Part shown: positions 1 through 64,000 of the stretch, one piece after another
Layout: the number at the start of each line of letters is the position of its first letter
How positions within the stretch are numbered: the stretch's first letter is position 1
NCBI GenBank assembly: GCA_965198115.1
Contig: OZ240241.1
Location: 3,008,001 to 3,072,000, forward strand
DNA from: Candidatus Latescibacterota bacterium
Lineage (GTDB): Bacteria > Latescibacterota > UBA2968
Reading direction: 5' to 3'
Length of the DNA stretch: 64,000 bases
The notes under the pieces: model-generated
What the model saw: the letters and a program-made list of their open reading frames with translations, nothing else
Told to the model about the DNA's origin: nothing
The model's database searches: none
Position numbers and translations under genes: made by a program

Positions 1-73
1 CTCAACCGGACCGCAGGTCGAAACCGGGAAGATGGCCGCCTGATTTCTTTTACACACCTATTGACCTGAGCTC
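1..73 (+). mobile_element. Right end of an IS256-family element (partial, runs off the window)
   Basis: 1-73 matches 3733-3805 (right end of the full IS256-like copy) at 70/73 nt, including the transposase stop and the terminal IR ...TTTTACACACCTATTGACCTGAGCTC. Confidence 0.9.
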
Positions 74-439
74 CATCAGCATCCAGACGTCAGCATCCCC
101 TACAGCGGACAACCCTACGTCGTCGATGAATACGGGGGAACGTGGTGGTCGGAGAATGAAGCGAAGAAGGCGGAAGAACAGGATGCGGATCGGAAGGACA
201 GCTGGGGATACGGCAAGCGCCCGACGGAGGTGGAGGAAGTCTATCGCAGAATCGAAGGACTGACGAAAGCGCTGACCGATCACCCGCATATTGCGGGCTA
301 CACCTACACGCAGTTGACCGACATCGAGCAAGAGCAGAACGGTATCTACCATTACGACCGTTCGCCCAAGTTCGACGCCACGAGACTCAAAAAGGCCTTT
401 GCGGCACCGGTGGCGATCGAACGAGGACCCACAAGCTGA
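74..439 (+). pseudogene. C-terminal fragment of a glycoside hydrolase family 2 (TIM-barrel) gene, interrupted by the IS256 element
   Basis: Open frame from the IS end reads GQPYVVDEYGG...SWGYG...AGYTYTQLTDIEQEQNG, the typical GH2 C-terminal motifs. The stop overlaps the next ATG (TGATG). Confidence 0.8.
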
Positions 440-1359
440 TGAACCTCGACAATTACGTCATTCTGGCTGAAGCCTTTGGGCTCGGGCTGCTGATCGGCAT
501 CGAGCGGTACAAGGATCGGAAGGAAGACAAACAGCGCTTTGCCGGGGCCCGCACCTTCGCGATTTTCGCGGTGCTTGGAGCAGTCTGCGGCCTGCTCGGG
601 AGCCCTCTCTTCACGGCGCTCACCTTCACTGCCCTGTTCGCGATCATTGCAATCGGTTACTTCAGAGAATCGATCCAGGGTCTGGGCATGACGACGGAGG
701 TCACCGCACTGCTGACCTTCTGGCTTGGCTATCTTCTTCACATCCACGAATCGCTTGCAGCCAGCATCGCCATCGTGCTCGTCATTCTCCTCGCATCAAA
801 GCGTGCGCTCCACGGGTTCGTTCGAGAAACGCTGTCAGACACCGAATTCTATGACACGCTAAAGTTCCTCGCAGTCATCATTGTCATCCTGCCGCTCCTC
901 CCAGATCACCAGATGGGCCCCTACGAGTTCTTCAATCCCACTCGCGTCTGGTATCTTGTCATCGCGGTTTCGACCATCAGTTACTCAGGCTACGTTCTGA
1001 TCCGAACGTTAGGCGGAAGACGAGGCATCGAACTGAACGCGGTGACCGGCGGCCTGGTCTCCACGACAGCGGTCACACTTGCTCTTTCGGAACAGGCTCG
1101 CCGTCTACCCGAATGCGTTCGTCTTTTCGGTGTCGCCGGTGTGATGGCCAACGCCGTCCAACTTCCTCGCTTGCTCGTGCTGCTCGCTCTCGTCGACCTC
1201 GACCTCGCTTCGCGCATGGCCATTCCCCTCATCGCCGCCAGCGTCGCAGGACTGGGCGGCGCAATTTTACTCGCGAATCTCAAGCGTGTTTGGGACGACC
1301 CGCCCGATGTGGATCTACTCCTCCAGAATCCTTATTCGCTCAGACAAGCACTAACCTGA
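439..1359 (+). pseudogene. MgtC/SapB-family membrane protein with DUF4010 domain, 3'-truncated by IS1380
   Basis: GLLIGIER and AGARTF MgtC motifs, multiple TM helices, GGLVSTTAVT motif. The stop codon is supplied by the IS1380 left IR (CCTGAA at 1355). Confidence 0.8.
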
Positions 1360-2434
1360 ATTATGCATAAAAAAGGTAGTCTCCTTGTACAAGTGTTTGT
1401 TTTTCCCTACATTAGGGCTGACACATCAAAACAACACTTGGAAGGAACTACCGTGATAGAACCTAGTCAGATCCGGTTACCATTCGCAAGCATTTCGGGC
1501 AAGGTAGTTGAGGCTGATTTTGCCGGTGGCGCCGTCAGGAGTGACGGTGGAGTTCTGTTGCTTCGCGCCCTTGAGTCTCAGATGGGATTGATCGCCAGAA
1601 TGGTAGATGCTTTGCGAGATCGTCGTCACCCAAGCTATATCGATCACACGCTTTTGGATCTTGTGAAGCAGCGTGTTTTTCAGATCGCTTGCGGCTATGA
1701 AGATGCCGTCGATTGTGATGATTTGCGCCACGATCCGGGCGTCAAGGCTGCCTGCGATCGGCTTCCTCTTTCCGGTCCTGATCTCGGGAGCCAATCAACG
1801 ATGACACGACTTGAGAATGATGTGCGACGCTCGGATTTGTATCGGCTCGCACGGGCTTTTGTAGACGGGTTCATCGCATCGTATGACCAGGCACCCCCAA
1901 GCATCATTCTCGATATCGACGACACGGATGACCCAACGCACGGTGCGCAACAATTTTCACTCTTCAACGCGTATTACAATGAACACTGCTATATGCCGCT
2001 ACATATCTATGAAGGCCAAAGCGGCAAGCTCATTACGACGATCTTGAGACCCGGGCATCCGACGAACGGTAAACAGGTCGTTTCTATTCTCAAGCGCTTG
2101 GTGGAACACCTACGCGGATCTTGGCCAAACGTGGAGATCATCGTTCGCGCAGACTCAAAGTTCAGCTCACCAGAGATGCACGATTTCTGCGAAGACAACG
2201 GTATCTACTACGTTCTGGGCCAGGGCGCCAACTCCAAGCTCAAAGCGGCTGGACAAAACCTGATGGACCAAGCGCTACGTCTGAGCGAGCATAAGGAGAC
2301 GATTCGCTTGTTCTCATCCTTCTCATATCAGGCTGGCACCTACCGGTAGCCTCGCCGGATCATTCACAAGGCTGAAGTCACAAACGGCGAAGCAAATCCA
2401 AGATACCGCGTGACCAATTTACAGAGTAATCGAG

Positions 2435-3805
2435 GAGCTATAATCAAAAGGTGTGGAAAAAGAGAAAGGGCGACCCTACCCTTCCCGTGAGATAGTTGAT
2501 TCACACAAAACCGGGTGAGAGGCCCGGTTGGGAAGGAGGATCGCCGTGAAGGAACATACGCATAGAGCCCCATTGAAGTCCATGCCGACGTGGGAGACGG
2601 TTGACGATTGGATCCGTGAAGAGATCCAGGGCCGGTTCCAGTCCATTCTGGAGGAGGAGGCGACCGCGTTCTTGGGCCGGTCGTGGTATGAGCGCCGAGC
2701 CGAGGTCGATAGCTCCAGGGGCTACAGGAACGGCTACGGCAAGCCCCGGCGTCTCTCGACGAGCTGCGGAACGATCAAGGTCCGGCGTCCCCGGGTTCGT
2801 GGTCTGGAAGAGCGGTTTGAAAGCCGCATCCTCCTCCTGTTCGCCCGGAGAACCAGGGCCATTGGAGATCTGCTTCCCGACCTTTATCTCCACGGTCTCT
2901 CCCAGGGCGACTTCGAGTTGTCTTTGCGTGCGCTGCTCGGTGATGGCGCGCCGCTTTCGCCGACCTCGATCGCTCGTCTTCGAGGGAAGTGGGAGGTCGA
3001 CTTCCAGGACTGGAAAGAAAGGCGTCTGGATAATCGCGAACTGGTCTACGCCTGGGCTGATGGCATCTACGTCAAAGCCGGGCTCGAGCGCGAGAAGGCG
3101 TGTCTGCTGGTCGTGATCGGCGCGATGAGCGACGGCAGCAAGGAGATCCTGGCGATAGAACCCGGTTATCGAGTCTACAGAATCCTGGCTCACGGTGCTC
3201 CGGGATCTCCGGGATCGCGGGCTCGAACATCCTGTCCTGATCGCCGCGGACGGGAATATGGGCATCTGGGCGGCCGTTGATCAGGTCTGGCCAGAGAGCC
3301 GGCAACAACGGTGCTGGAACCACAAGATCCTCAACGTTCTCGACAAGGTCGCCAAGCGTGCACAGGCTGAAGCCCGCGCACTGCTCGTCCAGATCCCCTA
3401 TGCCGGCACGAAAAGGAGGCCGAGAAGCTCCGGAAACGCTTTGCCGCACGGTATCGCTCACAGTTCCCTGCCGCCGTGGAGACGCTCGAAAGAGACTGGG
3501 ATCGGATGGTCACGTTCTACGACTTCCCGAAGGAACACTGGAAACACCTGAGAACCACGAACGTCGTCGAGAGCCCCTTTGCTTCCGTTCGGCTTCGCAC
3601 AAACGCCGCCAGGCGATTCAAGAAAGTCAGGAACGCCACGACTCTCATCTGGCGTACGCTCAAGGTCGCAGAGAGCCGATTCAGGAAACTCACCGCGCCA
3701 CACTTGCTACAACAAGTCTACGATCAGAAACACTCAACCGAACCGCAGGTCGAAGCCGGGAAGATGGCCGCCTGATTTCTTTTACACACCTATTGACCTG
3801 AACTC
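2435..3805 (+). mobile_element. IS256-family insertion sequence (1371 bp)
   Basis: Imperfect IRs GAGCTATAATCAAAAGGTGTGGAAAA / GAGTTCAGGTCAATAGGTGTGTAAAA (rc). Perfect 8-bp target duplication TAATCGAG at 2427-2434 and 3806-3813. Confidence 0.93.
2528..3775 (+). pseudogene. IS256-family (Mutator) transposase with two frameshifts
   Basis: Three ORF pieces: YRNGYGKPR...WADGIY...DGSKEILAI, then IAADG...QRCWNHK, then FPKEHWKHLRTTNVVESPF. Breaks at ~3170 (GAGAG dinucleotide) and ~3413 (A run). Confidence 0.87.
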
Positions 3806-4362
3806 TAATCGAGACGGCTTTATCTATGATCGTATCTACTGCGCAAGGGGACGCACGGAAGGCTTCATCAAGGACCACAAAACATTCCTTCACTCCGATC
3901 GAACATCGTGCCACAAGTTTGAAGCCAACCAGTTCCGACTCTTTCTACACAGTGCTGCATACGCCTTGCTTCACGCACTCCGATCACAGGGACTCAAGGG
4001 CACCGCGTGGACCAAACCTCAGGTCAACACGATACAGAACCGTTTCCTCAAAATCGGCGCGAGAGTCATTGAAAGCGCACGAAGAATCCGATTCCATTTT
4101 CCAACATCGTATCCACTCAAAAACGTCTTGGTGTCAATCATCACCAGGCTCGAAACGAACACGCAGTAACAACGCCGATCTATACCGGGGACAGCTATGT
4201 ACACGTCGCAAAACAACACCTGTTCCGGACGAAAATCGTGACTCTTGCGACTCGTAGAGACCGCTTACGGGACCTTGGACATCCGAAGAAGCCGAGAACA
4301 AATCCTGTGCGTGATCACATCACTCCAAAACAACCTAAACTCAAATTCATGCATGATTCAGG

Positions 4363-5607
4363 CTAGCCCGCAAGATCGATACACACGATTTCATCGAAGT
4401 TCCGCACGTAAACGCGGCCGTTCGCCAGGGTGGGTGGCGTCCAGCATCGTCCTTCCAGCACCTGGTCCCGCGCGACTTCCTGATAGGATTCAGGGGTTGC
4501 CACCACCGTCGCTAGAAACCCCTCCTCTCCCAACACGATCAAGTGTCCGTCGGCAAAGATGAGTGATCCTTTGGCGTATGCGCGTGTCTTCCAACGCTCT
4601 TCCCCAGAATCGACATCGATACACTTCAGGATGCTATTGTCGAATCCATACAGATGTCCCTCGTGGAGGATCGAGGAATTGAAGTGGTTTTCCATTCCCC
4701 GACTCGCCCACGCCTCTTCTGCGGCAACGTTCGCCCCGTCCTCCCGCAACCGGATCATGACAGCCCCCTTGTCGTAGGCCGCTGACACAAAGATTCTGTC
4801 GTCAGGCACGAAAAGGGGCGTCGCGATGTTGATTCCCTTCGGCCACGCGAACGACCAGATGATCCTGCCGTCCTCGGGTGAGGTCCCGATCACGTGCTCC
4901 TCTGTGATGAACACGATCTGTGGTTGACCGTGCGTGGTCACCGCGATCGGCGAAGAGTAGGAGAGACCGTCCGTGTGGTTTGACCAGATCGTCTCGCCCG
5001 TGTCCGTGTCGAAGCACGCAACGGACCGGTTGTCATCACCGCCAACCTCTGCGTACAGACGGTCTCTCACCACCAAAGGCGAACAGGCGTAGCCCCACGT
5101 TGGGAGCTCGCTGCCAAACTCTTCGACGAAATTGCGGGACCAGGCGATACCGCCCGTCGCGGCACTCAGCGCGAACAGAGTGCCTTCCGCACTCACGACA
5201 TAGAGGTTTCTGCCATCCACGGTGGGCATGGATCGTGGACCGTCTCCTCTGGATTCCCTGAAACGCCCTCCCGTAGGGGTGCGCCAGACTTCTTTACCCG
5301 TCGCCGCTTCCAGGCAAAGAACATACTCGACCCGCTCGTCGGCGAACATCGTGAAGACTCGGTTTCCACGGACCGAGATTCCGGAGAACCCCACGCCTAC
5401 GGGCTTACGCCAAACCTCACGGGGTCCGGATTCACCCCAGGTGAAGCGCAGCCCCGTCTCTTCCGATTTGCCCGTTCTGTTGGGTCCGCGCCACTGCGCC
5501 CAGTTGTGGGCTGATTCCGACGAACACGTCAGAATCAGCAGGAAGGCGAGGCACAGAATGCCTGGTTTCATCCCTTTCCTGTCGTGTGGTTCATCTCCGT
5601 CTGCCAT
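4363..5607 (-). CDS. PQQ-binding-like (BamB-like) beta-propeller protein, exported
   Basis: Signal-like N-terminus, WAQWRGP motif, repeated xDxxTGxxxW blades, C-terminal CWTPPTLANGRVYVRN. Confidence 0.85.
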   Translation of the reverse strand: MADGDEPHDRKGMKPGILCLAFLLILTCSSESAHNWAQWRGPNRTGKSEETGLRFTWGESGPREVWRKPVGVGFSGISVRGNRVFTMFADERVEYVLCLEAATGKEVWRTPTGGRFRESRGDGPRSMPTVDGRNLYVVSAEGTLFALSAATGGIAWSRNFVEEFGSELPTWGYACSPLVVRDRLYAEVGGDDNRSVACFDTDTGETIWSNHTDGLSYSSPIAVTTHGQPQIVFITEEHVIGTSPEDGRIIWSFAWPKGINIATPLFVPDDRIFVSAAYDKGAVMIRLREDGANVAAEEAWASRGMENHFNSSILHEGHLYGFDNSILKCIDVDSGEERWKTRAYAKGSLIFADGHLIVLGEEGFLATVVATPESYQEVARDQVLEGRCWTPPTLANGRVYVRNFDEIVCIDLAG

Positions 5608-5765
5608 CGGGCCCCACCTTTACAAGAAGTTCACAGATCACCGCGCCCTTCTTCGCTATCCACCTAACAGATGTTCATCCTTACATAAATTCTTACATTT
5701 AATCCAGTCAATCCAAGATTGGATCCAATCTGCACGACGATCCCAAATGAGTTAGATTTTCCACC

Positions 5766-6725
5766 ATGCGAAGAAAACTCATCCTTCCCTTACTTCTGTT
5801 GTTCTGCGCGTGTCGCCCCATCCCCGACGGCGGCCCCACGGGGCCCGACGTTTCCACGGGTCCCACCGATCCCGCAGGTCGGCTTGCCTACGTCGGCGTC
5901 GGATCCCAGGCAAACCTGCAGGTGCTTCTCGTCTTCCCGGACGGATCCGATCCGGTTTCGCCGATCGGCGGTGGGTTCAGCAACGTTGCTCCGGCCTGGT
6001 CACCCGAGGGCTCACGCCTCGCCTACGCCTCGAACCGAGGTAGCTGGGATATCTACACCGTAGATCTCGCTTCCGGCAATGTCACTGCCGTGGTCGAAGG
6101 ACCCAACATCGAACTGGCGCCCGCGTGGTCCCCCGATGGGAATCGCCTTGCGTTCGAACGCCAGATTGACGGAGTCTATGACATTTTCATCGTGAACGTC
6201 GATGGATCCGGCGAGGTCAACCTGACGAACAGCCCGGGAGACGAGCGGAACCCGGCCTGGTCACCCGACGGACTCCGTATCGCGTTCGAAGCCAGAGATG
6301 ACCTCGGCTTGGCGATCGATCTCATCACAATCGACGGAGGGGAAAGAACGACGCTGACGGGGACGGAAGGTGTGTGGAATGGCGCCCCCTCCTGGTCCCC
6401 GACTGGAGACAGGATTCTCATCGAATCCACGCGCCACCTGGGTCCGATCGATCCTGAGGCCTTCAGGGCTTACGATGTATATGCCATCGATGCCGACGGC
6501 TCGAACGTCGAGCGAATCACCGGCTTCTCAACGGCCGCTCGGGCGATTCGGGTGCCCTCCTGGGCACCCAGCGGCACCGCCATCGCATTCGAGTCCAGAG
6601 ACACGAGCCCCCAGTTCGCCAACACGTTCACCTTTAGAATCTGGACGATGGGTCTCGACGGCTCGGATGTGCGCGAAATCTCGACGATCGGAACCGCGCG
6701 CTTCCCACGATGGTCCCCGATTTAG
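5766..6725 (+). CDS. TolB-like (PD40 repeat) beta-propeller lipoprotein
   Basis: Lipobox-like LFCAC. Repeated PAWSPDG/PSWSPTG motifs. Confidence 0.85.
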   Translation: MRRKLILPLLLLFCACRPIPDGGPTGPDVSTGPTDPAGRLAYVGVGSQANLQVLLVFPDGSDPVSPIGGGFSNVAPAWSPEGSRLAYASNRGSWDIYTVDLASGNVTAVVEGPNIELAPAWSPDGNRLAFERQIDGVYDIFIVNVDGSGEVNLTNSPGDERNPAWSPDGLRIAFEARDDLGLAIDLITIDGGERTTLTGTEGVWNGAPSWSPTGDRILIESTRHLGPIDPEAFRAYDVYAIDADGSNVERITGFSTAARAIRVPSWAPSGTAIAFESRDTSPQFANTFTFRIWTMGLDGSDVREISTIGTARFPRWSPI

Positions 6726-7188
6726 CAAACGCCGGCCCTGGGAACCGACACGACAAAGGGCCAGTACCCCGCGGGGATACTGGCCCTTCGGTCTCCCTGA
6801 TGATTAAAAGTTTCGCATCGAAAGCGGCGTCCAGTAGAGGGTGTGATCCAGACCCTCGCCAGCGCATCGTCAAAGCACGAGGGTTGGGCGTTGTAATCAC
6901 GATCCTGTCACAGCACGACGCGCAGTTTCGGAGGGCTTGAGCCGGATCCATCAGGTGTTCCACGACTTCCCCCAGGAGTATGACGTCGAAATGCTCCTGA
7001 AAGATCGGATGTGACGGGTCCTGCACATCACCCTGGTGAACGTCATCATCCCCTTCACGGGATTCGACATCCATTCCGAACAGACGATCCGAACGCGCCC
7101 TGACGACTTCGTGCAGTGGTCCCGTCGAAGCACCCACGTGCAAAACGCGGCCGTGAACACGCTCCAGGATGTAATCGACTCTGGTCAT
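6634..7188 (-). pseudogene. Class I SAM-dependent methyltransferase, probably 3'-truncated
   Basis: VLHVGASTG motif I, FDVILLGEVVEHL, IVITTPN. After this the frame runs through a hairpin into the opposite gene with non-protein-like sequence. Confidence 0.6.
6756..6788. terminator. GC-rich hairpin between convergent ORFs
   Basis: AAGGGCCAGTA...TACTGGCCCTT 11-bp inverted repeat just after the TolB-like stop. U-tract is weak. Confidence 0.5.
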
Positions 7189-7400
7189 ACGTTGACTTGT
7201 ACTCCATGTAGGGTGGCAGTACCGGTGCCACTCATTCGCAGGATGACAACGTTCTCCCCATCCGAACCCAAGACTCCATCGATTGTCACCGACGTTGCGA
7301 GAGTGAGTCTCCGGACGTTGCCGAAATCACTCCCCAACCAGGCCCACAGGCATCGTGTTGGGGCGTATCTCTGTCCATCTGGTTCCCCCCCGAAGCCCAA
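7185..7400 (-). pseudogene. Possible 3' remnant of a gene translationally coupled to the methyltransferase
   Basis: Stop overlaps the methyltransferase ATG (ATGA). The last ~45 aa look beta-strand-rich. No convincing start. Confidence 0.3.
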
Positions 7401-7550
7401 AGGGCGAAGGTGATTGGCGGTTACCCAGGTTTTGATCGCCGACTACGCCCGCGCTGGATTATCTGTCCAAAATCGTCTTCAAGACAACCCCTTTCTCTCA
7501 TCTGACGAGGCGAATCGAAACCGTCTCTAACGATAACCCAAAGGAACAAC

Positions 7551-9083
7551 GTGACTTCGCCCAAACCCGTGCGCTGGTGGCCCGCACTGCTGATCGTCGT
7601 AGTGACCGCCCTTGCCCTGCTGATCCTGTGGATTCACGACACGCAACATCGGCAGACCGTCGTCATGGGCACCCTCGGAACGCTCGTAATCGCAACTTTG
7701 CTCCTGATCACCTGGGCCCTCGCCCTTTCACGTTTGCCGGCGCGCACGCGTCTGGGAATCGCGATCGGTCTCGTGATGCTGGCCGGCGTGGTAGGGCTGT
7801 CTGTTCGGATCGAGGGAATGAGTGGCGACTTCGTACCGATCCTATCGTGGAGGTGGACCGAGGAAGCATATGGGGGTGCATCGAATCCCACACGCCGAGT
7901 GAGCGCTGGGCCCGCGTCCGACTACCCCCAGTTCCTCGGCCCAGCACGCAATGCTTCCCTCGTCGATATCGCGTTGAAAGACTGGACCAACCATCCGCCA
8001 CGCGAGATCTGGAGACGTCCGGTCGGTGCAGGGTGGTCCGCATTTGCTGTCGTTGGTACACACGCGGTAACGCAAGAGCAACGGGGAGAACTCGAATGCG
8101 TCGTGAGCTACGATCTGCTCGCGGGGGAAGAGCGTTGGGTTCACGCGGACACGGCTCGATTCGAAACGACCATCGGCGGCGTCGGGCCCAGGGCGACGCC
8201 GACCATTCACGAAGGCCGCGTCTATGCCTACGGCGCGCTCGGCCAGCTCAACTGCCTGGACCTCGAATCCGGCCGCGAAATCTGGAGCCGCAACCCGATA
8301 GAGGAAAACGGTGTGGAGCCGCCTGATTGGGGCAACAGCTGCTCTCCCCTGCTTCACGACGGAGCCGTGATCGTGAGCGCAGGGGGCGATAGGGACAATG
8401 CTTTGATCGCATTCGAAGCGGGGACAGGCGCCGTCCGGTGGCAAGCCGGCAACAGCGATGCCGGATACAGTTCACCCACCCTCGTGCGTGTGGCAAACCA
8501 GGATCAGATCCTGATCTTCAACGAGCGTCAGCTCGCCGGTCACGACGCGTGGTCGGGGGAACCGCTCTGGACGCACCCGTGGCCGGACGGAACGTTCTCG
8601 ACCTCACAGCCGGTCGTGCTCCCCGGAAACCGGATCTTTCTATCGAGCGGATACGGGATTGGTGCGAAGATGTTTCGAATCGACGGGAAGGAAGCGGGCT
8701 TCACACCTTCGATCGTGTGGGAGTCACCTCGATTGAAAGCGAAATTCACGAACGTTGTCATTCACGGGGGTTACATCTACGGCCTGGACGACGGCATCCT
8801 CGTCTGCCTCGATCCCGAAACGGGGCAACGAAAGTGGAAGCGGGGCCGATACGGCCACGGACAGGTTCTTCTCGTCAGCGACCGGCTCATCGTTCAGACC
8901 GAAGACGGAGATCTCGCGCTCGTCGATGCCAACCCGGAAGCCTTTGTCGAGACCGCAAGCCAACCTGCTCTCGACAGCAAGACTTGGAACAACCCCGCTT
9001 TCGCGCCTCCCTACCTGATCGTCCGCAATGACCGCGAGGCGATCTGCTTCGAGCTCTCGCTCGAACCGACCGATTCCTCCTGA
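7551..9083 (+). CDS. Membrane-anchored PQQ-binding-like beta-propeller protein
   Basis: RBS AAGGA before GTG, three N-terminal TM helices, YPQFLGP motif, W-ending blades, KTWNNPA...IVRND end. Confidence 0.85.
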   Translation: MTSPKPVRWWPALLIVVVTALALLILWIHDTQHRQTVVMGTLGTLVIATLLLITWALALSRLPARTRLGIAIGLVMLAGVVGLSVRIEGMSGDFVPILSWRWTEEAYGGASNPTRRVSAGPASDYPQFLGPARNASLVDIALKDWTNHPPREIWRRPVGAGWSAFAVVGTHAVTQEQRGELECVVSYDLLAGEERWVHADTARFETTIGGVGPRATPTIHEGRVYAYGALGQLNCLDLESGREIWSRNPIEENGVEPPDWGNSCSPLLHDGAVIVSAGGDRDNALIAFEAGTGAVRWQAGNSDAGYSSPTLVRVANQDQILIFNERQLAGHDAWSGEPLWTHPWPDGTFSTSQPVVLPGNRIFLSSGYGIGAKMFRIDGKEAGFTPSIVWESPRLKAKFTNVVIHGGYIYGLDDGILVCLDPETGQRKWKRGRYGHGQVLLVSDRLIVQTEDGDLALVDANPEAFVETASQPALDSKTWNNPAFAPPYLIVRNDREAICFELSLEPTDSS

Positions 9084-9296
9084 CCGAGTGAGCTACCCCA
9101 CAGCCCACTTTATTCTCACACAGGTTCGCGGTCGGGAGACCGCTCCCACCGGCAATCGTCATTCGGGGCGAAAAGCCGTCGTTTCTGCACTCTGTCATTC
9201 TGTCTTCTGCCAATGGGGCGAAGCCCGTCTCCACAGCCGACAGCCCACCGCCCACTGTCTACGCTAAGTCTCGCCCTGCTCCCCCTCGGCCTCTGT

Positions 9297-12200
9297 CTAG
9301 GTCTCCGCCTTGAGCATCGGAATCACATCCACACTCAGTGCAACCCGCGTCGTCACCCAGCACGCGAACACACCGACGGCGACAATCAAGCCCAGCGTGG
9401 AGCCGAGAGAAACGAACGGTACTCGTGTGGCAGTTTCGACCAGATGGGGCGCGACGGAAATGGTGCCGGCGAGCGCACCGATACACACCCCCGATAGAAG
9501 CAGAAAAAGACCTTCAGCTAAAACCATCCTGCCCAGAGCGTTGCGACGATACCCCACGGCTCTCATCACCGCGAATTCTCTCCGCCGATCAATCGCGTTC
9601 TTCATCATCACAATAGCCAGCCCGACCGTTCCCAAACAGAGCCCGAGCCCACCGAGGACTTGGAAGGTCGACATATACGTATTCTCGACCGCCTTGTAGG
9701 ACGCCAGACGCTGGACGGACGTGACGGTATCGAAACCGAACCGGCCAAGTCGTCGCTCGAGACTGAGCGCGACGTCCCCCACCCTTTCTGCTGGTGTGTC
9801 GATCAGAAAAAACTGATAGCCTTCCTGCGAAGGGAAAACTTCCAGAAAGCGATCTTCGGCAATCATCAGCTCGCCCTGCAGCAAACTGTTCTGCAATAGA
9901 CCGACGATTCTGAGACGCACGGGCTCGTTCCGATCGTCGAGGACCACAACGTCATCTCCCAGACCCAGGTGCAAGATCCAGGTTGCAGAAGCATAATCGG
10001 CAATAGCCGGAATCGCGCCATCGCCGAATTCGCGATACAGAACCGACCAAGGACTTTCAGCCGGCTCACCGTCTACCCCCCGGAGCGACGTCAACTGCGG
10101 GGAGTCCACCGCCTGAAAATTAAAACCCCCTCGCTCTGCCATCCGTCTGCTCACACCAAGGATCTTAGGGAATCGAGGTTGGTAGAGATTGAGACAGCTC
10201 ACATCTTCGCCAGGCTTGACCCTGAAGGCCAAGACCTCGGTACCCTCGAAGGCTGCGACTTCGCCCTCGCTGAACCCCAGATCGATGCGGGTGCTCCTCC
10301 GCTCGAGGTCCAGCAGAATCGGCGAATCGCTTTCCGCCACCAGCTCGAATCCCCCCGTACCCGGATGGTCGAACGAGAGTGCGTCGTGTCGGTTCGCACC
10401 GACAGCCACGATCACGAAACTCGCACACGCCACGAGCGTCACGCTCAGCAGACTTCGCCCTCGGTTTCGGGACGCGTTGGAAACGCCCAGCCCCAGGTGG
10501 GAGGACGCCCACGGTGTCGACGTGCTGCTCAATCGACCCGCAAGAAAAGCGATTCCAGCCATGAGCAGGCTCGCGCCCACGGCGAAAAACAGAATAGTCC
10601 GCGTAGCAGCGTCACTTCCCACGCCCCCGGCAAGGCACAACCCGGCCACGAACAGCCCTACCTGGCCCCATCGCCGCCACAGGAGGGAAGGAGTCTCGGG
10701 CGGGTTGATCGATGCTCCAGCGAGCAGCATCCGGACGGGAACTCGCAGCACGCGTTTGACCGTCAGCAGAATCGTTGCGACGATCACCACGGCTGACACG
10801 GCTAAGCCAACGACGAAGCTGCTCAACGTATAATGCGGCGTCAGCAGTCGGGTCCCAACGGCTGCGACCCATGCAGAGGAGAGACTGTCCATCAGCGCGC
10901 TGCAGTAAAGGGCAGCACCCGGGAGTCCGGCCGCACAGCCAACGAGAGCAACGACACCTGCTTCCACCGTCCACCGCCTCCGCACGGAAGAGGACACGAA
11001 ACCCGTGGCAAGCAGCAATCCTGCCTCACTGCGTCGACGTTCAAGAGAGAGCCCGTACAGAAGAGAGACGAGCAGAATCGAAGACACGATCAGAAATAGA
11101 CTGAATCCAATGAACAACCCGCTGAAATCGGTTGCACCCGACGAGGCTGCCAGACCATCGGCCAGGGACGTGACCACCTGGAGTCCGGACGAGCCGGAAG
11201 GAAGTGCCGCCAGCATCTCCTGCTCGAATTCGTGCCGCACCCTCTCATCCGTACCGAGTAAACGCACGCCCGACAGAATGCCGAACGGACTCTCCCACAG
11301 GGCTCGACCCTTCGGCAGAGACACGAAAGCTTTGGGTGTCGCGGCGTGCGCGTCCCAATAGGCCTCATCCTCGAACTCGATTCGTGTCAGATCGACGGGA
11401 AAGGGCGCATTCCACGCGGCCATGTCGTCGGCGTCGTGCAGTCCCGGAAAATCGGGCGTCAGGGCGGGATCGGACGCGAGACCGGCCATCTCGACACGAC
11501 CGGCGACGTGCAACGTTTCCGTTCGCTCATCGAGATCTTCTTTGGGGCTGAAGTGGTAATAGGTCAGTCGCAGCTCGTCGCCTGGCCGGCTCAACAGCCG
11601 ATCGGCCGCCCATGTGTTCAGGACGATCTCATCCTCGACAGGGATCCGGAGCCCTGTAACGCCCAGCCGATGGTTTGCCTCGCCCTCGATCAACCCCACC
11701 GCCGAAACAGTCGAGTATGGAATCGACGCGGAGCCGACGGTCATCTCGTTCGCCAAATAGGTCAGGATTCCAAGAACCGGTACGCCCATCGCCCGACCGA
11801 CGTGTTTGGCCGCCTTCACGCCTTCCTCGCCGATCAGAAAACCGTCGCTCTCCAGGGCGAGTCCTCCTTTCCGACCCACGATTCGGAGTCCGAAATCGAC
11901 CAGCTCCAGTCCCCTCGAAAGGTCGGCAAAGACCGCTTCGCTCGACGCATCCGCCTCAGGATGCGCCACAAGCAACCGGTTGACCCGATCCCCGACGTTC
12001 AGCACTCGCTGGAGCCCAGGCAGGGAGACATAGCCCACGAGCGGCAACGCCTGGTTCGGTTCCAGCGAAAAACGATTCCCACCATCCGGCTTCGGCGCCT
12101 TGCCCACGCGTAGACGCAAGACCTCGACCGACGACGTAGCCTCTTCGCGCCCAAACAGCGTTTCACGATGGGCATTGCTCGGACGGGCGAAGGACATCTG

Positions 12201-12641
12201 GACGCGATCGCCAGCGGAAACACTGACAGCCAGACGTGCCGGCTGGTTCAGAAGAATTGTCCGTGGCCGTCGAGTCTCTGGTTCGAAGCTCAGTTCTGAC
12301 TTCGGAAACAGGCTGTTGAACCGTTCGTCGACCGCAAAGACGGTCACCGATCGAGCTCGTGCGCCAGTCGACAGGTTCTCGAGCGTGGCCGTGAGCTCGA
12401 TGACCGGCACGACCACCGCCTCTGTTTCAGCAGCGAGGTTTTCAGCCAGCTGGGCACGGAAGTATTGAGCGGACCTGACGGCGTGGGTCACAATCCCAAG
12501 ACGTTCAACGGTTAACGCCCTCAGACTACCCCGTACCGAATCGCCAACCAGGAGGGCGCCGGTCAGAACGGACGTCGCAACCGCCGTTCCCAGCGCGACC
12601 ACCAGATGCTGCCGCCAATAGTGCCGTAGACTCCGTGTCAC
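9297..12641 (-). CDS. Large ABC transporter permease (duplicated MacB-PCD/FtsX type, ~1114 aa)
   Basis: RSLRHYWR start overlapping the ATPase stop (GTGA). Two FtsX-like TM blocks with ERRRSEAGLLLATGF and DRRREFAVMRAVGY motifs. Confidence 0.88.
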   Translation of the reverse strand: MTRSLRHYWRQHLVVALGTAVATSVLTGALLVGDSVRGSLRALTVERLGIVTHAVRSAQYFRAQLAENLAAETEAVVVPVIELTATLENLSTGARARSVTVFAVDERFNSLFPKSELSFEPETRRPRTILLNQPARLAVSVSAGDRVQMSFARPSNAHRETLFGREEATSSVEVLRLRVGKAPKPDGGNRFSLEPNQALPLVGYVSLPGLQRVLNVGDRVNRLLVAHPEADASSEAVFADLSRGLELVDFGLRIVGRKGGLALESDGFLIGEEGVKAAKHVGRAMGVPVLGILTYLANEMTVGSASIPYSTVSAVGLIEGEANHRLGVTGLRIPVEDEIVLNTWAADRLLSRPGDELRLTYYHFSPKEDLDERTETLHVAGRVEMAGLASDPALTPDFPGLHDADDMAAWNAPFPVDLTRIEFEDEAYWDAHAATPKAFVSLPKGRALWESPFGILSGVRLLGTDERVRHEFEQEMLAALPSGSSGLQVVTSLADGLAASSGATDFSGLFIGFSLFLIVSSILLVSLLYGLSLERRRSEAGLLLATGFVSSSVRRRWTVEAGVVALVGCAAGLPGAALYCSALMDSLSSAWVAAVGTRLLTPHYTLSSFVVGLAVSAVVIVATILLTVKRVLRVPVRMLLAGASINPPETPSLLWRRWGQVGLFVAGLCLAGGVGSDAATRTILFFAVGASLLMAGIAFLAGRLSSTSTPWASSHLGLGVSNASRNRGRSLLSVTLVACASFVIVAVGANRHDALSFDHPGTGGFELVAESDSPILLDLERRSTRIDLGFSEGEVAAFEGTEVLAFRVKPGEDVSCLNLYQPRFPKILGVSRRMAERGGFNFQAVDSPQLTSLRGVDGEPAESPWSVLYREFGDGAIPAIADYASATWILHLGLGDDVVVLDDRNEPVRLRIVGLLQNSLLQGELMIAEDRFLEVFPSQEGYQFFLIDTPAERVGDVALSLERRLGRFGFDTVTSVQRLASYKAVENTYMSTFQVLGGLGLCLGTVGLAIVMMKNAIDRRREFAVMRAVGYRRNALGRMVLAEGLFLLLSGVCIGALAGTISVAPHLVETATRVPFVSLGSTLGLIVAVGVFACWVTTRVALSVDVIPMLKAET

Positions 12642-13288
12642 AACATCGTCCCTATATCGAGCCGACGATCGAAACGATCGGCGAGCGTCGCACTGTGTGT
12701 CACGACGACGAGAACACCTTCTCGTGATGCGTGCAGGCTGAAAAGGAGATCGGACACCGTCTCCGCCGTCTGCGAATCCAGGTTCCCGGTCGGCTCGTCG
12801 CACAGGAGGAGACCGGGTGAATAGATCAGCGCCCGGGCGATCGCCGCTCGCTGTCGCTCCCCACCGGATAGAGCGGCCGGCTTGTGGTCCACACGGTCGG
12901 AAAGCCCGACCCGGTCGATCAAGTCACGGGCACGATCGCGGTGGGCAGTCTCGATTCGCTCGAAAGCGTGAACAGGAATCAGGACGTTCTCGATCAGGGA
13001 ATACTGGGGCAGAAGGTGGGCTTCCTGGAACACGAACCCGATCGACCTGTTCCGAAACAGGGCAAGGTCTGGCTCGGAAAGAGCGAACGGATCCTTCCCG
13101 TCTATCCGCACTTCACCCGTCGTCGGTCGGTCCAGCGTACCCAGAATGTGAAGCAACGTACTCTTCCCGCAGCCAGACGGCCCAACGATGCAAAGCGCCT
13201 CGCTGGCGGAGAGAGAAAAGGAGAGATCGGACAGAATCCGGAGATCGCCGAAGGATTTGGAGAGGGAGTTGACGGCGAGAGAACTCAT
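12638..13288 (-). CDS. ABC transporter ATP-binding protein (LolD/MacB-like)
   Basis: Walker A GPSGCGKS, LSGGERQR signature, CDEPTGNLD, VTH switch. Confidence 0.95.
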   Translation of the reverse strand: MSSLAVNSLSKSFGDLRILSDLSFSLSASEALCIVGPSGCGKSTLLHILGTLDRPTTGEVRIDGKDPFALSEPDLALFRNRSIGFVFQEAHLLPQYSLIENVLIPVHAFERIETAHRDRARDLIDRVGLSDRVDHKPAALSGGERQRAAIARALIYSPGLLLCDEPTGNLDSQTAETVSDLLFSLHASREGVLVVVTHSATLADRFDRRLDIGTML

Positions 13289-13716
13289 TCCTGGGATCCG
13301 GAATCGGTGTCTTCAATTTTCGCCGCAACCGCTTCCGGGATTCCCACAGCCTTCATCTTGCCGCCTGGCTCGACTACGCAACAGGCCGTCGTGATTTGCC
13401 CTTCGGCGATGAGTATGCCTTCGCGTGTGAAGGTGTAGCCGAACGTCATCGAGCGCTCGCCTTTCCGAGTCACTTCCAGGCGAATGTCCAACTCGTCCTC
13501 GAAGAAAGCGGGCGCCCGAAAATCGCACGAAGCCGAAACTCGAGGCCATCCGATCTTCTGGCCGTCGTGTTCGGCCATGACGGAGGTGTCCAGCGAGCGA
13601 AGGAACTCGTGCTCTGCCGACTCCATATACCCGAAGAAGCGGGAGAAGTGGACAATGCCGGCCAGGTCCGTATCGGAGAACTCGACCCGTCGCGTCGTCG
13701 TGAAGGCCGTGGGCAT
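13285..13716 (-). CDS. Acyl-CoA thioesterase (4HBT/YbgC hot-dog family)
   Basis: RRVEFSDTDLAGIVHFSRFFGYMESAE motif. Confidence 0.9.
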   Translation of the reverse strand: MPTAFTTTRRVEFSDTDLAGIVHFSRFFGYMESAEHEFLRSLDTSVMAEHDGQKIGWPRVSASCDFRAPAFFEDELDIRLEVTRKGERSMTFGYTFTREGILIAEGQITTACCVVEPGGKMKAVGIPEAVAAKIEDTDSGSQE

Positions 13717-14264
13717 CAGTCCAGACCTACCACGTCGGCCAGCCCGGCATAGCCGTTCGCCGATAAACGCTCCCCGCTCAGGGCGAAGTAACCGGGGCCT
13801 GCGGTCAGCCCGAGACCTTCGACGAACCGATTCATCATGTTGAACAGCGCGCAGACGGCGACGGCGTCGTGCAGCGCCTGCTCATCCCATCCGGCATCCA
13901 GGACTTCATCGGCATCATCGGACGTCACGCGCGACGGGGTTCGGGTCAGCTTTCCGACGTAGCGCAGAATCGGTTTGAGTTTCTCATCCACTTCCGAGCT
14001 GTCGAGATCTTCCATAGCGCTCTGCAGGACGTCGGATGCAACTCCGAACTGTTGTGCGACGGCCGTGTGCACGCCTTGACAATAGTGGCAGGCGTTCACG
14101 CCAGACACATAGGCAGCGATCAGCTCCCGCTCCGCCGCCGAGAGCGGCGACACTTTTCGCATCACGGCCTCGTGATAATCGAGCAGGGGACGCACCGTAT
14201 CGGGGAAACGCTTGAAGACGTCGACCAGGACGGCATCTTCGGGAACCGATCGCAGGAAGGGCAT
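13716..14264 (-). CDS. AhpD-like/carboxymuconolactone decarboxylase family (peroxidase-related) protein
   Basis: ERELIAAYVSGVNACHYCQGVH (CxxC plus H) and FNMMNR. Start reassigned to the ATG at 14264, 2 nt after the upstream stop. Confidence 0.85.
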   Translation of the reverse strand: MPFLRSVPEDAVLVDVFKRFPDTVRPLLDYHEAVMRKVSPLSAAERELIAAYVSGVNACHYCQGVHTAVAQQFGVASDVLQSAMEDLDSSEVDEKLKPILRYVGKLTRTPSRVTSDDADEVLDAGWDEQALHDAVAVCALFNMMNRFVEGLGLTAGPGYFALSGERLSANGYAGLADVVGLD

Positions 14265-14266
14265 TC

Positions 14267-14767
14267 TCAGGTTCCCGGCCGGTATAGCGTGACGAGTGCA
14301 CCCCCCGCGGCCGCACAGACGATACCTAGAAGGAACTCCCAGTTCAGCGCACCGAATCCACCCTTGGGAGGGTGCACAGCCATGGCCACACACGCGTTCA
14401 CGATCGGAGCACCCGCGAACACGATCGACATCACGACCGGTGGTGTTCCCTTTGCGCCGAACGCCAGCAGAATCCCGAAGGCACCCAATGCCCCGGCGAT
14501 ACCGGCCACGGTCGACCAGACCATCCCCTTCATCGGGAAACCGAAGTCTGAGCCATTCAGCTTCAGCACGATCAACGACCCGATCACCGCCGTCAGCACG
14601 TAGGCGACGCCGACGAACAGGTAGGCTTTGTAACGACCGTTCACAGGGTCCGCCATCGACAGCTGACCCGTGTGCAGCAGGACGCCGTAACACCCCCACG
14701 AGGCAACCGAAATCATCGCAAAAGCCAACCACATGAATCCCGATCCCGCAACCTGTTCACCAGCCAT
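14267..14767 (-). CDS. Small multi-TM membrane protein (DMT/EamA-like half)
   Basis: About 5 hydrophobic helices, WGCYG motif, RBS GGAGG upstream. Confidence 0.7.
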   Translation of the reverse strand: MAGEQVAGSGFMWLAFAMISVASWGCYGVLLHTGQLSMADPVNGRYKAYLFVGVAYVLTAVIGSLIVLKLNGSDFGFPMKGMVWSTVAGIAGALGAFGILLAFGAKGTPPVVMSIVFAGAPIVNACVAMAVHPPKGGFGALNWEFLLGIVCAAAGGALVTLYRPGT

Positions 14768-14800
14768 GCATGCCTCCCGTTTGATTGACGGCGACGAGCT

Positions 14801-16081
14801 TCATCCGGCCAGCCGCCTGTAGATTGCCATCGTATTCTCCGCCATCGTTTCGACCGTATATCGATCGAAAACGGCTTCCCGTCCGCGTCGGCCCAAATCG
14901 GCTCTCAGCGGTTCATCGTTCATCAGACGTTCGATCGCATCCGCAACGTCCGAGGGTGCATCCGAAGCCGACAGGATCCCGCCCCCCGTGCCTTCGATCA
15001 GCTCGGGGAACGCCCCGTGATCGGGTTGGACGACGGGGATGCCACACGCCATCGCCTCCAGCGCGAACAGACCCTTCGGATCGTGGTAGGGTGTGGGCAC
15101 GCTCAACACGTCGAGGTCTTGGAGGAAGGCGATCTTTTCCTCCCGGTCGATGTCGAACGCGAACGAAACATTCCCGTCCAGACCGCCCGTCTCAACCTGA
15201 CCCCTGACCGTCTCGAAGTAGGCTTCGTCCCGCTTACCCAACCAACCGGCGACCCGCAGAGACGGTGCACGCTCCGCGCGTGTGTGCAGGAGACGGACGG
15301 CCTCGATCAGATTGTGCAATCCCTTCTCAGGACAGATGCGTGCGAGGTAGCCGATCCTGAACGGTTCATCCTCTGCTCTGTCCCCCGTCGAGAAGCCCTC
15401 CACGCGAATGCCCAGAGGAACGACATCGACCTGTTCGGGGCCCAACCCGAGCCTTTGTGCCATGTGTCGTGCATAATAATGACACGGTGCAATGTGCGCA
15501 TCCGCCTCGCCCGCCCGTTCGCGCAGGAGACGATACGCTTCGGCCTTGTAAGGTTCGACCAACCCATCCAGAAAAATGTCTTCGCCCGCGAATGCCACGA
15601 CAACGGGCGCGCCCACGGCTTCTCTGAGACCGGCCGCAAACCCGCCGAACATCGAGTTCGTCAGCTGAATCACATCCGGCTCGAAGTCCCGAAGGAATTC
15701 GATCAGTTTCTGCATCTCCTTGACGTGGGGGCCGCGGTCGCCCTGCAGCATCGAAACCGTCAGCCCACACAGGTCCTCCGCTTTTGTCGACCCCGACAGA
15801 CGTCCGAGGGAATCGAGAAGGGCCGGATGGTCCAGCAACCGGTCGACGAACCCGGGTGTGTACCGAAACATCGACCACTTCTGCTGAAGGTAGACGTTCA
15901 CGCCACCGAAGAACACACGGTCCAAACTGACGTCCTCGTCGTCCGTTCGGAGCGGCGTGTAGGTCGGAATCAGCACGACCTCGTGCCCCTGGTCGATCAA
16001 GGCTGAGGCGAGTGCGTTGTCCCGGATGCAGGTGCCGCAGTACATGCCGGCTGCACCCGCTGCAACGTAGGCGATTCGCAT
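14801..16081 (-). CDS. Glycosyltransferase family 4 with N-terminal CxxC
   Basis: MRIAYVAAGAAGMYCGTC start (TGATG overlap), GYLARICPEKG, PKGLFALEAMACGIPVV GT-B motif. Confidence 0.88.
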   Translation of the reverse strand: MRIAYVAAGAAGMYCGTCIRDNALASALIDQGHEVVLIPTYTPLRTDDEDVSLDRVFFGGVNVYLQQKWSMFRYTPGFVDRLLDHPALLDSLGRLSGSTKAEDLCGLTVSMLQGDRGPHVKEMQKLIEFLRDFEPDVIQLTNSMFGGFAAGLREAVGAPVVVAFAGEDIFLDGLVEPYKAEAYRLLRERAGEADAHIAPCHYYARHMAQRLGLGPEQVDVVPLGIRVEGFSTGDRAEDEPFRIGYLARICPEKGLHNLIEAVRLLHTRAERAPSLRVAGWLGKRDEAYFETVRGQVETGGLDGNVSFAFDIDREEKIAFLQDLDVLSVPTPYHDPKGLFALEAMACGIPVVQPDHGAFPELIEGTGGGILSASDAPSDVADAIERLMNDEPLRADLGRRGREAVFDRYTVETMAENTMAIYRRLAG

Positions 16082-17556
16082 CAGCCGGATTTCCCGAATG
16101 GGTCGAAGAATCGGTGCAGTCGCTCTTCGGACGGCGCCCTCGTCGCAATCGAGACGACAAACAGAACGGCGACACTGGCCGCCGTCATCCCAACGACCGG
16201 CATGAGCCCCGTTCCTCCGATCGTATAGCCGGAGTCGTTCCAAGCCCGGCTGACGAAGTAGACCCACGACAGCGCGACGGTTCCGAAAGCGGCAAGAACG
16301 GCCGCACGCGTCGTCCGACGCCAGAAGACCGAAGCGACGACCACGGGAAACAGCGCTGCGAACCCGGAGAACGACCAGATGCCCAGACGAAAGATGCTTC
16401 GGTCGACGACCAGGGATAGCGCGAAAACCAGAGCCAGGACAATCGCCACGAAGAGACGGGCGCAGAGCACTTGTTGTCGCTCCGACATCTGATCGTCGAA
16501 CCCGTAGTGGCGCACGATATCCTGCGTGAACATCGTACCGACGGCCAGAACCTGCGAGTCGAGCGACGACATGACCGCGGCGAAAACGCCGGCACCCAGG
16601 AGCCCGGCCAGGATTCCGGGCGCGTGGGTGTCGATGACCCTCACCAGCACGGCGTTGGCGGCCGGCCCCTGCAGATCGGGAAAATCGATCCGTCCCATCA
16701 CACCCAGAAGCACGCTCGGGACCCAGACGATCGCGATGCAAAGGGGATAAAGAGCCACCGGCCACCGAAAGGAGGACTCATCCCGTGCCGTCAACCAGTG
16801 CATGAAGAGATGGGGAAACATACCGGCCGACAAGGGGATCATCGTGTAGGAGGCGAACTGGGCCGGGGAGATCATACCCTCTCGCTGCAGGAGACCCGGA
16901 TGAATCGAATCGACGGCATCAAGAGCCGCAGCGAGACCGCCGTGCCGGCTGACGATCAAACCGACCGTCGCTGCTCCGAGCGTCATGAAAACGAGCGTCT
17001 GAAAGGCGTTCGCCCACGCCGTCCCCCTCAATCCACCGTAGCAGACGTAAGCCAGAACGACCGCGCAGACCACGAACGAGCCTACCCAGTGGGGAACCGA
17101 CCCGTCGGTGATCTGATGGAAGGTGATCCCGCCACCCATCACGCCGATCAACAGATACGGAACGACCAGCGCAACGTTCAGCACGAACAGGGCCAGACCG
17201 ACTCCGTCCGATCCGAAGCGGTCCCGAAAATACTGGGCCTGGGTCACGTAGCCGTATCGCTTTCCCAGCCGCCACAACCGAGTACCCACGAACAGGAAGA
17301 TGACCGGAATCACGATGGCCGAGGATGAACCCATCAACCCGAACACGCCGATCCCGTGGTGGTAGGCTTCACCCGACGCGCCCAGGATCGAGAACGCCGT
17401 CATGTTCGTGCCGAACAGGGACATCAGGAGAAAAAACGGGCCGATCGTCCGGCTCGCGACGAAATAGTCCTCGCCGGTGCCTCTGAACAACCTGTGGCTG
17501 AGCGCACCGACCACCAGAACGATCGCCAGGTAGCCAACGATCACCCCCAGAACCAT
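16081..17556 (-). CDS. Sodium:solute symporter (SSS) family protein
   Basis: EDYFVASR, YGGLRGTAW, FAAVMSSLDSQ motifs; about 13 TM segments. Confidence 0.9.
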   Translation of the reverse strand: MVLGVIVGYLAIVLVVGALSHRLFRGTGEDYFVASRTIGPFFLLMSLFGTNMTAFSILGASGEAYHHGIGVFGLMGSSSAIVIPVIFLFVGTRLWRLGKRYGYVTQAQYFRDRFGSDGVGLALFVLNVALVVPYLLIGVMGGGITFHQITDGSVPHWVGSFVVCAVVLAYVCYGGLRGTAWANAFQTLVFMTLGAATVGLIVSRHGGLAAALDAVDSIHPGLLQREGMISPAQFASYTMIPLSAGMFPHLFMHWLTARDESSFRWPVALYPLCIAIVWVPSVLLGVMGRIDFPDLQGPAANAVLVRVIDTHAPGILAGLLGAGVFAAVMSSLDSQVLAVGTMFTQDIVRHYGFDDQMSERQQVLCARLFVAIVLALVFALSLVVDRSIFRLGIWSFSGFAALFPVVVASVFWRRTTRAAVLAAFGTVALSWVYFVSRAWNDSGYTIGGTGLMPVVGMTAASVAVLFVVSIATRAPSEERLHRFFDPFGKSG

Positions 17557-17747
17557 CACGCTTCCTCGTTCCGGTCGACCAGGGACTTCCCCAGACCATA
17601 GAGCATCGCGGAAACAGCGATGCACAGCGCAACGTGATATGAGAGACCCACGGGCAAACCCAGAACCCGCGTGTCCACCGACCAGAACCACACGTCCTGA
17701 TGCAGAAAGACGAGTGCAACCAGGCCGAAACCACAAAGACGTCTCAA
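17556..17747 (-). CDS. Small SSS-associated 2-TM protein (DUF3311/DUF997-like)
   Basis: LHQDVWFW...VLGLPVGLSYH. RBS GGGAGG; stop overlaps the SSS start. Confidence 0.75.
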   Translation of the reverse strand: MRRLCGFGLVALVFLHQDVWFWSVDTRVLGLPVGLSYHVALCIAVSAMLYGLGKSLVDRNEEA

Positions 17748-17788
17748 GCGACCTCCCCTTCAATCCATGCCTGAATCAGGTCCACAGC

Positions 17789-17950
17789 ATCCCCGTGCTC
17801 TACACTGAGACCATGAAAGATAAGCGGAAAGGCGCCCTCGTGCAGAGCACGAGGGCGAGCATGGCGCATTATATATTTTTAAGAAAAACAATGCGTTGCG
17901 CTCGTCCCTGTGCCTGTCCCGAGCTTGTCGAAGGGCTCTACACAGGGACG
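17789..17950. repeat. Cluster of REP-like palindromes (family A, CCCYGTGYAGAGCACRGGGRYGAGC) with a nested family-B unit
   Basis: Hairpin 17833-17857 (+), inverted copy 17900-17950 carrying a 23-bp insert (17913-17935), partial copy 17789-17805; another copy at 39454. Confidence 0.7.
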
Positions 17951-17992
17951 TATAGATGGTTCCGTCTGGGGCGTCACCGACCCTCGCAGGCG

Positions 17993-19228
17993 CTACACCC
18001 AAGACGCTCCGGGCAACGCACAACTCTTCGACATCGACTCGAACAGGGGTGTCACGTCGACCCGGTAGACCTTCCCGCTCAGGATATCGACGATGTGCTG
18101 CTGGCACTCCGGATTCGCTTTCAAAAATTCACCGAAGCTGAAATCCTCGGAGTAGAACGCGTAGACCAGTTTCCGAATCGATTCCATGCCTTGAAGATAC
18201 TCGGTCAGGAATCGGCCGAGACGCTCGCCCGAAAGGTCCCCCTCCCGAAGACCATCGACGATCGCATCGGCCGCCATTTCGCCCGATTTGAGCGCCAGAA
18301 AGATGCCGGATGAATAAACGGGATCGAGGAATCCGAACGCGTCGCCCACGAGCACCCAGCCCTCTCCCGCAATACGGTCGGCTCGATACGAGAAGTCGCG
18401 CGTCGTTTTCATCGGAAAGACCTGCGTCGCGCACGACAGTCGGTCGACCATCGGCGCGCACAACGCCAACTCCCGCTCAAAAATGCCCTGGGCGTCGAGC
18501 GACCGGTCGTTGAACAGGTAATCGATGTCCCCCACGATTCCCACACTCACCCGATTCTCCAGCAACGGGATATACCAGAACCAGCTGTCCCTGTTGGCCG
18601 TCGTCAGAATGAGCGTTGCCCCCTCGTCGATGCCTTCGTCGCGGATGCCGTTTTCGTAGTGCGTGAAAACGGAAGCCTTCCGCAAGGAGGGCTCCGCTCG
18701 GATGATCTTCAGCTTGCGCGAAAGCAGCGCGCTCTGACCGCTTGCGTCTACGACGACGCTACACCCGTGTTCTTCGCTCTCGCCACTCGCCATCTTCACA
18801 CGAACGCCCGTCGCCCGACCGTCGTCGAACAGCACCTCGAGCACTGATGCACGCAGAACGACGTCCACGCCCTTCTCCGACGCGTGGTCCTGCATCATCC
18901 GATCGAAATCGCTGCGCAGTACCTGCCACGTCACCGAACTCTCGTGCGGGTCGTTCTCGTTGAAATAGAAGGGCGCCGATGCCCGCCCGGACGCACCGTA
19001 AAATTGAACGCTGTATTTACGTGGATAAGCTGTCTTCGCCAGCTTTTCGAGCAGCCCCAGACGCTCGAACGTCCAATACGTACCGGGCATCAGGGACTCG
19101 CCGATTTTGAACGTCGGTTCGGCGTTCCGTTCGAACAACCGAACATCAAAGCCGGCGTCGGCCACGAGTGCGGCCGTCGTCGTACCCGCTGGGCCCCCTC
19201 CGACCACGATCACGTCCGGATCTGCCAT
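17993..19228 (-). CDS. Flavin-dependent halogenase-like FAD oxidoreductase
   Basis: GGGPAG FAD motif, KIGESL, conserved Lys in YPRKY, WFWYIP (WxWxIP) motif, GDAFGFLDPVYSSG. Confidence 0.85.
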   Translation of the reverse strand: MADPDVIVVGGGPAGTTTAALVADAGFDVRLFERNAEPTFKIGESLMPGTYWTFERLGLLEKLAKTAYPRKYSVQFYGASGRASAPFYFNENDPHESSVTWQVLRSDFDRMMQDHASEKGVDVVLRASVLEVLFDDGRATGVRVKMASGESEEHGCSVVVDASGQSALLSRKLKIIRAEPSLRKASVFTHYENGIRDEGIDEGATLILTTANRDSWFWYIPLLENRVSVGIVGDIDYLFNDRSLDAQGIFERELALCAPMVDRLSCATQVFPMKTTRDFSYRADRIAGEGWVLVGDAFGFLDPVYSSGIFLALKSGEMAADAIVDGLREGDLSGERLGRFLTEYLQGMESIRKLVYAFYSEDFSFGEFLKANPECQQHIVDILSGKVYRVDVTPLFESMSKSCALPGASWV

Positions 19229-19231
19229 CCC

Positions 19232-20539
19232 CTAATCCGCTCCATCGTCCCGATGATCGTTCACCCGTTGCGCCTTCAGTTCGAACCGGGGCAGACTCCC
19301 TGGCAACGCCGCCTGCACCGAGGTCCGGAGCGCGAGTGCATCTCGAAGCGTGCGGCCTATGCGTTCACACACAGCGTCGGCCAGCGACGGCTGCGCCTCG
19401 ACACGCACCTCGATATCATCCATCGTGCCCCTTCGAAACACGTCGACCGCGAACTCACCCGCCCCCTCGCAAGCCCGAATCACATTCTCGATCGCACTCG
19501 GGTAAACATTCACACCTCTAACGATCAGCGCATCGTCCATCCGTCCGATCACACCCCCCTCGAGTCGTCGATACGTTCGGCCGCACGAACACATCTCCGG
19601 GTGAAGCCGCACGCGGTCCCCCGTCCGGTAACGTAGAACCGGCGACCCGACCCGACCCAGGTTCGTGATAACGAGCTCTCCCTCGTCCGTCGACGCTCCG
19701 GTCTCCGGATCGATGACCTCAAAGATGAACTCACCCTCATTCAGATGGAGCCCGGCCTGTTGCGAACACTCGTAACTCCACGGTCCCACTTCGGTCGCGC
19801 CCGCGTGATCGTAGCAGCGTGCCCCCCACGCCGCTTCGATCCTGGCACGTGTCGACGCCAGTCCCGCGCCCGGCTCTCCACCGTGAATCGTGACCTGTAT
19901 ATCCGATCCCGCCAGGTCGATGCCTTCTGCCTCGGCCACTTCCGCCAGACGGAGTGCGTAGGTCGGTGTGGAGCAAAGGACCGTCGCGCCGTTATCCAAA
20001 ATCGCCTGCAGACGCTGCACGGAATCCATCGTCCCCCCGGGAATGGCCATGGCACCGATTCGTTGACAGCCCTCGAAGGCGCTCCAAAACCCGATGAAGG
20101 GGCCGAATCCGAACGCGAAGAAAACACGGTCCCGGGAAGTCAGTCCAGCCGCGCGAAAAACCGATACCCAGCCCTTCGTGAACCACGACCATCCCGGTTC
20201 GTCGTCCATCCAACGAAGGGGTGTCCCTGTCGTCCCCGACGTCTGATGGACACGCACGTATCGATCGATCGGATGAGTCAGATTCGTGCCGAAGGGAGGA
20301 TGGTCTGCCTGGTCGTCCGACAGCTCTTCCTTCGTCGTAAACGGCACATCGACAAGAGAGTCGGGCGTCACGTCGCGCGAACGTTCGATCCCCGAGCCGA
20401 TCAATTTTTGCCTGTAGAAGGGGTTGGACACAAGAAGCGTGTCGATCATGTTGCCGAGCCGATCGAACTGGGACTCGACAAGGGCTACGCGATCGGCACG
20501 TTCGGTGTGGGTGACCGTCTCATCCGCTGACGTGTTCAT
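19232..20539 (-). CDS. Phenylacetate-CoA ligase (PaaK)-like aryl/acyl-CoA ligase
   Basis: TSGTTG P-loop, GGEPG, YDHAGATE, RYRTGD, GRMDDALIVRGVNVYPSAIE. Confidence 0.88.
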   Translation of the reverse strand: MNTSADETVTHTERADRVALVESQFDRLGNMIDTLLVSNPFYRQKLIGSGIERSRDVTPDSLVDVPFTTKEELSDDQADHPPFGTNLTHPIDRYVRVHQTSGTTGTPLRWMDDEPGWSWFTKGWVSVFRAAGLTSRDRVFFAFGFGPFIGFWSAFEGCQRIGAMAIPGGTMDSVQRLQAILDNGATVLCSTPTYALRLAEVAEAEGIDLAGSDIQVTIHGGEPGAGLASTRARIEAAWGARCYDHAGATEVGPWSYECSQQAGLHLNEGEFIFEVIDPETGASTDEGELVITNLGRVGSPVLRYRTGDRVRLHPEMCSCGRTYRRLEGGVIGRMDDALIVRGVNVYPSAIENVIRACEGAGEFAVDVFRRGTMDDIEVRVEAQPSLADAVCERIGRTLRDALALRTSVQAALPGSLPRFELKAQRVNDHRDDGAD

Positions 20540-20552
20540 CGCGTCTTGGAGA

Positions 20553-21905
20553 TCAGGTATAGCGTGCGTTGCGGTAGGCGGCGTCGTAGAACCGGGGCAA
20601 CAGCTGATCGACCCGCAGCAGGCCGCGGCGGCTCAGCTGGACCCGGTCGGCTGAGACCGAAAGCATGCCATCGTCCTCCAGCCCGGAATAGACCGTCCCG
20701 AACTTGCTCAGAATATCCTCTCCGAACTTGCCGCTGAAGTAGGAGGGCTCGATCGTGCCCAGCTTGAGCTGAAGGATCATCTCACGAGTCAGAAGTTCCT
20801 CGGCGGAAGGAATGAACCCACGTCCGACTGGAAGCCGGCCCTCGGCCAGATCGTTCAGATAGGGGTCCCACCCCGTCTTGTTCTGGTAATGAACCCCACC
20901 GACGTGGGAAAAGGAGGCGACACCCGTTCCGATCATATCCGAGCTGCGCCATAGGGCGTCGCGATAGACGAACCCGCCGGGCCGTCCGTTCTTCGACAGG
21001 GTATACGCGCTCGTCGCCCGATAGCCTGCAAGCTCGAACCGCTCGATGGCGTAGTCGTGCCAGGCTCGCTTCGTCTCCCAGTCCGCGACGTTGGGAGCCC
21101 CTGCCGCGTCGTCCCTCAACGCCTTCGAATAGGTCGTGTTGAACGGCAATTCCATCTGGTAAATCGTCACCGTGTCCGCGTCGATGTCGATCGCTCGAGA
21201 TACGGTCTCGCACCAGGTCTCCCACGTCTCCCCGACCATGCCCGAGATCAGATCGATGTTGACCCACGGGAAATCCAGCGCCTCGATCCAGGGAAGGACT
21301 TCTTCGATCTCCTGCCGGAGATGGGCCCGTCCGTTTTCCCTGAGGATGTCGTCGTTCATGTTCTCCACACCCAGACTCAGACGCGTCACGCCGATCTTGC
21401 GAATCGCCTCGAGCTTCGGCTGACTCAAAGTGCCCGGTTCGCACTCGAACGCGACCTCTCGGGTGCGCCTCCACGGAAACACGGCTTTGACCCGTTCGAC
21501 GAGCGTCTCCAGATGCTTGACGCTGATGTAGGACGGCGTGCCACCCCCGAAATACACGAAGTCCAGGTGCCGTCCTTCGAACCGTGCTTTTGTGCCGTTC
21601 ATCTCCACTTCAGCGGCTAGGGCTTCCAGATAGGTGTCGATGTCACGCGCGTTCTTGTCGGTGTAGACGCGAAAGTAGCAGAACTTGCAACGCTTCCTGC
21701 AAAAGGGAATGTGAAGATACAGCCCCACCGGTGTGTCGGGATCCCCCTTCGCGTCGAGCGACGACAGGGCTCGTTCCACAACATCCTCTTCCCAGAACGA
21801 ATAGGGTGGGTAGTTCGACACGAACACACTGCCCACGTCTGTCTTCTTCCAGTCTCGGGCGGTCGTTGCGGGCTCCGCGAGGATGACGTCTGCGACTTCA
21901 GCCAT
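20553..21905 (-). CDS. HemN-like (class C-type) radical SAM enzyme
   Basis: LYLHIPFCRKRCKFC, YFGGGTPS, RLSLGV, NIDLISG, HemN-type C-terminal domain. Confidence 0.88.
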   Translation of the reverse strand: MAEVADVILAEPATTARDWKKTDVGSVFVSNYPPYSFWEEDVVERALSSLDAKGDPDTPVGLYLHIPFCRKRCKFCYFRVYTDKNARDIDTYLEALAAEVEMNGTKARFEGRHLDFVYFGGGTPSYISVKHLETLVERVKAVFPWRRTREVAFECEPGTLSQPKLEAIRKIGVTRLSLGVENMNDDILRENGRAHLRQEIEEVLPWIEALDFPWVNIDLISGMVGETWETWCETVSRAIDIDADTVTIYQMELPFNTTYSKALRDDAAGAPNVADWETKRAWHDYAIERFELAGYRATSAYTLSKNGRPGGFVYRDALWRSSDMIGTGVASFSHVGGVHYQNKTGWDPYLNDLAEGRLPVGRGFIPSAEELLTREMILQLKLGTIEPSYFSGKFGEDILSKFGTVYSGLEDDGMLSVSADRVQLSRRGLLRVDQLLPRFYDAAYRNARYT

Positions 21906-23010
21906 CGTTACGATCCAGATCAGGTTTTCCGAAACAGTAGAACACGCCGTCATCGCTCCCGATGTAGAGTCGATTCAGATCCACGGCCGGCGACGCGGTG
22001 AAGGATCCGCCTCCCGTGAATCGCCATCGAAGTTCGCCCGAAAACCGGTCCAAAAATACGATTTCCCCGTGCTGTGTCGCGACCACCAGCCGATCCCCCA
22101 CCACAACCGGTGAAGCGTCCACTCGGGCACCGGCGTTGTAGATCCACAGCGCTTCTCCCGTTCTGGGGTCGAGCGCGTGCACCATGCGATCCCGTCCGCC
22201 GATGTAGAGCAGCTCCGCGGTGATGGCGGGCGAAGAGTAGAAAGGGAAATGACGTTCGAGGTGCTCGTAGTGCCACAAAACGTCGCCCTGTGCCAGGTCG
22301 ACCGCCATCACCTGGTTTCCGAACGTCCCGAAATAGGCCACTTCGCCAAGCAGGGCGGGGCTCGACCCGACATAGTCCCCGACATCGATCGTCCGGTCCG
22401 CCTCGCCGGTTCCCACTCGGACCCCTCGCATGAATCCGTCGCATCCGGCGACATAGCACCGCCCGGCGTGCAGGACGGGCGTCGCGTGAACGTAGCCATC
22501 CGTCTCGACTTTCCACGCCACACTACCCGTGGTCCGGTCGAGCCCGTAGAGGAAATTGTCATACGAACCGAACACCACGCGGTCGTCCACCACACGTGCG
22601 GACGAGGTAACCCCACCCTCCAACCGCGTGATCCAGACGCCCTCCCCCGTCTTTGCGTCGACCGCGTGAAACGCGCCCGATTCGTCACCCGCGTAGACGA
22701 CGCCCTCGACCACGGTCGGTGACGACTTCACTTCTCCGGCGGCTACGTAAGACCAGATCGCTTCACCCGTCAAGGCATCGAGCCCGTAGAGCTTTCCGTC
22801 CAGGCCGCCAAAGTAGACCCGACCGGCGACGACCGCAGCAGTGGATTCGATCGGCTCCTCGACCTCGAACGTCCACAACACGACCACGGAATCCGGCAAT
22901 GACGATGTGGCGACCCCGGTACTCCTCGGGTTGCCCCTAAAACTGGGCCACTCCGCGTCCACCGTCTGCCAGGCGGCAAGGGCAATCAGGAAACTACAGA
23001 GCAGCCGCAT
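21898..23010 (-). CDS. PQQ-binding-like (BamB-like) beta-propeller protein
   Basis: Signal peptide, WPSFRGN, eight regular SSP...DG.LYALD..TG...W blades. Confidence 0.87.
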   Translation of the reverse strand: MRLLCSFLIALAAWQTVDAEWPSFRGNPRSTGVATSSLPDSVVVLWTFEVEEPIESTAAVVAGRVYFGGLDGKLYGLDALTGEAIWSYVAAGEVKSSPTVVEGVVYAGDESGAFHAVDAKTGEGVWITRLEGGVTSSARVVDDRVVFGSYDNFLYGLDRTTGSVAWKVETDGYVHATPVLHAGRCYVAGCDGFMRGVRVGTGEADRTIDVGDYVGSSPALLGEVAYFGTFGNQVMAVDLAQGDVLWHYEHLERHFPFYSSPAITAELLYIGGRDRMVHALDPRTGEALWIYNAGARVDASPVVVGDRLVVATQHGEIVFLDRFSGELRWRFTGGGSFTASPAVDLNRLYIGSDDGVFYCFGKPDLDRNDG

Positions 23011-24106
23011 ACAGGGCCTCGAACGCGCGGGCGTTGACAGGTCGAGGGTTGTGGGTGCCCGTCCACTGTTCAACGGCGTCCGCCGCCAGCGAGGGAAGTG
23101 CATTCTGTTCGACGCCGCACGAACCCAGCCGTTCGGGCAACTCACCGAGGGCTCTGAGGGTCGTGACGCGATCGATCAACCGGTCGACCCCTACCCCCAA
23201 ACCATCGTAGAGCGATGAGTCACCGGCGGCGTTGTAGGCGATCACGTGCGGCAACATCACCGCGACAGCGGCCCCGTGGGCAAGTCCATAACGTGCCGTC
23301 AAGGGATTGGCGCACGCGTGGGCCGCCCCCAGCATCGAAGCCTCGATCGCTGCACCTGCAAAATGGGCGCCCACGAGCACGTCCCCAGCTGTGTCGACAT
23401 CGTCCGGTTTTCCGTAATGTCGCTCGAACGACCCATCGAGCAGACGCCAGGCCTCCCGTGCGAACAGACGCGAGACGGGATTGCGGGTCCGCGTTACGTA
23501 GCTCTCCAAGGAGTGGGCCACGGCATCCAGACCCGTCGCTGCCCGCACCGCCAGGGGCGTCGAAGCGATCAGGGTTGGATCCAGCAGGACCGCTCCGAAA
23601 CGCATCTTGCGATCGCCGCACGCCATCTTCTCGTGCGTGTCGGGCCGCGTAATCAGCGCGTAGGACTGTGCTTCGCTCCCCGTTCCAGCCGTCGTGGGAA
23701 TACCGATCGACGGCAGCAACGCAACTCGTGCCTTGCCAAACCCCTCGTAGTCCTCGACGCGTCCCCCGTTGGTTAGCACCAGGTTGATCGCTTTGGCGCT
23801 GTCCATGGCACTCCCGCCGCCGAGCCCCACGATGGCGTCCGGTGAAAAGGCACGGGCAGCACGCACACCCTCATCGACGACCTCGGAAGTCGGGTTGGGA
23901 TGCACGTCGCCAAAGACGTGGACGGACCGACTTCCTTCTTTCAGCACGCTTGCGAGTTCATCGACCAGACCGGCGCAGACAACACCCGGGTCGGTGACGA
24001 CCAAAACCCGGCGACACGCCATTTCATCGACGACGCGACTAGCGTCGCTCGCAACACCTGGGCCGAATCGGACGTGGATCGATGGATCGTAGGCGAAAGG
24101 GAGCAA
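22994..24106 (-). CDS. Iron-containing alcohol dehydrogenase
   Basis: GGGSAMDSAK, PTTAGTGSE, DAVAH, AHAC and AHG metal-ligand motifs. Confidence 0.92.
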   Translation of the reverse strand: MLPFAYDPSIHVRFGPGVASDASRVVDEMACRRVLVVTDPGVVCAGLVDELASVLKEGSRSVHVFGDVHPNPTSEVVDEGVRAARAFSPDAIVGLGGGSAMDSAKAINLVLTNGGRVEDYEGFGKARVALLPSIGIPTTAGTGSEAQSYALITRPDTHEKMACGDRKMRFGAVLLDPTLIASTPLAVRAATGLDAVAHSLESYVTRTRNPVSRLFAREAWRLLDGSFERHYGKPDDVDTAGDVLVGAHFAGAAIEASMLGAAHACANPLTARYGLAHGAAVAVMLPHVIAYNAAGDSSLYDGLGVGVDRLIDRVTTLRALGELPERLGSCGVEQNALPSLAADAVEQWTGTHNPRPVNARAFEALYAAAL

Positions 24107-24129
24107 GGGGACGTCCGCGGCGTAGCCGA

Positions 24130-25554
24130 TCAGGACGCACGCTGCAGAGCGCGCTGAACGTAGAGGTGCTCGAAAAGGTTACCTTCGTGGGGCTGATCCC
24201 ACGATACCACGTGTGTTCCAAGGGGCCCGATGTTCAGTCGTTCGATCTTCGGGCTTCCGAGCAGATCTTCGGTGAACGTGTCGTCTTCCGTGATCGCCGA
24301 CACCGCCAGCGACGGACCGATGGCATCGAGCAGGTCGGATTGCGGCACTTCCACGACGCTCGCGAACGGGAACAAAAACTCCGTATCGGCCAGCGGGTGC
24401 CCCGGCTCCGCGCGCACGATCGTCGGCACGAGAAAGGTCAATCCGTCCAGGACCTGCAAGCGGTCGTTCCGAAAGTTCGCGGAGACCTCCGTTGCCCCGT
24501 CGTGGCGAAGATAGGTGTCGATCGTGTTCGAAATCGCTTCCGCGAAAGACGGGTTGCCGAAGGCCGCAAGGCCGGCCTCCGGATCGTCGAGTCTTCGCGG
24601 GACCAGGTCGGCCAGCCGCTCGGCAAGCGCCGCAGCCACCTCATCGCCACGCGAAGGAACCCATACGCTCGACGCGTTGATGCACGACCGCCCTCCGTTG
24701 ATCGCGATCGAATCCGCGACCACGTCGATGTGATCCTCCCACCGATCGATCGTGTCTGCCCCGATCAGGACTTTGCTCTGTCCTGGGCCGTGAATCTGCA
24801 CACGCGGATCGTCTAGCCAGGGAGCGACGGTCGCACCGCCCCCGAAGAGCATCGATCGATCGCAGCGAAGAAGAATCTCCGTCACACCACCGTGATCCGT
24901 CGGATAGAAGCTGAAAGCCTCCTTCGGGCACCCTGCCTTGAAGAACGCCTGCGCGATGCGGTAGGGCGTCCACGGTTCCTCCCGCCCGGGCTTGAGCACC
25001 AGCGGCACCTTGAGCGCGATCGACGGGACCCAGAGCGAATGAACCCCCGGTGAGTTGCTAGGAAGGATCTCCCCAAGCGCGCTGGATTGACAGATGTAGC
25101 TCAGAGGGCGTCCACCCTGGACCGTCCACCCCTCGTCGAGCACGGTCAGGTCCAGACCGCGAGTCAGCCCATCGAGAATCTGATCCACGTCCGACAACGC
25201 CTTGTAGATCTTGTCGACGTTCCGACGTACGAGCGCTTCGGGCATGCCCGTCGTGCCCGACAGCGACCGAACGTAGTCGTCGAGCGTCTGTTCGCCCTCG
25301 CCGACCGGGAGCGTATCGTGCACGAACGACTCGGCCGCCATCTTCGAAACTTCGATCAGTTCGGCGACCGGTACCTCGGCCAACCGCGCACGGTGTTCGG
25401 CCATCCGGTTGAGGTCCCGCGCGACGAGACCGCGGTTGGCCTGGCTCACCTCCACCAACGGCTCCTGCGTCTGGATGTGGGCAACGGTCGTCTTGTTCAG
25501 ACTCTCGTAGACCGATCCAGCGCGCAAGATCGGGAGATGAATCGGCGCCGACAT
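24130..25554 (-). CDS. Aldehyde dehydrogenase-fold acyl reductase (GriD/EhpG/LuxC-like)
   Basis: LPSNSPG, VLKPG, catalytic Cys in NGGRSCINAS, EFLFP. HGPGQSK replaces the canonical ELGGK. Confidence 0.78.
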   Translation of the reverse strand: MSAPIHLPILRAGSVYESLNKTTVAHIQTQEPLVEVSQANRGLVARDLNRMAEHRARLAEVPVAELIEVSKMAAESFVHDTLPVGEGEQTLDDYVRSLSGTTGMPEALVRRNVDKIYKALSDVDQILDGLTRGLDLTVLDEGWTVQGGRPLSYICQSSALGEILPSNSPGVHSLWVPSIALKVPLVLKPGREEPWTPYRIAQAFFKAGCPKEAFSFYPTDHGGVTEILLRCDRSMLFGGGATVAPWLDDPRVQIHGPGQSKVLIGADTIDRWEDHIDVVADSIAINGGRSCINASSVWVPSRGDEVAAALAERLADLVPRRLDDPEAGLAAFGNPSFAEAISNTIDTYLRHDGATEVSANFRNDRLQVLDGLTFLVPTIVRAEPGHPLADTEFLFPFASVVEVPQSDLLDAIGPSLAVSAITEDDTFTEDLLGSPKIERLNIGPLGTHVVSWDQPHEGNLFEHLYVQRALQRAS

Positions 25555-25591
25555 CAATAAACCCCGTTCCAGAAGAACTTCGCAAAAATCA

Positions 25592-26671
25592 TCAATAAAC
25601 CCCGACTACGACGGACTCCTGCAACGCGCTGAAAAGACGGAGGTTTTCGACGCCGTCCCACGGGTAGGCGTCGATCGGCCGTGCTCGCTCGGCTTCATCT
25701 CGCTCGAGGAATCGGGGAATGAAAAATTCCTTCGTCAGCGTGGTCAGCGCGACACGCCCTGTCTGGTCGTAATCTACAAGACGTGATGGATCATCCGGAT
25801 CGACCAGCTCGATCACGGCGCGTGGGTTCGGTGGATAGTAAGTGATCGCGTAGTTATCCGCCGGGTCGAACGGCTTGGAATGAGCCAGACCCATCAACGT
25901 ATTCCCGTAGGTCGGCACGAACGCGATTCCCGGAATCAGTTCTTCTCGTGCGAACCGGTTGAACTGGGCGTCCATCTCCGTTCCACCGCAGAAGATCCCT
26001 CTGATTCCCATCTTCTCGAGGGAGATTTTCTCACAGAGCGCATCGAGCAGCTTGGGCGTCGTGAAGATGCACTGGACGTTGTCGTTCGCCCGCAGAATCG
26101 TCAATGCTTGATCGATCGCGTGGTTCTTGTAGGCCTCCAGCTCCTGCATCTTACCGGCCTTGATCAATTTGTTGACCCAACGTGGGTCCAGATCGACCAG
26201 GAAACAGATACCCCCACGAACCTGCGCGAGGTACTCCACGGCCAACCTCAGCCGACGCGGCCCCGTGGGTCCGAGCATGAGCCAGTCGGCCCCCTTCGGG
26301 AATCCGTCGTCCGGAAGGTGGTCGCTGAACATCCGGTAATCGATCTTGTAATCTTCGATGTTGATTCGGTACTTCGGCACACCCGTCGATCCACCCGTCT
26401 CGAAAACCGAGACGGGTCTGTCTGCCATGCCCTTCGGCACCCACCGCCGCACGGGCCCACCCCTCAACCACTCATCCTCGAAATGCCCCAACGACTGGAG
26501 GTCCTCGAATTTTTCGATCCTGTCACGCGGGTCGAAATCCAACCGATCGGCGTAGTCCAACCAGAAAGGACAGCCGGTATCCGGATTGAAGTGCCAAGCC
26601 ACCATCTCGCGAACGTGGGCGTCGAGCGTCTCCTTCGCATCCCGAACTCTGGATTCCAAAGAGTCCGTCAT
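25592..26671 (-). CDS. Atypical adenylating enzyme (GriC/EhpF/LuxE-like)
   Basis: WHFNPDTGCPFW, P-loop FETGGSTGVPK, YGNTLMG, ERD. Short (359 aa) and lacks the usual ANL C-terminal domain. Confidence 0.7.
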   Translation of the reverse strand: MTDSLESRVRDAKETLDAHVREMVAWHFNPDTGCPFWLDYADRLDFDPRDRIEKFEDLQSLGHFEDEWLRGGPVRRWVPKGMADRPVSVFETGGSTGVPKYRINIEDYKIDYRMFSDHLPDDGFPKGADWLMLGPTGPRRLRLAVEYLAQVRGGICFLVDLDPRWVNKLIKAGKMQELEAYKNHAIDQALTILRANDNVQCIFTTPKLLDALCEKISLEKMGIRGIFCGGTEMDAQFNRFAREELIPGIAFVPTYGNTLMGLAHSKPFDPADNYAITYYPPNPRAVIELVDPDDPSRLVDYDQTGRVALTTLTKEFFIPRFLERDEAERARPIDAYPWDGVENLRLFSALQESVVVGVY

Positions 26672-28104
26672 TTCCCCGCCTGGATCGCGAACAATCGGTT
26701 TCGAGTCGCAAGGTAGAGCACGCCATTGGCGAACACGGGCGTCGTGTAGACCGCGCTCCCCATGTTCGTCTCGAACAGCAACTCCAATTCCCTTCCCGCC
26801 TTGAGCACGGCGACATCACCGTCCTCATCGCCGATCAGCACTTTTCCATCCCCCGAAAAAGGCGATCCCCAGATAGCCGCGAACGTATCGTAGCGCCAGA
26901 GCGGCTTTCCCGTTTTGAGATCGATCCCGTAAACGAACCCGCTCAGATCCGCGGCGTAGAGGAGACCGTCCCGGATCGACACCGTCGATATCGTGCGGTT
27001 GTAGTGCTCGTCACCCACGTGCCACACGGCGTGGGTCTCAGTCACGTCCCCTTTTCCGGTCGCGTCGATCGCCCACAAGTGGCCGATGCCCTCTCCGTGT
27101 TCGGGGTCCTGACCGACGCCGATGAACACCTTGTCGTCATAGAAGACCGGGGTCCCGATCAGGGCGTTGCGTGTGCCACGCCCCCCGAGCTCCCAGACCG
27201 AATCCTTCGGATTACAGTCGAACTTCCAAACCAATTTTCCCGTCTCTGCTTCGAGCGCATACAACCATCCGTCCCCACCGGGCATGAACACCTGCCCCTC
27301 ACCATTCACGACCCCGTATGCGGGGCTCGCCCACTGGCCGTGGAGAATGTTCTCGCCGGGCAAACCGTTCTCCCAGACCAGCTTACCGGTCTTTTTGTCG
27401 AGGGCGATGAAACTTGGGGCAAAAGGGGCCGGGATGGCCACGTGACCCTCGTCGACACCGTTACTCGTAACCAGGAAAAGCAGGTCACCCGCACCCACGG
27501 GGGAGCTCGTCGCCAGGTTGTGCGGGAACACGGTTAGCTCTTCGATCATATCGTAGGCCCAGATCACGTCACCGTCGATTGCTGTCGTGTCTGATTCGTC
27601 CGTAAAAGGACCGTCGTTCACACCGTCCCTGAACCCTTCCGTGTCGATACAGACGACCTGGCACTGGTTGGACACATAATAAAGACGGTCGTCCTCGATG
27701 TAGGGCGTCGAGCAGATCCCCTGCTGGGGCCAGTCGTTGACGCGACCGGCCGACAACTTCGTGTGGGTCATCTGCCATAGGAAGGCGCCGGTCGATTCAT
27801 CGAAGGCCATGATGACCCCGCGATCTCCCGCCAGCTTGGGATTCTTCCTCGACTGGTTGTTCGTGCCCACGAACACCTTGCCTTTGTGGACGACCGGCCC
27901 CGCATACGTCTGTGCACCGAGCTCCGCCACCCACTTCGGCGTTTCGGGGTCCCATTCCGAAGGAATACCCGTCGCATCGGTCGCCAGGTTCCGAGCCGGG
28001 GTGAACCCCCACATGGATTCTTCCGCCAGCGCCGCAGATCCGATCGCCAGAGAAACCCCCCATCCGACCAACACACACACACGCCTCACACTATTGATCA
28101 CCAT
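26668..28104 (-). CDS. PQQ-binding-like beta-propeller protein
   Basis: Signal peptide, RBS GGAGG, repeated D..TG...W blades, acidic loops. Confidence 0.85.
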   Translation of the reverse strand: MVINSVRRVCVLVGWGVSLAIGSAALAEESMWGFTPARNLATDATGIPSEWDPETPKWVAELGAQTYAGPVVHKGKVFVGTNNQSRKNPKLAGDRGVIMAFDESTGAFLWQMTHTKLSAGRVNDWPQQGICSTPYIEDDRLYYVSNQCQVVCIDTEGFRDGVNDGPFTDESDTTAIDGDVIWAYDMIEELTVFPHNLATSSPVGAGDLLFLVTSNGVDEGHVAIPAPFAPSFIALDKKTGKLVWENGLPGENILHGQWASPAYGVVNGEGQVFMPGGDGWLYALEAETGKLVWKFDCNPKDSVWELGGRGTRNALIGTPVFYDDKVFIGVGQDPEHGEGIGHLWAIDATGKGDVTETHAVWHVGDEHYNRTISTVSIRDGLLYAADLSGFVYGIDLKTGKPLWRYDTFAAIWGSPFSGDGKVLIGDEDGDVAVLKAGRELELLFETNMGSAVYTTPVFANGVLYLATRNRLFAIQAGK

Positions 28105-28110
28105 ACCCTC

Positions 28111-30297
28111 CTACCAGACCTTCAGATTGTCATAATAGACGTTCGTCGGCGAGTAACCGTAGAGCCCTGGGCTGCCCTCCTCAAGTGGCAGCGGATCCTC
28201 AGCTTCGATCGTCCACGTTGCGGGCTCTTCGAAACCCGTCCGCCAGACCTTGGCACGGACGATCGCCCGGTCGACCTCCTGGTCGACTCTCACCTTCATT
28301 GTATACCAGGTGTCCTCGTCCCAGGCGAAGTCGACCGTCTTGGCCATGCGCAGGTCAGAAAGCCACGATACGATCTGGAGTCGCTGGTGGTTCCCGAGCA
28401 AGTGTACGATGTAGCGATGGCTTATCAGGCCGACATCCGACCGCACGCGCCGATCACGAGTGCCCTTCACATCTGCCTGAATGGTGTAGCCCGACATCGA
28501 CGGGGCCCCGAAAAACACACTCGATCGGTGCAGCTTGATCGGAGACGGGGGCTTCATCAGGACCCGTCCCTCTCCGGTGTCGATCGCCCTGAATTTTCGG
28601 AATCCCCCGACTAGAAACGACGGCTGGGTCCCCAGCTCGAGCGCCTCGAAGTCTTCGTAGTAAGGCAGCCACGGACTGACGCGGACCCGCGCCGTGGCTT
28701 CGAAGTCGCCGGTGCTGAACGTGACCCGGCCCGTCTGGCCGTTCACATCGGGCGAAACGGTAAAGACACCGTCCCCTTCGACCGTCCCCTTCAATCCCTC
28801 GACCCCCCACTTCCCGGACGCCCCCCACATGTCCTGTCCTCTTTCGTTCACGTAGCGAGCCGCGAACTGAATCCGGTCGCCCGGCAAGGCGTGGATCTCC
28901 GCCGGCCGGATCTGAACGTGCGCAGGGGGAAGCGAACCATCGTAGCTCGACACGCCGGGTCGTCCCGCGTGTCGCTGTATCGATGACGGCGCGGACCCTC
29001 CCAGACAGTAGAGGCCCTCCTCGGTCGTGAAGTAGATGCGTCCGTTCGCGATCGCCGGAGACCCGTAAATCTCGGCGTGTTGACCGGGCGCACGCTCGAT
29101 CCGCTTTCGATCCAACGTGATCGGTTTTTCACCACTCACGTCGACGATCGTAAATCCACCGTTGACCTCGGGCACATAGAGCTTGCCATCGCCGTAGGCG
29201 GCGGACCCTTTTCCCACCGTTCCGACATTGTGCTCCCACAGATGCGAGCCCGTCCGCGTATCTAGGCAATGGACGTTCGCGGAGTTGTCGATCACGTAAA
29301 GCTTGCCATCGTGCAGCACGGGGGATGTATATCCGACCATGTGGTTGTCGAAACGCCAGACCTCGTTCGATCCGGTAATATCCCCCACACCGGCAAGATC
29401 GATCGCAACGACTCGACCGAGGGACGTGTTGTCGATGTTCTCTTCGCTGTGCGATGCGTAGACATACCGGCCGTCAGTCACGGGCGAAGAGTTGATACCT
29501 CGCTGGCTCAGTTTGAAACCCCAGATCTTCCGACCCGTGGCGGCATTGAGTGCGTAGATGGACCCATCGGCATCTCCGACGAGCAGGGCTCGCTGACCGC
29601 CGACCTGGGCGATGACCGGCACCGCATAGGTCGTATCCTTTGGGGGCCCACCCGGTGTCGAAATCCAGACCAGATCTCCTGTCCGCTTGTCGAACGCGAA
29701 GTAGCGATGCCGGGGAATGCCCTGCTTGCCCCAACCGGTGCTGAGGTAACTGATCAGCACGAGATCGCCCTCCACGAACGGCGTGTGTGTGCGCCCACCG
29801 TAGCCCGAAATCCGACCGTATTCCTCCGTGAGGGACTTCGACCAGACGATACGTCCATCGCGGTCGAAGCAGAAAAACAGACCGCCAACCCCGTGGGCAT
29901 AGACGTAGCCAGTCTCTGGATCCGCGGCGGGGCTCGCCCATCCGACCCTGTTGAACGGGATCGTCGTGTGAAAGACGTTGAACGAATGGTCCCAGATCAA
30001 GGCGCCGGTTTCGGCGTCGAAACAGGCCACACGCTCCTGTTCGGTCACGTCCTTCCCTGTCCGGCCGACCACGTAAACGCGCCCATCAAACACCACGGGC
30101 GTCGAACGACCCGTGAAATCCGCTCTCCAGAGAAGACTCTGGCCCTCCGTCGACCAATGGGCCGGGAGCCCCTCTTCGAGCGAGACCCCCGTCAGCAACG
30201 GGCCCCGCCAGCCGGGCCAATCGTCCGCCACCACGCCCCCCGACAGAGCTGAACAGACACCGAGCGCGGCGCACCACATCACGTATATCACCCTCAT
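28111..30297 (-). CDS. PQQ-binding-like beta-propeller with C-terminal Ig-like and beta-sandwich extension
   Basis: Signal peptide, WPGWRGP, W-blades, then ~290 aa of beta-rich sequence ending YYDNLKVW. Start could be up to 30378. Confidence 0.83.
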   Translation of the reverse strand: MRVIYVMWCAALGVCSALSGGVVADDWPGWRGPLLTGVSLEEGLPAHWSTEGQSLLWRADFTGRSTPVVFDGRVYVVGRTGKDVTEQERVACFDAETGALIWDHSFNVFHTTIPFNRVGWASPAADPETGYVYAHGVGGLFFCFDRDGRIVWSKSLTEEYGRISGYGGRTHTPFVEGDLVLISYLSTGWGKQGIPRHRYFAFDKRTGDLVWISTPGGPPKDTTYAVPVIAQVGGQRALLVGDADGSIYALNAATGRKIWGFKLSQRGINSSPVTDGRYVYASHSEENIDNTSLGRVVAIDLAGVGDITGSNEVWRFDNHMVGYTSPVLHDGKLYVIDNSANVHCLDTRTGSHLWEHNVGTVGKGSAAYGDGKLYVPEVNGGFTIVDVSGEKPITLDRKRIERAPGQHAEIYGSPAIANGRIYFTTEEGLYCLGGSAPSSIQRHAGRPGVSSYDGSLPPAHVQIRPAEIHALPGDRIQFAARYVNERGQDMWGASGKWGVEGLKGTVEGDGVFTVSPDVNGQTGRVTFSTGDFEATARVRVSPWLPYYEDFEALELGTQPSFLVGGFRKFRAIDTGEGRVLMKPPSPIKLHRSSVFFGAPSMSGYTIQADVKGTRDRRVRSDVGLISHRYIVHLLGNHQRLQIVSWLSDLRMAKTVDFAWDEDTWYTMKVRVDQEVDRAIVRAKVWRTGFEEPATWTIEAEDPLPLEEGSPGLYGYSPTNVYYDNLKVW

Positions 30298-30638
30298 TTC
30301 GAATCCTTTAAACGGATGGACAACGACCCGGAAAACCTTCAGATAACCTCGAAATCGCATAAATGAATTTGAATGCAATGATATCCAGCAACGAACCCGA
30401 GATCAAGCGAAACCTCGGGCCGAAAGGTCGGACCGCAATCAAACTAATATATTGTTTTTAAATGTCTTATTCGATCGAATTCCGATACCGTAACGCCCCG
30501 ATGGGCCGACTCCCGCCTTTTCTCTTGACACTCACGGGGAGCCACGCGATACTTGAAATCTGTCTGAGAGGGGTCGAGGCCCCCTGTCCGATGACCTGTC
30601 TACATCCGACAACACCGGGCCGACGATCAGGAGGCCAG

Positions 30639-30998
30639 TTGGGTCGTATCCTCATCATGGAAGACGACGAAGCCATCCGCCTTGCCCTGAGAAAGGCCCT
30701 GACCAACGCGGGCCACGAGGTGCAGGAGGCCGGCGATGGGGCGGAGGGTGCGAAGCTCTACCGCGAGATTCCGCCACCCGACCTGATCATCACCGACATC
30801 CTCATGCCCGATCAGGATGGCTTCGAGGCCCTGCTCGACCTGAAGAACATCCTGCCCGGTGTCAAGATCATCGTTATATCCGGCAACGCGCAGGAATTCC
30901 TTCCCATCGCACGCGACCTGGGTGCCCACAAAACGTTCGCCAAGCCCTTCAAGAGTCAGGAAATCCTGTCCGCCGTCGACGACCTCCTCGCCTCCTGA
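30639..30998 (+). CDS. Single-domain response regulator (CheY-like)
   Basis: RBS AGGAGG before TTG; ILIMEDD, TDILMPDQDG, KPF. Confidence 0.9.
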   Translation: MGRILIMEDDEAIRLALRKALTNAGHEVQEAGDGAEGAKLYREIPPPDLIITDILMPDQDGFEALLDLKNILPGVKIIVISGNAQEFLPIARDLGAHKTFAKPFKSQEILSAVDDLLAS

Positions 30999-31074
30999 CC
31001 CATCTCGACGGATGGGATGTTTACCCGTTCCATTCCGCAAAGACTGACGTAGGTTACCTCTCGGCTTTCCCGTT

Positions 31075-32433
31075 ATGCGACTGATCACACTCGACACCCT
31101 CGAAGAGGGGATGCAGGCCGGTCAGGATATCCGGGACGAGCACGACCGGCTCCTGCTCGGGCGCGGCGCTTCCATCAAGGGGGCGTACATTACCCGTCTG
31201 CAAAAGATGGGGATGCCCGCGCTCTACGTGATGGAAGAGGACACATCGGACATCACCTTGCCCGATGTCATCAAACCGGCCGCCAGGTCCCGTGCTATCA
31301 GCAATCTCACGCAGACATTCAACGCCGTCGAAAAGTCGATCGAAGGTTTTACCCAGAGTTCGCTCGGCGAAGCGCAGGAGCACGTCCGCTCCAAGCGCTT
31401 CATGGACACCTTCAAATCGGCGGACAGGAAAGACGGGCTCGAACAGATCGTGGGCGACGTCGACACCCTCATCGAGCAACTGATGGAAAAGGATGTCGTT
31501 GTAGGGCTCAACTCCATCAAGCTCCACGACAACTACACGTTCCAGCATTCCATCGACGTCACCATTATGGCCATCTTGCTCGCACGCAAAATCGGCTGGG
31601 ACAAAGAGCGACTCAAAACCTTCGGCGTCGGCTGCATCCTGCACGACATCGGTAAGATCTTCATCGAAAAGACGATCCTGAACAAGCCAGACCGTCTGAC
31701 CGAGGACGAATATGAGGTCATGAAAGCCCATCCCACGATGGGCTACGACTTGGTCAAGACTATCACTCCCGGGCTCGGGTATCTGATTCCTCACGTGGCT
31801 TTCCAGCACCACGAACGACAGGACGGGTCGGGCTATCCACGCGGATTGACCGGGGACAACACGCTCGGCAAGAACGAGAAAAACACGATCCACGAGTTCG
31901 GCGCCGTGGCAGCTGTTGCCGATATCTACGACATCCGACCGTCCCTATCGAGCAGGATGGCCGCCCGACCGGGTCAATGACCTGATTCGTGAGTTGAGCT
32001 CAACCCACCTCAACAGCCGCGTCGTCGACGTCTTCCTCAGAACCGTCGCCCCTACCCCATCGGAACCTCAGTCGAGATCGTGAGCGACGAACACAAAGGC
32101 TACCAAGGGGTCGTGGCCGACGTCGACGATTCTCGCCTAGATAGACCCAAGATCCGCCTCCTGTTCGACGAAACGGGTGAACGAATCGGCGCCATCGATC
32201 TCGACTTGCGTGAGCGGGAGGACGTCCAAGTTGTTTCGGTGCGGGGTCCTGAGCCTGAAATGGAGCCTCTCGGCAGCTCGACTGTCTCATCCTCCACCCA
32301 ACCGGCGCAAGAACAGACGCCAGTCGGCGAAGAAGAAGCCGACGAAATCGAATTCATCGACGCCGGAGACGAGGAAGTCGACGACGATGACGAGATCGAG
32401 TTCATCAACTTGGACGATGAGGAAGACGCGTAG
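31075..32433 (+). pseudogene. HD-GYP cyclic dinucleotide phosphodiesterase, frameshifted twice, with acidic tail
   Basis: HSIDV, LHDIGK, HHERQDGSGYPRGL. After IYD (~31930) the protein continues in another frame (SDRPYRAGW...VFLRTVA), then in a third (YPIGTSVEIV...) to the stop at 32433. Confidence 0.85.
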
Positions 32434-32592
32434 TTCCCTTCATCCATCAAACCTGTCTCGATCGGCCCACCTTCGATCTTCAACCCGCCAAACACCGTCC
32501 TCCCAGACCATCACCGCAAGCCGTGGTCCTAAAATCGTCCCCGTCCCACAAGAACGAACTACCAGCTTCTTTCCGTTTAGACAGCAAATCTG

Positions 32593-33969
32593 TCAGCGTC
32601 CCCGCTTCAATCGCACGACGACTTCCACGTGTACAGTCTGTGGAAACATGTCGACCGGCTGCACGGCCGTGACCCCGTAGCCTTCTCGCCGAAACCTCTG
32701 GACGTCACGCGCGAGCGTCACCGGGTTGCACGAGACGTATACGATGCGTCTCGGCGAGTGGGCGATCACGCGACCGACCACGTCGTGCTCGATGCCTGCG
32801 CGTGGGGGATTGATCGTGAAAACATCCACAGGGCCATCGACCGAGGCTCCCCACACCTCTCCGCCTGCGTCGTCACAGCAGATCTCACAGCCTGCGATTC
32901 CGTTCAGCTCGACATTGCGACGGGCATCCTCCACCGCGGTCTGCGAGACTTCGACCCCCACGACGGAGGCCCCCGCCTTCGCGCAGAGCATGCTCAGGAC
33001 ACCAACGCCGCAATAGAGATCCACGACACTGGAACCGGGTACGACACCAGCCTGGCCAACCGCGACCTCGTAGAGTCGCTCGGACTGAATCGGGTTGACC
33101 TGCGTGAACGTCTGGGGTGACAGTTGAAGCTCGAGCCCCGAACGCACGTCCCTCAGTCGGTCTTTCCCAGCGATCACCCGTTGATCTCTGGGAGGGGCGT
33201 GGCGTGACCGTTTGCGGTTGACGTGGACGATCACATTCGTTCCGTCGCCGCCTCCCGTAACGAGTCTACAGATAGGTGTTTGGCCGAAGAGACCACGAGG
33301 GTCACCATCGTTTCATTGCCCGATTCGCGGACGACGAGCCCCCGGAGGACCCCCGTCCGTCGTGACTCATCGTAAGGCCGAAGCCGCGTCGCACCGAGAA
33401 CACGCCCGATGCGTCGTCGGGTTTCATTCGCTTCGACGGACTGCAGCTGGCAATCTTCGACGGGAAATACTCCGGCTTCGTCAGCCCGATGAAGACCGGG
33501 ATAGGTCGTGCCATCCGGCGCCGCACCGAAGGCGTAGTCCACACGATCTCGATACCGTAGCTCGACCGGAGATGGCAGCACGTCCGGAACGTCGACCCGT
33601 ACCCCCCCTGTCCTCGAGTGCGGAAACGACCATCTCTCTCTTGAGCCGCAGCTGATCGGCATAGTCGAGGACCTGCCATTGACATCCACCGCATATGGCA
33701 GCGTGGGAACACGGTGGTTCTCGTCGAACAACACCGAATCGAACCGTTTCAACGATCTCCGCGTGGGCCCCCGTATCCCCGACCTTCACCGGACCCAGAC
33801 GAACCACGTCGCCAGGAAGTCCCCCCGGAACGTAGACCCGTCTCCCGTCATCCAACACATACCCCAGCCCTCCGGGCACGATACCCACCACGTTGGCTGT
33901 CCCGGTGCGTCCATCTTGTTCGCGCTTTTGGTCTAGCTTATCTTGCACCGTTCTTCTCACGTGATTCAT
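32593..33969 (-). pseudogene. rlmD: 23S rRNA (uracil-C5)-methyltransferase RlmD/RumA, frameshifted
   Basis: Pieces in three frames: CSHAAICGGCQWQ Fe-S motif; YRDRVDY...EDCQLQ; FTQVN, DLYCGVG, PPRAG, YVSCNPVTLARD, DMFPQTVHVE. Confidence 0.87.
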
Positions 33970-33985
33970 CTGAACTGGAACAAAG

Positions 33986-34495
33986 ATGCCTCATCACATT
34001 TTTCTCGTGGATGACGAAGAAGCCGTCCGACTCATTCTGAACGACCTGTTCGAGAGCCGGGGCTACCGAATCTCGCAGGCAGTCGACGGGGCGGAGGCGC
34101 TCGAAAAGCTCAAAAGCACGAAAACAGAAGACGCGCCGGACCTGATTCTCGCCGACTACCAAATGCCCAACCTGAACGGGGTCGACTTCCTGATCGCCGC
34201 TCACGACATCTGCCCCGAGGCCATCCGCATCCTCCTCACCGCTCACGGTGACCTCGAAGTGGCTGTCAACGCCATCAACGATGCCCGAGTTTACAAGTTC
34301 ATCACAAAGCCGTGGAACAACCGCGATCTGCTCATCACGGTTCAGCGTGCGCTCGAGCACTACGACTTGATTCGCGAAAACCGCGCATTCGCCGATATGT
34401 TGGAGATGATGGTCGAAGAAAGCTCCGAAGAAATGGGTCGTCTACGCGAAGCACTCATAGAAATGGCGGCCAGAATACGCGGCCTCATCGATTAA
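33986..34495 (+). CDS. Response regulator receiver protein with C-terminal coiled coil
   Basis: LVDDE, ADYQMPNLNG, ILLTAHGD, FITKPW. Confidence 0.9.
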   Translation: MPHHIFLVDDEEAVRLILNDLFESRGYRISQAVDGAEALEKLKSTKTEDAPDLILADYQMPNLNGVDFLIAAHDICPEAIRILLTAHGDLEVAVNAINDARVYKFITKPWNNRDLLITVQRALEHYDLIRENRAFADMLEMMVEESSEEMGRLREALIEMAARIRGLID

Positions 34496-34577
34496 TCGCC
34501 TCTCGATTCCTTCCACCCACTAATTCCTCGCATCAGCCGCGCTAAAGCTTTCCCGTCTCCTGCCGATGGTACCAATA

Positions 34578-34837
34578 GGACTAGACCCAAACGGACGTCG
34601 TAAACCCGTTCGTCTCGGTCGGGAGCGGCAGAAAGCTCGAGACGAACCCTTCCCCAAGGCGGTGATGCGCTATGCTAAACCCGGTCACCTCCCTCACGAA
34701 CCGGGTGGAAGAGCGAGAACGCGGTCGGGATCGATCGAAACGTCGTGTACCCAAACGCAATAGGGACGACGACGAAAAGCATCCGCACGAAGAGCATCGT
34801 GGGGACCACGTCGACCTGACAGCCTGAACTTCTGCCA
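34578..34837 (+). ncRNA. Candidate structured non-coding RNA (unassigned)
   Basis: Gap between convergent genes with many nested helices, two possible pseudoknots and a downstream terminator (see findings). Strand is inferred from the terminator. Confidence 0.45.
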
Positions 34838-34844
34838 TAAGAAT

Positions 34845-34877
34845 CGGCCCGTCTGTTTCAGACGGGCCGTTTCGTTT
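34845..34877 (+). terminator. Intrinsic terminator-like hairpin
   Basis: CGGCCCGTCTG-TTT-CAGACGGGCCG (11-bp stem) followed by TTTCGTTT. Confidence 0.7.
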
Positions 34878-36040
34878 CATCCCCGTACCTCATCATACAG
34901 TCCTTCCAGCGCCGCCGCTTGTTTCCCGAGATCGTGATACGATTCTACGTGCGCTCGACCGGCAACCGCGAGACGCTCGGGCAGGGTGTCGTCTTTCGCG
35001 ATGCTACAGAGTGCATCGGAGAGCGCGTCGACGTCTCGCTCCTCCGTCAGGAGACTGCACGTGCCGTCAGGCGCCACGAAAGGGATGTCGGCGTGTCGGG
35101 TGCTCACGATCGGCGTGCCGCACGCCATCGCTTCCAGGAGCGCGACGGGTGCGCCACCCTCCGTGTCCCCATCGCTGGCGGTCACACTTGGATACAGAAG
35201 GACTCCGCACGTCTTCAGGAAACGAATCGCGGCATCGTGCGTGAGTGCGCCGTGAAATCGAACACGGCCCGCGATTCCCAAACGCCCCACCTCGGCCTCT
35301 ATGTCACCCCTCAGGGGACCATCACCCACCAATTCCAGCGTGATGTCCCGGTCATCCTTGAACGCACGCGCGAATGCCTGCACGCCGTAGGTGTGGCCCT
35401 TCTTCTCCCGAAAGGACGCATACATCAGGACCCGCTCGAAGGACCTGGAGGCCGGCGACACGTAGTCGAGTTTCGCCAGATCGGTCCCGAGCCGGTGTAC
35501 GCGGATTCGCGACCCGGGACATCCCAGCCGCTCGATGCGATCGGCCATGGCAGGCCCCTCGGCCAGGAAGAGATCGCCACGATCGAAGAGTGTCCTCAGA
35601 CGCCTTTTCCATAGCGGGATCCCGGGCAATGACGATGCGTCGAAGCCGTAGAAGGTCGTCACGATCGGAATCCTCGCATCGGCTGCCGCCGAAAGACACC
35701 GAAATCCCTCGTGGCCGTGGTGGGCGTGTGCGACGACCGCATCCTCACGCCGCATTACGTCGCCATAGCCCTGGTGCTGACCGCTGATCTTCCTTCTTAG
35801 ACGATGCCAGCCACGTCGCAGAGGATGAACGGCCGACAGATCGTAGACGGCCTCGAACGGAAACAGCGTCTCATTCTGAACCGTCTGTGTGAGAACGATC
35901 GGACGATACCGTCGCAGGCTGCGAACCTGATCGTAAAGCCAGACCGTCGTCAGCTCGAGAAACGGATCTGCACAGTGCGCGACGACCGGACTACGTTCGG
36001 CGGCAAAGTCGAGGGTCTGATCGGATTCGATCGTGTCCAA
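34877..36040 (-). CDS. Glycosyltransferase family 4 (WcaL-like)
   Basis: TTFYGFD, FREKKG, PSVTASDGDTEGGAPVALLEAMACG. Start uncertain. Confidence 0.88.
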   Translation of the reverse strand: MDTIESDQTLDFAAERSPVVAHCADPFLELTTVWLYDQVRSLRRYRPIVLTQTVQNETLFPFEAVYDLSAVHPLRRGWHRLRRKISGQHQGYGDVMRREDAVVAHAHHGHEGFRCLSAAADARIPIVTTFYGFDASSLPGIPLWKRRLRTLFDRGDLFLAEGPAMADRIERLGCPGSRIRVHRLGTDLAKLDYVSPASRSFERVLMYASFREKKGHTYGVQAFARAFKDDRDITLELVGDGPLRGDIEAEVGRLGIAGRVRFHGALTHDAAIRFLKTCGVLLYPSVTASDGDTEGGAPVALLEAMACGTPIVSTRHADIPFVAPDGTCSLLTEERDVDALSDALCSIAKDDTLPERLAVAGRAHVESYHDLGKQAAALEGLYDEVRG

Positions 36041-36054
36041 GGAGGCAAAGAAAA

Positions 36055-37474
36055 GGCTCTATCCGGGTTTCTCAACGGTGAAACTATAGAATGACAAGGT
36101 CATAGATCGTTCCCTACGCTTGGTTGTGTGTGTAGGACAATCAAAGCGAAGGGGGTGCGACCTATGACCGGGAGCAGATTACTATCGAAACTGCTGAGAT
36201 TCAAGGGGTTCCGTGTTGTCAGCTGGTGGTTTGAGGGGAGAAGCTGCTTCGTCATCGCCGTAAAGCCACATAAGAATGGTTGTTGTTGTCCGGAGTTCGG
36301 CCGTCGAGGTAAAATCGTCCGCACAATGCCCCATCCGCGTCGGTGGCGTGACATTCCGGTGTGCGGGTGGAGGGTCTGGCTTCTCTACCATCCTCGGGAG
36401 ATTCGGTGTCCTACCCACGGTCGTGTGGTCGAGGAGATTCCGTGGGCGGAGCGGTTCTCTCGGGTGACGTATCGCTTCGAGTATGCCATGCTGCGCTACT
36501 GCCAGACCATGACGCAGAAGGCGGCGTCCGAGTTACTGCGCATCTCTGCCTCGACGCTGTCGGATCTCCTTCACCGATCCATCACGCGGCTTCGTGAAGG
36601 TCATCGTATCCGAGGGCTCAAAACCATCGGGATCGACGAGATCTCCTACGCCAAGCGTCACAGGTACGCCACGCTCGTTTACGATCTGGACCGCTCCTGC
36701 GTGGTGTGGGTTGGCCGCGGCAGGGCGCGTAAAACGATCGATCGGTTCTTCACAGAGGCTCTCAGTCCCTACCAGAGATCCAAGATCGAGTGGGCCTGCT
36801 GCGACATGAGCGAAGCTTACATCGGAGCCATCCAGGAACACTGTCCGAATGCCAAGCTGGTCCTCGATCGCTTTCACATCGTCAAGGCTCTCAATGCCGC
36901 CGTTGACGAGGTCCGTAAGGACCAGTGGCGTAAAGCTGCCCCGGATGAGCGCAAAGCCATGAAGGGCCTCCGATGGCTCCTCTACCGGCACTCAGCGACA
37001 CGCTCCAGAGGGGATACTCGGACACTCAAAGCACTGGAGAAGGCGAACTACCGAATCTATAGAGCCTGGAGACTCAAGGACGAGTTCGAGCAGTTCTGGG
37101 AATACAAAGCGCCCTGGGCTGCCGAACGCTTCCTGAAATGCTGGACGACGTCCGCACTCAGAAGTCGACTTGAACCCCTGCGAAAGTTCGTCAGGACCCT
37201 GCGACAGCACTTCTTCGGCGTCCTCGCATTCGTGAACACGCGTCTTACCAACGCCATCGCCGAAGGCCTCAACCGAATCGTCCAAATCGTCAAGAACCGA
37301 GCCAGCGGATTCCGCACACTCGACGCATTCAACGATATGATCTTCCTTACCGTCGGAGACATAAACATCCCTGAGCAGATTCCGAAGAGGTTCCGCACAC
37401 TCTAACCGCGCCCCCATGCCAGGAACCACGGCACCTTCACCCACTTCAGCTCGTTGAGAGATCCGGATATAGCC
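36055..37474 (+). mobile_element. ISL3-family insertion sequence, copy 1
   Basis: IRs GGCTCTATCCGGGTTTCTCAACG / GGCTATATCCGGATCTCTCAACG (rc). 8-bp TSD AAAGAAAA at 36047-36054 and 37475-37482. Confidence 0.95.
36164..37405 (+). CDS. ISL3-family transposase
   Basis: GIDEISY, CCDMSEAY, LDRFHIVK, TNAIAEGLN. The zinc-finger CxxC reads CPEF here (CPEC in copy 2). Confidence 0.92.
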   Translation: MTGSRLLSKLLRFKGFRVVSWWFEGRSCFVIAVKPHKNGCCCPEFGRRGKIVRTMPHPRRWRDIPVCGWRVWLLYHPREIRCPTHGRVVEEIPWAERFSRVTYRFEYAMLRYCQTMTQKAASELLRISASTLSDLLHRSITRLREGHRIRGLKTIGIDEISYAKRHRYATLVYDLDRSCVVWVGRGRARKTIDRFFTEALSPYQRSKIEWACCDMSEAYIGAIQEHCPNAKLVLDRFHIVKALNAAVDEVRKDQWRKAAPDERKAMKGLRWLLYRHSATRSRGDTRTLKALEKANYRIYRAWRLKDEFEQFWEYKAPWAAERFLKCWTTSALRSRLEPLRKFVRTLRQHFFGVLAFVNTRLTNAIAEGLNRIVQIVKNRASGFRTLDAFNDMIFLTVGDINIPEQIPKRFRTL

Positions 37475-37479
37475 AAAGA

Positions 37480-37514
37480 AAAACGGCCTTTCGAAAGGTT
37501 CGACAGGCCGTTTT
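37480..37514 (-). terminator. Intrinsic terminator of the 37530-37835 gene (possibly bidirectional)
   Basis: AAAACGGCCT...AGGCCGTTTT inverted repeat, 16 nt after the stop. Confidence 0.7.
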
Positions 37515-37529
37515 GGAAAGTGATGTGCG

Positions 37530-37835
37530 TCAGTCGCCGGTTACGTCGACCAGATTGCCGGTTTCGCCAGGCTGATCGTTCGAATTCGTATCGCGTGTCT
37601 GCTCCTGTTCTTCCCGGAGCTGATCGGCCTGATCGGCCGTGGCGCCACGTTCGGGCTGCGCGGGTGCCGGTCTGTCGGTTTGTGCTTGTCGTGCGGCGGC
37701 CGAGATTTCGACCCGATCGGCACTGGCCGCCTCTGGGCGCGCGGCTTCGGCCGGTTCCTCCGCGCGATCGGCCCGGGGGGTATCTGGACGGGCCACTTCC
37801 GGTCGGGCAACTTGCCCGTCGACTCTGTTCGGCAT
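37530..37835 (-). CDS. Small disordered protein with FlgM-like DRVEIS motif and C-terminal GNLVDV motif
   Basis: Strong RBS AAGGAGG before ATG, own terminator, 101 aa hydrophilic. Confidence 0.65.
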   Translation of the reverse strand: MPNRVDGQVARPEVARPDTPRADRAEEPAEAARPEAASADRVEISAAARQAQTDRPAPAQPERGATADQADQLREEQEQTRDTNSNDQPGETGNLVDVTGD

Positions 37836-37956
37836 CGCTACCTCCTTGCAGGTGGAATCGAGACGCTTCCGTGCTCGATGAACACCTTGACACCTTCTTG
37901 GTGCTGCTGATAACTTAGCGAACAACTCTAGCCAATACAACCACTTTTACGAATTC

Positions 37957-39435
37957 TTGGCCTCTACTCAAGACTACCTTGCCATCGATCTGGGCGCGTC
38001 CAGCGGGCGTTCTCTGCTCGGGCGGTTCGACGGCCGATCGATTCATCTCGAAGAGACTCACCGGTTCCATAACAGGGGCTTACCCGTAGGAAACGCCCTC
38101 TACTGGGACTTTCTGGGCCTGTATGGCGAGGTCCTCACAGGCATCCGAAAGAGTGCCGAAAAAGGTGCTCTCACCTCGATCGGAATCGACACGTGGGGGG
38201 TCGATTTCGGCCTCCTGGACAAGAACGACGAGATCCTCGCGAGTCCCCGCTGCTATCGGGATCCCCGGACTCAGAGTACCATGGACGCCCTGTCCGAGGT
38301 CGTCCCGCGGGACCGTGTTTTCGACCAAACCGGCATCCAGTTCCTCGAGATCAACACGCTCTTCCAGCTCTATGCGATGGTTTGCGAGGGGTCCCCGCAA
38401 CTAGACATCGCGAAAACCTTCCTGACCGTCCCCGATCTGTTCAATTTTATGCTGACCGGCCAAAAGGTCTGCGAGTTCACGAACGCGACCACCACGCAGT
38501 GTTACAACCCTCGGGAACGTCGCTGGGCCACGGAGTTGCTCGACGCGCTTTCGATTCCGACGGGCATGCTGCCCGACATCGTGCCCCCGGGTACACGGCT
38601 CGGCCCTCTTCTCGACGTGGTATCCGAAGAAACCGGTGCGGGACCCGTCGACGTCATTGCCCCTGCGTGTCACGACACGGGATCGGCCGTGGCGGCCGCG
38701 CCCCTGACATCACCCGACGCACTCTACATCTCGTGCGGAACGTGGGCGCTCATGGGCGCCGAGCTTCTAAAGCCCACCATCACCCCGGCCGCGCTCGAAC
38801 ACAATTTCACGAACGAGGGCGGTGTCTGCGACACTTTCCGCTTCCTAAAGAACATTGTGGGTCTCTGGATCATCCAGGAATGTAAGCGGACGTGGGACCT
38901 GGCCGGCAAGGTCTACGACTTCGGTACGCTCACGGAGTTGGCACGATCCTCATCGCCCTTCGTCAGCTTTATCGATCCCGACCACGGCGATTTCGTCGCG
39001 CCCGGCGACATGCCCTCACGGATTCGTGCTTTTTGCGAAAGGACCGGCCAAAGGTCCCCTGAAGACGAGGGCGCGGTCATTCGGTGCGCGCTGGAATCCC
39101 TCGCGCTGAAGGCGCGACACGTCCTCGGACAACTTCGCACAACGTTGGGACGGACCTTCGACACGATCCACATTGTGGGTGGCGGAATCCAGAACACGTT
39201 GCTGTGTCAGCTCACGGCCGATGCCACGGGATGCGAGGTGCTCGCGGGCCCGGTCGAAGCCACGGCGATGGGGAACATCCTGGTACAGGCCATGGCATCG
39301 GGCGAAATCGAATCCCTCGACGAGGCGCGTCAGGTTGTTCGCGAATCGATCGAGATCGCCACTTACACACCCGCCGACCGTGATGCTTGGGATGAAGCGT
39401 ATGGTCGGTTTCAGGATCTGATTGAACCTTCGTAA
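37957..39435 (+). CDS. rhaB: Rhamnulokinase (FGGY family)
   Basis: AIDLGASSGR, GIDTWGVDFGLLD, HDTGSAV, NFTNEGG, FLKNIVGLWIIQEC, AGPVEATAMGN. Confidence 0.9.
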   Translation: MASTQDYLAIDLGASSGRSLLGRFDGRSIHLEETHRFHNRGLPVGNALYWDFLGLYGEVLTGIRKSAEKGALTSIGIDTWGVDFGLLDKNDEILASPRCYRDPRTQSTMDALSEVVPRDRVFDQTGIQFLEINTLFQLYAMVCEGSPQLDIAKTFLTVPDLFNFMLTGQKVCEFTNATTTQCYNPRERRWATELLDALSIPTGMLPDIVPPGTRLGPLLDVVSEETGAGPVDVIAPACHDTGSAVAAAPLTSPDALYISCGTWALMGAELLKPTITPAALEHNFTNEGGVCDTFRFLKNIVGLWIIQECKRTWDLAGKVYDFGTLTELARSSSPFVSFIDPDHGDFVAPGDMPSRIRAFCERTGQRSPEDEGAVIRCALESLALKARHVLGQLRTTLGRTFDTIHIVGGGIQNTLLCQLTADATGCEVLAGPVEATAMGNILVQAMASGEIESLDEARQVVRESIEIATYTPADRDAWDEAYGRFQDLIEPS

Positions 39436-39453
39436 AACGCACACGGAATGGTG

Positions 39454-39480
39454 TCCCCGTGCAGAGCACGGGGATGAGCG
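39454..39480 (+). repeat. REP-like palindrome family A (may act as the rhaB terminator)
   Basis: TCCCCGTGC-AGA-GCACGGGGA-TGAGC, similar to 17833-17860. Confidence 0.6.
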
Positions 39481-39579
39481 TGCTGCGTTGTCTTTCCAAA
39501 TTTAGTAATGCGCTCGCTCGCCCCTGGGCTCTGCCCGGGGGCGCGGGTTTGGTTCCGAATAGGAGCGAGCGAAAAGAAT

Positions 39580-40284
39580 ATGAAACCAACGACCATCGCG
39601 AAAACGCTCTCGCGTGAGGCAGGTGCCCTGTCCTTCGGGCCGCCTGTTACGCACGTATACAATCCGCTGGACTATGCGTGGGGTGCACATAGGGCTTACC
39701 TCGATCGGTACTGCAATCCCGACGCTACCGTTTTATTGTTGGGCATGAATCCTGGACCGTGGGGCATGGTGCAGACGGGTGTGCCGTTCGGCGAAGTCGA
39801 ACTCGTACGCGATTGGATGGACATCACGTCAGGCGTGAAGCGTCCTTCTTCCGAACATCCCAAACGCCCGATCGACGGTTTCGAATGCCACCGAAGCGAA
39901 GTCAGTGGTCGGCGCCTCTGGGGATGGGCGCGTGATCGCTTCGGCTCGCCCGGCGCATTCTTCGATCGATTCTTCGTCTGGAACTTCTGTCCCCTCGCCT
40001 TCCTGGAAGAGGGAGGACGAAATCGCACGCCGGATAAACTGTCATCCGAGGAGCGAGATTGCCTCTTCGAGATCTGCGACCGAGCTCTCGCCCGGATCGT
40101 CGAATACGTTTCACCTGAATGGGTTCTAGGCGTCGGAAAGTTCGCAGAGGGGCGTGCGAAGATGGCGCTTCCTGACAACACCCGGATCGGGACGATTCTA
40201 CATCCGAGCCCTGCGAGTCCGATTGCCAATCGAGGATGGGCCGAGCAGGCGGAAAAACAGTTAAAACAATTGAAAATTATGTAA
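39580..40284 (+). CDS. SMUG1-like uracil-DNA glycosylase (UDG family 3)
   Basis: GMNPGPWGMVQTGVPFG, RSEVSGRRLW, NFCPL, HPSPASP. Confidence 0.9.
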   Translation: MKPTTIAKTLSREAGALSFGPPVTHVYNPLDYAWGAHRAYLDRYCNPDATVLLLGMNPGPWGMVQTGVPFGEVELVRDWMDITSGVKRPSSEHPKRPIDGFECHRSEVSGRRLWGWARDRFGSPGAFFDRFFVWNFCPLAFLEEGGRNRTPDKLSSEERDCLFEICDRALARIVEYVSPEWVLGVGKFAEGRAKMALPDNTRIGTILHPSPASPIANRGWAEQAEKQLKQLKIM

Positions 40285-40323
40285 TTAAGGAACTACCAAA
40301 TCGGAAACTCCCCCCATGCCACG

Positions 40324-40560
40324 ATGGCTGGCGTCTGGCTCTATCGCGGCTTTCGTCACGACTTCGATGAAAAACAGCGTCTCGACACTACGCGCGTCGC
40401 ACGAACCGCGTGGCTCGCCTCCTTCCCCGTCCTCTTCGCGCTCTTCGCCTACCACTACCACCTGAGTGGGCCGTTTGCCCTCCTGTGGCTTCCTTCCTAC
40501 TGCTTCAGCACGCTTCTCATCTTCTCGCTCTCCGGAATCTACTACGACCGACGCGGATGA
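40324..40560 (+). CDS. Hypothetical small membrane protein
   Basis: Two hydrophobic segments, plausible codon usage; no recognised motif. Confidence 0.4.
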   Translation: MAGVWLYRGFRHDFDEKQRLDTTRVARTAWLASFPVLFALFAYHYHLSGPFALLWLPSYCFSTLLIFSLSGIYYDRRG

Positions 40561-40679
40561 GACGCAGGCCGACACGTCTGACCTGATCGTTTTCCACTGT
40601 GACGGTCCACCCTCTCATTTATCTTTAGCTTCTGCCATCGAACTACCGTGCGGTGTACCCACAGGAGAGGTGTGTTTAC

Positions 40680-41114
40680 GTGGAAGGTCTGGAAGATCAC
40701 ATCACTGAATATTGCAGCTCCGAGCACTTCTTCTTGCTCGATGACGCGCTGAAACCCCAAGCTGAGGACCTCTTGACCCACTTCTGCGATGGCACAGACG
40801 ACGGTCTGACGAACCAGAGCATCCTAAACGGTTTATCGGCCGTCGCGAACGCCGCCCTGCCGGCTGAGGTCAAGCGCGGCTTCCCTCGTCTTCTGAAGGG
40901 CTACGTCGAGTATCTTGCCGCCACGAGCCACGTGCCCGACCCGGAAGCCTGCACGGATTTCATTCAGGGTGCCGAAACCACCTATATCGCATCCATCCGT
41001 GACGACGGAAGCGTCAAGGGTGAGACCGTTCGCAACCGCCATACGGCTGTAGGCCGAAACGAGCCGTGCCCGTGTGGGTCCGGCAGGAAGTTCAAGAAGT
41101 GTTGCGGTAGATAG
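40680..41114 (+). CDS. SEC-C motif domain protein
   Basis: C-terminal VGRNEPCPCGSGRKFKKCC. Confidence 0.85.
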   Translation: MEGLEDHITEYCSSEHFFLLDDALKPQAEDLLTHFCDGTDDGLTNQSILNGLSAVANAALPAEVKRGFPRLLKGYVEYLAATSHVPDPEACTDFIQGAETTYIASIRDDGSVKGETVRNRHTAVGRNEPCPCGSGRKFKKCCGR

Positions 41115-41131
41115 CAACGCAGAGATCCTCG

Positions 41132-43063
41132 ATGGCCCTGGCAACCGACCCTCAAACAGACCCCACACCCGGGCGATCGTCCGTCAACGTCTTCTCGCTG
41201 ACGGTCGGGTCGCTTCTCTGCATCTTCGCGACCACATCTGGCACCTTCTCTCGCTACGTCTGGGAGTCGGGCGCACCCGATAACGTCCACCTGACCTACA
41301 CCGTCGTCGCCCCAGTCTTCGTCCTCGTGGTCCTTCTGGCCAGATGGTTGAAACGAAGTCGAGGCGATTGGCTCGTGATCTTCACCATGGCGATGATCGG
41401 GGCCACCATGCCGACCTACTTGATCGGTAGAGGCATGGCGTTTATGGCGATCCCGCACTACGCCGCGTCACCGGAAAACCAGTGGCGCACGTACTTCCTC
41501 GACCAACTGCCAACGTGGGCGATCGTCCAGCCTGGAAACGCGCTCACTTGGTACTACGAGGGTCTCCCACCGGGCGTCGACATTCCATGGTCTCACTGGG
41601 TCGAGCCCTTGTTCTGGTGGGGAACAGTCATCGCGGCGTTTTACGGCATGTGTCTGGCGGTCGTGGTCGTGTTTCGAAAACAGTGGGTCGAGCACGAGCG
41701 GATTCGCTATCCGCTCATGGAAACGGCACTTGCGATCTCCGATCGAGATGACCGCAGCCGGTGGCCCATGGCCATGATGGCGACCCCTGTATTCTGGGCC
41801 GGTTTCGGCGTGTCGTTTCTGATCATCGTCTGGAACGTGCTGGGCTGGTTCATTCCGAGCTTCACGCCGATCGAGTACATCATCGGCGAGATCAAATTCG
41901 GCCCTATTTTCCCGATGATTCCCTTTCGGATGCAGCCCGTCGTCATCGGAATCACCTACTTCGCAAACCAGAACATCGCGTTCAGCCTGTGGTTCTTCAA
42001 TCTGGTCTCGATCTTCTTCATCGGGTTCCTCAACAGCATCGGGGTTACGGCCAATCCGATCATGTTCTACGGAGCACACCATTTCGCCACCGGGGCGATA
42101 ATGCAGGGTGCACTCATCAGCCTCGTCAGCTTCGTGATCTGGAATGGGCGTCGTCATCTCGCACTCGTCTTCCGCAAAGCGATCCACGGCGACCCGTCGA
42201 TCGACGATTCGGACGAGATGATGTCGTATCGATCCGCACTCGTGGGCTTCGTGATCTGCTTCTCGTATCTCTGTGCTTTCCAGTACGCGGTCGGGATGTC
42301 CCTCGCCTACGTCGCGATCTTCATGTCGGGTATGCTGATCCTTTTCATTGGTATGACGCGCATCCTTATCGAGTCGGGCGTCGTCACGCTGCGTGCCCCT
42401 CAATCCCCACAGGATCTGAGCATCTTCACGCTGGGTACGCACGGTCTGACACAGGCCAACTTGATCGGGATTGCCATGACCGGCATCTGGGTCGGTGACT
42501 TGAAGACCACGATCATGCCGGCGCTGGCACACTCGACCAAACTCCACGAAAGTATCGACCACGGTAAGCGAAAGCTCCTCTGGTCGATCCTCGTCGCCAT
42601 GATCGTCGGTGTCCTCGCGACGTTCGTTTGCACGCTCTACGTCCGATACACCCACGGCGGTCTCGAAACGCAAGCCTTCAAAGCCGCGCCCTGGGAGTAC
42701 CTCATTGCACATTCGCGGCAGCGGTCCGGTCCGTTATGGCCGGCCATACAGATGACCTCGTTCGGGATCGTCGTCACGGCGGTGCTGATCCTTCTCCGTT
42801 ACCGATACCCTCTCCTGCCTTTTCATCCGGTCGGGTTCGCGGCCGGACCGGCCTACCCCGTCAATTACATCGTGAGCAGCATCTTCGTCACGTGGACGAT
42901 CAAAGTCGGGCTGCAGAAATTCGGCGGTGGAAAACGCATCGAGGCCGCCAAGCCCTTCTTCATCGGATTGATCCTCGGCCACTTCTTCGGCATGCTCATC
43001 GGCCTCGGCATCGACCGCATCTGGTTTCCGATTCAGGGTCACCGCATCCCGATCGCCCCGTGA
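41132..43063 (+). CDS. Large polytopic membrane protein (DUF6785/DUF6784-like)
   Basis: Many TM helices; FRKQWVEHERIRYPL, PFHPVGF and KPFFIGLILG motifs that I associate with this family. Confidence 0.7.
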   Translation: MALATDPQTDPTPGRSSVNVFSLTVGSLLCIFATTSGTFSRYVWESGAPDNVHLTYTVVAPVFVLVVLLARWLKRSRGDWLVIFTMAMIGATMPTYLIGRGMAFMAIPHYAASPENQWRTYFLDQLPTWAIVQPGNALTWYYEGLPPGVDIPWSHWVEPLFWWGTVIAAFYGMCLAVVVVFRKQWVEHERIRYPLMETALAISDRDDRSRWPMAMMATPVFWAGFGVSFLIIVWNVLGWFIPSFTPIEYIIGEIKFGPIFPMIPFRMQPVVIGITYFANQNIAFSLWFFNLVSIFFIGFLNSIGVTANPIMFYGAHHFATGAIMQGALISLVSFVIWNGRRHLALVFRKAIHGDPSIDDSDEMMSYRSALVGFVICFSYLCAFQYAVGMSLAYVAIFMSGMLILFIGMTRILIESGVVTLRAPQSPQDLSIFTLGTHGLTQANLIGIAMTGIWVGDLKTTIMPALAHSTKLHESIDHGKRKLLWSILVAMIVGVLATFVCTLYVRYTHGGLETQAFKAAPWEYLIAHSRQRSGPLWPAIQMTSFGIVVTAVLILLRYRYPLLPFHPVGFAAGPAYPVNYIVSSIFVTWTIKVGLQKFGGGKRIEAAKPFFIGLILGHFFGMLIGLGIDRIWFPIQGHRIPIAP

Positions 43064-46000
43064 TGCGCACTCTCTTACGAACGTGTGTCTTTCTGCTCGG
43101 ATGTGCTCTCTTCACCGTGCTCCTCGCGGCTGACCCCGGGAGCCTGCTGGGCTGGCTCAGGGCCGGCAACGCCGTGACACAGGCGCGCTCGAACGGCCGA
43201 GAGTCGAGTCGCGTCCCTAGGGTGAAGGTCTCGAGAGCCCGGCTCCAGAAGACGATTCAAACGTTCGCGGCGCTCGGGTCGCGTGTTCCGGGCTACCCCG
43301 GTCACCGAACCGCCTACCTTAAGACGTGCGAAACCTTCGAATCCCTCGGATACGACGTTCAAGTCGACAGCTTCGACGTTGCAGTCCCGATCGACCACGG
43401 TGGCTCTTTGCGAGTCGTCGAGACCGGTGAGACGTATCCCATCCACGCCTTTTGGCCAAACCACGTTCAGCCACCGACGCTGCCCGAGGGCGGCGTCACG
43501 GGTCCGCTGGTCTACGGAGGCCGGGGAACGCTGGCCGAACTCGATGGACATTCTATCGAGGGCAGTGTCGTACTGCTCGACTTCGGTTGCGGCAAGAACT
43601 ACCTGCGTGTTCGGAGCCTGGGGGCCACCGCGCTCCTCTTCTACGACGACGGCAAGGTGACGCGGGCCGAAGCGGAAGACAAGATGTTGAACGTTCCCGC
43701 GGACGTCCCCCGATACTGGATTGGCCGGGATGCGGCATTGGCCTTGATCGAGTCTCCCTCCGTCGTACACGTCGACGCTCGAATGTCGTGGGAGGATGTC
43801 ACGGCGTGGAACATCATCGCACGCCCCCCAGACTCATCGTCGCAAACAACGTTGGTTCTCTCATCATTCTACGATGCAATCTCAGTTGTTCCCGCTCTGG
43901 CGCCAGGCGCCGAAAACGCCACAGGTCTGGCGGCGCTGTTCGAAATCGCGCGAGCTCTCGGCGCACGACAGACGCCCAACGAGATTATGTTCGTCGTGAA
44001 CGGAGCACACTTCCAGGCCCTGCGTGGAATCCGTGACTTCGTGTATCGTCACGCCCGCGGGAAATCTCGGGCGGGCTACGAGCCAACCGAGAATCCCGTC
44101 GACTTCGACTACTTTCTCGACGTCGATTTATCGAGTGAATCCCATCAGATTGCCGCCTTCCCGCACGGGACGTTCAATAATTCTAATTACGAGACCCGAC
44201 TCGAGGTAGTCGGCATGCTCGGCTACGTCTCAGGGCTGATGGCGTCCTACGCCGACAGCGTCTTCCCAGGGCAATCCCGACTGATCGACGCGGTGAATCT
44301 CGGAAGGAGAGACTGGAAGGATTACATGGCCAGCGACCTCGGTCTGGACTCTGAGGTCGTCATGCTCGTCGGCCGGAAGGGCATTGGACTCGCAACGGCG
44401 TGGGCCTCTCGAAGACGTGTCGACACACCCGCGGACCTGCCGGACCAGGTGAACCTAAACAACCTCCTCGCCCAGACGGAAGCCCTTGCAGAGGCCATCG
44501 TCATGGCTTTGATCGATCTGAGAGTCGGGGAGGGTCCCGACATTGCCATCACCGACCACGGTCGCTCGATCTCCGGTCAGATTCTGCGCTACGACCGCGA
44601 AGTCGACTTCGCACTCCCCCGCGTTCCCGTGTCAGGTGCGCTGATGACCTACTTCCCCAGGGGGATCGAAGACCCCCGATCGGGTGTTCGTGTCCTCGTC
44701 ACGGACCTAGCGACGGCAGGCCCGACCTACGAACTGAGACACGGCAGCGGACCCGGATTCGGAACCAGGGAAGAAGTGGATCGTGTAGGCCGTTTCAGAT
44801 TCGATATCAGCTATAATCAGTTCTTCAGCAACGCTACAAAACTCAGACTCATGGCCTACGATGTGGATGCGCGAGGTCAGATTACCTACGCTCCCGATTT
44901 TGGGTCGGAAAGCGACTTCCCCACGTGGGCGAACCACAAGAGTCCGTCGAATGAAGTCACGACGGTGCTATTTCCCGCCCGTTCACAGACCCTCATCGAG
45001 ACGATCGACCCCACTTATCTGAACCAGCTCAGTAACACGAAACTCTTGACGGAAGGGGATACGCCCCCCTACGAGTTCGCCTACTTTCCGATCACCAATA
45101 CGGACGATCACGGATCGGGCGAGAGCAGCGTGACCGTGACTTTCGCGCCCTGGAATGAAAAGCGAAACCGGGCACCCGCGCTCAAGGTCCTCATGAGCTC
45201 CGACTTTTTCGGACAGAAACTCCTTCTGCTCAACGCACCGGAGCGACTCCTCGATGAAAAGGTCGGTGTCTGGGAGATCGACGAAAAACTCGAGGCAGAA
45301 TCGCGCGGCAGCGGCTATGAGGCTGGCCTGATCGTTCGGCCATCCTACCAAGCCGCCCGCGACACGTGGATCCTCGACGAGATCCGACTCAAGCGGCTCA
45401 AACAGTACGGCGTCATCAACAATAGAGTCGATCATCTGCACGAAGAGGCCCGAGACGCTCTGCTGAATGCACGAGATCATCTCGCGAACTATAACTACTC
45501 GCGGTTTTTCGCTGAGACACGCCGGGCGTGGAGCCTGGAGGCCCGGGCCTATCCGGAAGTGATGGGCACTGCGACCGACACAGTCCGGGGCGTCATCTTT
45601 TACTTCATCCTGCTGCTTCCCTGTTCGCTTTTCTTCGAGCGCCTTCTCATCGGCGCCACGTCTACGAAGGGCAGACTGCTCGGCTTCGCGGGCTTCTTCT
45701 TCGCCTTCTTCCTGGCACTCCGGTTCATCCATCCGGCGTTCAAACTCACCAATTCACCCTACATCGTCTTCCTCGCCTTCGTTCTGTTCGCGCTTGGCGT
45801 TGGCGCCGCCATCATCATCCTGTCCAAGTTCGGCAAGGAGACGGTCAGACTGCGCCAGGAGGAGACCGGTGTCATCGAGGACGACGTCGGACGGCTCAGC
45901 GTCACGTGGACGGCAATCACACTGGGCGTGTCGAATCTCCGAAAGCGCCCCCTGCGCACGGCGCTGACCATCACCACACTCACTCTTCTCACCTTTACGT

Positions 46001-47691
46001 CCCTGTCGCTGACATCGGTGCAAACGTCCATCAGCTACTTCAGGCTCCCCATCGACAACAAGCCGGAATACGACGGGATGCTCATTCGCGATCGAGCCTG
46101 GCTTCAGCTCGATGAGCCGGTTTACGACTATCTATCGAGCGAATTCGCCGACCGAGCGACGATCGCACCGCGAGTGTGGCTGACCACCCGGGTCCTGGGG
46201 AAGTTGGCCTTCCACGACTTCCCCACATTCGTCGATGGGATTCAGACCGAGCAAAGCAGCTATGTTCACGGTCTTCTCGGACTCAGCGTCCTCGAGCCCA
46301 AGATCACGGGTATCGATCGGTTTCTCGTGGCAGGTGCCTGGTTCGATGACGATCGCGAAGCGTCGTGTATCCTGCCCGGTGACCTTGCGGACATCGTGGG
46401 TATCGACTATCGCCATCTCGGTCGTGCGGAAATCCAGCTGATGGGCAGGAGACTCAAGATCGTAGGGATTGTCGATTCTGACAGCCTGAACGCCTTCAGG
46501 GACCTGGATGGAGAGCGAATGACGCCGCTGCGAATGGACTTCGAGCGTGCGGAGAACGCAACCGACCAAATGCACGACCCGCGGGGCGAAGCGTCGAACG
46601 AGATCGAGCACGCCGCCCACTTTGAAGTGACCAACACGCTCATCGTACCGATCGGGCTCGCGAAGGAACTGGGAGGCGAAATCTACAGCGTGGCGGTGGG
46701 ACGTTTTAATGCGCCGGAAGGGGACGTGGTCGACCTCCGAAAGGAAGCGGAATCGTTCCTCAAGCGGGTCTCGATCACGGCTTTTCTGGGAGAGGGCGAT
46801 CGTGTCGTGGCTTACAGCTCGATGGGCACGATCGGCCTGTCGGGCATTGGCAATCTCTTCCTACCGATCCTTCTGGCGGCGCTGATCGTCCTCAACACGA
46901 TGCTCGGCGCGGTCTACGAACGAACCCGGGAGATCGCCGTCTACACCTCCGTTGGCCTCGCGCCCAACCACGTTGGAGCCCTCTTCATAGCGGAAGCCTC
47001 GGTCTACGCGACCGTGGCGGCCGTACTCGGCTACCTCATCGGACAGGCCGCAGTCGTTGCCCTCACGGCAACGGAGATCGGTCTGGGCGGACTCGAAGTA
47101 AACTACTCTTCACTGGCGGTCGTGTGGGTCACACTCGTCGTGATGAGCACGACCTTCGCGTCGACGATCTATCCGGCCCGGCAGGCATCCAACCTCGCCG
47201 TACCCGACGTGACTCGTCAGTGGGATCTCCCTGACCCGGATGGCGATCGACTGACCTTCCCGTTTCCTTTCACCGTAGGACGAGACGATGTGCTCAGCCT
47301 GACGACCTATCTCGTACGGATCTTCGAGTCCTACGAGGAAGGAACCGCGACGGCTTTCGAGGTCGCCCGCCTCGATTTTCGCGAACGATCACACGCCGAC
47401 AACGATCCCAGCTACTCAGTCGGCCTCACCGCTTGGCTCCCACCCTACGATTTCGGAATCAGCCAGGACGTGGAGATGCGCATCGTTCCGTCAGAGGATG
47501 GTCATCACCTCTACAACATCGATGTCCAGATCGATCGCCTGAGTGGCGACCACGGACTGTGGCTTCACGCGAACCGGGCTTTTCTCAACGCCGTTCGTAA
47601 ACAGTTCCTCGTCTGGCGAACCGCCTCGACGGAAGAGAAAGCACGGTATTCCCGCGAAGGCCGAGAGATGCTGGACGTCCAGCCCGCCTGA
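43063..47691 (+). CDS. ~1542-aa fusion of a degenerate M28-peptidase/PA-like domain and an FtsX-like permease
   Basis: ATG overlaps the upstream stop. SRVPGYPG, YDAISVVPALAPGAEN..GLAALFEIA, central TM block, NLRKRPLRTALT, AVYERTREIAVYTSVGL FtsX motif. Confidence 0.78.
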   Translation: MRTLLRTCVFLLGCALFTVLLAADPGSLLGWLRAGNAVTQARSNGRESSRVPRVKVSRARLQKTIQTFAALGSRVPGYPGHRTAYLKTCETFESLGYDVQVDSFDVAVPIDHGGSLRVVETGETYPIHAFWPNHVQPPTLPEGGVTGPLVYGGRGTLAELDGHSIEGSVVLLDFGCGKNYLRVRSLGATALLFYDDGKVTRAEAEDKMLNVPADVPRYWIGRDAALALIESPSVVHVDARMSWEDVTAWNIIARPPDSSSQTTLVLSSFYDAISVVPALAPGAENATGLAALFEIARALGARQTPNEIMFVVNGAHFQALRGIRDFVYRHARGKSRAGYEPTENPVDFDYFLDVDLSSESHQIAAFPHGTFNNSNYETRLEVVGMLGYVSGLMASYADSVFPGQSRLIDAVNLGRRDWKDYMASDLGLDSEVVMLVGRKGIGLATAWASRRRVDTPADLPDQVNLNNLLAQTEALAEAIVMALIDLRVGEGPDIAITDHGRSISGQILRYDREVDFALPRVPVSGALMTYFPRGIEDPRSGVRVLVTDLATAGPTYELRHGSGPGFGTREEVDRVGRFRFDISYNQFFSNATKLRLMAYDVDARGQITYAPDFGSESDFPTWANHKSPSNEVTTVLFPARSQTLIETIDPTYLNQLSNTKLLTEGDTPPYEFAYFPITNTDDHGSGESSVTVTFAPWNEKRNRAPALKVLMSSDFFGQKLLLLNAPERLLDEKVGVWEIDEKLEAESRGSGYEAGLIVRPSYQAARDTWILDEIRLKRLKQYGVINNRVDHLHEEARDALLNARDHLANYNYSRFFAETRRAWSLEARAYPEVMGTATDTVRGVIFYFILLLPCSLFFERLLIGATSTKGRLLGFAGFFFAFFLALRFIHPAFKLTNSPYIVFLAFVLFALGVGAAIIILSKFGKETVRLRQEETGVIEDDVGRLSVTWTAITLGVSNLRKRPLRTALTITTLTLLTFTSLSLTSVQTSISYFRLPIDNKPEYDGMLIRDRAWLQLDEPVYDYLSSEFADRATIAPRVWLTTRVLGKLAFHDFPTFVDGIQTEQSSYVHGLLGLSVLEPKITGIDRFLVAGAWFDDDREASCILPGDLADIVGIDYRHLGRAEIQLMGRRLKIVGIVDSDSLNAFRDLDGERMTPLRMDFERAENATDQMHDPRGEASNEIEHAAHFEVTNTLIVPIGLAKELGGEIYSVAVGRFNAPEGDVVDLRKEAESFLKRVSITAFLGEGDRVVAYSSMGTIGLSGIGNLFLPILLAALIVLNTMLGAVYERTREIAVYTSVGLAPNHVGALFIAEASVYATVAAVLGYLIGQAAVVALTATEIGLGGLEVNYSSLAVVWVTLVVMSTTFASTIYPARQASNLAVPDVTRQWDLPDPDGDRLTFPFPFTVGRDDVLSLTTYLVRIFESYEEGTATAFEVARLDFRERSHADNDPSYSVGLTAWLPPYDFGISQDVEMRIVPSEDGHHLYNIDVQIDRLSGDHGLWLHANRAFLNAVRKQFLVWRTASTEEKARYSREGREMLDVQPA

Positions 47692-47713
47692 CTCGCCCAC
47701 TGCCTGAATGGCT

Positions 47714-47741
47714 GCAAAAGTGGCCCCGGGGCCACTTTTGC
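47714..47741. terminator. Perfect 28-bp palindrome between convergent genes
   Basis: GCAAAAGTGGCCCC|GGGGCCACTTTTGC with A/T tracts on both arms. Confidence 0.75.
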
Positions 47742-47777
47742 TGCACACACTCACCGCACGGCCCCCCACAAATCGGT

Positions 47778-49259
47778 TCACACCGGCAGCCCAATCTCGT
47801 CCCCTACTTCCTTCTGCCAGGTTCGTAGGCGGGCTTTCAGATCCTTCACTCTCCCGCTTTCTTCCGGATCGTCATAGCGGTTGACCATCTCGACCGGGTC
47901 ATCGTTCAGGTCGTAGAGCTCGCACCTGTCGTGATTGCTCAGATTCAGCTTCCACCGATCGGCTGACACGATCGTCCGCCACGGCGTCGACATAGCAGGA
48001 TTGACGTTCGCCTCCCCCGGAATCGGATGCCCGTTGTTGCCGTTCCACTCGACGAACACATCGTTGTCATCGAGTGTCGCTTCGCCCGTCATCACAGGAA
48101 GGCGACTTCGGCCCTGCAAGTGGTCGGGTAACGGTTGGTCGAGCAAGTCCAAACTCGTTGGAAGCAGATCGATGTGACTGAAGTTTCCGGGGATGTTGGC
48201 TTGCTCCCGCTCCTTTCCAGGCATCCGTATCATCAACGGTACCCGGATCGATTCCTCATACATCACGCACTTTCCGAGGATGCCGTGGTCACCGACCATC
48301 TCGCCGTGGTCACTCGTGAAAACCACGATCGTGTCATCCGCTCGCCCGCTCTCATCCAGCGCCTTCAGGATCTTGCCCACGGAGCGATCCACGAGTGAGA
48401 CGTTCCCCCAATACCGTGCGCGAACGGCGCGCCAGCCCTCCTCCGTCCTCAGGTCGAACCCATACTCATCCGACTCCATGTAATACGAGGCCATCACGCG
48501 ATTGAGCAATGACGCGTTCGGCTCGGGCTTCTGACGGAATGACGGGCCGACGGGCAGCCCCGCCGGATCGTATAAATCGTTCAGCGGCCCGGTATGTGGA
48601 GGGTGGGGCTCGAGATAGCTGACGAACGCGACAAAGGGATCGTCTCCTGCGCTGCGAATGAAATCAGCCGTCTGGTCACCGAGAAACGACGCCTTGGTCA
48701 GGTCTTCCTCGAGACTCGCTTCAAAATGTCTCGAGAAGATCCGTTGCCCGAGCATCTCCCGATCGGGTTCGAGCCCACGATCGATCAGAAAATGATGATA
48801 ATCGCTCAGCTGGCCGAGACGATCGTCGCTCGAATAGAATCGACGATAGGAATCTTCCGTACCGACCCACTGGCCAAAGCCGCGCTGGGCGAAGATTTCG
48901 TCGCCGAGGTGCCACTTGCCCAGCCACGCGCACGTGTACTCGTCATCCACGAGTTCAGCGATCGTGGGGACATCGGAAGGAAGCGGGATATTGCAGGAGG
49001 GCACGCGAGCGCGGTGGGGATAGGTACCGGTGAGCAGGGTCGCTCGCGATGGACTACAAACCGGCTGTGAAACATAGGCGTTGTCGAACACGAAACTCTC
49101 TTCCGCCAGCCGATTCAGGTGCGGTACTTCGACGTAGTCATTTCCGTAGCACGCCATCGAATCGGCACGCTGCTGATCGGTCAGGATGAAGAGAAGATTA
49201 GGGCGGGACAAGGAAGAATCCAGGAAGGCGTGTGATCTTAAGGAGCTCCGATTGATCAC
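47778..49259 (-). CDS. Formylglycine-dependent sulfatase
   Basis: PNLLFILTDQQR, CSPSR (CxPxR), GKWHLG, TSDHG, ELYDL. True start probably ~49211. Confidence 0.92.
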   Translation of the reverse strand: MINRSSLRSHAFLDSSLSRPNLLFILTDQQRADSMACYGNDYVEVPHLNRLAEESFVFDNAYVSQPVCSPSRATLLTGTYPHRARVPSCNIPLPSDVPTIAELVDDEYTCAWLGKWHLGDEIFAQRGFGQWVGTEDSYRRFYSSDDRLGQLSDYHHFLIDRGLEPDREMLGQRIFSRHFEASLEEDLTKASFLGDQTADFIRSAGDDPFVAFVSYLEPHPPHTGPLNDLYDPAGLPVGPSFRQKPEPNASLLNRVMASYYMESDEYGFDLRTEEGWRAVRARYWGNVSLVDRSVGKILKALDESGRADDTIVVFTSDHGEMVGDHGILGKCVMYEESIRVPLMIRMPGKEREQANIPGNFSHIDLLPTSLDLLDQPLPDHLQGRSRLPVMTGEATLDDNDVFVEWNGNNGHPIPGEANVNPAMSTPWRTIVSADRWKLNLSNHDRCELYDLNDDPVEMVNRYDDPEESGRVKDLKARLRTWQKEVGDEIGLPV

Positions 49260-49500
49260 CGTTCATCCTGAGTGACCTCAGCGCAAAACCAGTTGCTGCA
49301 GAGCCTAGGGGACATTTGAGGCAGGTCGTATCGTAGGACGAACGGTGGCAATGACAGTATTACGTGACCGATCGCCCCTTCGACTCCGCTCAGGGCTGGC
49401 TCTTCGATATGGCGCACACACTTGCCTCACAGTCTTAGCAGCGTTGCGTCGCGAGTCGCCTACCCTTCGACGAGCTCAGGACAGGCTCAGGATGATCGGT
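49259..49500. repeat. Composite REP/REPIN-like palindromic element (family B)
   Basis: TCATCCTGAG ... CTCAGGATGA arms with internal CCCTTCGACTCCGCTCAGGGC (49376) and CCCTTCGACGAGCTCAGGACAGGC (49463). Homologous to 58585-58806. Confidence 0.7.
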
Positions 49501-49542
49501 CTGCTCATTGATTCCAACATCGGCGCGTAGCTGCGATTGACG

Positions 49543-50466
49543 TCAGTCGAGATATCTGCGAGGAAATTTCGCCACCATCGTGAATTTGGGGTCGACCATG
49601 TTGCCGAGCCGCATCTGACCGACCTGGCCGAGCAGGTGATAGGCTCGCAGACGATCGAACCCGTAATCGGCAGCCAGCCATTCGATCAGTTCCACCCACG
49701 CGATGCGTGCAGCCGCATCCAGCGGACGTCCACTGCCCGCCACCATCAGAAAGTCGTCACTCAAGATGCGCGGCCACTGAATCTCGTATCCCTTCTTCAG
49801 TCCAAACGTGACCGTAACCTTCGCTGGAATCTCGAGCGCGACGCCCGTCAGTTCGCCATCACCCTGACTCGCGTGGGCATCTCCCGTGAAAAAGTGTGCA
49901 CCCTCCACGAACACGGGAAACCAGACCTCGTTCCCGGGGCGAGTTTCGACGCAGTCCATGTTGCCGCCGTAGTAATCGGGCGTCAGGGCATTCACCGCCT
50001 CGATCTTCGGCGCGACGCCCATCGTACCCATGAACGGCTCGTAAGGAATTGTGCGCTTCTCATCGAACCGAATGCCACTCTCGTCGATCGGAAGAAACAG
50101 CCATTGCTCTTCCAGCGCTTCCTGCAGCATCGGGTCGGGCTTCGTCGACGTGAGACCGCCGAAGTAAGGTATCAGCCCCGTCACGGCGTGATCACGCGTC
50201 GGCTCGATCGAATCGATTCTGACGACCAGCGTGTCACCCGGCTCGGCCCCTTCCACATAGATCGGACCTGTCTGGGGATTCAGAAATGGGTAGGTGCAAA
50301 CGTCCGCGAAACGTTCCACCTCGGGCGTCATCTTGTTCTCAAACGCGTCTACCGTGTGGATGCAGACCGTCTCACCAACGTCGACCCTCGTGATCGGAGG
50401 ATGAAAGGGTGAGTAGGTGTAGCAGTAAGGGCCGTCCTGATGAATTTGTCGAATGTCCGATCCCAA
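49543..50466 (-). CDS. Acetamidase/formamidase family protein
   Basis: NPQTGPIYVEGAEPGD, GGNMD, GDAHASQGDGE. Confidence 0.9.
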   Translation of the reverse strand: MGSDIRQIHQDGPYCYTYSPFHPPITRVDVGETVCIHTVDAFENKMTPEVERFADVCTYPFLNPQTGPIYVEGAEPGDTLVVRIDSIEPTRDHAVTGLIPYFGGLTSTKPDPMLQEALEEQWLFLPIDESGIRFDEKRTIPYEPFMGTMGVAPKIEAVNALTPDYYGGNMDCVETRPGNEVWFPVFVEGAHFFTGDAHASQGDGELTGVALEIPAKVTVTFGLKKGYEIQWPRILSDDFLMVAGSGRPLDAAARIAWVELIEWLAADYGFDRLRAYHLLGQVGQMRLGNMVDPKFTMVAKFPRRYLD

Positions 50467-50479
50467 GACGATCCTCCGT

Positions 50480-51248
50480 CTAGTCTCTCACCTGACCGCA
50501 CGCACTGACAAGTTCAGCGGAAGAGACCGTGTAGCCGATGTTGAGTTCTGTATCGCGAACGGCATTCCTCGTGATGTCCATCGTACCCAGAGTATCTTCT
50601 GTTTCGATGGCGGTCGTACAGTCCCTCACCAGGATGATTTCATAGCCCCGGTCCTTCATCGCCCGCATCCCATAGCTCTTGAAGGGCACGCAGATGTTGG
50701 CCGCAAAACCGACGTAGAACAGGTAGAGGATACCTCTTTGATGAAGCAAGTCGTGAAGGTCGTCTCCCGTTTCCACGACCACGTCGTCACCTTCTGGCTC
50801 CACTTCCGGGATGATGCACCGATCCTTCGAGATCTGGGCGACGGCCTCACGCCCGGACTCGACCGATGGGGCGAGACCCTCGTAAACGCCTCTCTTTTCT
50901 CAAATCTGCAGGCGGCCAATCCACTCTCGGTTCTTCAGCGACCTCTCCACACCCAACGGTATGCAGCCGATCTGGATACTTGGGTGCTGCATCCGATCCA
51001 GGTGCGTGGATCACTGAGGCTCCGACACTCCGAAAGACCTCCATCAATGGTCGGATGTTTCCGAGTGTGATCTCGCGCCCACGATCAAGGTGCGTAGCGA
51101 TGTGGTGGTCGCTCCAGACATCGACCAGCACCAATGCCATCTCCTCACGCCGTAGACGCCGCGGCAATGTCCGATGGCAGATGGCAGATGTCCGCTTCAC
51201 TGATGCCCACGACACGCGGCCTGTGGTAGTACCGAATCCGAAGATCAA
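50480..51248 (-). pseudogene. Isochorismatase-family cysteine hydrolase, frameshifted
   Basis: LVLVDVW...VIHAP in one frame and VGFAANICV...LVRDCT in another; break near 50850-50900. Confidence 0.7.
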
Positions 51249-51295
51249 TCAATTTCTAAATTTCCTATTTCCCTAATTTCCTAATGGCTTGCCGT

Positions 51296-52417
51296 TCACC
51301 CGCTCAAGACCTGACGCATCCGCTCCGCGACTTCGTGCTGCTCACCAGCCCGCATGTTGTGCGCGTTGATAACAATCGTGTCGTCGCCGTTCGTACTCAA
51401 GTGAATGCGGGGCGTTCCGCTGTCCAACTCCTCGGCCACTTTTGCGGCGTCCTTCCCGAGCACGTCTTTGTCTATCACGAAGTGACACCCCAACGCGACG
51501 AAACTGTTATTCCGAACGGACTTCATCTCCTTAACCGTCGGGATGCCCTCCAGTCGCCGCATGATGTCGTCGTACATCTCCTGCATATCTGCGATTCGTT
51601 TGTCGTGGTCCATCCCGAGCCAGTTGTCGAACGCCGCGACGAACCCCAGAACCTCCTGCCGATCCACCTTCATCCCCCGACCGAACGGGCGCGGACCGAT
51701 GAACCCGTGATCGACGGCGGCTTCGACCAACTCCCGCTTTCCGCACAAAAAGCCCGTCGAGTGAGGCGCCTGGAAGTACTTACCGCCGAAGCAGACCAGA
51801 TCGGCGGAGCGTGCGTTCTCGATGAACTCGTCAAGCGGATAGATCTGGGCGGCCGCGTCGGCGATCACCGGAACCCCGTGGCTGTGCGAGATCTCGATCA
51901 CTTCATCCAGCGACGGACATTCCGGATTCGGATCCGATTTGATGAGGAAAGCGCAGGCGGCGGTATTGGGGCCGAAAGCCGTGTTCAGCTCTTCCGTCGT
52001 CGTGCCCGAGTCATCTCCCACCAGGACCATCTTCGCCCCGGCGATCGTGTAGGCGCGGTCGTAACCGTAGCGATGCTTCTGCATCAGCAAAACTTCGTTC
52101 TTCATTCCGGTCGTATCGGGCAACTGATCGGCCAACTCGCGATCCTTGCCGGTCATGCACGCGGCCACGCTCAAGACGAGTGCCCCGTAGCAGCCCGAGG
52201 TGATGTAGGCCGCCTCCACGCCCAACTGCTTGGCAAGATGTTCCCCAGTCACTTCTAGCAGTTCACGCATTTCAACGAATCCTACGTTGCCGTCTTCCAA
52301 GGCTTGAAGCACCTCGGGATAGGGCTTCGACCCGCCCCACGCCGTTACGCTGCCGCTCGCGTTCACGACGCGACGCGCACCGAACTGCTCATAAATCTGA
52401 CTCTTAGCTTCGGCCAT
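51296..52417 (-). CDS. SelA-like PLP-dependent enzyme (DgaE/SelA-like family)
   Basis: RBS AAGGAG; VVNASGSVT..GGS, IADAAA, FGGKY (PLP Lys), GRGMKVDRQE. Confidence 0.8.
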   Translation of the reverse strand: MAEAKSQIYEQFGARRVVNASGSVTAWGGSKPYPEVLQALEDGNVGFVEMRELLEVTGEHLAKQLGVEAAYITSGCYGALVLSVAACMTGKDRELADQLPDTTGMKNEVLLMQKHRYGYDRAYTIAGAKMVLVGDDSGTTTEELNTAFGPNTAACAFLIKSDPNPECPSLDEVIEISHSHGVPVIADAAAQIYPLDEFIENARSADLVCFGGKYFQAPHSTGFLCGKRELVEAAVDHGFIGPRPFGRGMKVDRQEVLGFVAAFDNWLGMDHDKRIADMQEMYDDIMRRLEGIPTVKEMKSVRNNSFVALGCHFVIDKDVLGKDAAKVAEELDSGTPRIHLSTNGDDTIVINAHNMRAGEQHEVAERMRQVLSG

Positions 52418-53419
52418 TGCTTTCTCCTTTTGGCACGTGTAACTGGCCTCGAAACAACGAGCTATTTCGATGACCGACACTTCGACTCACGCTCAGTGTG
52501 ACGCTATTTCTAGATGAGGGAACACTGAACACTGACAACTGGGTGCGGCAAGCGACCCAGGCTGTGGACTCAGGCTGACAGAAAAGCGGTCAGCGTCCAG
52601 CAGATGGCTGCACAACCGGCTGCGAAACTCGCCTGTGGAATCCGTGTCTTCACGTGGTCCATCAGATCGCAACCGGTCGATATGGAACTAAGTACCGTTG
52701 TATCCGAGATGGGCGAACATTGGTCGCCGAATACGCTGCCGTCCATCACCGCGGCGAAGCAGATCGTCATGTAAAATTCGGGATGGGCGAAACCATTCGC
52801 GCCTGCCACCGCCCACGCCAGCGGGAAGGCTACGGCATACGTCCCCCAGCTGGTGCCGGTCGAGAACGCGATGATGATCGTCAGCACCTGCAGTATCACC
52901 GGCAGCAGCCAGAATGGGACGGAATCGCTGAGCAGGTGTACGAGGTAGGCGCCGCCACCGGCCTCCTTGCTCACGCCGCCGATCGTGATGGCGAGCAACA
53001 GGATCACCGAGCCGCCAACCACACCCTTCATGCCATCGGTGATGCCGTTCATCAAGTCCTTAAGCGCCATGCCCTTTCCGAGAGCGAGCAAGGCCGCAAC
53101 CAGAAGAGCAATCCCGAACGCCCACAGCACGTTCGGTGAACCGAAGGCGACGAACGTCCCGATCGCGATTCCGATCAGCAGAACGAGCGGAAGCACGAAA
53201 TCGATCAGGTGTGGCTTGTAGCCCTCTGGGACGTGCGCGGACTGCAACTCGGCCGCGGACAGCGGATTCGAACCGGGATCATCCAGCTGACCGGTCGACC
53301 GGGAGCGCTCAATGGCTGCCACCATCCGCTTCCCCAGGAACAGGGGTTTCTCGATGCTCAGGAGAAACGTACCGAGCACGGCAAAAATCGCATAGAAACA
53401 GAACGGCACACTTTTAAAT

Positions 53420-54840
53420 GGCTCTATCCGGGTTTCTCAACGGTGAAACTATAGAATGACAAGGTCATAGATCGTTCCCTACGCTTGGTTGTGTGTGTAG
53501 GACAATCAAAGCGAAGGGGGTGCGACCTATGACCGGGAGCAGATTACTATCGAAACTGCTGAGATTCAAGGGGTTCCGTGTTGTCAGCTGGTGGTTTGAG
53601 GGGAGAAGCTGCTTCGTCATCGCCGTAAAGCCACATAAGAATGGTTGTTGTTGTCCGGAGTGCGGCCGTCGAGGTAAAATCGTCCGCACAATGCCCCATC
53701 CGCGTCGGTGGCGTGACATTCCGGTGTGCGGGTGGAGGGTCTGGCTTCTCTACCATCCTCGGGAGATTCGGTGTCCTACCCACGGTCGTGTGGTCGAGGA
53801 GATTCCGTGGGCGGAGCGGTTCTCTCGGGTGACGTATCGCTTCGAGTATGCCATGCTGCGCTACTGCCAGACCATGACGCAGAAGGCGGCGTCCGAGTTG
53901 CTGCGCATCTCTGCCTCGACGCTGTCGGATCTCCTTCACCGATCCATCACGCGGCTTCGTGAAGGTCATCGTATCCGAGGGCTCAAAACCATCGGGATCG
54001 ACGAGATCTCCTACGCCAAGCGTCACAGGTACGCCACGCTCGTTTACGATCTGGACCGCTCCTGCGTGGGTGTGGGTTGGCCGCGGCAGGGCGCGTAAAA
54101 CGATCGATCGGTTCTTCACAGAGGCTCTCAGTCCCTACCAGAGATCCAAGATCGAGTGGGCCTGCTGCGACATGAGCGAAGCTTACATCGGAGCCATCCA
54201 GGAATATTGTCCGAATGCCAAGCTGGTCCTCGATCGCTTTCACATCGTCAAGGCTCTCAATGCCGCCGTTGACGAGGTCCGTAAGGACCAGTGGCGTAAA
54301 GCTGCCCCGGATGAGCGCAAAGCCATGAAGGGCCTCCGATGGCTCCTCTACCGGCACTCAGCGACACGCTCCAGAGGGGATACTCGGACACTCAAAGCAC
54401 TGGAGAAGGCGAACTACCGAATCTATAGAGCCTGGAGACTCAAGGACGAGTTCGAGCAGTTCTGGGAATACAAAGCGCCCTGGGCTGCCGAACGCTTCCT
54501 GAAATGCTGGACGACGTCCGCACTCAGAAGTCGACTTGAACCCCTGCGAAAGTTCGTCAGGACCCTGCGACAGCACTTCTTCGGCGTCCTCGCATTCGTG
54601 AACACGCGTCTTACCAACGCCATCGCCGAAGGCCTCAACCGAATCGTCCAAATCGTCAAGAACCGAGCCAGCGGATTCCGCACACTCGACGCATTCAACG
54701 ATATGATCTTCCTTACCGTCGGAGACATAAACATCCCTGAGCAGATTCCGAAGAGGTTCCGCACACGCTAACCGCGCCCCCATGCCAGGAACCACGGCAC
54801 CTTCACCCACTTCATCTCGTTGAGAGATCCGGATATAGCC
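53420..54840 (+). mobile_element. ISL3-family insertion sequence, copy 2
   Basis: Near-identical to 36055-37474 with the same IRs. Flanks are TTTTAAAT / GTTTAAAG. Confidence 0.95.
53529..54771 (+). pseudogene. ISL3 transposase with +1 frameshift
   Basis: GTGGGTGTGGG at ~54066-54076 versus GTGGTGTGGG in copy 1. Confidence 0.88.
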
Positions 54841-55825
54841 GTTTAAAGAAGAAAACAATCCTATCAGCCTCCGTCGCAAGAAAGCTGACACCCGCTACGT
54901 AAATGAAGGCCTGGATGTAGCTAGGCCACGCGTTGAACGCGAGCTGAGACGCGATCGGAGATGCCGTCGAATCGACAATGTAGGATAGCTCTTCGTGGCT
55001 GACGTTTTGATCGTCCGCGAGCGGTTTGACCGTCGTCCCGACCAGTACAGTACTCACGGTCCCACCCTGGAAGAAAACGATCCCCAGACACCAGGCCACC
55101 AGCTTCGCGGATTTCGGGCCCCGCACGAACCGGCGCGCCATGAACTCGGCGAAAGCCTGGGCGCCACCGGACCTGGACCACACGCCGAGGAGACCGCCCA
55201 GCAGCCACAGATACAACACCAGCACGCTCGCCGCAGCCGTGGTCGAAAGAGACGCCACTAACACGTCACCCGTCAGGTCGTATCGTCCAAGGACGAGGGC
55301 CCCAGAGACCACGCCACCGAGCAGCGATGTGATCGGCTCCTTCGTGATCCAGCACAGAACGATCGCCACGAGGGCCGGCAAGAGTGACCAATGCGCAAAG
55401 TGTGAACGCAGGTCGAGCCGGTAATACGATCGCCCGTTGTCCCCATCGCGCCACACGAACTCGTGCGAAATGTCGGGAGTCGTTTCCAGCCGCGCAGGAT
55501 GAAGCATCGCCTCGCCGAACGCGACCACGTCGCTTAGATTCCTCGGTTTCCCGCGCTCGATAAAATAGAGTCCCCCCGCATCGTCCTCGTGCACGTCCAA
55601 TCGTGTTTCGTCGACCGACAGGGTCGGCTGAACGCTCGTGCCGACCCAGAAGGACGTGGCCAGACCGACCAAGAGGATCCAGACCACTTTCTTGTCGATC
55701 AGGAACTGCTTCAGCGATGTGCTCATTCAATCCCTTTCGTGGCAGGCGAGTAACCGAACGTTGTGCGCCGCACCAATCAGGGCAGACAACCGGGATCAGG
55801 CAAGGACCTAATTCGCACAGGTCAT

Positions 55826-57190
55826 CTACCGCATCGCCTCGATCCGACGACGGTACTCATCCGGATCACCGGGCCATTCGACGATCTCTGCGTTCTGCGC
55901 GTTCGACGTGGGCAACCATTCGGCGTGCGTGTCCTTCACGGTCTGCAATGACGGATCCCCGGCCAGGTTGGTCCACTCGAACTCATCCGCATGGTGGTCG
56001 TAGAGCTCCTCGGACCCGTCCGCATACCGGATATAGCGCCAGCGCTCCGAACGCACCGCGTGATTGCCTCGACCGTACGTCGTGACCGAAGGGCATTCCC
56101 AGTCTCGTTCCGGATTCTCCAAAAGTGGCCGGATGCTTTGACCCTCGAGTTCGGCCCTCTCGGGAAGACCACATAGGTCCGACAACGTCGGGTAGACATC
56201 GATCAGGCCGACGGGTTTGCTGCATCGACCACGTGCGAAGCCGGGTGCCGAAATGAGCAGTGGTACCCGTGTCGCTTCCTCCCACAGGGTACTCTTCTTC
56301 CAGTGCTGTTTTTCACCCAGGTGCCATCCGTGATCGGCCCATAGAACAACGACGGTGTTGTCCGCGTGAGCACTCGCCTCGAGGCCCGCCATCAACCGGC
56401 CGATTTGCGCATCGGCAAAGTGGATGCAGGCCAGGTAGGCGGCCACCGCATCCGCCCACCTACCTTCGTCCCGAAGTCGTGCGTGAACGTTCGCATTCAC
56501 CCAACGTCGTGCAACGTCTGCCACATCGTCCAGATCATCCTCACGCACGTCCGGAAGCCGCGTTGAGGATGGATCGAAGCGCTCGCAATAGCTCCTTGGC
56601 GTAACCCACGTCAGATGCGTCACCGTCTGACCGCACGTCAGAAAGAAAGGTCGATCGTGGTCTTGCCCGAGTTGATCCAGGCAATAGTCCACGGCCTGGT
56701 AGTCGGTCATCTCCTTCTCGTCGACGTCAAGGGCCCCCCAGTCTACGTTGCCCATGTCGACCATTCTGTTCAGTGGGCCTTCGTAAAACGGAGCCGGCGG
56801 TGTTTGATTGTATAGACCAGGCGAGTAGCTGTCCCACGACGCCGGATCTGGGAACTTGCCGTGATAGACCTTCCCACAGCCCGTGGCCACATACCCGTTC
56901 GCCCGAAAATGCTGAGGCAGCGTTACGCACGTTCGCCCGACCTCCGAGAAACGGAACGGTTGTCGATTGTTGTAAACCCCGGTCGTGGATGGACGCAACC
57001 CCGACATCAGACTGGCCCGTGACGGATTGCAGATCGGCGCCTGACAGTAGGCACGCTCGAACACCATACTCCGCTCGGCCAGGCGATTGAGATTGGGCGT
57101 GACCGCGTCGGGATGCCGCCCGAGGAATCCGACATAGTGATTCATGTCGTCGAACGAAATGAACAGCACGTTGTATGCGTCACCGGACAT
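55826..57190 (-). CDS. Sulfatase (iduronate/choline sulfatase-like)
   Basis: NVLFISFDDM, CNPSR, GKVYH, WADHGWHLGEK. Confidence 0.92.
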   Translation of the reverse strand: MSGDAYNVLFISFDDMNHYVGFLGRHPDAVTPNLNRLAERSMVFERAYCQAPICNPSRASLMSGLRPSTTGVYNNRQPFRFSEVGRTCVTLPQHFRANGYVATGCGKVYHGKFPDPASWDSYSPGLYNQTPPAPFYEGPLNRMVDMGNVDWGALDVDEKEMTDYQAVDYCLDQLGQDHDRPFFLTCGQTVTHLTWVTPRSYCERFDPSSTRLPDVREDDLDDVADVARRWVNANVHARLRDEGRWADAVAAYLACIHFADAQIGRLMAGLEASAHADNTVVVLWADHGWHLGEKQHWKKSTLWEEATRVPLLISAPGFARGRCSKPVGLIDVYPTLSDLCGLPERAELEGQSIRPLLENPERDWECPSVTTYGRGNHAVRSERWRYIRYADGSEELYDHHADEFEWTNLAGDPSLQTVKDTHAEWLPTSNAQNAEIVEWPGDPDEYRRRIEAMR

Positions 57191-57321
57191 GGGACCTACT
57201 TGACAATCGATCCACGTGCACTCTCGCTTCACACCACCATTGCGTTCTGCTTGCTTCCGGTCAATCTACACGTATCACAAGACCACCGCAACTTATGGGA
57301 CCAACGCTTTTCGGAGACGAC

Positions 57322-58526
57322 ATGACCGAATCCGATCGTAAAAACATTCTCGAGGCACATCGCCCCGACCGACTCTTTCCGGGCGAACCTCAGCTCGGCG
57401 GCTGGTATACAGAGGAAGAGATCGACGCAACCGTCGACGCCATCCGGAGCTCCACGGACTATCGCATCGGATTCGGATTCATCGTCGAAGAGATTACACA
57501 ATTCGAGGAGGCCTTCGCCCGCTATTGTGGAACTGACTTCGCCGTCTCCGTCAGCACGGCGAGTGTCGGTCTCGACATGGCGGTGCGCGCCCTCGACCTC
57601 CAACCCGGAGACGAAGTGATCGTCCCGGCCATCAACTTCAAAGCGTCCGCACTGGCCATCCTCGGCGCGGGCGGCACGCCCATCTTCTGCGAGATCGACC
57701 CCAGAACCTTTTGCGCGGACCCCGCAGACGTGGCCAGACGCATCACCCCACGAACGCGGGCGATTCTGCCCGTCCACATGAACGGTCTTTCGGCAGCCAC
57801 GGACGAGCTCGTCGAAGTCGCTGATTCACACGGCTCGCCAGAGGCCCCGATTCGCGTCATCGGTGATGCTGCGCGGGCGTGTGGTGGAGGTACAAGGGAG
57901 GAAAGATCGGTAAGGCAGGCTGGGCGACCGTTTTCAGTTTCCACACGATGAAACTCATGTCGACCCTCGGCGAGGGCGGCATGATCACGACGGATGACCC
58001 AGAGTTCGCTCGTCAACTCCGTGGGATGCGTCAGTGGGGTGGTGAATCAGAGGGATGGGGCTCGAGCTACAAACTGACGAAGGTGCAGGCCGCCGTCGGG
58101 AGCGTTCGGCTCAGGCGGCTCGACGAGATGCTGGCGCTGCGAGGGAAACGGGCAAAGGAGCGGATCGCCCTCCTCGAAGGCCTGCCGTATCACACCATGC
58201 CCTACGAACCGCCGGATTGTACCCACACCTACTACCTCTTCACGCTGCTCGCGCCTCCTGAGTGGGCAGGTCCCAGGCGAGATCGAATGATCGAAATCCT
58301 TCGCGACGATTACCTTGTGGGCTGCATGGTCGGGAACCCACCCGTCTGGGAAGGGCATCCCCTTCTACGACAGGTGGCGCAGGGTCAGATCGAACACTTG
58401 CCCGTTACAGAGGACATCGGCCGGCGGCTCTTCTGCGTCGGTCTGCATCCCCAGATGACCGAGGAGGATAATGCCTACATCGCGGCGGCCATCTGGGAGA
58501 CAACTGCACGGGTGGAACGAGAGTAA
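57322..58526 (+). pseudogene. DegT/DnrJ/EryC1/StrS-family PLP aminotransferase, frameshifted
   Basis: PGDEVIVPA, ILPVHMNG, DAARACG, then a frame change at ~57890 to FSFHTMKLMSTLGEGG. Confidence 0.85.
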
Positions 58527-58584
58527 CGGGGACTTCAACGCAGGGGACGGAGAGAGAAGCCTAGTATGGTGGTAACGGCATCAC

Positions 58585-58806
58585 CGACCGATCATCCTGA
58601 GTTGGTGGCTCGCCGACGGCCATTCCGGTGCTGTGGCGAGTTTGGATGATCACCATATCGAAGGACGATCGGTCGTCCTTCGATATGGCCACCGGCCGTC
58701 CCTTCGACTCCGCTCAGGGCAAGCTCTTCGATACGACCTGTCAACGGTTGTCCTAAATGGCCTTCGCAGACTGCCTTTCGTGGCAAGGTCACTCAGGATG
58801 ACCGGT
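58585..58806. repeat. Composite REP/REPIN-like palindromic element (family B)
   Basis: TCATCCTGAGT ... ACTCAGGATGA arms. The 21-mer CCCTTCGACTCCGCTCAGGGC at 58700-58720 is identical to 49376-49396. Confidence 0.7.
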
Positions 58807-58860
58807 GGTTAGCGATGGTCCGGCTTCTAATTTCTCGTGTGCATTCAAAAGCAAGATGAC

Positions 58861-60159
58861 TCACCGTCGCTCGAAGGCTTCGCCCGACGCCGCATGCGTA
58901 TCCATCTCGCCTACAGCAACTCCTGCACCGATCTCCACCGATCCGAAGACCCCGTCGTAGCCCGGTGTGATGTGCACGTGACCCTCCCTCATTCGGCAGA
59001 TCACTTCGGCAATTTCGCCGAACCCGGCCTTTGCGATCGAATCCGTCGGAATGCTCCGCAAGATTTCCAGCTCCGGTCCGAGCGAATTCAGCATCGTCTC
59101 ATAGATACCCTGCACGCGTTTGGAACTTGGCCCGACGTCGACGACAACGGAGATCAGCTCAGAAAGACCGATCAGGCTTTCGAAATGCACGACACGCTCC
59201 GTGTTGCCTTCGTCCCTGTCGGCGAGTTGCTCGATCCGGTTCAACACGCCCATCGTAAGGGGTTTCCCACACACAGGGCACAGTGCTTCCGCAGCCGCAC
59301 TTTCCCTCGGGGATAGGCAGACATCGCACTTCCGGTGTCCGTCGTAGTGGTATTTCCCCTCCTCCGAAAAAAACTCAATCGTGCTGACTCGGGAAAGGTC
59401 GTTCGCTTTTATCACGTGGCGGATGTCGAAGAAGGACAAATCCGCGTCGAAACAGGTCGCTTCCCTACCCAACTTCTTCGGTGAGTGAGCGTCCGAGTTG
59501 GAAACGAGCGCGAAATCATCCAACATCGACAGGCGACCGTTCATCGCAGGGTCCGACGACAAACCGGTTTCCACGGCGTGGATGTGAGGGAGCATATCTT
59601 CGAAGCATTCCTCGAGCGAGTCGAACCCCGACCGCGCACCCAGAGCCGAAAAGTGGGGTGTCCAGATGTGGGCGGGGACGAACAGCACGTCTTCGGATGC
59701 CTCGAGACAGATTTCGACCAGGTCTCGACTTTCCAGACCCAGTATCGGACGACCGTCGGACTTCAAGTTTCCAATCGACGACAGACGCGCATTGAGCCGG
59801 TCCACGGCGTCGAAATCGGGCATCATCACCACGTGATGCACCTTCCGCGTTCGATCTTCCTTCTTGTAGATCAGACTGATCTCGACCGTAAGCATGAATC
59901 GAACATCCCGTTGACAACTCTCCGGAACGGTCTCTTCGACAGGTCGTAGCAGTCCCCTTCTCAGTCGGCAGAGCCCTTCCCCATCAGGCTCCAACCTCTC
60001 TTTCAGCTCGGCGAGCCAGACCGGATGCGTAAAGTCACCGGTCCCGACCACGTCGATGCCCTTCAGAGCGCTCCACCGATGCAGGTTCTCGCACGTGAGA
60101 TCCTTGCTCGTAGCCATGCTGAACCGCGAATGGAGGTGAAGATCGGCGGTGAATTTCAA
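58861..60159 (-). CDS. Endonuclease Q family (PHP domain) protein
   Basis: DLHLHSRFS, GTGDFTHP, PAHIWTPHF, ETGLSSD, SNSDAHS, GKYHYDGHRKC, CPVC, PGYDGVFG. Confidence 0.9.
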   Translation of the reverse strand: MKFTADLHLHSRFSMATSKDLTCENLHRWSALKGIDVVGTGDFTHPVWLAELKERLEPDGEGLCRLRRGLLRPVEETVPESCQRDVRFMLTVEISLIYKKEDRTRKVHHVVMMPDFDAVDRLNARLSSIGNLKSDGRPILGLESRDLVEICLEASEDVLFVPAHIWTPHFSALGARSGFDSLEECFEDMLPHIHAVETGLSSDPAMNGRLSMLDDFALVSNSDAHSPKKLGREATCFDADLSFFDIRHVIKANDLSRVSTIEFFSEEGKYHYDGHRKCDVCLSPRESAAAEALCPVCGKPLTMGVLNRIEQLADRDEGNTERVVHFESLIGLSELISVVVDVGPSSKRVQGIYETMLNSLGPELEILRSIPTDSIAKAGFGEIAEVICRMREGHVHITPGYDGVFGSVEIGAGVAVGEMDTHAASGEAFERR

Positions 60160-60325
60160 GTCATTTCCCCGCGTCGAAATGATCTAGTAGCAATCAGTTG
60201 ACCCGTTTCAAATGTCTTTGCAATTAAGTGCCGAGGGGCACGTTCCCTTGAATCTGGTAGCAGCCTCCGGTTGCAACGCTCCACCCTATCTTGACTACCC
60301 TGGGCACCGCACCTATTTTCTGCCC

Positions 60326-61159
60326 GTGACCGACACGATCAACATCGGAAAACCCCTGTCCGCCTCCTGCGTCGAGCAGTTCCGCGATGAAGGCTACACG
60401 TTAATCCCATCGTTCTTTTCTGTCCGGGAAATCGAGGCGATGCGTGCGGAACTGGATCGCTTCTGCCGCGAGGATTTGATCAGGAACGTCGCGACGGATG
60501 ATGATGGGGAAACGCACTCTAAGCGGATGCACAATCTTCAGATCTGCCCGATCACACCCAGGAGTGACTTCTACCGATCGCTCCCGTATCACCCGCGTGT
60601 GAGTGCCGCTGTCGGCCAGCTGATCGGGGATCCGTTCGTCTTCTACCTCGACCAGATCTTCCTAAAACCCGCCAGGACGGGCATCGGTACCGATTGGCAC
60701 CAGGACAACGCCTACTTCAAGGTGGCCGACCCGACCAAAGGCACCGCGATGTGGGTCGCCTTGCACGACGCGAACCAGGGAAATGGTACCCTCCACGTCA
60801 TTCCGCGCAGCTACCTCGAAAGCTACGCCCACGATCGGGACCCCCGAAGTGACCATCACATTCACTGTCCCGTGCCCGAAGAGAGGGCCGTCTCCATCGA
60901 ATTACCTGCCGGAGGTGTGGCCTTCTTCAACTACGGAACCGCGCACTCGACGAAAGCCAACCTGAGCGACCTGGACCGCGCGGGTCTGGCCCTCCACTTT
61001 CTCCGAACCGACTTCATCCCCGACCACGTACTCCAGAGCGACAAGCCACGTCGATACGCGCACGTGACGGGACCGGATGCCACGGGCGGTCTAAGCGAGT
61101 ATGGATCGACGATTGCCGGAACCTGGGACGATCAGGTCAACCGTCTGCTCACAACCTGA
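60326..61159 (+). CDS. Phytanoyl-CoA dioxygenase (PhyH) family Fe(II)/2OG oxygenase
   Basis: WHQDNAYF (HxD), WVALHDA..NGTLHVIP, distal H and NLSDLDR. Start uncertain. Confidence 0.88.
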   Translation: MTDTINIGKPLSASCVEQFRDEGYTLIPSFFSVREIEAMRAELDRFCREDLIRNVATDDDGETHSKRMHNLQICPITPRSDFYRSLPYHPRVSAAVGQLIGDPFVFYLDQIFLKPARTGIGTDWHQDNAYFKVADPTKGTAMWVALHDANQGNGTLHVIPRSYLESYAHDRDPRSDHHIHCPVPEERAVSIELPAGGVAFFNYGTAHSTKANLSDLDRAGLALHFLRTDFIPDHVLQSDKPRRYAHVTGPDATGGLSEYGSTIAGTWDDQVNRLLTT

Positions 61160-61167
61160 CGACCTCA

Positions 61168-62540
61168 ATGAGCATCCAGTATATCGGCCTCGGCGCTTCC
61201 GGCGAAATCGGCGATTCTGCGCACTACCTCGACATCGAAGGCACATCCATCCTCCTCGACGCCGGCGTCCACCCGCGCCACGAGGGTCTGGAAAGTTTGC
61301 CCGACTACGAACGCATCCGCGACGTCGATCTCGAGCCATCCTCGTCTCCCACTGTCACCTGGACCATCTCGGGTCTCTCCCCATCGCTCTCACGTATTTC
61401 CCCCACGCACGTGTCTTTATGTCCGACGCCGGCGCTGCGCTCGCCCCCGTGATGCTCGGACACACCGTCAAAGTCATGGAACGCCTCCGAATAGAGGCAG
61501 GCATCGAGGACTATCCTCTGTACACTCTCGAGGACGTCGACGCCGTGTCCTATGTCTTTCAGGGCGTGCGAACGGACCGTGCTTTTCCCATCTATAGCAC
61601 ACTCCGAGGAGGTGCGGATCTTCAGGCACGACTTTACGATGCGGGTCACATTCTGGGTGCCGTCGGAATCTGGTTGCAGGGAAACGGGCAAACAGTCTTC
61701 TACACGAGTGACACCTGCATCCAGGATCAGGAAATCATCCCCGGCGCCGTCTACCCCGATCGCGTGGACATTCTCATCTGTGAGTGTACGCTCGGGGCCA
61801 ATGAACGGGCCGAGCATCTGACGCGTGACGTTGAAATCGGGAGATTCGCGACGAGCATCAACAAGGTGCTGGACTGGGACGGCACCGTGTTGATTCCGGC
61901 ATTCAGCCTCGGTCGGACACAGGAGATGCTCGCGCTCTTGCACAGGTTGCGGGCGTCCGGGGACATTCGCGACGTTGAAATCTACAGTGCCGGGTTCGGT
62001 TCCCAAATCTCCCGAATCTACGACCGGACCACTGAACGCTCACGACGTCATCGCGACGAGGTCTGGCTCGCCCACCTCGACATTCGGCGTCTCCCTCCCG
62101 GCGACGTGACCCGAGGACGACACATGAAGGAGCCGAGCATTCTCGTCGTCTCCTCCGGCATGATGGCCGAACACACCATGTCTTACAGGATCGCCGAGAA
62201 GATGCTGCCTTACGATCATCACGGTATCTTTTTTGTCGGCTACTGTGACCCGAGCATGCCCGGTCATCGGGTCGCGACGGCAGAAAAGGGCCAGGTCTTG
62301 CAGATGACGGAAGGGGGGCGATCGATACCGGTCGCCTGCCACATCGACCGTTTCCACTTTTCTGCTCATTCCCACAGACGCGACCTGCTGGAACTGATCA
62401 AACGATTGGCCCCCCGCACGCTCCTACTCGTGCACGGCGCCCGCCTGCAGCCGACTGGATGGAATCAGAGGTAAAGGCTTGAGGACCCAGGTATTCGGGT
62501 CGTTCAACCCGAGCGAGGGTGTGAGATCGAACTGGCTTAG
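61168..62540 (+). pseudogene. Metallo-beta-lactamase/beta-CASP ribonuclease (YSH1-like), frameshifted
   Basis: GASGEIG...LLDAG in one frame; SHCHLDH, AGHILG, PAFSLGRTQE, FSAH, LVHG in the next; further breaks near 62440-62480. Confidence 0.83.
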
Positions 62541-62592
62541 ACGTCGAGAGGAGGAGATCGCTTCAACGGGCAGTCGAATTGGGCTGAAGGCT

Positions 62593-62883
62593 TTACGGCG
62601 GCTCGCTGAATCGTACTTTCTTGATCCGCTCGGCCACGTGGATAGAAGCCTGATTGATTCGTCGGTCCCCGCGATCGAACGTCGACAGCTCCAGATACGG
62701 CAGATTGACAGCTACGATCGTGCCTCTCATCGTTTCACCGCTCTTCATCACAACGCGAACTTCGTCACCGGGCTTCAGCGACTCGAGGTCGTGGACCACC
62801 TGGTAGGATTGGTAGGTGTGGGTGCTCGCACAACCAGCGACGATGACAAGCAAAGCAAGTAGTGTCAGATTGAGACGCTTCAT
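62593..62883 (-). CDS. Small predicted lipoprotein
   Basis: MKRLNLTLLALLVIVAGC lipobox; small beta-rich domain. Confidence 0.7.
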   Translation of the reverse strand: MKRLNLTLLALLVIVAGCASTHTYQSYQVVHDLESLKPGDEVRVVMKSGETMRGTIVAVNLPYLELSTFDRGDRRINQASIHVAERIKKVRFSEPP

Positions 62884-62918
62884 AGGTTCGACTCAGAGTG
62901 TGTGCGGTCGATGAATCG

Positions 62919-63821
62919 CTACGACGGCTCCAACGTGAAGGTCTGCAGGCGCTCGACGGGACGGAATTTGTGCTTGTATCGACGGAGACCCGGAAGTCCA
63001 AGATCTCCCGCGTCGTTCACTGTGCAGTAGTCCCGCATCGACTCGTAGACGCAATGCCTGAGGAACTCAGACGCACCACGTACATCGGGATCCGTCTTGG
63101 CCACGAAGAAACACGCTTCATCCCGGTTCAGTGGCCCCGCCATCGCGAACCCCAGCACGCGATCGTCCTCCTCCAGAATCCATCCACGCAAGTCTTCAAC
63201 GCCCCAATCCGAAAATCGATCCAGCGCCGCCCGCGTATATCCCCAATCGAGCAAAAAAGGGTGCCGTCGGCCCTGGCGTCGACGCCAATGGCGCAGAAGA
63301 TCGTCGCAGCCGGTCACGTCCGCCGGCGTCAAGGGTCGGAACCGCCCACCGACGTCACGACCAAACCGATGAACGCGTTTCCTCAGATCTCTAAACCTTC
63401 GTCCCGACATCGCGGAAACGGCTTTGGGGTCGTAGACGAATTCTCGGTCCTTCTCTTCTGCCCGAAGACCGAGCACCATTCCTGTCTCCGCATCCTTCGC
63501 ATCCGCCCACAGAATACGTGGCTCGTCGCCGCCATTCAACTCCATCAGTGCGGCCCGTCCACGGGACCACACCTCTTCCGTGAACGGCAACGGAGGAACG
63601 ACGAGATCGACCCGCAATCCGTTGCGACCGTCGGAGTGCGCGATGATCCAGGTTGCGCCCTCCCACTCAGAGACACGCACGACCCGTCGAGGTGGAAGAC
63701 TGTAGCAGCAGAGAAACGGAACGAAGTAGCACCAGATGCGCTTGCCGTGAGCGTCAAAGAGCGTTCGCAGGCTTCGCGTCTGAGATGCCTCGATTGGAGG
63801 ACCTTCAAGGGGTGCGCCCAC
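62919..63821 (-). CDS. DUF2156 / phosphatidylglycerol lysyltransferase C-terminal-like (GNAT-fold) protein
   Basis: EFVYD...MSGRRFRDLRKRVHRF, KTDPDVRGAS, VNDAGDLGLPGLRRYKHKFRP. Confidence 0.78.
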   Translation of the reverse strand: MGAPLEGPPIEASQTRSLRTLFDAHGKRIWCYFVPFLCCYSLPPRRVVRVSEWEGATWIIAHSDGRNGLRVDLVVPPLPFTEEVWSRGRAALMELNGGDEPRILWADAKDAETGMVLGLRAEEKDREFVYDPKAVSAMSGRRFRDLRKRVHRFGRDVGGRFRPLTPADVTGCDDLLRHWRRRQGRRHPFLLDWGYTRAALDRFSDWGVEDLRGWILEEDDRVLGFAMAGPLNRDEACFFVAKTDPDVRGASEFLRHCVYESMRDYCTVNDAGDLGLPGLRRYKHKFRPVERLQTFTLEPS

Positions 63822-64000
63822 GCTGTCGGCCCCTTCTAAAATCCGCCGTATACATCGGGCCGTCGTACCGGCCGGAAGCGGCAGCCGGCTCGGCCGTCGT
63901 CGAAACGCAGCGGATCATCTGGCTCTGCCCCGCCAACAGTTGGGCGCCCACATAGTCGTTGAACGTCGGCAGCATCTCGACAGGCGCCAGACCGGATCGG
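63805..64000 (-). CDS. C-terminal end of a gene running off the window, possibly bis-aminopropyl spermidine synthase (BpsA)-like
   Basis: Frame reads GLAPVEMLPTFNDYVGAQLLAGQSQM...YDGPMYTADF. Family call is from memory of a short segment. Confidence 0.4.
   Translation of the reverse strand, partial: RSGLAPVEMLPTFNDYVGAQLLAGQSQMIRCVSTTAEPAAASGRYDGPMYTADFRRGRQRGRTP

What the first reader, a model, noticed from the sequence alone, without database searches (positions are those of the whole stretch)
9297..30297. Intact 17-gene 'core-less' biosynthetic and export cluster built around PQQ-like propellers
Seen: 17 co-oriented genes. Nearly all junctions overlap or are <=34 bp; the one exception is a ~245-bp gap filled with REP palindromes. 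There are no frameshifts or IS elements. Established: the families supply carboxylate activation (PaaK-like ligase, GriC/EhpF-like), reduction (GriD-like, Fe-ADH), halogenation or flavin oxidation, class C radical SAM chemistry, glycosyl transfer, thioester release, precursor import (SSS) and MacB/LolCDE-type export. There is no PKS, NRPS, terpene or RiPP core, so rule-based BGC finders could miss it. Inference: an imported aromatic or heterocyclic acid is tailored, reduced to an alcohol, glycosylated and exported to the envelope, where three co-encoded propellers bind or use it (a new cofactor, lipid head group or surface modification). I recall similar neighbourhoods in Planctomycetes/Acidobacteria but know of no assigned product.
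Basis: partly seen in the sequence, partly recalled or inferred. Interest (0 to 1): 0.9.

Follow-up and report, generated by a model that had tools for sequence, protein, structure and literature searches.

The report
Hydroxybenzoate-tailoring and periplasmic export pathway
These 17 packed genes are one genome's copy of an uncharacterised pathway kept together in several poorly cultured bacterial phyla, which likely takes up a hydroxybenzoic acid, decorates it, reduces it to an alcohol, adds a sugar and would hand it to exported propeller proteins; its end product is still unidentified.

Summary
The 17 genes are real, intact and co-oriented. Orthologues keep this order in Latescibacterota, Poribacteria, Acidobacteriota, Calditrichota/KSB1 and Planctomycetota. 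They co-occur even when scattered: in 80 Acidobacteriota the GT4 is in exactly the 21 genomes with the EhpF-like enzyme, the radical SAM in 20.

Relatives add substrate clues. A chorismate-lyase-fold (DUF98/Rv2949c-like) gene, often between the radical SAM and halogenase genes, is in 22 of 30 EhpF-positive and 0 of 46 other Planctomycetota, pointing to 4-hydroxybenzoate. Planctomycetes also carry a co-distributed terpenoid module with the function-unknown 'SHC-like' cyclase. The window's genome lacks both, so it likely imports the acid.

AhpD is a local insert; halogenase and PaaK are optional in the locus; a fourth propeller lies 3.7 kb downstream. Best model (0.4): a tailored hydroxybenzyl glycoside exported to periplasmic propellers. 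Nothing is shown biochemically.

In print I found only likely fragments: planctomycete baaAB, unassigned 'Halo_AMP' sponge clusters and the SHC-like clade. The scan found this cluster before on other DNA.

The parts
28111..30297 (-). Propeller A, 728 aa: hydrophobic N-terminus, PQQ/BamB-type propeller, extra C-terminal region
   Evidence: Pfam PQQ_2; hydropathy; alignment of 18
26668..28101 (-). Propeller B, 477 aa; invariant His194, His220, His254, His335, Asp123, Asp217, Trp257, Arg369, Trp411, Tyr452 (predicted ligand or metal site)
   Evidence: alignment of 23; model pLDDT 84.7; BamB/PQQ-type fold
25592..26671 (-). EhpF/GriC-like adenylating enzyme, 359 aa
   Evidence: PDB EhpF E 1.4e-44; P-loop and other motifs invariant in 123 of 123 rows
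24130..25554 (-). GriD/EhpG-like ALDH-fold reductase, 474 aa; Cys291 and Asn167 kept, His255 at the ALDH general-base Glu position (motif recalled)
   Evidence: Pfam Aldedh; invariant in 109 of 109 rows
22994..24106 (-). Iron-containing alcohol dehydrogenase, 370 aa
   Evidence: Pfam Fe-ADH; Asp194/His198/His263/His277 in 78 of 78 rows
21898..23010 (-). Propeller C, 370 aa; invariant Cys190-Asp191; stays beside GT4/ABC/permease even in EhpF-less loci
20553..21905 (-). HemN-like (class C) radical SAM enzyme, 450 aa; below the cut-off of every named NCBIfam family
   Evidence: CxxxCxxC invariant in 31 rows
19232..20539 (-). PaaK-like aryl-CoA ligase, 435 aa (optional in the locus)
   Evidence: PDB phenylacetate-CoA ligase E 6.8e-59; absent from several loci
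17993..19228 (-). Flavin-dependent halogenase-like protein, 411 aa; GxGxxG, Lys71 and WxWxIP invariant (optional in the locus)
   Evidence: PDB halogenases E 1.5e-59 to 1.8e-28; alignment of 22
17748..17992 (.). 245-bp intergenic gap holding a genome-wide dispersed repeat with one perfect hairpin (17833-17857)
17556..17747 (-). DUF3311 small membrane protein, 63 aa, partner of the symporter
   Evidence: Pfam DUF3311 above cut-off
16081..17559 (-). Sodium:solute symporter, 492 aa
   Evidence: Pfam SSF; TIGR00813 below cut-off
14801..16081 (-). GT4 glycosyltransferase, 426 aa, with an unusual N-terminal Cys15-x-x-Cys18-x-x-Asp21 motif and intact Arg248/Lys253/Glu342
14267..14767 (-). Conserved small membrane protein, 166 aa, at least 4 hydrophobic segments, no family hit
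   Evidence: 56-64% identical in distant phyla
13716..14264 (-). AhpD/CMD-like protein, 182 aa; local insertion, not part of the conserved system
   Evidence: TIGR01926 above cut-off; 0 of 105 loci; absent in same-genus locus L185
13285..13716 (-). Hot-dog thioesterase (4HBT/YbgC type), 143 aa
   Evidence: best PDB hit named 4-hydroxybenzoyl-CoA thioesterase, E 6.9e-17
12638..13288 (-). LolD/YbbA-like ABC ATPase, 216 aa
9297..12641 (-). Double-FtsX (MacB/LolCDE-type) permease, 1114 aa, two large soluble loops
   Evidence: only HMM hit in the genome
4363..5607 (-). Propeller D, 414 aa: best genome match to the propeller that follows the radical SAM gene in relatives, displaced 3.7 kb downstream
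   Evidence: 47% identity, next best 34%; gene order in relatives

Best explanation
The 17 genes are a conserved operon-like block that likely imports a 4-hydroxybenzoate-type acid, is predicted to tailor it, reduce it to a benzyl alcohol and glycosylate it, and would export the glycoside to periplasmic propeller proteins that likely bind it as a ligand or cofactor. Steps: (1) Supply. The SSS/DUF3311 symporter brings the acid in, helped by a TonB-dependent receptor in some relatives; planctomycetes can make it with a chorismate-lyase-fold enzyme (gene presence shown, substrate inferred). (2) Optional tailoring. PaaK makes the CoA thioester, the flavin enzyme halogenates the ring, the 4HBT-type thioesterase releases the acid (inferred from families). 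(3) The class C radical SAM enzyme adds a C1 unit (inferred; near-obligate gene). (4) The EhpF/GriD pair adenylates the acid and reduces it to the aldehyde; the Fe-ADH gives the alcohol (family chemistry established for GriC/GriD, residues shown intact). (5) The GT4 adds a sugar (inferred). (6) The ABC/double-FtsX machine passes the product to propeller C or D (inferred from gene linkage only). In planctomycetes a polyprenyl synthase, an SHC-like cyclase and a prenyltransferase probably add an isoprenoid anchor; the window's genome lacks that module.
For: Gene order: GriD follows EhpF in 75 of 80 loci, most with propellers A/B before and Fe-ADH, C and radical SAM after; the set recurs, permuted, in Planctomycetota. 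Co-occurrence when scattered: of 80 Acidobacteriota, GT4 is in 21 of 21 strong-EhpF genomes and 0 of 59 others, radical SAM in 20 of 21 and 0 of 59. Substrate clue: a gene of about 190 aa lies between radical SAM and halogenase genes in L090, L096, L119, L125, L127, L139, L141-L143. Its model (pLDDT 91.7) matches DUF98 AF1396 best (E 2.5e-9, TM 0.67/0.78) and chorismate lyase at E 5e-5; the ESM Atlas puts it beside clusters in which 11-19% of members carry Chor_lyase or Rv2949c-like families. It is in 22 of 30 strong-EhpF and 0 of 46 other Planctomycetota (4 of the 22 built the model). The thioesterase and ligase have aryl-CoA best hits. GriC adenylates and GriD reduces 3-amino-4-hydroxybenzoate (PMC10179220 passages). 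A planctomycete that makes 3,5-dibromo-p-anisic acid has a chorismate-lyase-like gene beside a halogenase gene (10.1101/723874 passages), the adjacency seen here. All 15 strong-EhpF genomes among 80 Planctomycetota have D-type propellers; none of 57 without them has strong EhpF. Propellers B and C keep invariant polar residues.
Against: No reaction is shown and no product is known. The chorismate-lyase fold is shared with non-catalytic UTRA domains, which rank above true chorismate lyase in the fold search; only 1 of 16 members touches PF01947, below cut-off, and 0 of 4. The window's genome has no such gene, so its substrate is inferred from relatives. Three of 5 EhpF-less, propeller-positive Planctomycetota tested keep GT4, ABC, permease and propellers C/D but lack EhpF/GriD hits and carry a NuoEF/NuoG-like/NapH-like module, so the export core does not need the benzyl-alcohol branch. 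The fold search of propeller B gives only BamB-type scaffolds and no ligand-bound match. Co-occurrence among kin is not independent. The order of steps is unconstrained.
Confidence: 0.4

Rival explanations
1. The product is a membrane glycolipid: an aromatic head joined to a (cyclised) polyprenyl chain, extracted by the double-FtsX ABC machine and ferried by the propellers as carriers, not used as a cofactor. Genomes without the terpenoid module import the lipid precursor or use a housekeeping UbiA-family enzyme.
For: DUF116-polyprenyl synthase is in 24 of 30 strong-EhpF and 6 of 8 propeller-positive EhpF-less Planctomycetota, 0 of 38 others, and in 2 of 21 versus 0 of 59 Acidobacteriota. SHC-like, synthase and prenyltransferase genes abut cluster genes in L107, L108, L129, L134, L138, L146-L148, L157 and L186. 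PDxDDT is kept in 22 of 22 cyclases and DDxxD in 26 of 26 synthases. The receptor orthologue was found only in genomes without the synthase (3 of 43). The window's genome has 4 UbiA-family genes.
Against: In 16 of the 20 synthase loci fetched the module does not abut recognised cluster genes. The window's genome has neither cyclase nor that receptor, nor do 19 of 21 EhpF-positive Acidobacteriota have the synthase.
Confidence: 0.25
2. A redox shuttle: the cytoplasmic enzymes recharge an aromatic acid to its alcohol, periplasmic propeller enzymes re-oxidise it to gain reducing power, and the symporter returns the acid. Some lineages replace the small molecule with an iron-sulfur wire.
For: EhpF-less loci place NuoEF, NuoG-like and NapH-like genes among the same GT4, ABC, permease and propeller genes. 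Symporter and chorismate-lyase-fold gene occur together, as recycling would need.
Against: It does not explain the strictly co-occurring GT4 or the terpenoid module. The propellers score far below PQQ-dehydrogenase cut-offs.
Confidence: 0.13
3. A secreted halogenated metabolite or metal chelator, re-imported by the receptor and symporter; 3,5-dibromo-p-anisic acid would be its product or shunt.
For: The receptor in relatives passes the TonB siderophore-receptor cut-off. Chorismate-lyase/halogenase adjacency matches baaAB. A sponge survey lists halogenase-plus-adenylation clusters with frequent PQQ-like domains from Acidobacteriota, Latescibacterota and Poribacteria (10.64898/2026.08.03.742642 passages).
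Against: Single-copy genes that co-occur strictly even when dispersed look like housekeeping. The halogenase is absent from some full loci (L166, L184). The window's genome lacks the receptor.
Confidence: 0.12

Closest known systems
GriC/GriD (grixazone, Streptomyces griseus) and EhpF/EhpG (Pantoea phenazine pathway)
   Same: Two-protein carboxylic acid reductase type; the EhpF structure is the only PDB sequence match; GriC/GriD act on an aminohydroxybenzoate.
   Different: No phenazine or aminohydroxybenzoate synthesis genes among the 17; coupled instead to Fe-ADH, GT4, a double-FtsX ABC machine and propellers.
baaA/baaB of planctomycete strain 10988 (3,5-dibromo-p-anisic acid; 10.1101/723874)
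   Same: Chorismate-lyase-like gene beside a flavin halogenase in a planctomycete (passages), as in L126, L127, L139, L141-L143.
   Different: Described as a two-gene locus, not validated genetically; sequence identity with these genes was not tested; the window's genome has no lyase.
'SHC-like' class II cyclase clade of unknown function (PMC7306690; 10.1101/2024.10.28.620730)
   Same: Cyclases of matching taxonomy, with catalytic motif kept and their own polyprenyl synthase, sit in or co-occur with this system.
   Different: Absent from the window's genome; clade membership was not tested with a tree; the passages read do not link it to an aromatic or export module.
'Halo_AMP' sponge clusters (10.64898/2026.08.03.742642)
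   Same: Halogenase plus AMP-binding enzyme, with PQQ-like, GT, TE, radical SAM and TonB genes in the figure key, same host phyla, no product assigned.
   Different: Its focus, CC A, has P450 core genes and is proposed for barettins (sections 15, 16); no P450 is among the 17 genes; overlap not tested by sequence.
Merosterol pathway (MstE, Scytonema)
   Same: Hydroxybenzoate plus polyprenyl chain plus class II cyclase logic (PMC9401909 passage).
   Different: MstE is a single-domain cyclase; the cyclase here has both domains and no UbiA lies in the loci annotated.
Heterocyst glycolipid HglT/DevBCA, LolCDE and YbbAP type VII ABC systems (recalled)
   Same: Alcohol, then GT4 glycoside, then FtsX-type export; ATPase closest to LolD/YbbA.
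   Different: No PKS or acyl-chain genes, no membrane-fusion protein among the 17; all named NCBIfam cut-offs missed.

Membership tests
EhpF/GriC-type adenylating enzyme | Full-length match to EhpF with adenylation motifs | tested here: met
EhpF/GriC-type adenylating enzyme | Adjacent ALDH-fold partner with catalytic Cys and no general-base Glu | tested here: met
   75 of 80 loci; Cys291 and His255 in 109 of 109 rows (ALDH motif recalled)
EhpF/GriC-type adenylating enzyme | ATP- and NAD(P)H-dependent reduction of an aromatic acid | not testable with these tools
   needs assay; the EhpF structure paper was not held
Phenazine or grixazone biosynthetic cluster | Scaffold-forming genes in the cluster | tested here: not met
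   none among the 17 genes
Flavin-dependent halogenase | GxGxxG, catalytic Lys and WxWxIP motifs (recalled) | tested here: met
   invariant in 22 rows; aligned to PDB halogenases
Flavin-dependent halogenase | Halogenation activity | not testable with these tools
   below Trp_halogenase-type NCBIfam cut-offs; assay needed
PQQ-dependent quinoprotein dehydrogenase | Score above family cut-off | tested here: not met
   49-82 bits against 480 for TIGR03075; PF01011 well short of full length
BamB | Score above TIGR03300 cut-off | tested here: not met
   55-150 bits against 285; fold similarity only
Chorismate pyruvate-lyase (accessory gene in relatives) | UbiC/DUF98 fold | tested here: met
Chorismate pyruvate-lyase (accessory gene in relatives) | Pfam PF04345 or PF01947 above cut-off | tested here: not met
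   0 of 4; 1 of 16 at E 0.088
HemN / HutW / named class C radical SAM families | Score above NCBIfam cut-off | tested here: not met
   HemN 176 against 325 bits; HutW 169 against 400
LolCDE / MacB / YbbAP | Score above NCBIfam cut-off | tested here: not met
   LolD 229 against 308; YbbA 180 against 336; permease only a partial ADOP hit
'SHC-like' clade (cyclase in relatives) | Placement in the published clade by phylogeny | not tested
   only Pfam, PDB and motif evidence
Halo_AMP CC A | P450 among core genes | tested here: not met

The most novel reading that the evidence does not exclude
An unknown vitamin-like cofactor of the periplasm. It is a hydroxybenzoate-derived glycoside, isoprenoid-anchored in planctomycetes, made de novo by some bacteria and salvaged by others through a dedicated receptor and symporter. 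A type VII ABC machine loads it onto the PQQ-like propellers that are expanded in these phyla. This would give one function to the SHC-like cyclase clade, the DUF116-polyprenyl synthase and a large orphan propeller family, and explain dibromo-anisic acid as a shunt product.
Probability: 0.2. Interest if true: 0.93.

Novelty: categorically new. Interest (0 to 1): 0.74.

Why it matters
The EhpF-like gene was found in 30 of 151 Planctomycetota, 21 of 80 Acidobacteriota and 33 of 61 genomes of the window's own phylum, at 52-91% identity, so this is a widespread and strongly conserved piece of envelope chemistry with no assigned product. It ties together three loose ends in print: the function-unknown SHC-like cyclases, the planctomycete brominated benzoate with a two-gene locus, and unassigned halogenase clusters with PQQ-like domains in sponge symbionts. 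It names a concrete substrate class, and a cultured planctomycete carries at least the DUF116-synthase fusion (Psta_0175, PMC5898192 passage), so the question is directly testable by knockout and LC-MS.

Tried and rejected
LuxE/LuxC fatty-acid reductase: the only PDB sequence hits are EhpF. The weaker EhpF homologues (14 of 151 Planctomycetota, 31-39% identity) lie beside MMPL or peptidase U32 genes in the 4 loci read and are a different system. AhpD as a pathway member: rejected. True PQQ dehydrogenases or BamB: below cut-offs; the fold search of propeller B was uninformative. Essentiality data: the Planctopirus limnophila TraDIS paper (PMC10632474) gave no relevant passage in main text or five readable supplements, and its remaining data file was too large to read; it may bear on a housekeeping role. 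The supplement of PMC7306690 on SHC-like gene context could not be read and may already show part of this linkage; supplements of the bioRxiv papers are closed. Expression: no RNA holder listed. Complex prediction of permease loops with propeller C was not available, and the GT4 was not folded, so no verdict on either. Promoter scan gave one weak sigma-70-like site upstream (30406-30378), not used as evidence. An EhpF tree of 52 rows (FastTree, rooted on two weak homologues) intermixes phyla; no test of monophyly was run, so transfer is only suggested. Literature searches that found no description of the whole system: (open-access library only).

Full report
Observation. Seventeen minus-strand genes run from 30297 to 9297 without internal stops; junctions are -17 to +37 bp apart from one 245-bp gap. 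The gap carries a dispersed repeat with 53 hits at 51 other places in the 8.43-Mb genome, against none for two coding controls, and one perfect hairpin. GC content is in line with the rest of the window. In transcription order the genes are: propeller A, propeller B, EhpF-like adenylase, GriD-like reductase, Fe-ADH, propeller C, class C radical SAM, PaaK-like ligase, halogenase-like flavoprotein, DUF3311, SSS symporter, GT4, a small membrane protein, AhpD-like protein, thioesterase, ABC ATPase and a double-FtsX permease.

Conservation. The EhpF-like protein has at least 8000 relatives in the protein database, all 8000 candidates scored. The best 80 genome loci come from Latescibacterota, Poribacteria, Calditrichia, KSB1, Acidobacteriota and single records labelled Planctomycetota and Cytophagia; the nearest is a Latescibacteria record at 91%. 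GriD follows in 75 of these 80 loci. Strong orthologues (over 50% identity) are in 30 of 151 Planctomycetota, with 14 more holding a weak, unrelated-context type, in 21 of 80 Acidobacteriota (one more weak), and in 33 of 61 genomes of the window's phylum, all within its class. These are samples of partly incomplete, related genomes.

One pathway, variable layout. Many genomes split the cluster, yet the parts travel together. Among 80 Acidobacteriota the GT4 orthologue is in the same 21 genomes as strong EhpF and in none of the other 59; the radical SAM is in 20 of the 21 and none of the 59 (at most 22 GT4 candidates were scored per genome). Among 80 Planctomycetota, D-type propellers are in 23, including all 15 with strong EhpF. 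AhpD was in none of 105 loci and is missing in a same-genus genome. Halogenase and PaaK are missing from several complete loci. Relatives often have a fourth propeller and a FhuA-like receptor after the radical SAM gene; the window has the propeller at 4363-5607 but the genome has no match to the receptor.

Substrate clue. In planctomycete loci a gene of about 190 aa sits between radical SAM and halogenase genes or beside other cluster genes. A 19-row profile hits PDB 2NWI over its length (E 2.7e-5). The predicted structure matches that DUF98 protein best, then UTRA domains, then chorismate lyase; Pfam now names DUF98 'chorismate pyruvate-lyase Rv2949c-like'. Single members do not pass Pfam cut-offs. 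The family is in 22 of 30 strong-EhpF and 0 of 46 other Planctomycetota, and 1 of 4 genomes of other phyla. Together with aryl-CoA ligase and 4HBT-type best hits and GriC/GriD chemistry (PMC10179220, passages), this points to 4-hydroxybenzoate. The window's genome (100% complete, 5.1% contaminated) has no lyase by three searches, so import by the symporter is inferred. A planctomycete producing 3,5-dibromo-p-anisic acid has a lyase-like gene next to a halogenase gene (10.1101/723874, passages); identity with these genes is untested.

Terpenoid module. Planctomycetes add ferredoxin-like genes, a second radical SAM, a DUF116-polyprenyl synthase, a protein-prenyltransferase-beta-like protein and a two-domain SHC-like cyclase. 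The synthase is in 24 of 30 strong-EhpF and 6 of 8 propeller-positive EhpF-less Planctomycetota, 0 of 38 others and 0 of 4 non-planctomycetes, and in 2 of 80 Acidobacteriota, both EhpF-positive. It abuts cluster genes in ten loci, for example cyclase-synthase-lyase-DUF3311-SSS-thioesterase-prenyltransferase-ABC-permease in L129, but stands apart in 16 of the 20 loci fetched around the synthase. Two papers describe an SHC-like clade of these phyla as function-unknown (10.1101/2024.10.28.620730, passages and section 6; PMC7306690, passages). The window's genome lacks the module.

A result against a simple reading. Three of 5 EhpF-less, propeller-positive planctomycetes tested keep GT4, ABC, permease and propellers C and D, have no EhpF/GriD hit, and carry NuoEF, NuoG-like and NapH-like genes in the locus; the same module appears beside a D propeller in L148 and L194. 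The true core is therefore GT4, ABC, permease and propellers, fed by alternative upstream chemistry.

Residues. Adenylase motifs are invariant in 123 of 123 rows, reductase Asn167/His255/Cys291 in 109 of 109, Fe-ADH metal ligands in 78 of 78 (rows at 40% identity or more, many near-duplicates). The halogenase keeps its three recalled motifs in 22 rows, the radical SAM its cysteine triad in 31. The GT4 keeps nucleotide-sugar residues and a Cys15/Cys18/Asp21 motif. Propeller B has four invariant histidines and several aromatic and acidic residues; propeller C has an invariant Cys-Asp pair. Propeller B folds as a BamB/PQQ-type propeller with no specific match. The genome has 22 ORFs hitting the D-propeller profile.

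Mechanism. Shown: gene content, linkage, co-occurrence, residues and folds. Established for the families: adenylation and reduction, CoA ligation, thioester release, glycosyl transfer. Inferred: the substrate, the order of steps, export of the glycoside and its binding by propellers. I give 0.4 to an exported hydroxybenzyl glycoside bound by propellers, 0.25 to an isoprenoid glycolipid, 0.13 to a redox shuttle, 0.12 to a secreted metabolite or chelator, 0.1 to others.

Novelty. Ten searches of the open library found no description of the whole system. A 2026 preprint reports halogenase-plus-adenylation clusters with frequent PQQ-like domains in the same phyla and assigns no product; its focus cluster has P450s, which this one lacks (10.64898/2026.08.03.742642, passages and sections 15-16). 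Earlier notes of this scan report the cluster and the terpenoid junction on other DNA; they are not independent support. The parts are known families, but I found no known system that combines them.

Noticed in passing
window 1363-4169: Transposase-like ORFs: an IS1380-like gene (1363-2349 and 3579-4169) apparently interrupted by an IS256-like element (2528-3280); family names recalled from the translations.
   Followed up: no
window 7551-9083 (+): A further PQQ-like propeller (510 aa) convergent on the permease; a convergent propeller is also there in same-genus locus L185.
   Followed up: partly
window 30462-31980 (+): Response-regulator receiver and HD-domain genes diverge from the cluster's first gene; a regulatory link was not examined.
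   Followed up: no
G000:C1:70901-71359: A fragment 82% identical to the C-terminal 121 residues of the cluster halogenase lies elsewhere in the genome.
   Followed up: no
L106, L109, L111, L148, L194: Conserved block D-propeller, NHL protein, small ferredoxin, NapH-like membrane Fe-S protein, propeller, NuoEF fusion, NuoG-like protein in EhpF-less Planctomycetota: a candidate electron wire to the periplasm.
   Followed up: partly
L098-L101: A second, weaker EhpF-like type sits behind an MMPL gene, with a thioester-reductase-like gene (L099, L101) or peptidase U32 (L098-L100) nearby, without a GriD-like neighbour.
   Followed up: partly
L184:13293-18066: EhpF, propeller B and propeller A are each split in two in this Acidobacteriota locus, possibly sequencing errors.
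   Followed up: no
L007-L011, L057-L080: Many Latescibacterota and Poribacteria loci carry variable inserted genes between EhpF and GriD or nearby, including a sulfatase (L062) and a Uma2-type gene (L103).
   Followed up: no

Follow-up and report, generated by a model that had tools for sequence, protein, structure and literature searches.

A predicted two-protein carboxylic acid reductase with an alcohol dehydrogenase in a conserved cell-envelope operon of a Latescibacterota bacterium

On the reverse strand of a 64,000-nucleotide stretch of a Candidatus Latescibacterota genome (contig OZ240241.1, hereafter the window), three neighbouring genes encode a short adenylating enzyme, a protein of the aldehyde dehydrogenase (ALDH) fold and an iron-containing alcohol dehydrogenase (Fe-ADH). 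The question raised by this triad is which acid it acts on, in which direction and for what purpose. The explanation favoured here, with moderate confidence and on comparative sequence grounds, is that a GriC/GriD-type carboxylic acid reductase and an alcohol dehydrogenase would together turn an acid of the hydroxybenzoate type into its benzyl alcohol. More tentatively, the aromatic product would have a redox role.

The three proteins of the triad

The adenylase (25592-26671) is an intact open reading frame of 359 aa without the C-terminal ANL domain. It contains FETGGSTGVPK at residues 90-100 (about 26372-26404) and YGNTLMG at residues 255-261 (about 25889-25909), as a first, sequence-only reading had described, and it carries the P-loop (E-T/S-G-G-T/S-T-G-x-P-K), YG(N/S)T and ERD motifs. 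Among PDB chains, EhpF (3L2K) matched residues 18-359 with E=1.4e-44, and beyond EhpF no chain was found at E<0.5. The structural comparison proposed in that reading gave the same answer: the AlphaFold model (pLDDT 91.7) retrieved EhpF as top match with a TM score of 0.80-0.82, followed by PaaK-type ligases at 0.65. By full-length sequence and fold (about 360 aa), the adenylase is thus of the EhpF/GriC type. In the tree, it falls in a clade apart from phenazine-cluster EhpF with a support of 100. GPRRLR is specific to this clade and all other homologs seen differ there, mostly with GPH-x-x-G; as aryl-acid homologs have His at this place, the pocket or the chemistry of the triad adenylase would differ.

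The ALDH-fold protein (24130-25557), of the EhpG/GriD type, is 475 aa long when read from a TTG, and its probable start is the ATG at 25554. Its matches to ALDHs are weak (Pfam, 46.7 bits; best PDB chain, E=8.9e-11). The motif GRSCIN (residues 289-294) includes Cys292, and HGPGQSK (residues 256-262, about 24772-24792) lies opposite LEAGGKS in the alignment with KauB, so that Gly257 occupies the position of the general-base Glu. The earlier observation that the catalytic Cys is kept while ELGGK is replaced is therefore borne out, and a hydrolytic aldehyde dehydrogenase was rejected because this Glu is absent. Both Cys292 and Gly257 are conserved in 108/108 orthologs. Residue 192, Arg in the window protein, is acidic in none of the 108 (Arg in 70, Ser in 20); we take this position to be the NAD/NADP-selecting site, at which a non-acidic residue favours NADPH. 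The best plasmid matches adjoin EhpF homologs, including those of Pantoea, E. coli and Burkholderia phenazine clusters, and have GPG-x-S/A-K, the Cys and a C-terminal PH(E/D) motif in common with the window protein; GPG-x-S-K is found with minor variations in six plasmid references.

The two genes lay within the same fetched locus in 75 of 80 cases, a count in which some loci stop at contig edges or contain insertions. The nearest references to the pair are located in phenazine, aminobenzoate or isochorismate clusters, and a distant haloarchaeal pair has a symporter, an amine oxidase and an IclR regulator as neighbours. The assignment of the pair to the EhpF/EhpG type rather than LuxE/LuxC also stands, since the LuxE and LuxC Pfam families gave no match at E<=0.001 and no lux genes were found in the window.

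The Fe-ADH (22994-24106) follows the pair as first read. Its 370 aa are intact and full-length, with both Pfam domains, a GGGS motif and the Asp/His metal ligands, the numbering of which we assigned from general knowledge. At E<=1e-75, an ortholog was present in 52/54 adenylase-positive Planctomycetota and in 0/197 other Planctomycetota; the two adenylase-positive genomes outside this threshold carry copies of 39-45% identity in their fetched loci. The triad consists of three real genes that are jointly inherited.

The operon and its two modules

From its gene context, the triad sits in a predicted operon of about 17 genes, which belongs to a widely conserved cell-envelope system and had been overlooked in the sequence-only reading. 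Around the triad, itself a separate clade, the operon contains propellers, a CxxC-GT4, an FtsX-type ABC transporter, a radical SAM enzyme, a CoA ligase, a halogenase and a symporter, all on the reverse strand. The run begins with a PQQ-like beta-propeller (propeller 1, 28111-30378) that has a hydrophobic N-terminus and an additional C-terminal domain. A promoter scan found three sites against 2.8 expected, which is chance level, one of them immediately before this first gene. Propeller 2 (26668-28104), also PQQ-like, shares 4 bases with the beginning of the adenylase gene, and propeller 3 (21898-23145, probable start near 23010) passes the PF13570 cut-off. Then come a HemN-like radical SAM enzyme (20553-21953), under the cut-off of all NCBIfam models, a PaaK-like aryl-CoA ligase (19232-20539) and a predicted flavin-dependent halogenase of the PltA/CmlS type (17993-19228). 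The latter has halogenases as closest structures and possesses the conserved Lys (Lys67), WxWxIP (WFWYIP) and F-x-D-P-x-x-S-x-G (FLDPVYSSG), motifs whose roles we take from general knowledge.

A small membrane ORF (approximately 17556-17747), whose counterpart in one relative (L099) is DUF3311, precedes the sodium:solute symporter (16081-17556; called as 16081-17763, probable start 17556). The GT4-family GT-B protein (14801-16081, true start 16081) has an invariant N-terminal CxxC. Further on are a small conserved membrane protein (14267-14767), seen in 11 fetched loci and 60% identical to an ortholog (L101) that has no Pfam match, and an AhpD/CMD-like protein (13716-14264), which was not seen in other loci and is thus not a conserved operon member. 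A 4HBT-family thioesterase (13285-13716), a LolD-like ABC ATPase (12638-13288) and a large double-FtsX ABC permease (9297-12803, about 1110-1170 aa) complete the run. Propeller 4 (4363-5607), also on the reverse strand, is the genome's best match (47%) to the propeller that relatives have after the radical SAM gene, and it is displaced here.

The GT4 was found in 119/119 sampled genomes with the triad adenylase, often unlinked. It was also present in 30 sampled genomes without a full-length triad adenylase, of which 28 carry an iron-sulfur module. In Planctomycetota, the NapH-like gene of this module occurred in 25/26 GT4-only, 5/54 triad and 5/171 GT4-negative genomes, and in Acidobacteriota in 3/4 GT4-only genomes. 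In fetched loci it is part of a NapG/NapH-NuoEF-NuoG/GltD block with weak NapH matches, a NuoE-NuoF fusion and NuoG-N/GltD domains. The block resembles NapG/NapH and MauM/MauN ferredoxin pairs and NuoEF/NuoG-GltD flavoproteins, with all matches below curated cut-offs, and no catalytic Mo/W or hydrogenase subunit was seen in the fetched loci. The triad fills the slot between a propeller and the GT4 that NuoEF and NuoG/GltD also fill (L158, L160-L162, L166, L167).

PF00115, the heme-copper oxidase (COX1) family, also includes NO reductases; in Planctomycetota it was present in 53/54 triad genomes versus 6/26 GT4-only genomes. Together with the NapH-like counts, this points to the triad as an exchangeable, aerobe-linked module. 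The GT4 tree (42 rows, quick tree search) requires at least five changes from one module type to the other. Judged from these gene contents, CxxC-GT4, FtsX-type ABC transporter and exported propellers form a core shared by two modules that nearly exclude each other, of which the triad is one. Both modules occur together in five genomes and related genomes are not independent, so that exclusivity may partly reflect lifestyle rather than shared function. An SHC-like cyclase was rejected as an alternative to the triad, as it accompanies both module types (60/80 GT4-positive Planctomycetota). Across phyla, the members of the triad clade have remained 53-79% identical, mostly as single copies, and of the Planctomycetota and Acidobacteriota genomes sampled roughly one in five to one in four has the triad.

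Substrate, reaction and competing explanations

The first reading had excluded a phenazine substrate since no phz genes were seen in the window, and none was found. In the same way, tblastn with Pantoea queries gave no PhzA/B or PhzF match in the whole genome and only 24-30% hits for PhzD/E/G, which, along with the separate adenylase clade, agrees with a substrate that is not a phenazine and sets the pair apart from EhpF/EhpG proper of the phenazine pathway. A lead comes from a chorismate-lyase-like gene that was observed in 41/54 triad Planctomycetota but in 0/26 GT4-only and 0/80 GT4-negative ones, a distribution that points to a hydroxybenzoate substrate. In 23 of these 41 genomes it is no more than about 10 kb away from the gene for the Fe-ADH or the GT4. 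Its product matches 2NWI in the PDB (E=9.4e-6); none of its own members matched a Pfam family, and its Atlas neighbours (0.94-0.97) bear Chor_lyase/Rv2949c-like annotation on 11-19% of members. The gene was found neither in this genome nor in any of seven relatives of the host's order, and in only 22/69 GT4-positive Acidobacteriota, so that for this host the substrate is extrapolated from other phyla.

In the proposed scheme, the adenylase would convert acid and ATP to acyl-AMP, the acyl group would pass to Cys292 of the ALDH-fold protein and be reduced with NADPH to the aldehyde, and the Fe-ADH would reduce the aldehyde with NADH to the alcohol. Devoid of the general-base Glu, the ALDH-fold protein would be unable to hydrolyse the thioester. 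Planctomycetota and some Acidobacteriota would probably make the acid from chorismate; for the present host, in whose genome no such lyase was detected, uptake through the symporter is probable. The acid would probably be tailored beforehand: CoA ligase, halogenase and thioesterase could plausibly act as a halogenation loop, with one carbon possibly added by the radical SAM enzyme. It is very probable that the pair is an acid reductase, with reduction as the preferred direction, and likely that the triad carries reduction through to the alcohol; a hydroxybenzoate-type substrate is somewhat favoured. The chemistry of the triad is near equilibrium and could also proceed oxidatively; the gene neighbours of the haloarchaeal pair count on that side. 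A redox role for the product can be proposed tentatively: relatives that lack the triad carry an iron-sulfur electron-transfer module, most of them without an oxidase gene, which leads to the prediction of a redox job. The aromatic product would thus serve the propeller system, as the iron-sulfur/NAD(P)H chain would in anaerobes.

The sequence-only reading gave the triad alcohol to the GT4 as acceptor, and in the fuller form considered here the ABC transporter would export the resulting glycoside, either a specialised metabolite or an aryl glycolipid. The functional tie between GT4 and triad stood, given the 119/119 co-occurrence, often without linkage. The GT4 retains the GT-B fold and the E/D-x7-E motif, compact adenylase-ALDH-GT4-ABC loci exist (L116, L118-L120, L147), and the accessible text of a preprint handles halogenase, ligase and propeller clusters as natural-product clusters (10.64898/2026.08.03.742642). 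What was weakened is the role of the triad alcohol as acceptor: the 30 GT4 genomes with no full-length triad adenylase and the repeated module switches indicate that the GT4 has an acceptor without the triad, and the triad alcohol is not strictly needed. Moreover, the Fe-ADH ortholog is missing in two of the five compact-locus genomes, and such conservation across phyla in mostly single copies is unusual for a specialised metabolite, which makes this explanation unlikely.

It is improbable that the triad runs a redox cycle instead of a biosynthesis, either with an ATP-driven aldehyde shuttling low-potential electrons to periplasmic propellers and the acid returning via the symporter, or oxidatively from alcohol through aldehyde to acid with a gain of ATP. 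The slot shared with NuoEF and NuoG/GltD would suit such a cycle, as would the symporter directly before the adenylase in six fetched loci (L099, L101, L103, L106, L107, L109) and in Halalkalicoccus. Nevertheless, genes for a chorismate-lyase-like protein, a halogenase, a CoA ligase, a thioesterase and a radical SAM enzyme suggest that one particular aromatic product is synthesised in a single direction, and the non-acidic residue 192 favours NADPH and hence biosynthesis. Reduction of a fatty or other aliphatic acid to a lipid alcohol, in the manner of LuxE/LuxC, is very improbable. A glycolipid would fit the thioesterase, the FtsX-type ABC transporter, the GT4 and the frequent SHC-like cyclase, but LuxE and LuxC matches are absent, the nearest references lie in the clusters named above, the chorismate-lyase link is aromatic and this genome has no cyclase match. 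Reduction of a hydroxybenzoate-type acid to the alcohol remains the preferred account.

Known relatives and significance

EhpF, encoded in the Pantoea agglomerans cluster for the phenazine D-alanylgriseoluteic acid (PDB 3HGU, 3HGV, 3L2K), shares with the adenylase the short ANL fold (TM 0.82, 28-29% identity). The gene order is also common, and the partner, a plasmid gene 3' of ehpF that we call EhpG from gene order and general knowledge, is 27% identical to the ALDH-fold protein and has GPG-x-SK, the Cys and PH(E/D)G. On the contrary, EhpF has GPHIVG instead of GPRRLR, the Fe-ADH is additional here, and EhpF/EhpG belong to an antibiotic cluster whereas the triad lies in a conserved envelope operon. 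LuxE/LuxC, which work by adenylation, a Cys thioester and NADPH reduction, resemble the triad in logic only. GriC/GriD of grixazone biosynthesis in Streptomyces griseus, likened here by their described chemistry, are an AMP-binding and ALDH-like pair that takes an aryl acid to the aldehyde, with 3,4-AHBA reduced via acyl-AMP according to the available text (PMC10179220); the triad route likely continues to the alcohol.

No description of the operon was found in the literature covered, with most subscription journals and the supplements of preprint 10.64898/2026.08.03.742642 outside that coverage. The accessible text of this preprint presents 'Halo_AMP' sponge-symbiont clusters of Acidobacteriota, Latescibacterota and Poribacteria with a halogenase and a PaaK-like ligase, frequent PQQ-like domains, TonB receptors, GT, thioesterase and radical SAM. 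These probably include the present operon family, to which that text gives no function; it speaks neither of an iron-sulfur alternative nor of the reductase pair, and the words 'aldehyde dehydrogenase' do not occur in it. In the planctomycete strain 10988, baaA/baaB of 3,5-dibromo-p-anisic acid likewise place a chorismate-lyase-like gene beside a flavin halogenase, as in two of our loci (L099, L109), but BaaB is described in the text available as 44% similar to Bmp5 (bioRxiv 10.1101/723874). As the halogenase here is PltA/CmlS-type, baaAB is probably another locus and was not adopted.

Two-protein carboxylate reductases are otherwise known from a few antibiotic clusters, and the conservation of the triad clade across several abundant, mostly uncultured phyla suggests a basic job. 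A broader picture, which we consider unlikely, is that aerobic members of the Planctomycetota, Acidobacteriota, Latescibacterota, Poribacteria and Calditrichota would supply their exported PQQ-like propellers with a redox cofactor or mediator of a kind not yet described, derived from a hydroxybenzyl compound and possibly halogenated; in anaerobic relatives a transmembrane iron-sulfur wire would replace the whole pathway, and both would keep the CxxC-GT4 and ABC transporter to mature or load the propellers. The pair may also serve biocatalysis as a compact acid reductase. With the iron-sulfur swap and the lead towards hydroxybenzoate, a so far anonymous operon raises a question that can be tested in cultured planctomycetes, namely which aromatic compound is made and what job the many PQQ-like propellers of these phyla perform.

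The triad and its operon

The adenylase (25592-26671), the ALDH-fold reductase (24130-25557) and the Fe-ADH (22994-24106) belong to a co-directional minus-strand run from 30378 to 9297. In gene order, this run comprises two propellers, the triad, another propeller, a HemN-like radical SAM protein, a PaaK-like ligase, a halogenase, a symporter, the glycosyltransferase GT4 (14801-16081), a small membrane protein, a CMD-like protein, a thioesterase, an ABC ATPase and a permease. ORF calls and translations placed the three frames, as well as FETGGSTGVPK and YGNTLMG in the adenylase and HGPGQSK and GRSCIN in the reductase, exactly where the sequence-only reading had them. The 8.4-Mb host genome holds one copy each of adenylase and reductase, and the closest named record is a Latescibacteria MAG (91% identity).

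The proposed kinship of the adenylase with EhpF was borne out by structural comparison. EhpF was the sole match of the 359-aa protein among solved structures (E=1.4e-44) and the top fold (TM 0.80-0.82) for a model of pLDDT 91.7 built from a 44-row alignment. By profile and PDB sequence comparison, the 475-aa reductase is a remote ALDH with Gly in place of the general-base Glu. Cys292 and Gly257 are invariant in 108 orthologs and residue 192 is acidic in none; by analogy with ALDHs in general, Gly257 would preclude thioester hydrolysis and a non-acidic residue 192 would favor NADP(H). The expected third member proved to be a complete Fe-ADH gene by profile search and motifs. The invariant arginines of the adenylase GPRRLR motif might bind a further anion, for example a halophenolate, an idea based on the pocket positions of PaaK.

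Protein searching matched at least 8000 clusters, and in the host's order the adenylase is present in 26 of 31 genomes, host counted. Eighty adenylase loci were compared, drawn from Latescibacterota, Poribacteria, Calditrichia, KSB1, Acidobacteriota and further groups. Within 10-kb flanks, some of them incomplete, 75 carried the reductase, 56 the Fe-ADH and 47 the radical SAM gene. A TonB receptor is additionally present in 27 loci; none was found by searching the host genome. One Acidobacteriota genome (L147) has two adenylase copies, one on each side of GT4.

Clusters recovered from these phyla in a 2026 preprint (bioRxiv 10.64898/2026.08.03.742642) combine a halogenase and a ligase with PQQ-like domains; they probably include this operon family, to which the accessible part of the text gives no function. 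The literature search otherwise found no description of the operon.

Elsewhere in the window, transposase genes (DDE_Tnp_1_4 and two ISL3 copies; 1363-3805, 36053-37475 and 53413-54840) have 99% identical copies at other sites of the host genome. At 41132-47691, a DUF6785/DUF6784 membrane protein is followed by a very large ORF in which peptidase M28 and FtsX domains occur together.

Relatives of EhpF and EhpG

GriC/GriD carry out acid-reductase chemistry on 3,4-AHBA, according to PMC10179220. Six reference reductases share the Cys and a G-P-G-x-S/A motif (first G replaced by R in one), mostly with PH(D/E). In a quick 51-row adenylase tree, with long branches flagged among the reference sequences, a branch of support 100 separates the 33 PRRLR rows from the rest, the phenazine enzymes included. 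No PhzA/B or PhzF match was found in the host genome by tblastn with Pantoea queries. Both observations agree with the non-phenazine substrate put forward earlier and argue for a pair that would work like EhpF/EhpG, yet not as a phenazine enzyme.

Plasmid searches returned 29 adenylase and 20 reductase records, 19 of the latter within the 29. Among seven regions inspected, three are phenazine clusters, two are Streptomyces clusters carrying chorismate-derived genes, one has a PKS and no reductase, and another is haloarchaeal. In region 7938-17005 of a Streptomyces plasmid (L155), an EhpF-like gene that carries the annotation 'arylcarboxylate reductase' lies immediately upstream of a type I PKS; the region holds no ALDH-fold partner, which suggests use as a starter-unit activator. 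On a plasmid of the haloarchaeon Halalkalicoccus jeotgali (L154, 6511-10569), a symporter gene is grouped with an adenylase and a reductase, close to genes for an amine oxidase and an IclR regulator; there the pair may run oxidatively, in a catabolic role. A separate EhpF-like clade (L131-L142, L144-L146, L148-L150; 30-35% identity, mostly GPH motif) lacks the ALDH-fold partner and pairs with a thioester-reductase SDR, a class III aminotransferase, an MMPL transporter and multiheme cytochromes, suggesting an acid-to-amine route. In L139, L141 and L142 the adenylase ORF spans 840-1040 aa and is possibly fused to the transporter.

Candidate substrate

In L099, L109 and L200 a small gene adjoins the radical SAM gene; in L213 and L215 it lies close to terpene genes. 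It had no Pfam match; its profile matches PDB 2NWI, and among its Atlas neighbors 11-19% of members are assigned to chorismate-lyase families. In Planctomycetota, this lyase-like gene occurs in 41/54 triad genomes, 0/26 with GT4 and no triad ("GT4-only") and 0/80 GT4-negative genomes (80 of 171 searched). Since it co-occurs with the triad, often near the Fe-ADH or GT4 (within about 10 kb in 23 of the 41), it points to a hydroxybenzoate as substrate, and from gene content the triad would most likely reduce a hydroxybenzoate-type acid to the alcohol. The gene is also present in 22/69 GT4-positive Acidobacteriota. It was not found in the host genome or in seven relatives; the host might import the acid via the symporter.

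Sequence and structure comparison gave the halogenase PltA/CmlS-type motifs, and together with the ligase and thioesterase it could halogenate a CoA ester. Its 3' part (18090-18377) has a 288-base, 97% identical copy elsewhere in the host genome (G000:C1:71094-71381), among repeated elements.

Two modules around the GT4 core

Presence was counted in 251 Planctomycetota and 251 Acidobacteriota genomes. The adenylase clade (E<1e-100) is found in 54 and 65, respectively, weaker hits in 25 and 3 genomes being left out as other clades or fragments. GT4 with CxxC occurs in 80 Planctomycetota and 69 Acidobacteriota; each of the 119 adenylase-positive genomes has it, frequently distant from the adenylase. 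The Fe-ADH ortholog co-occurs with the adenylase in Planctomycetota (52/54 positive, 0/197 others); two of five compact-locus Acidobacteriota are without it. The sequence-only reading had made the alcohol the GT4 acceptor. Because GT4 persists without the triad, an obligate acceptor role is less likely than claimed. The CxxC in the first loop of GT4 is invariant in both module types (41/42 rows, the alignment of the remaining one beginning downstream); unusual in glycosyltransferases, it is possibly a metal or redox site.

Fifteen GT4-only loci were inspected first, then 20 more with a NapH-like gene. In L158, L160-L162, L166 and L167, NapG-like and NapH-like genes precede a NuoE-NuoF fusion and a NuoG-N/GltD protein, the latter two between a propeller and GT4 or the next propeller. 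All 20 further loci have NapG-like, NHL-type, NuoEF-like and propeller genes, and 19 have NuoG/GltD. The NapH-like gene occurs in 25/26 GT4-only, 5/54 triad and 5/171 GT4-negative Planctomycetota and in 3/4 GT4-only Acidobacteriota, the fourth having the reductase and an adenylase truncated at a contig edge; the host genome search found none. An SHC-like cyclase with prenyl genes accompanies either module type in 60/80 GT4-positive Planctomycetota and was not found in the host genome. In L162, L192 and L198-L216, the cyclase (DxDD motif) forms a block linked to the GT4-propeller system with a DUF116-polyprenyl synthase fusion, prenyltransferase toroid, GcvH-like protein, CobW GTPase, ferredoxin, second radical SAM protein and cysteine desulfurase.

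Heme-copper oxidase family genes are present in 53/54 triad versus 6/26 GT4-only Planctomycetota. On a GT4 tree of 42 rows from a quick search, module type changes six times, at least five of them forced by starred branches. Since the alternative module is an electron chain, a redox role is suggested for the aromatic product, but five genomes hold both modules, and some of the triad/iron-sulfur pattern could stem from lifestyle alone. Judged from gene content, the GT4-ABC-propeller core is predicted to be served by two modules, of which the triad is the one linked to aerobes.
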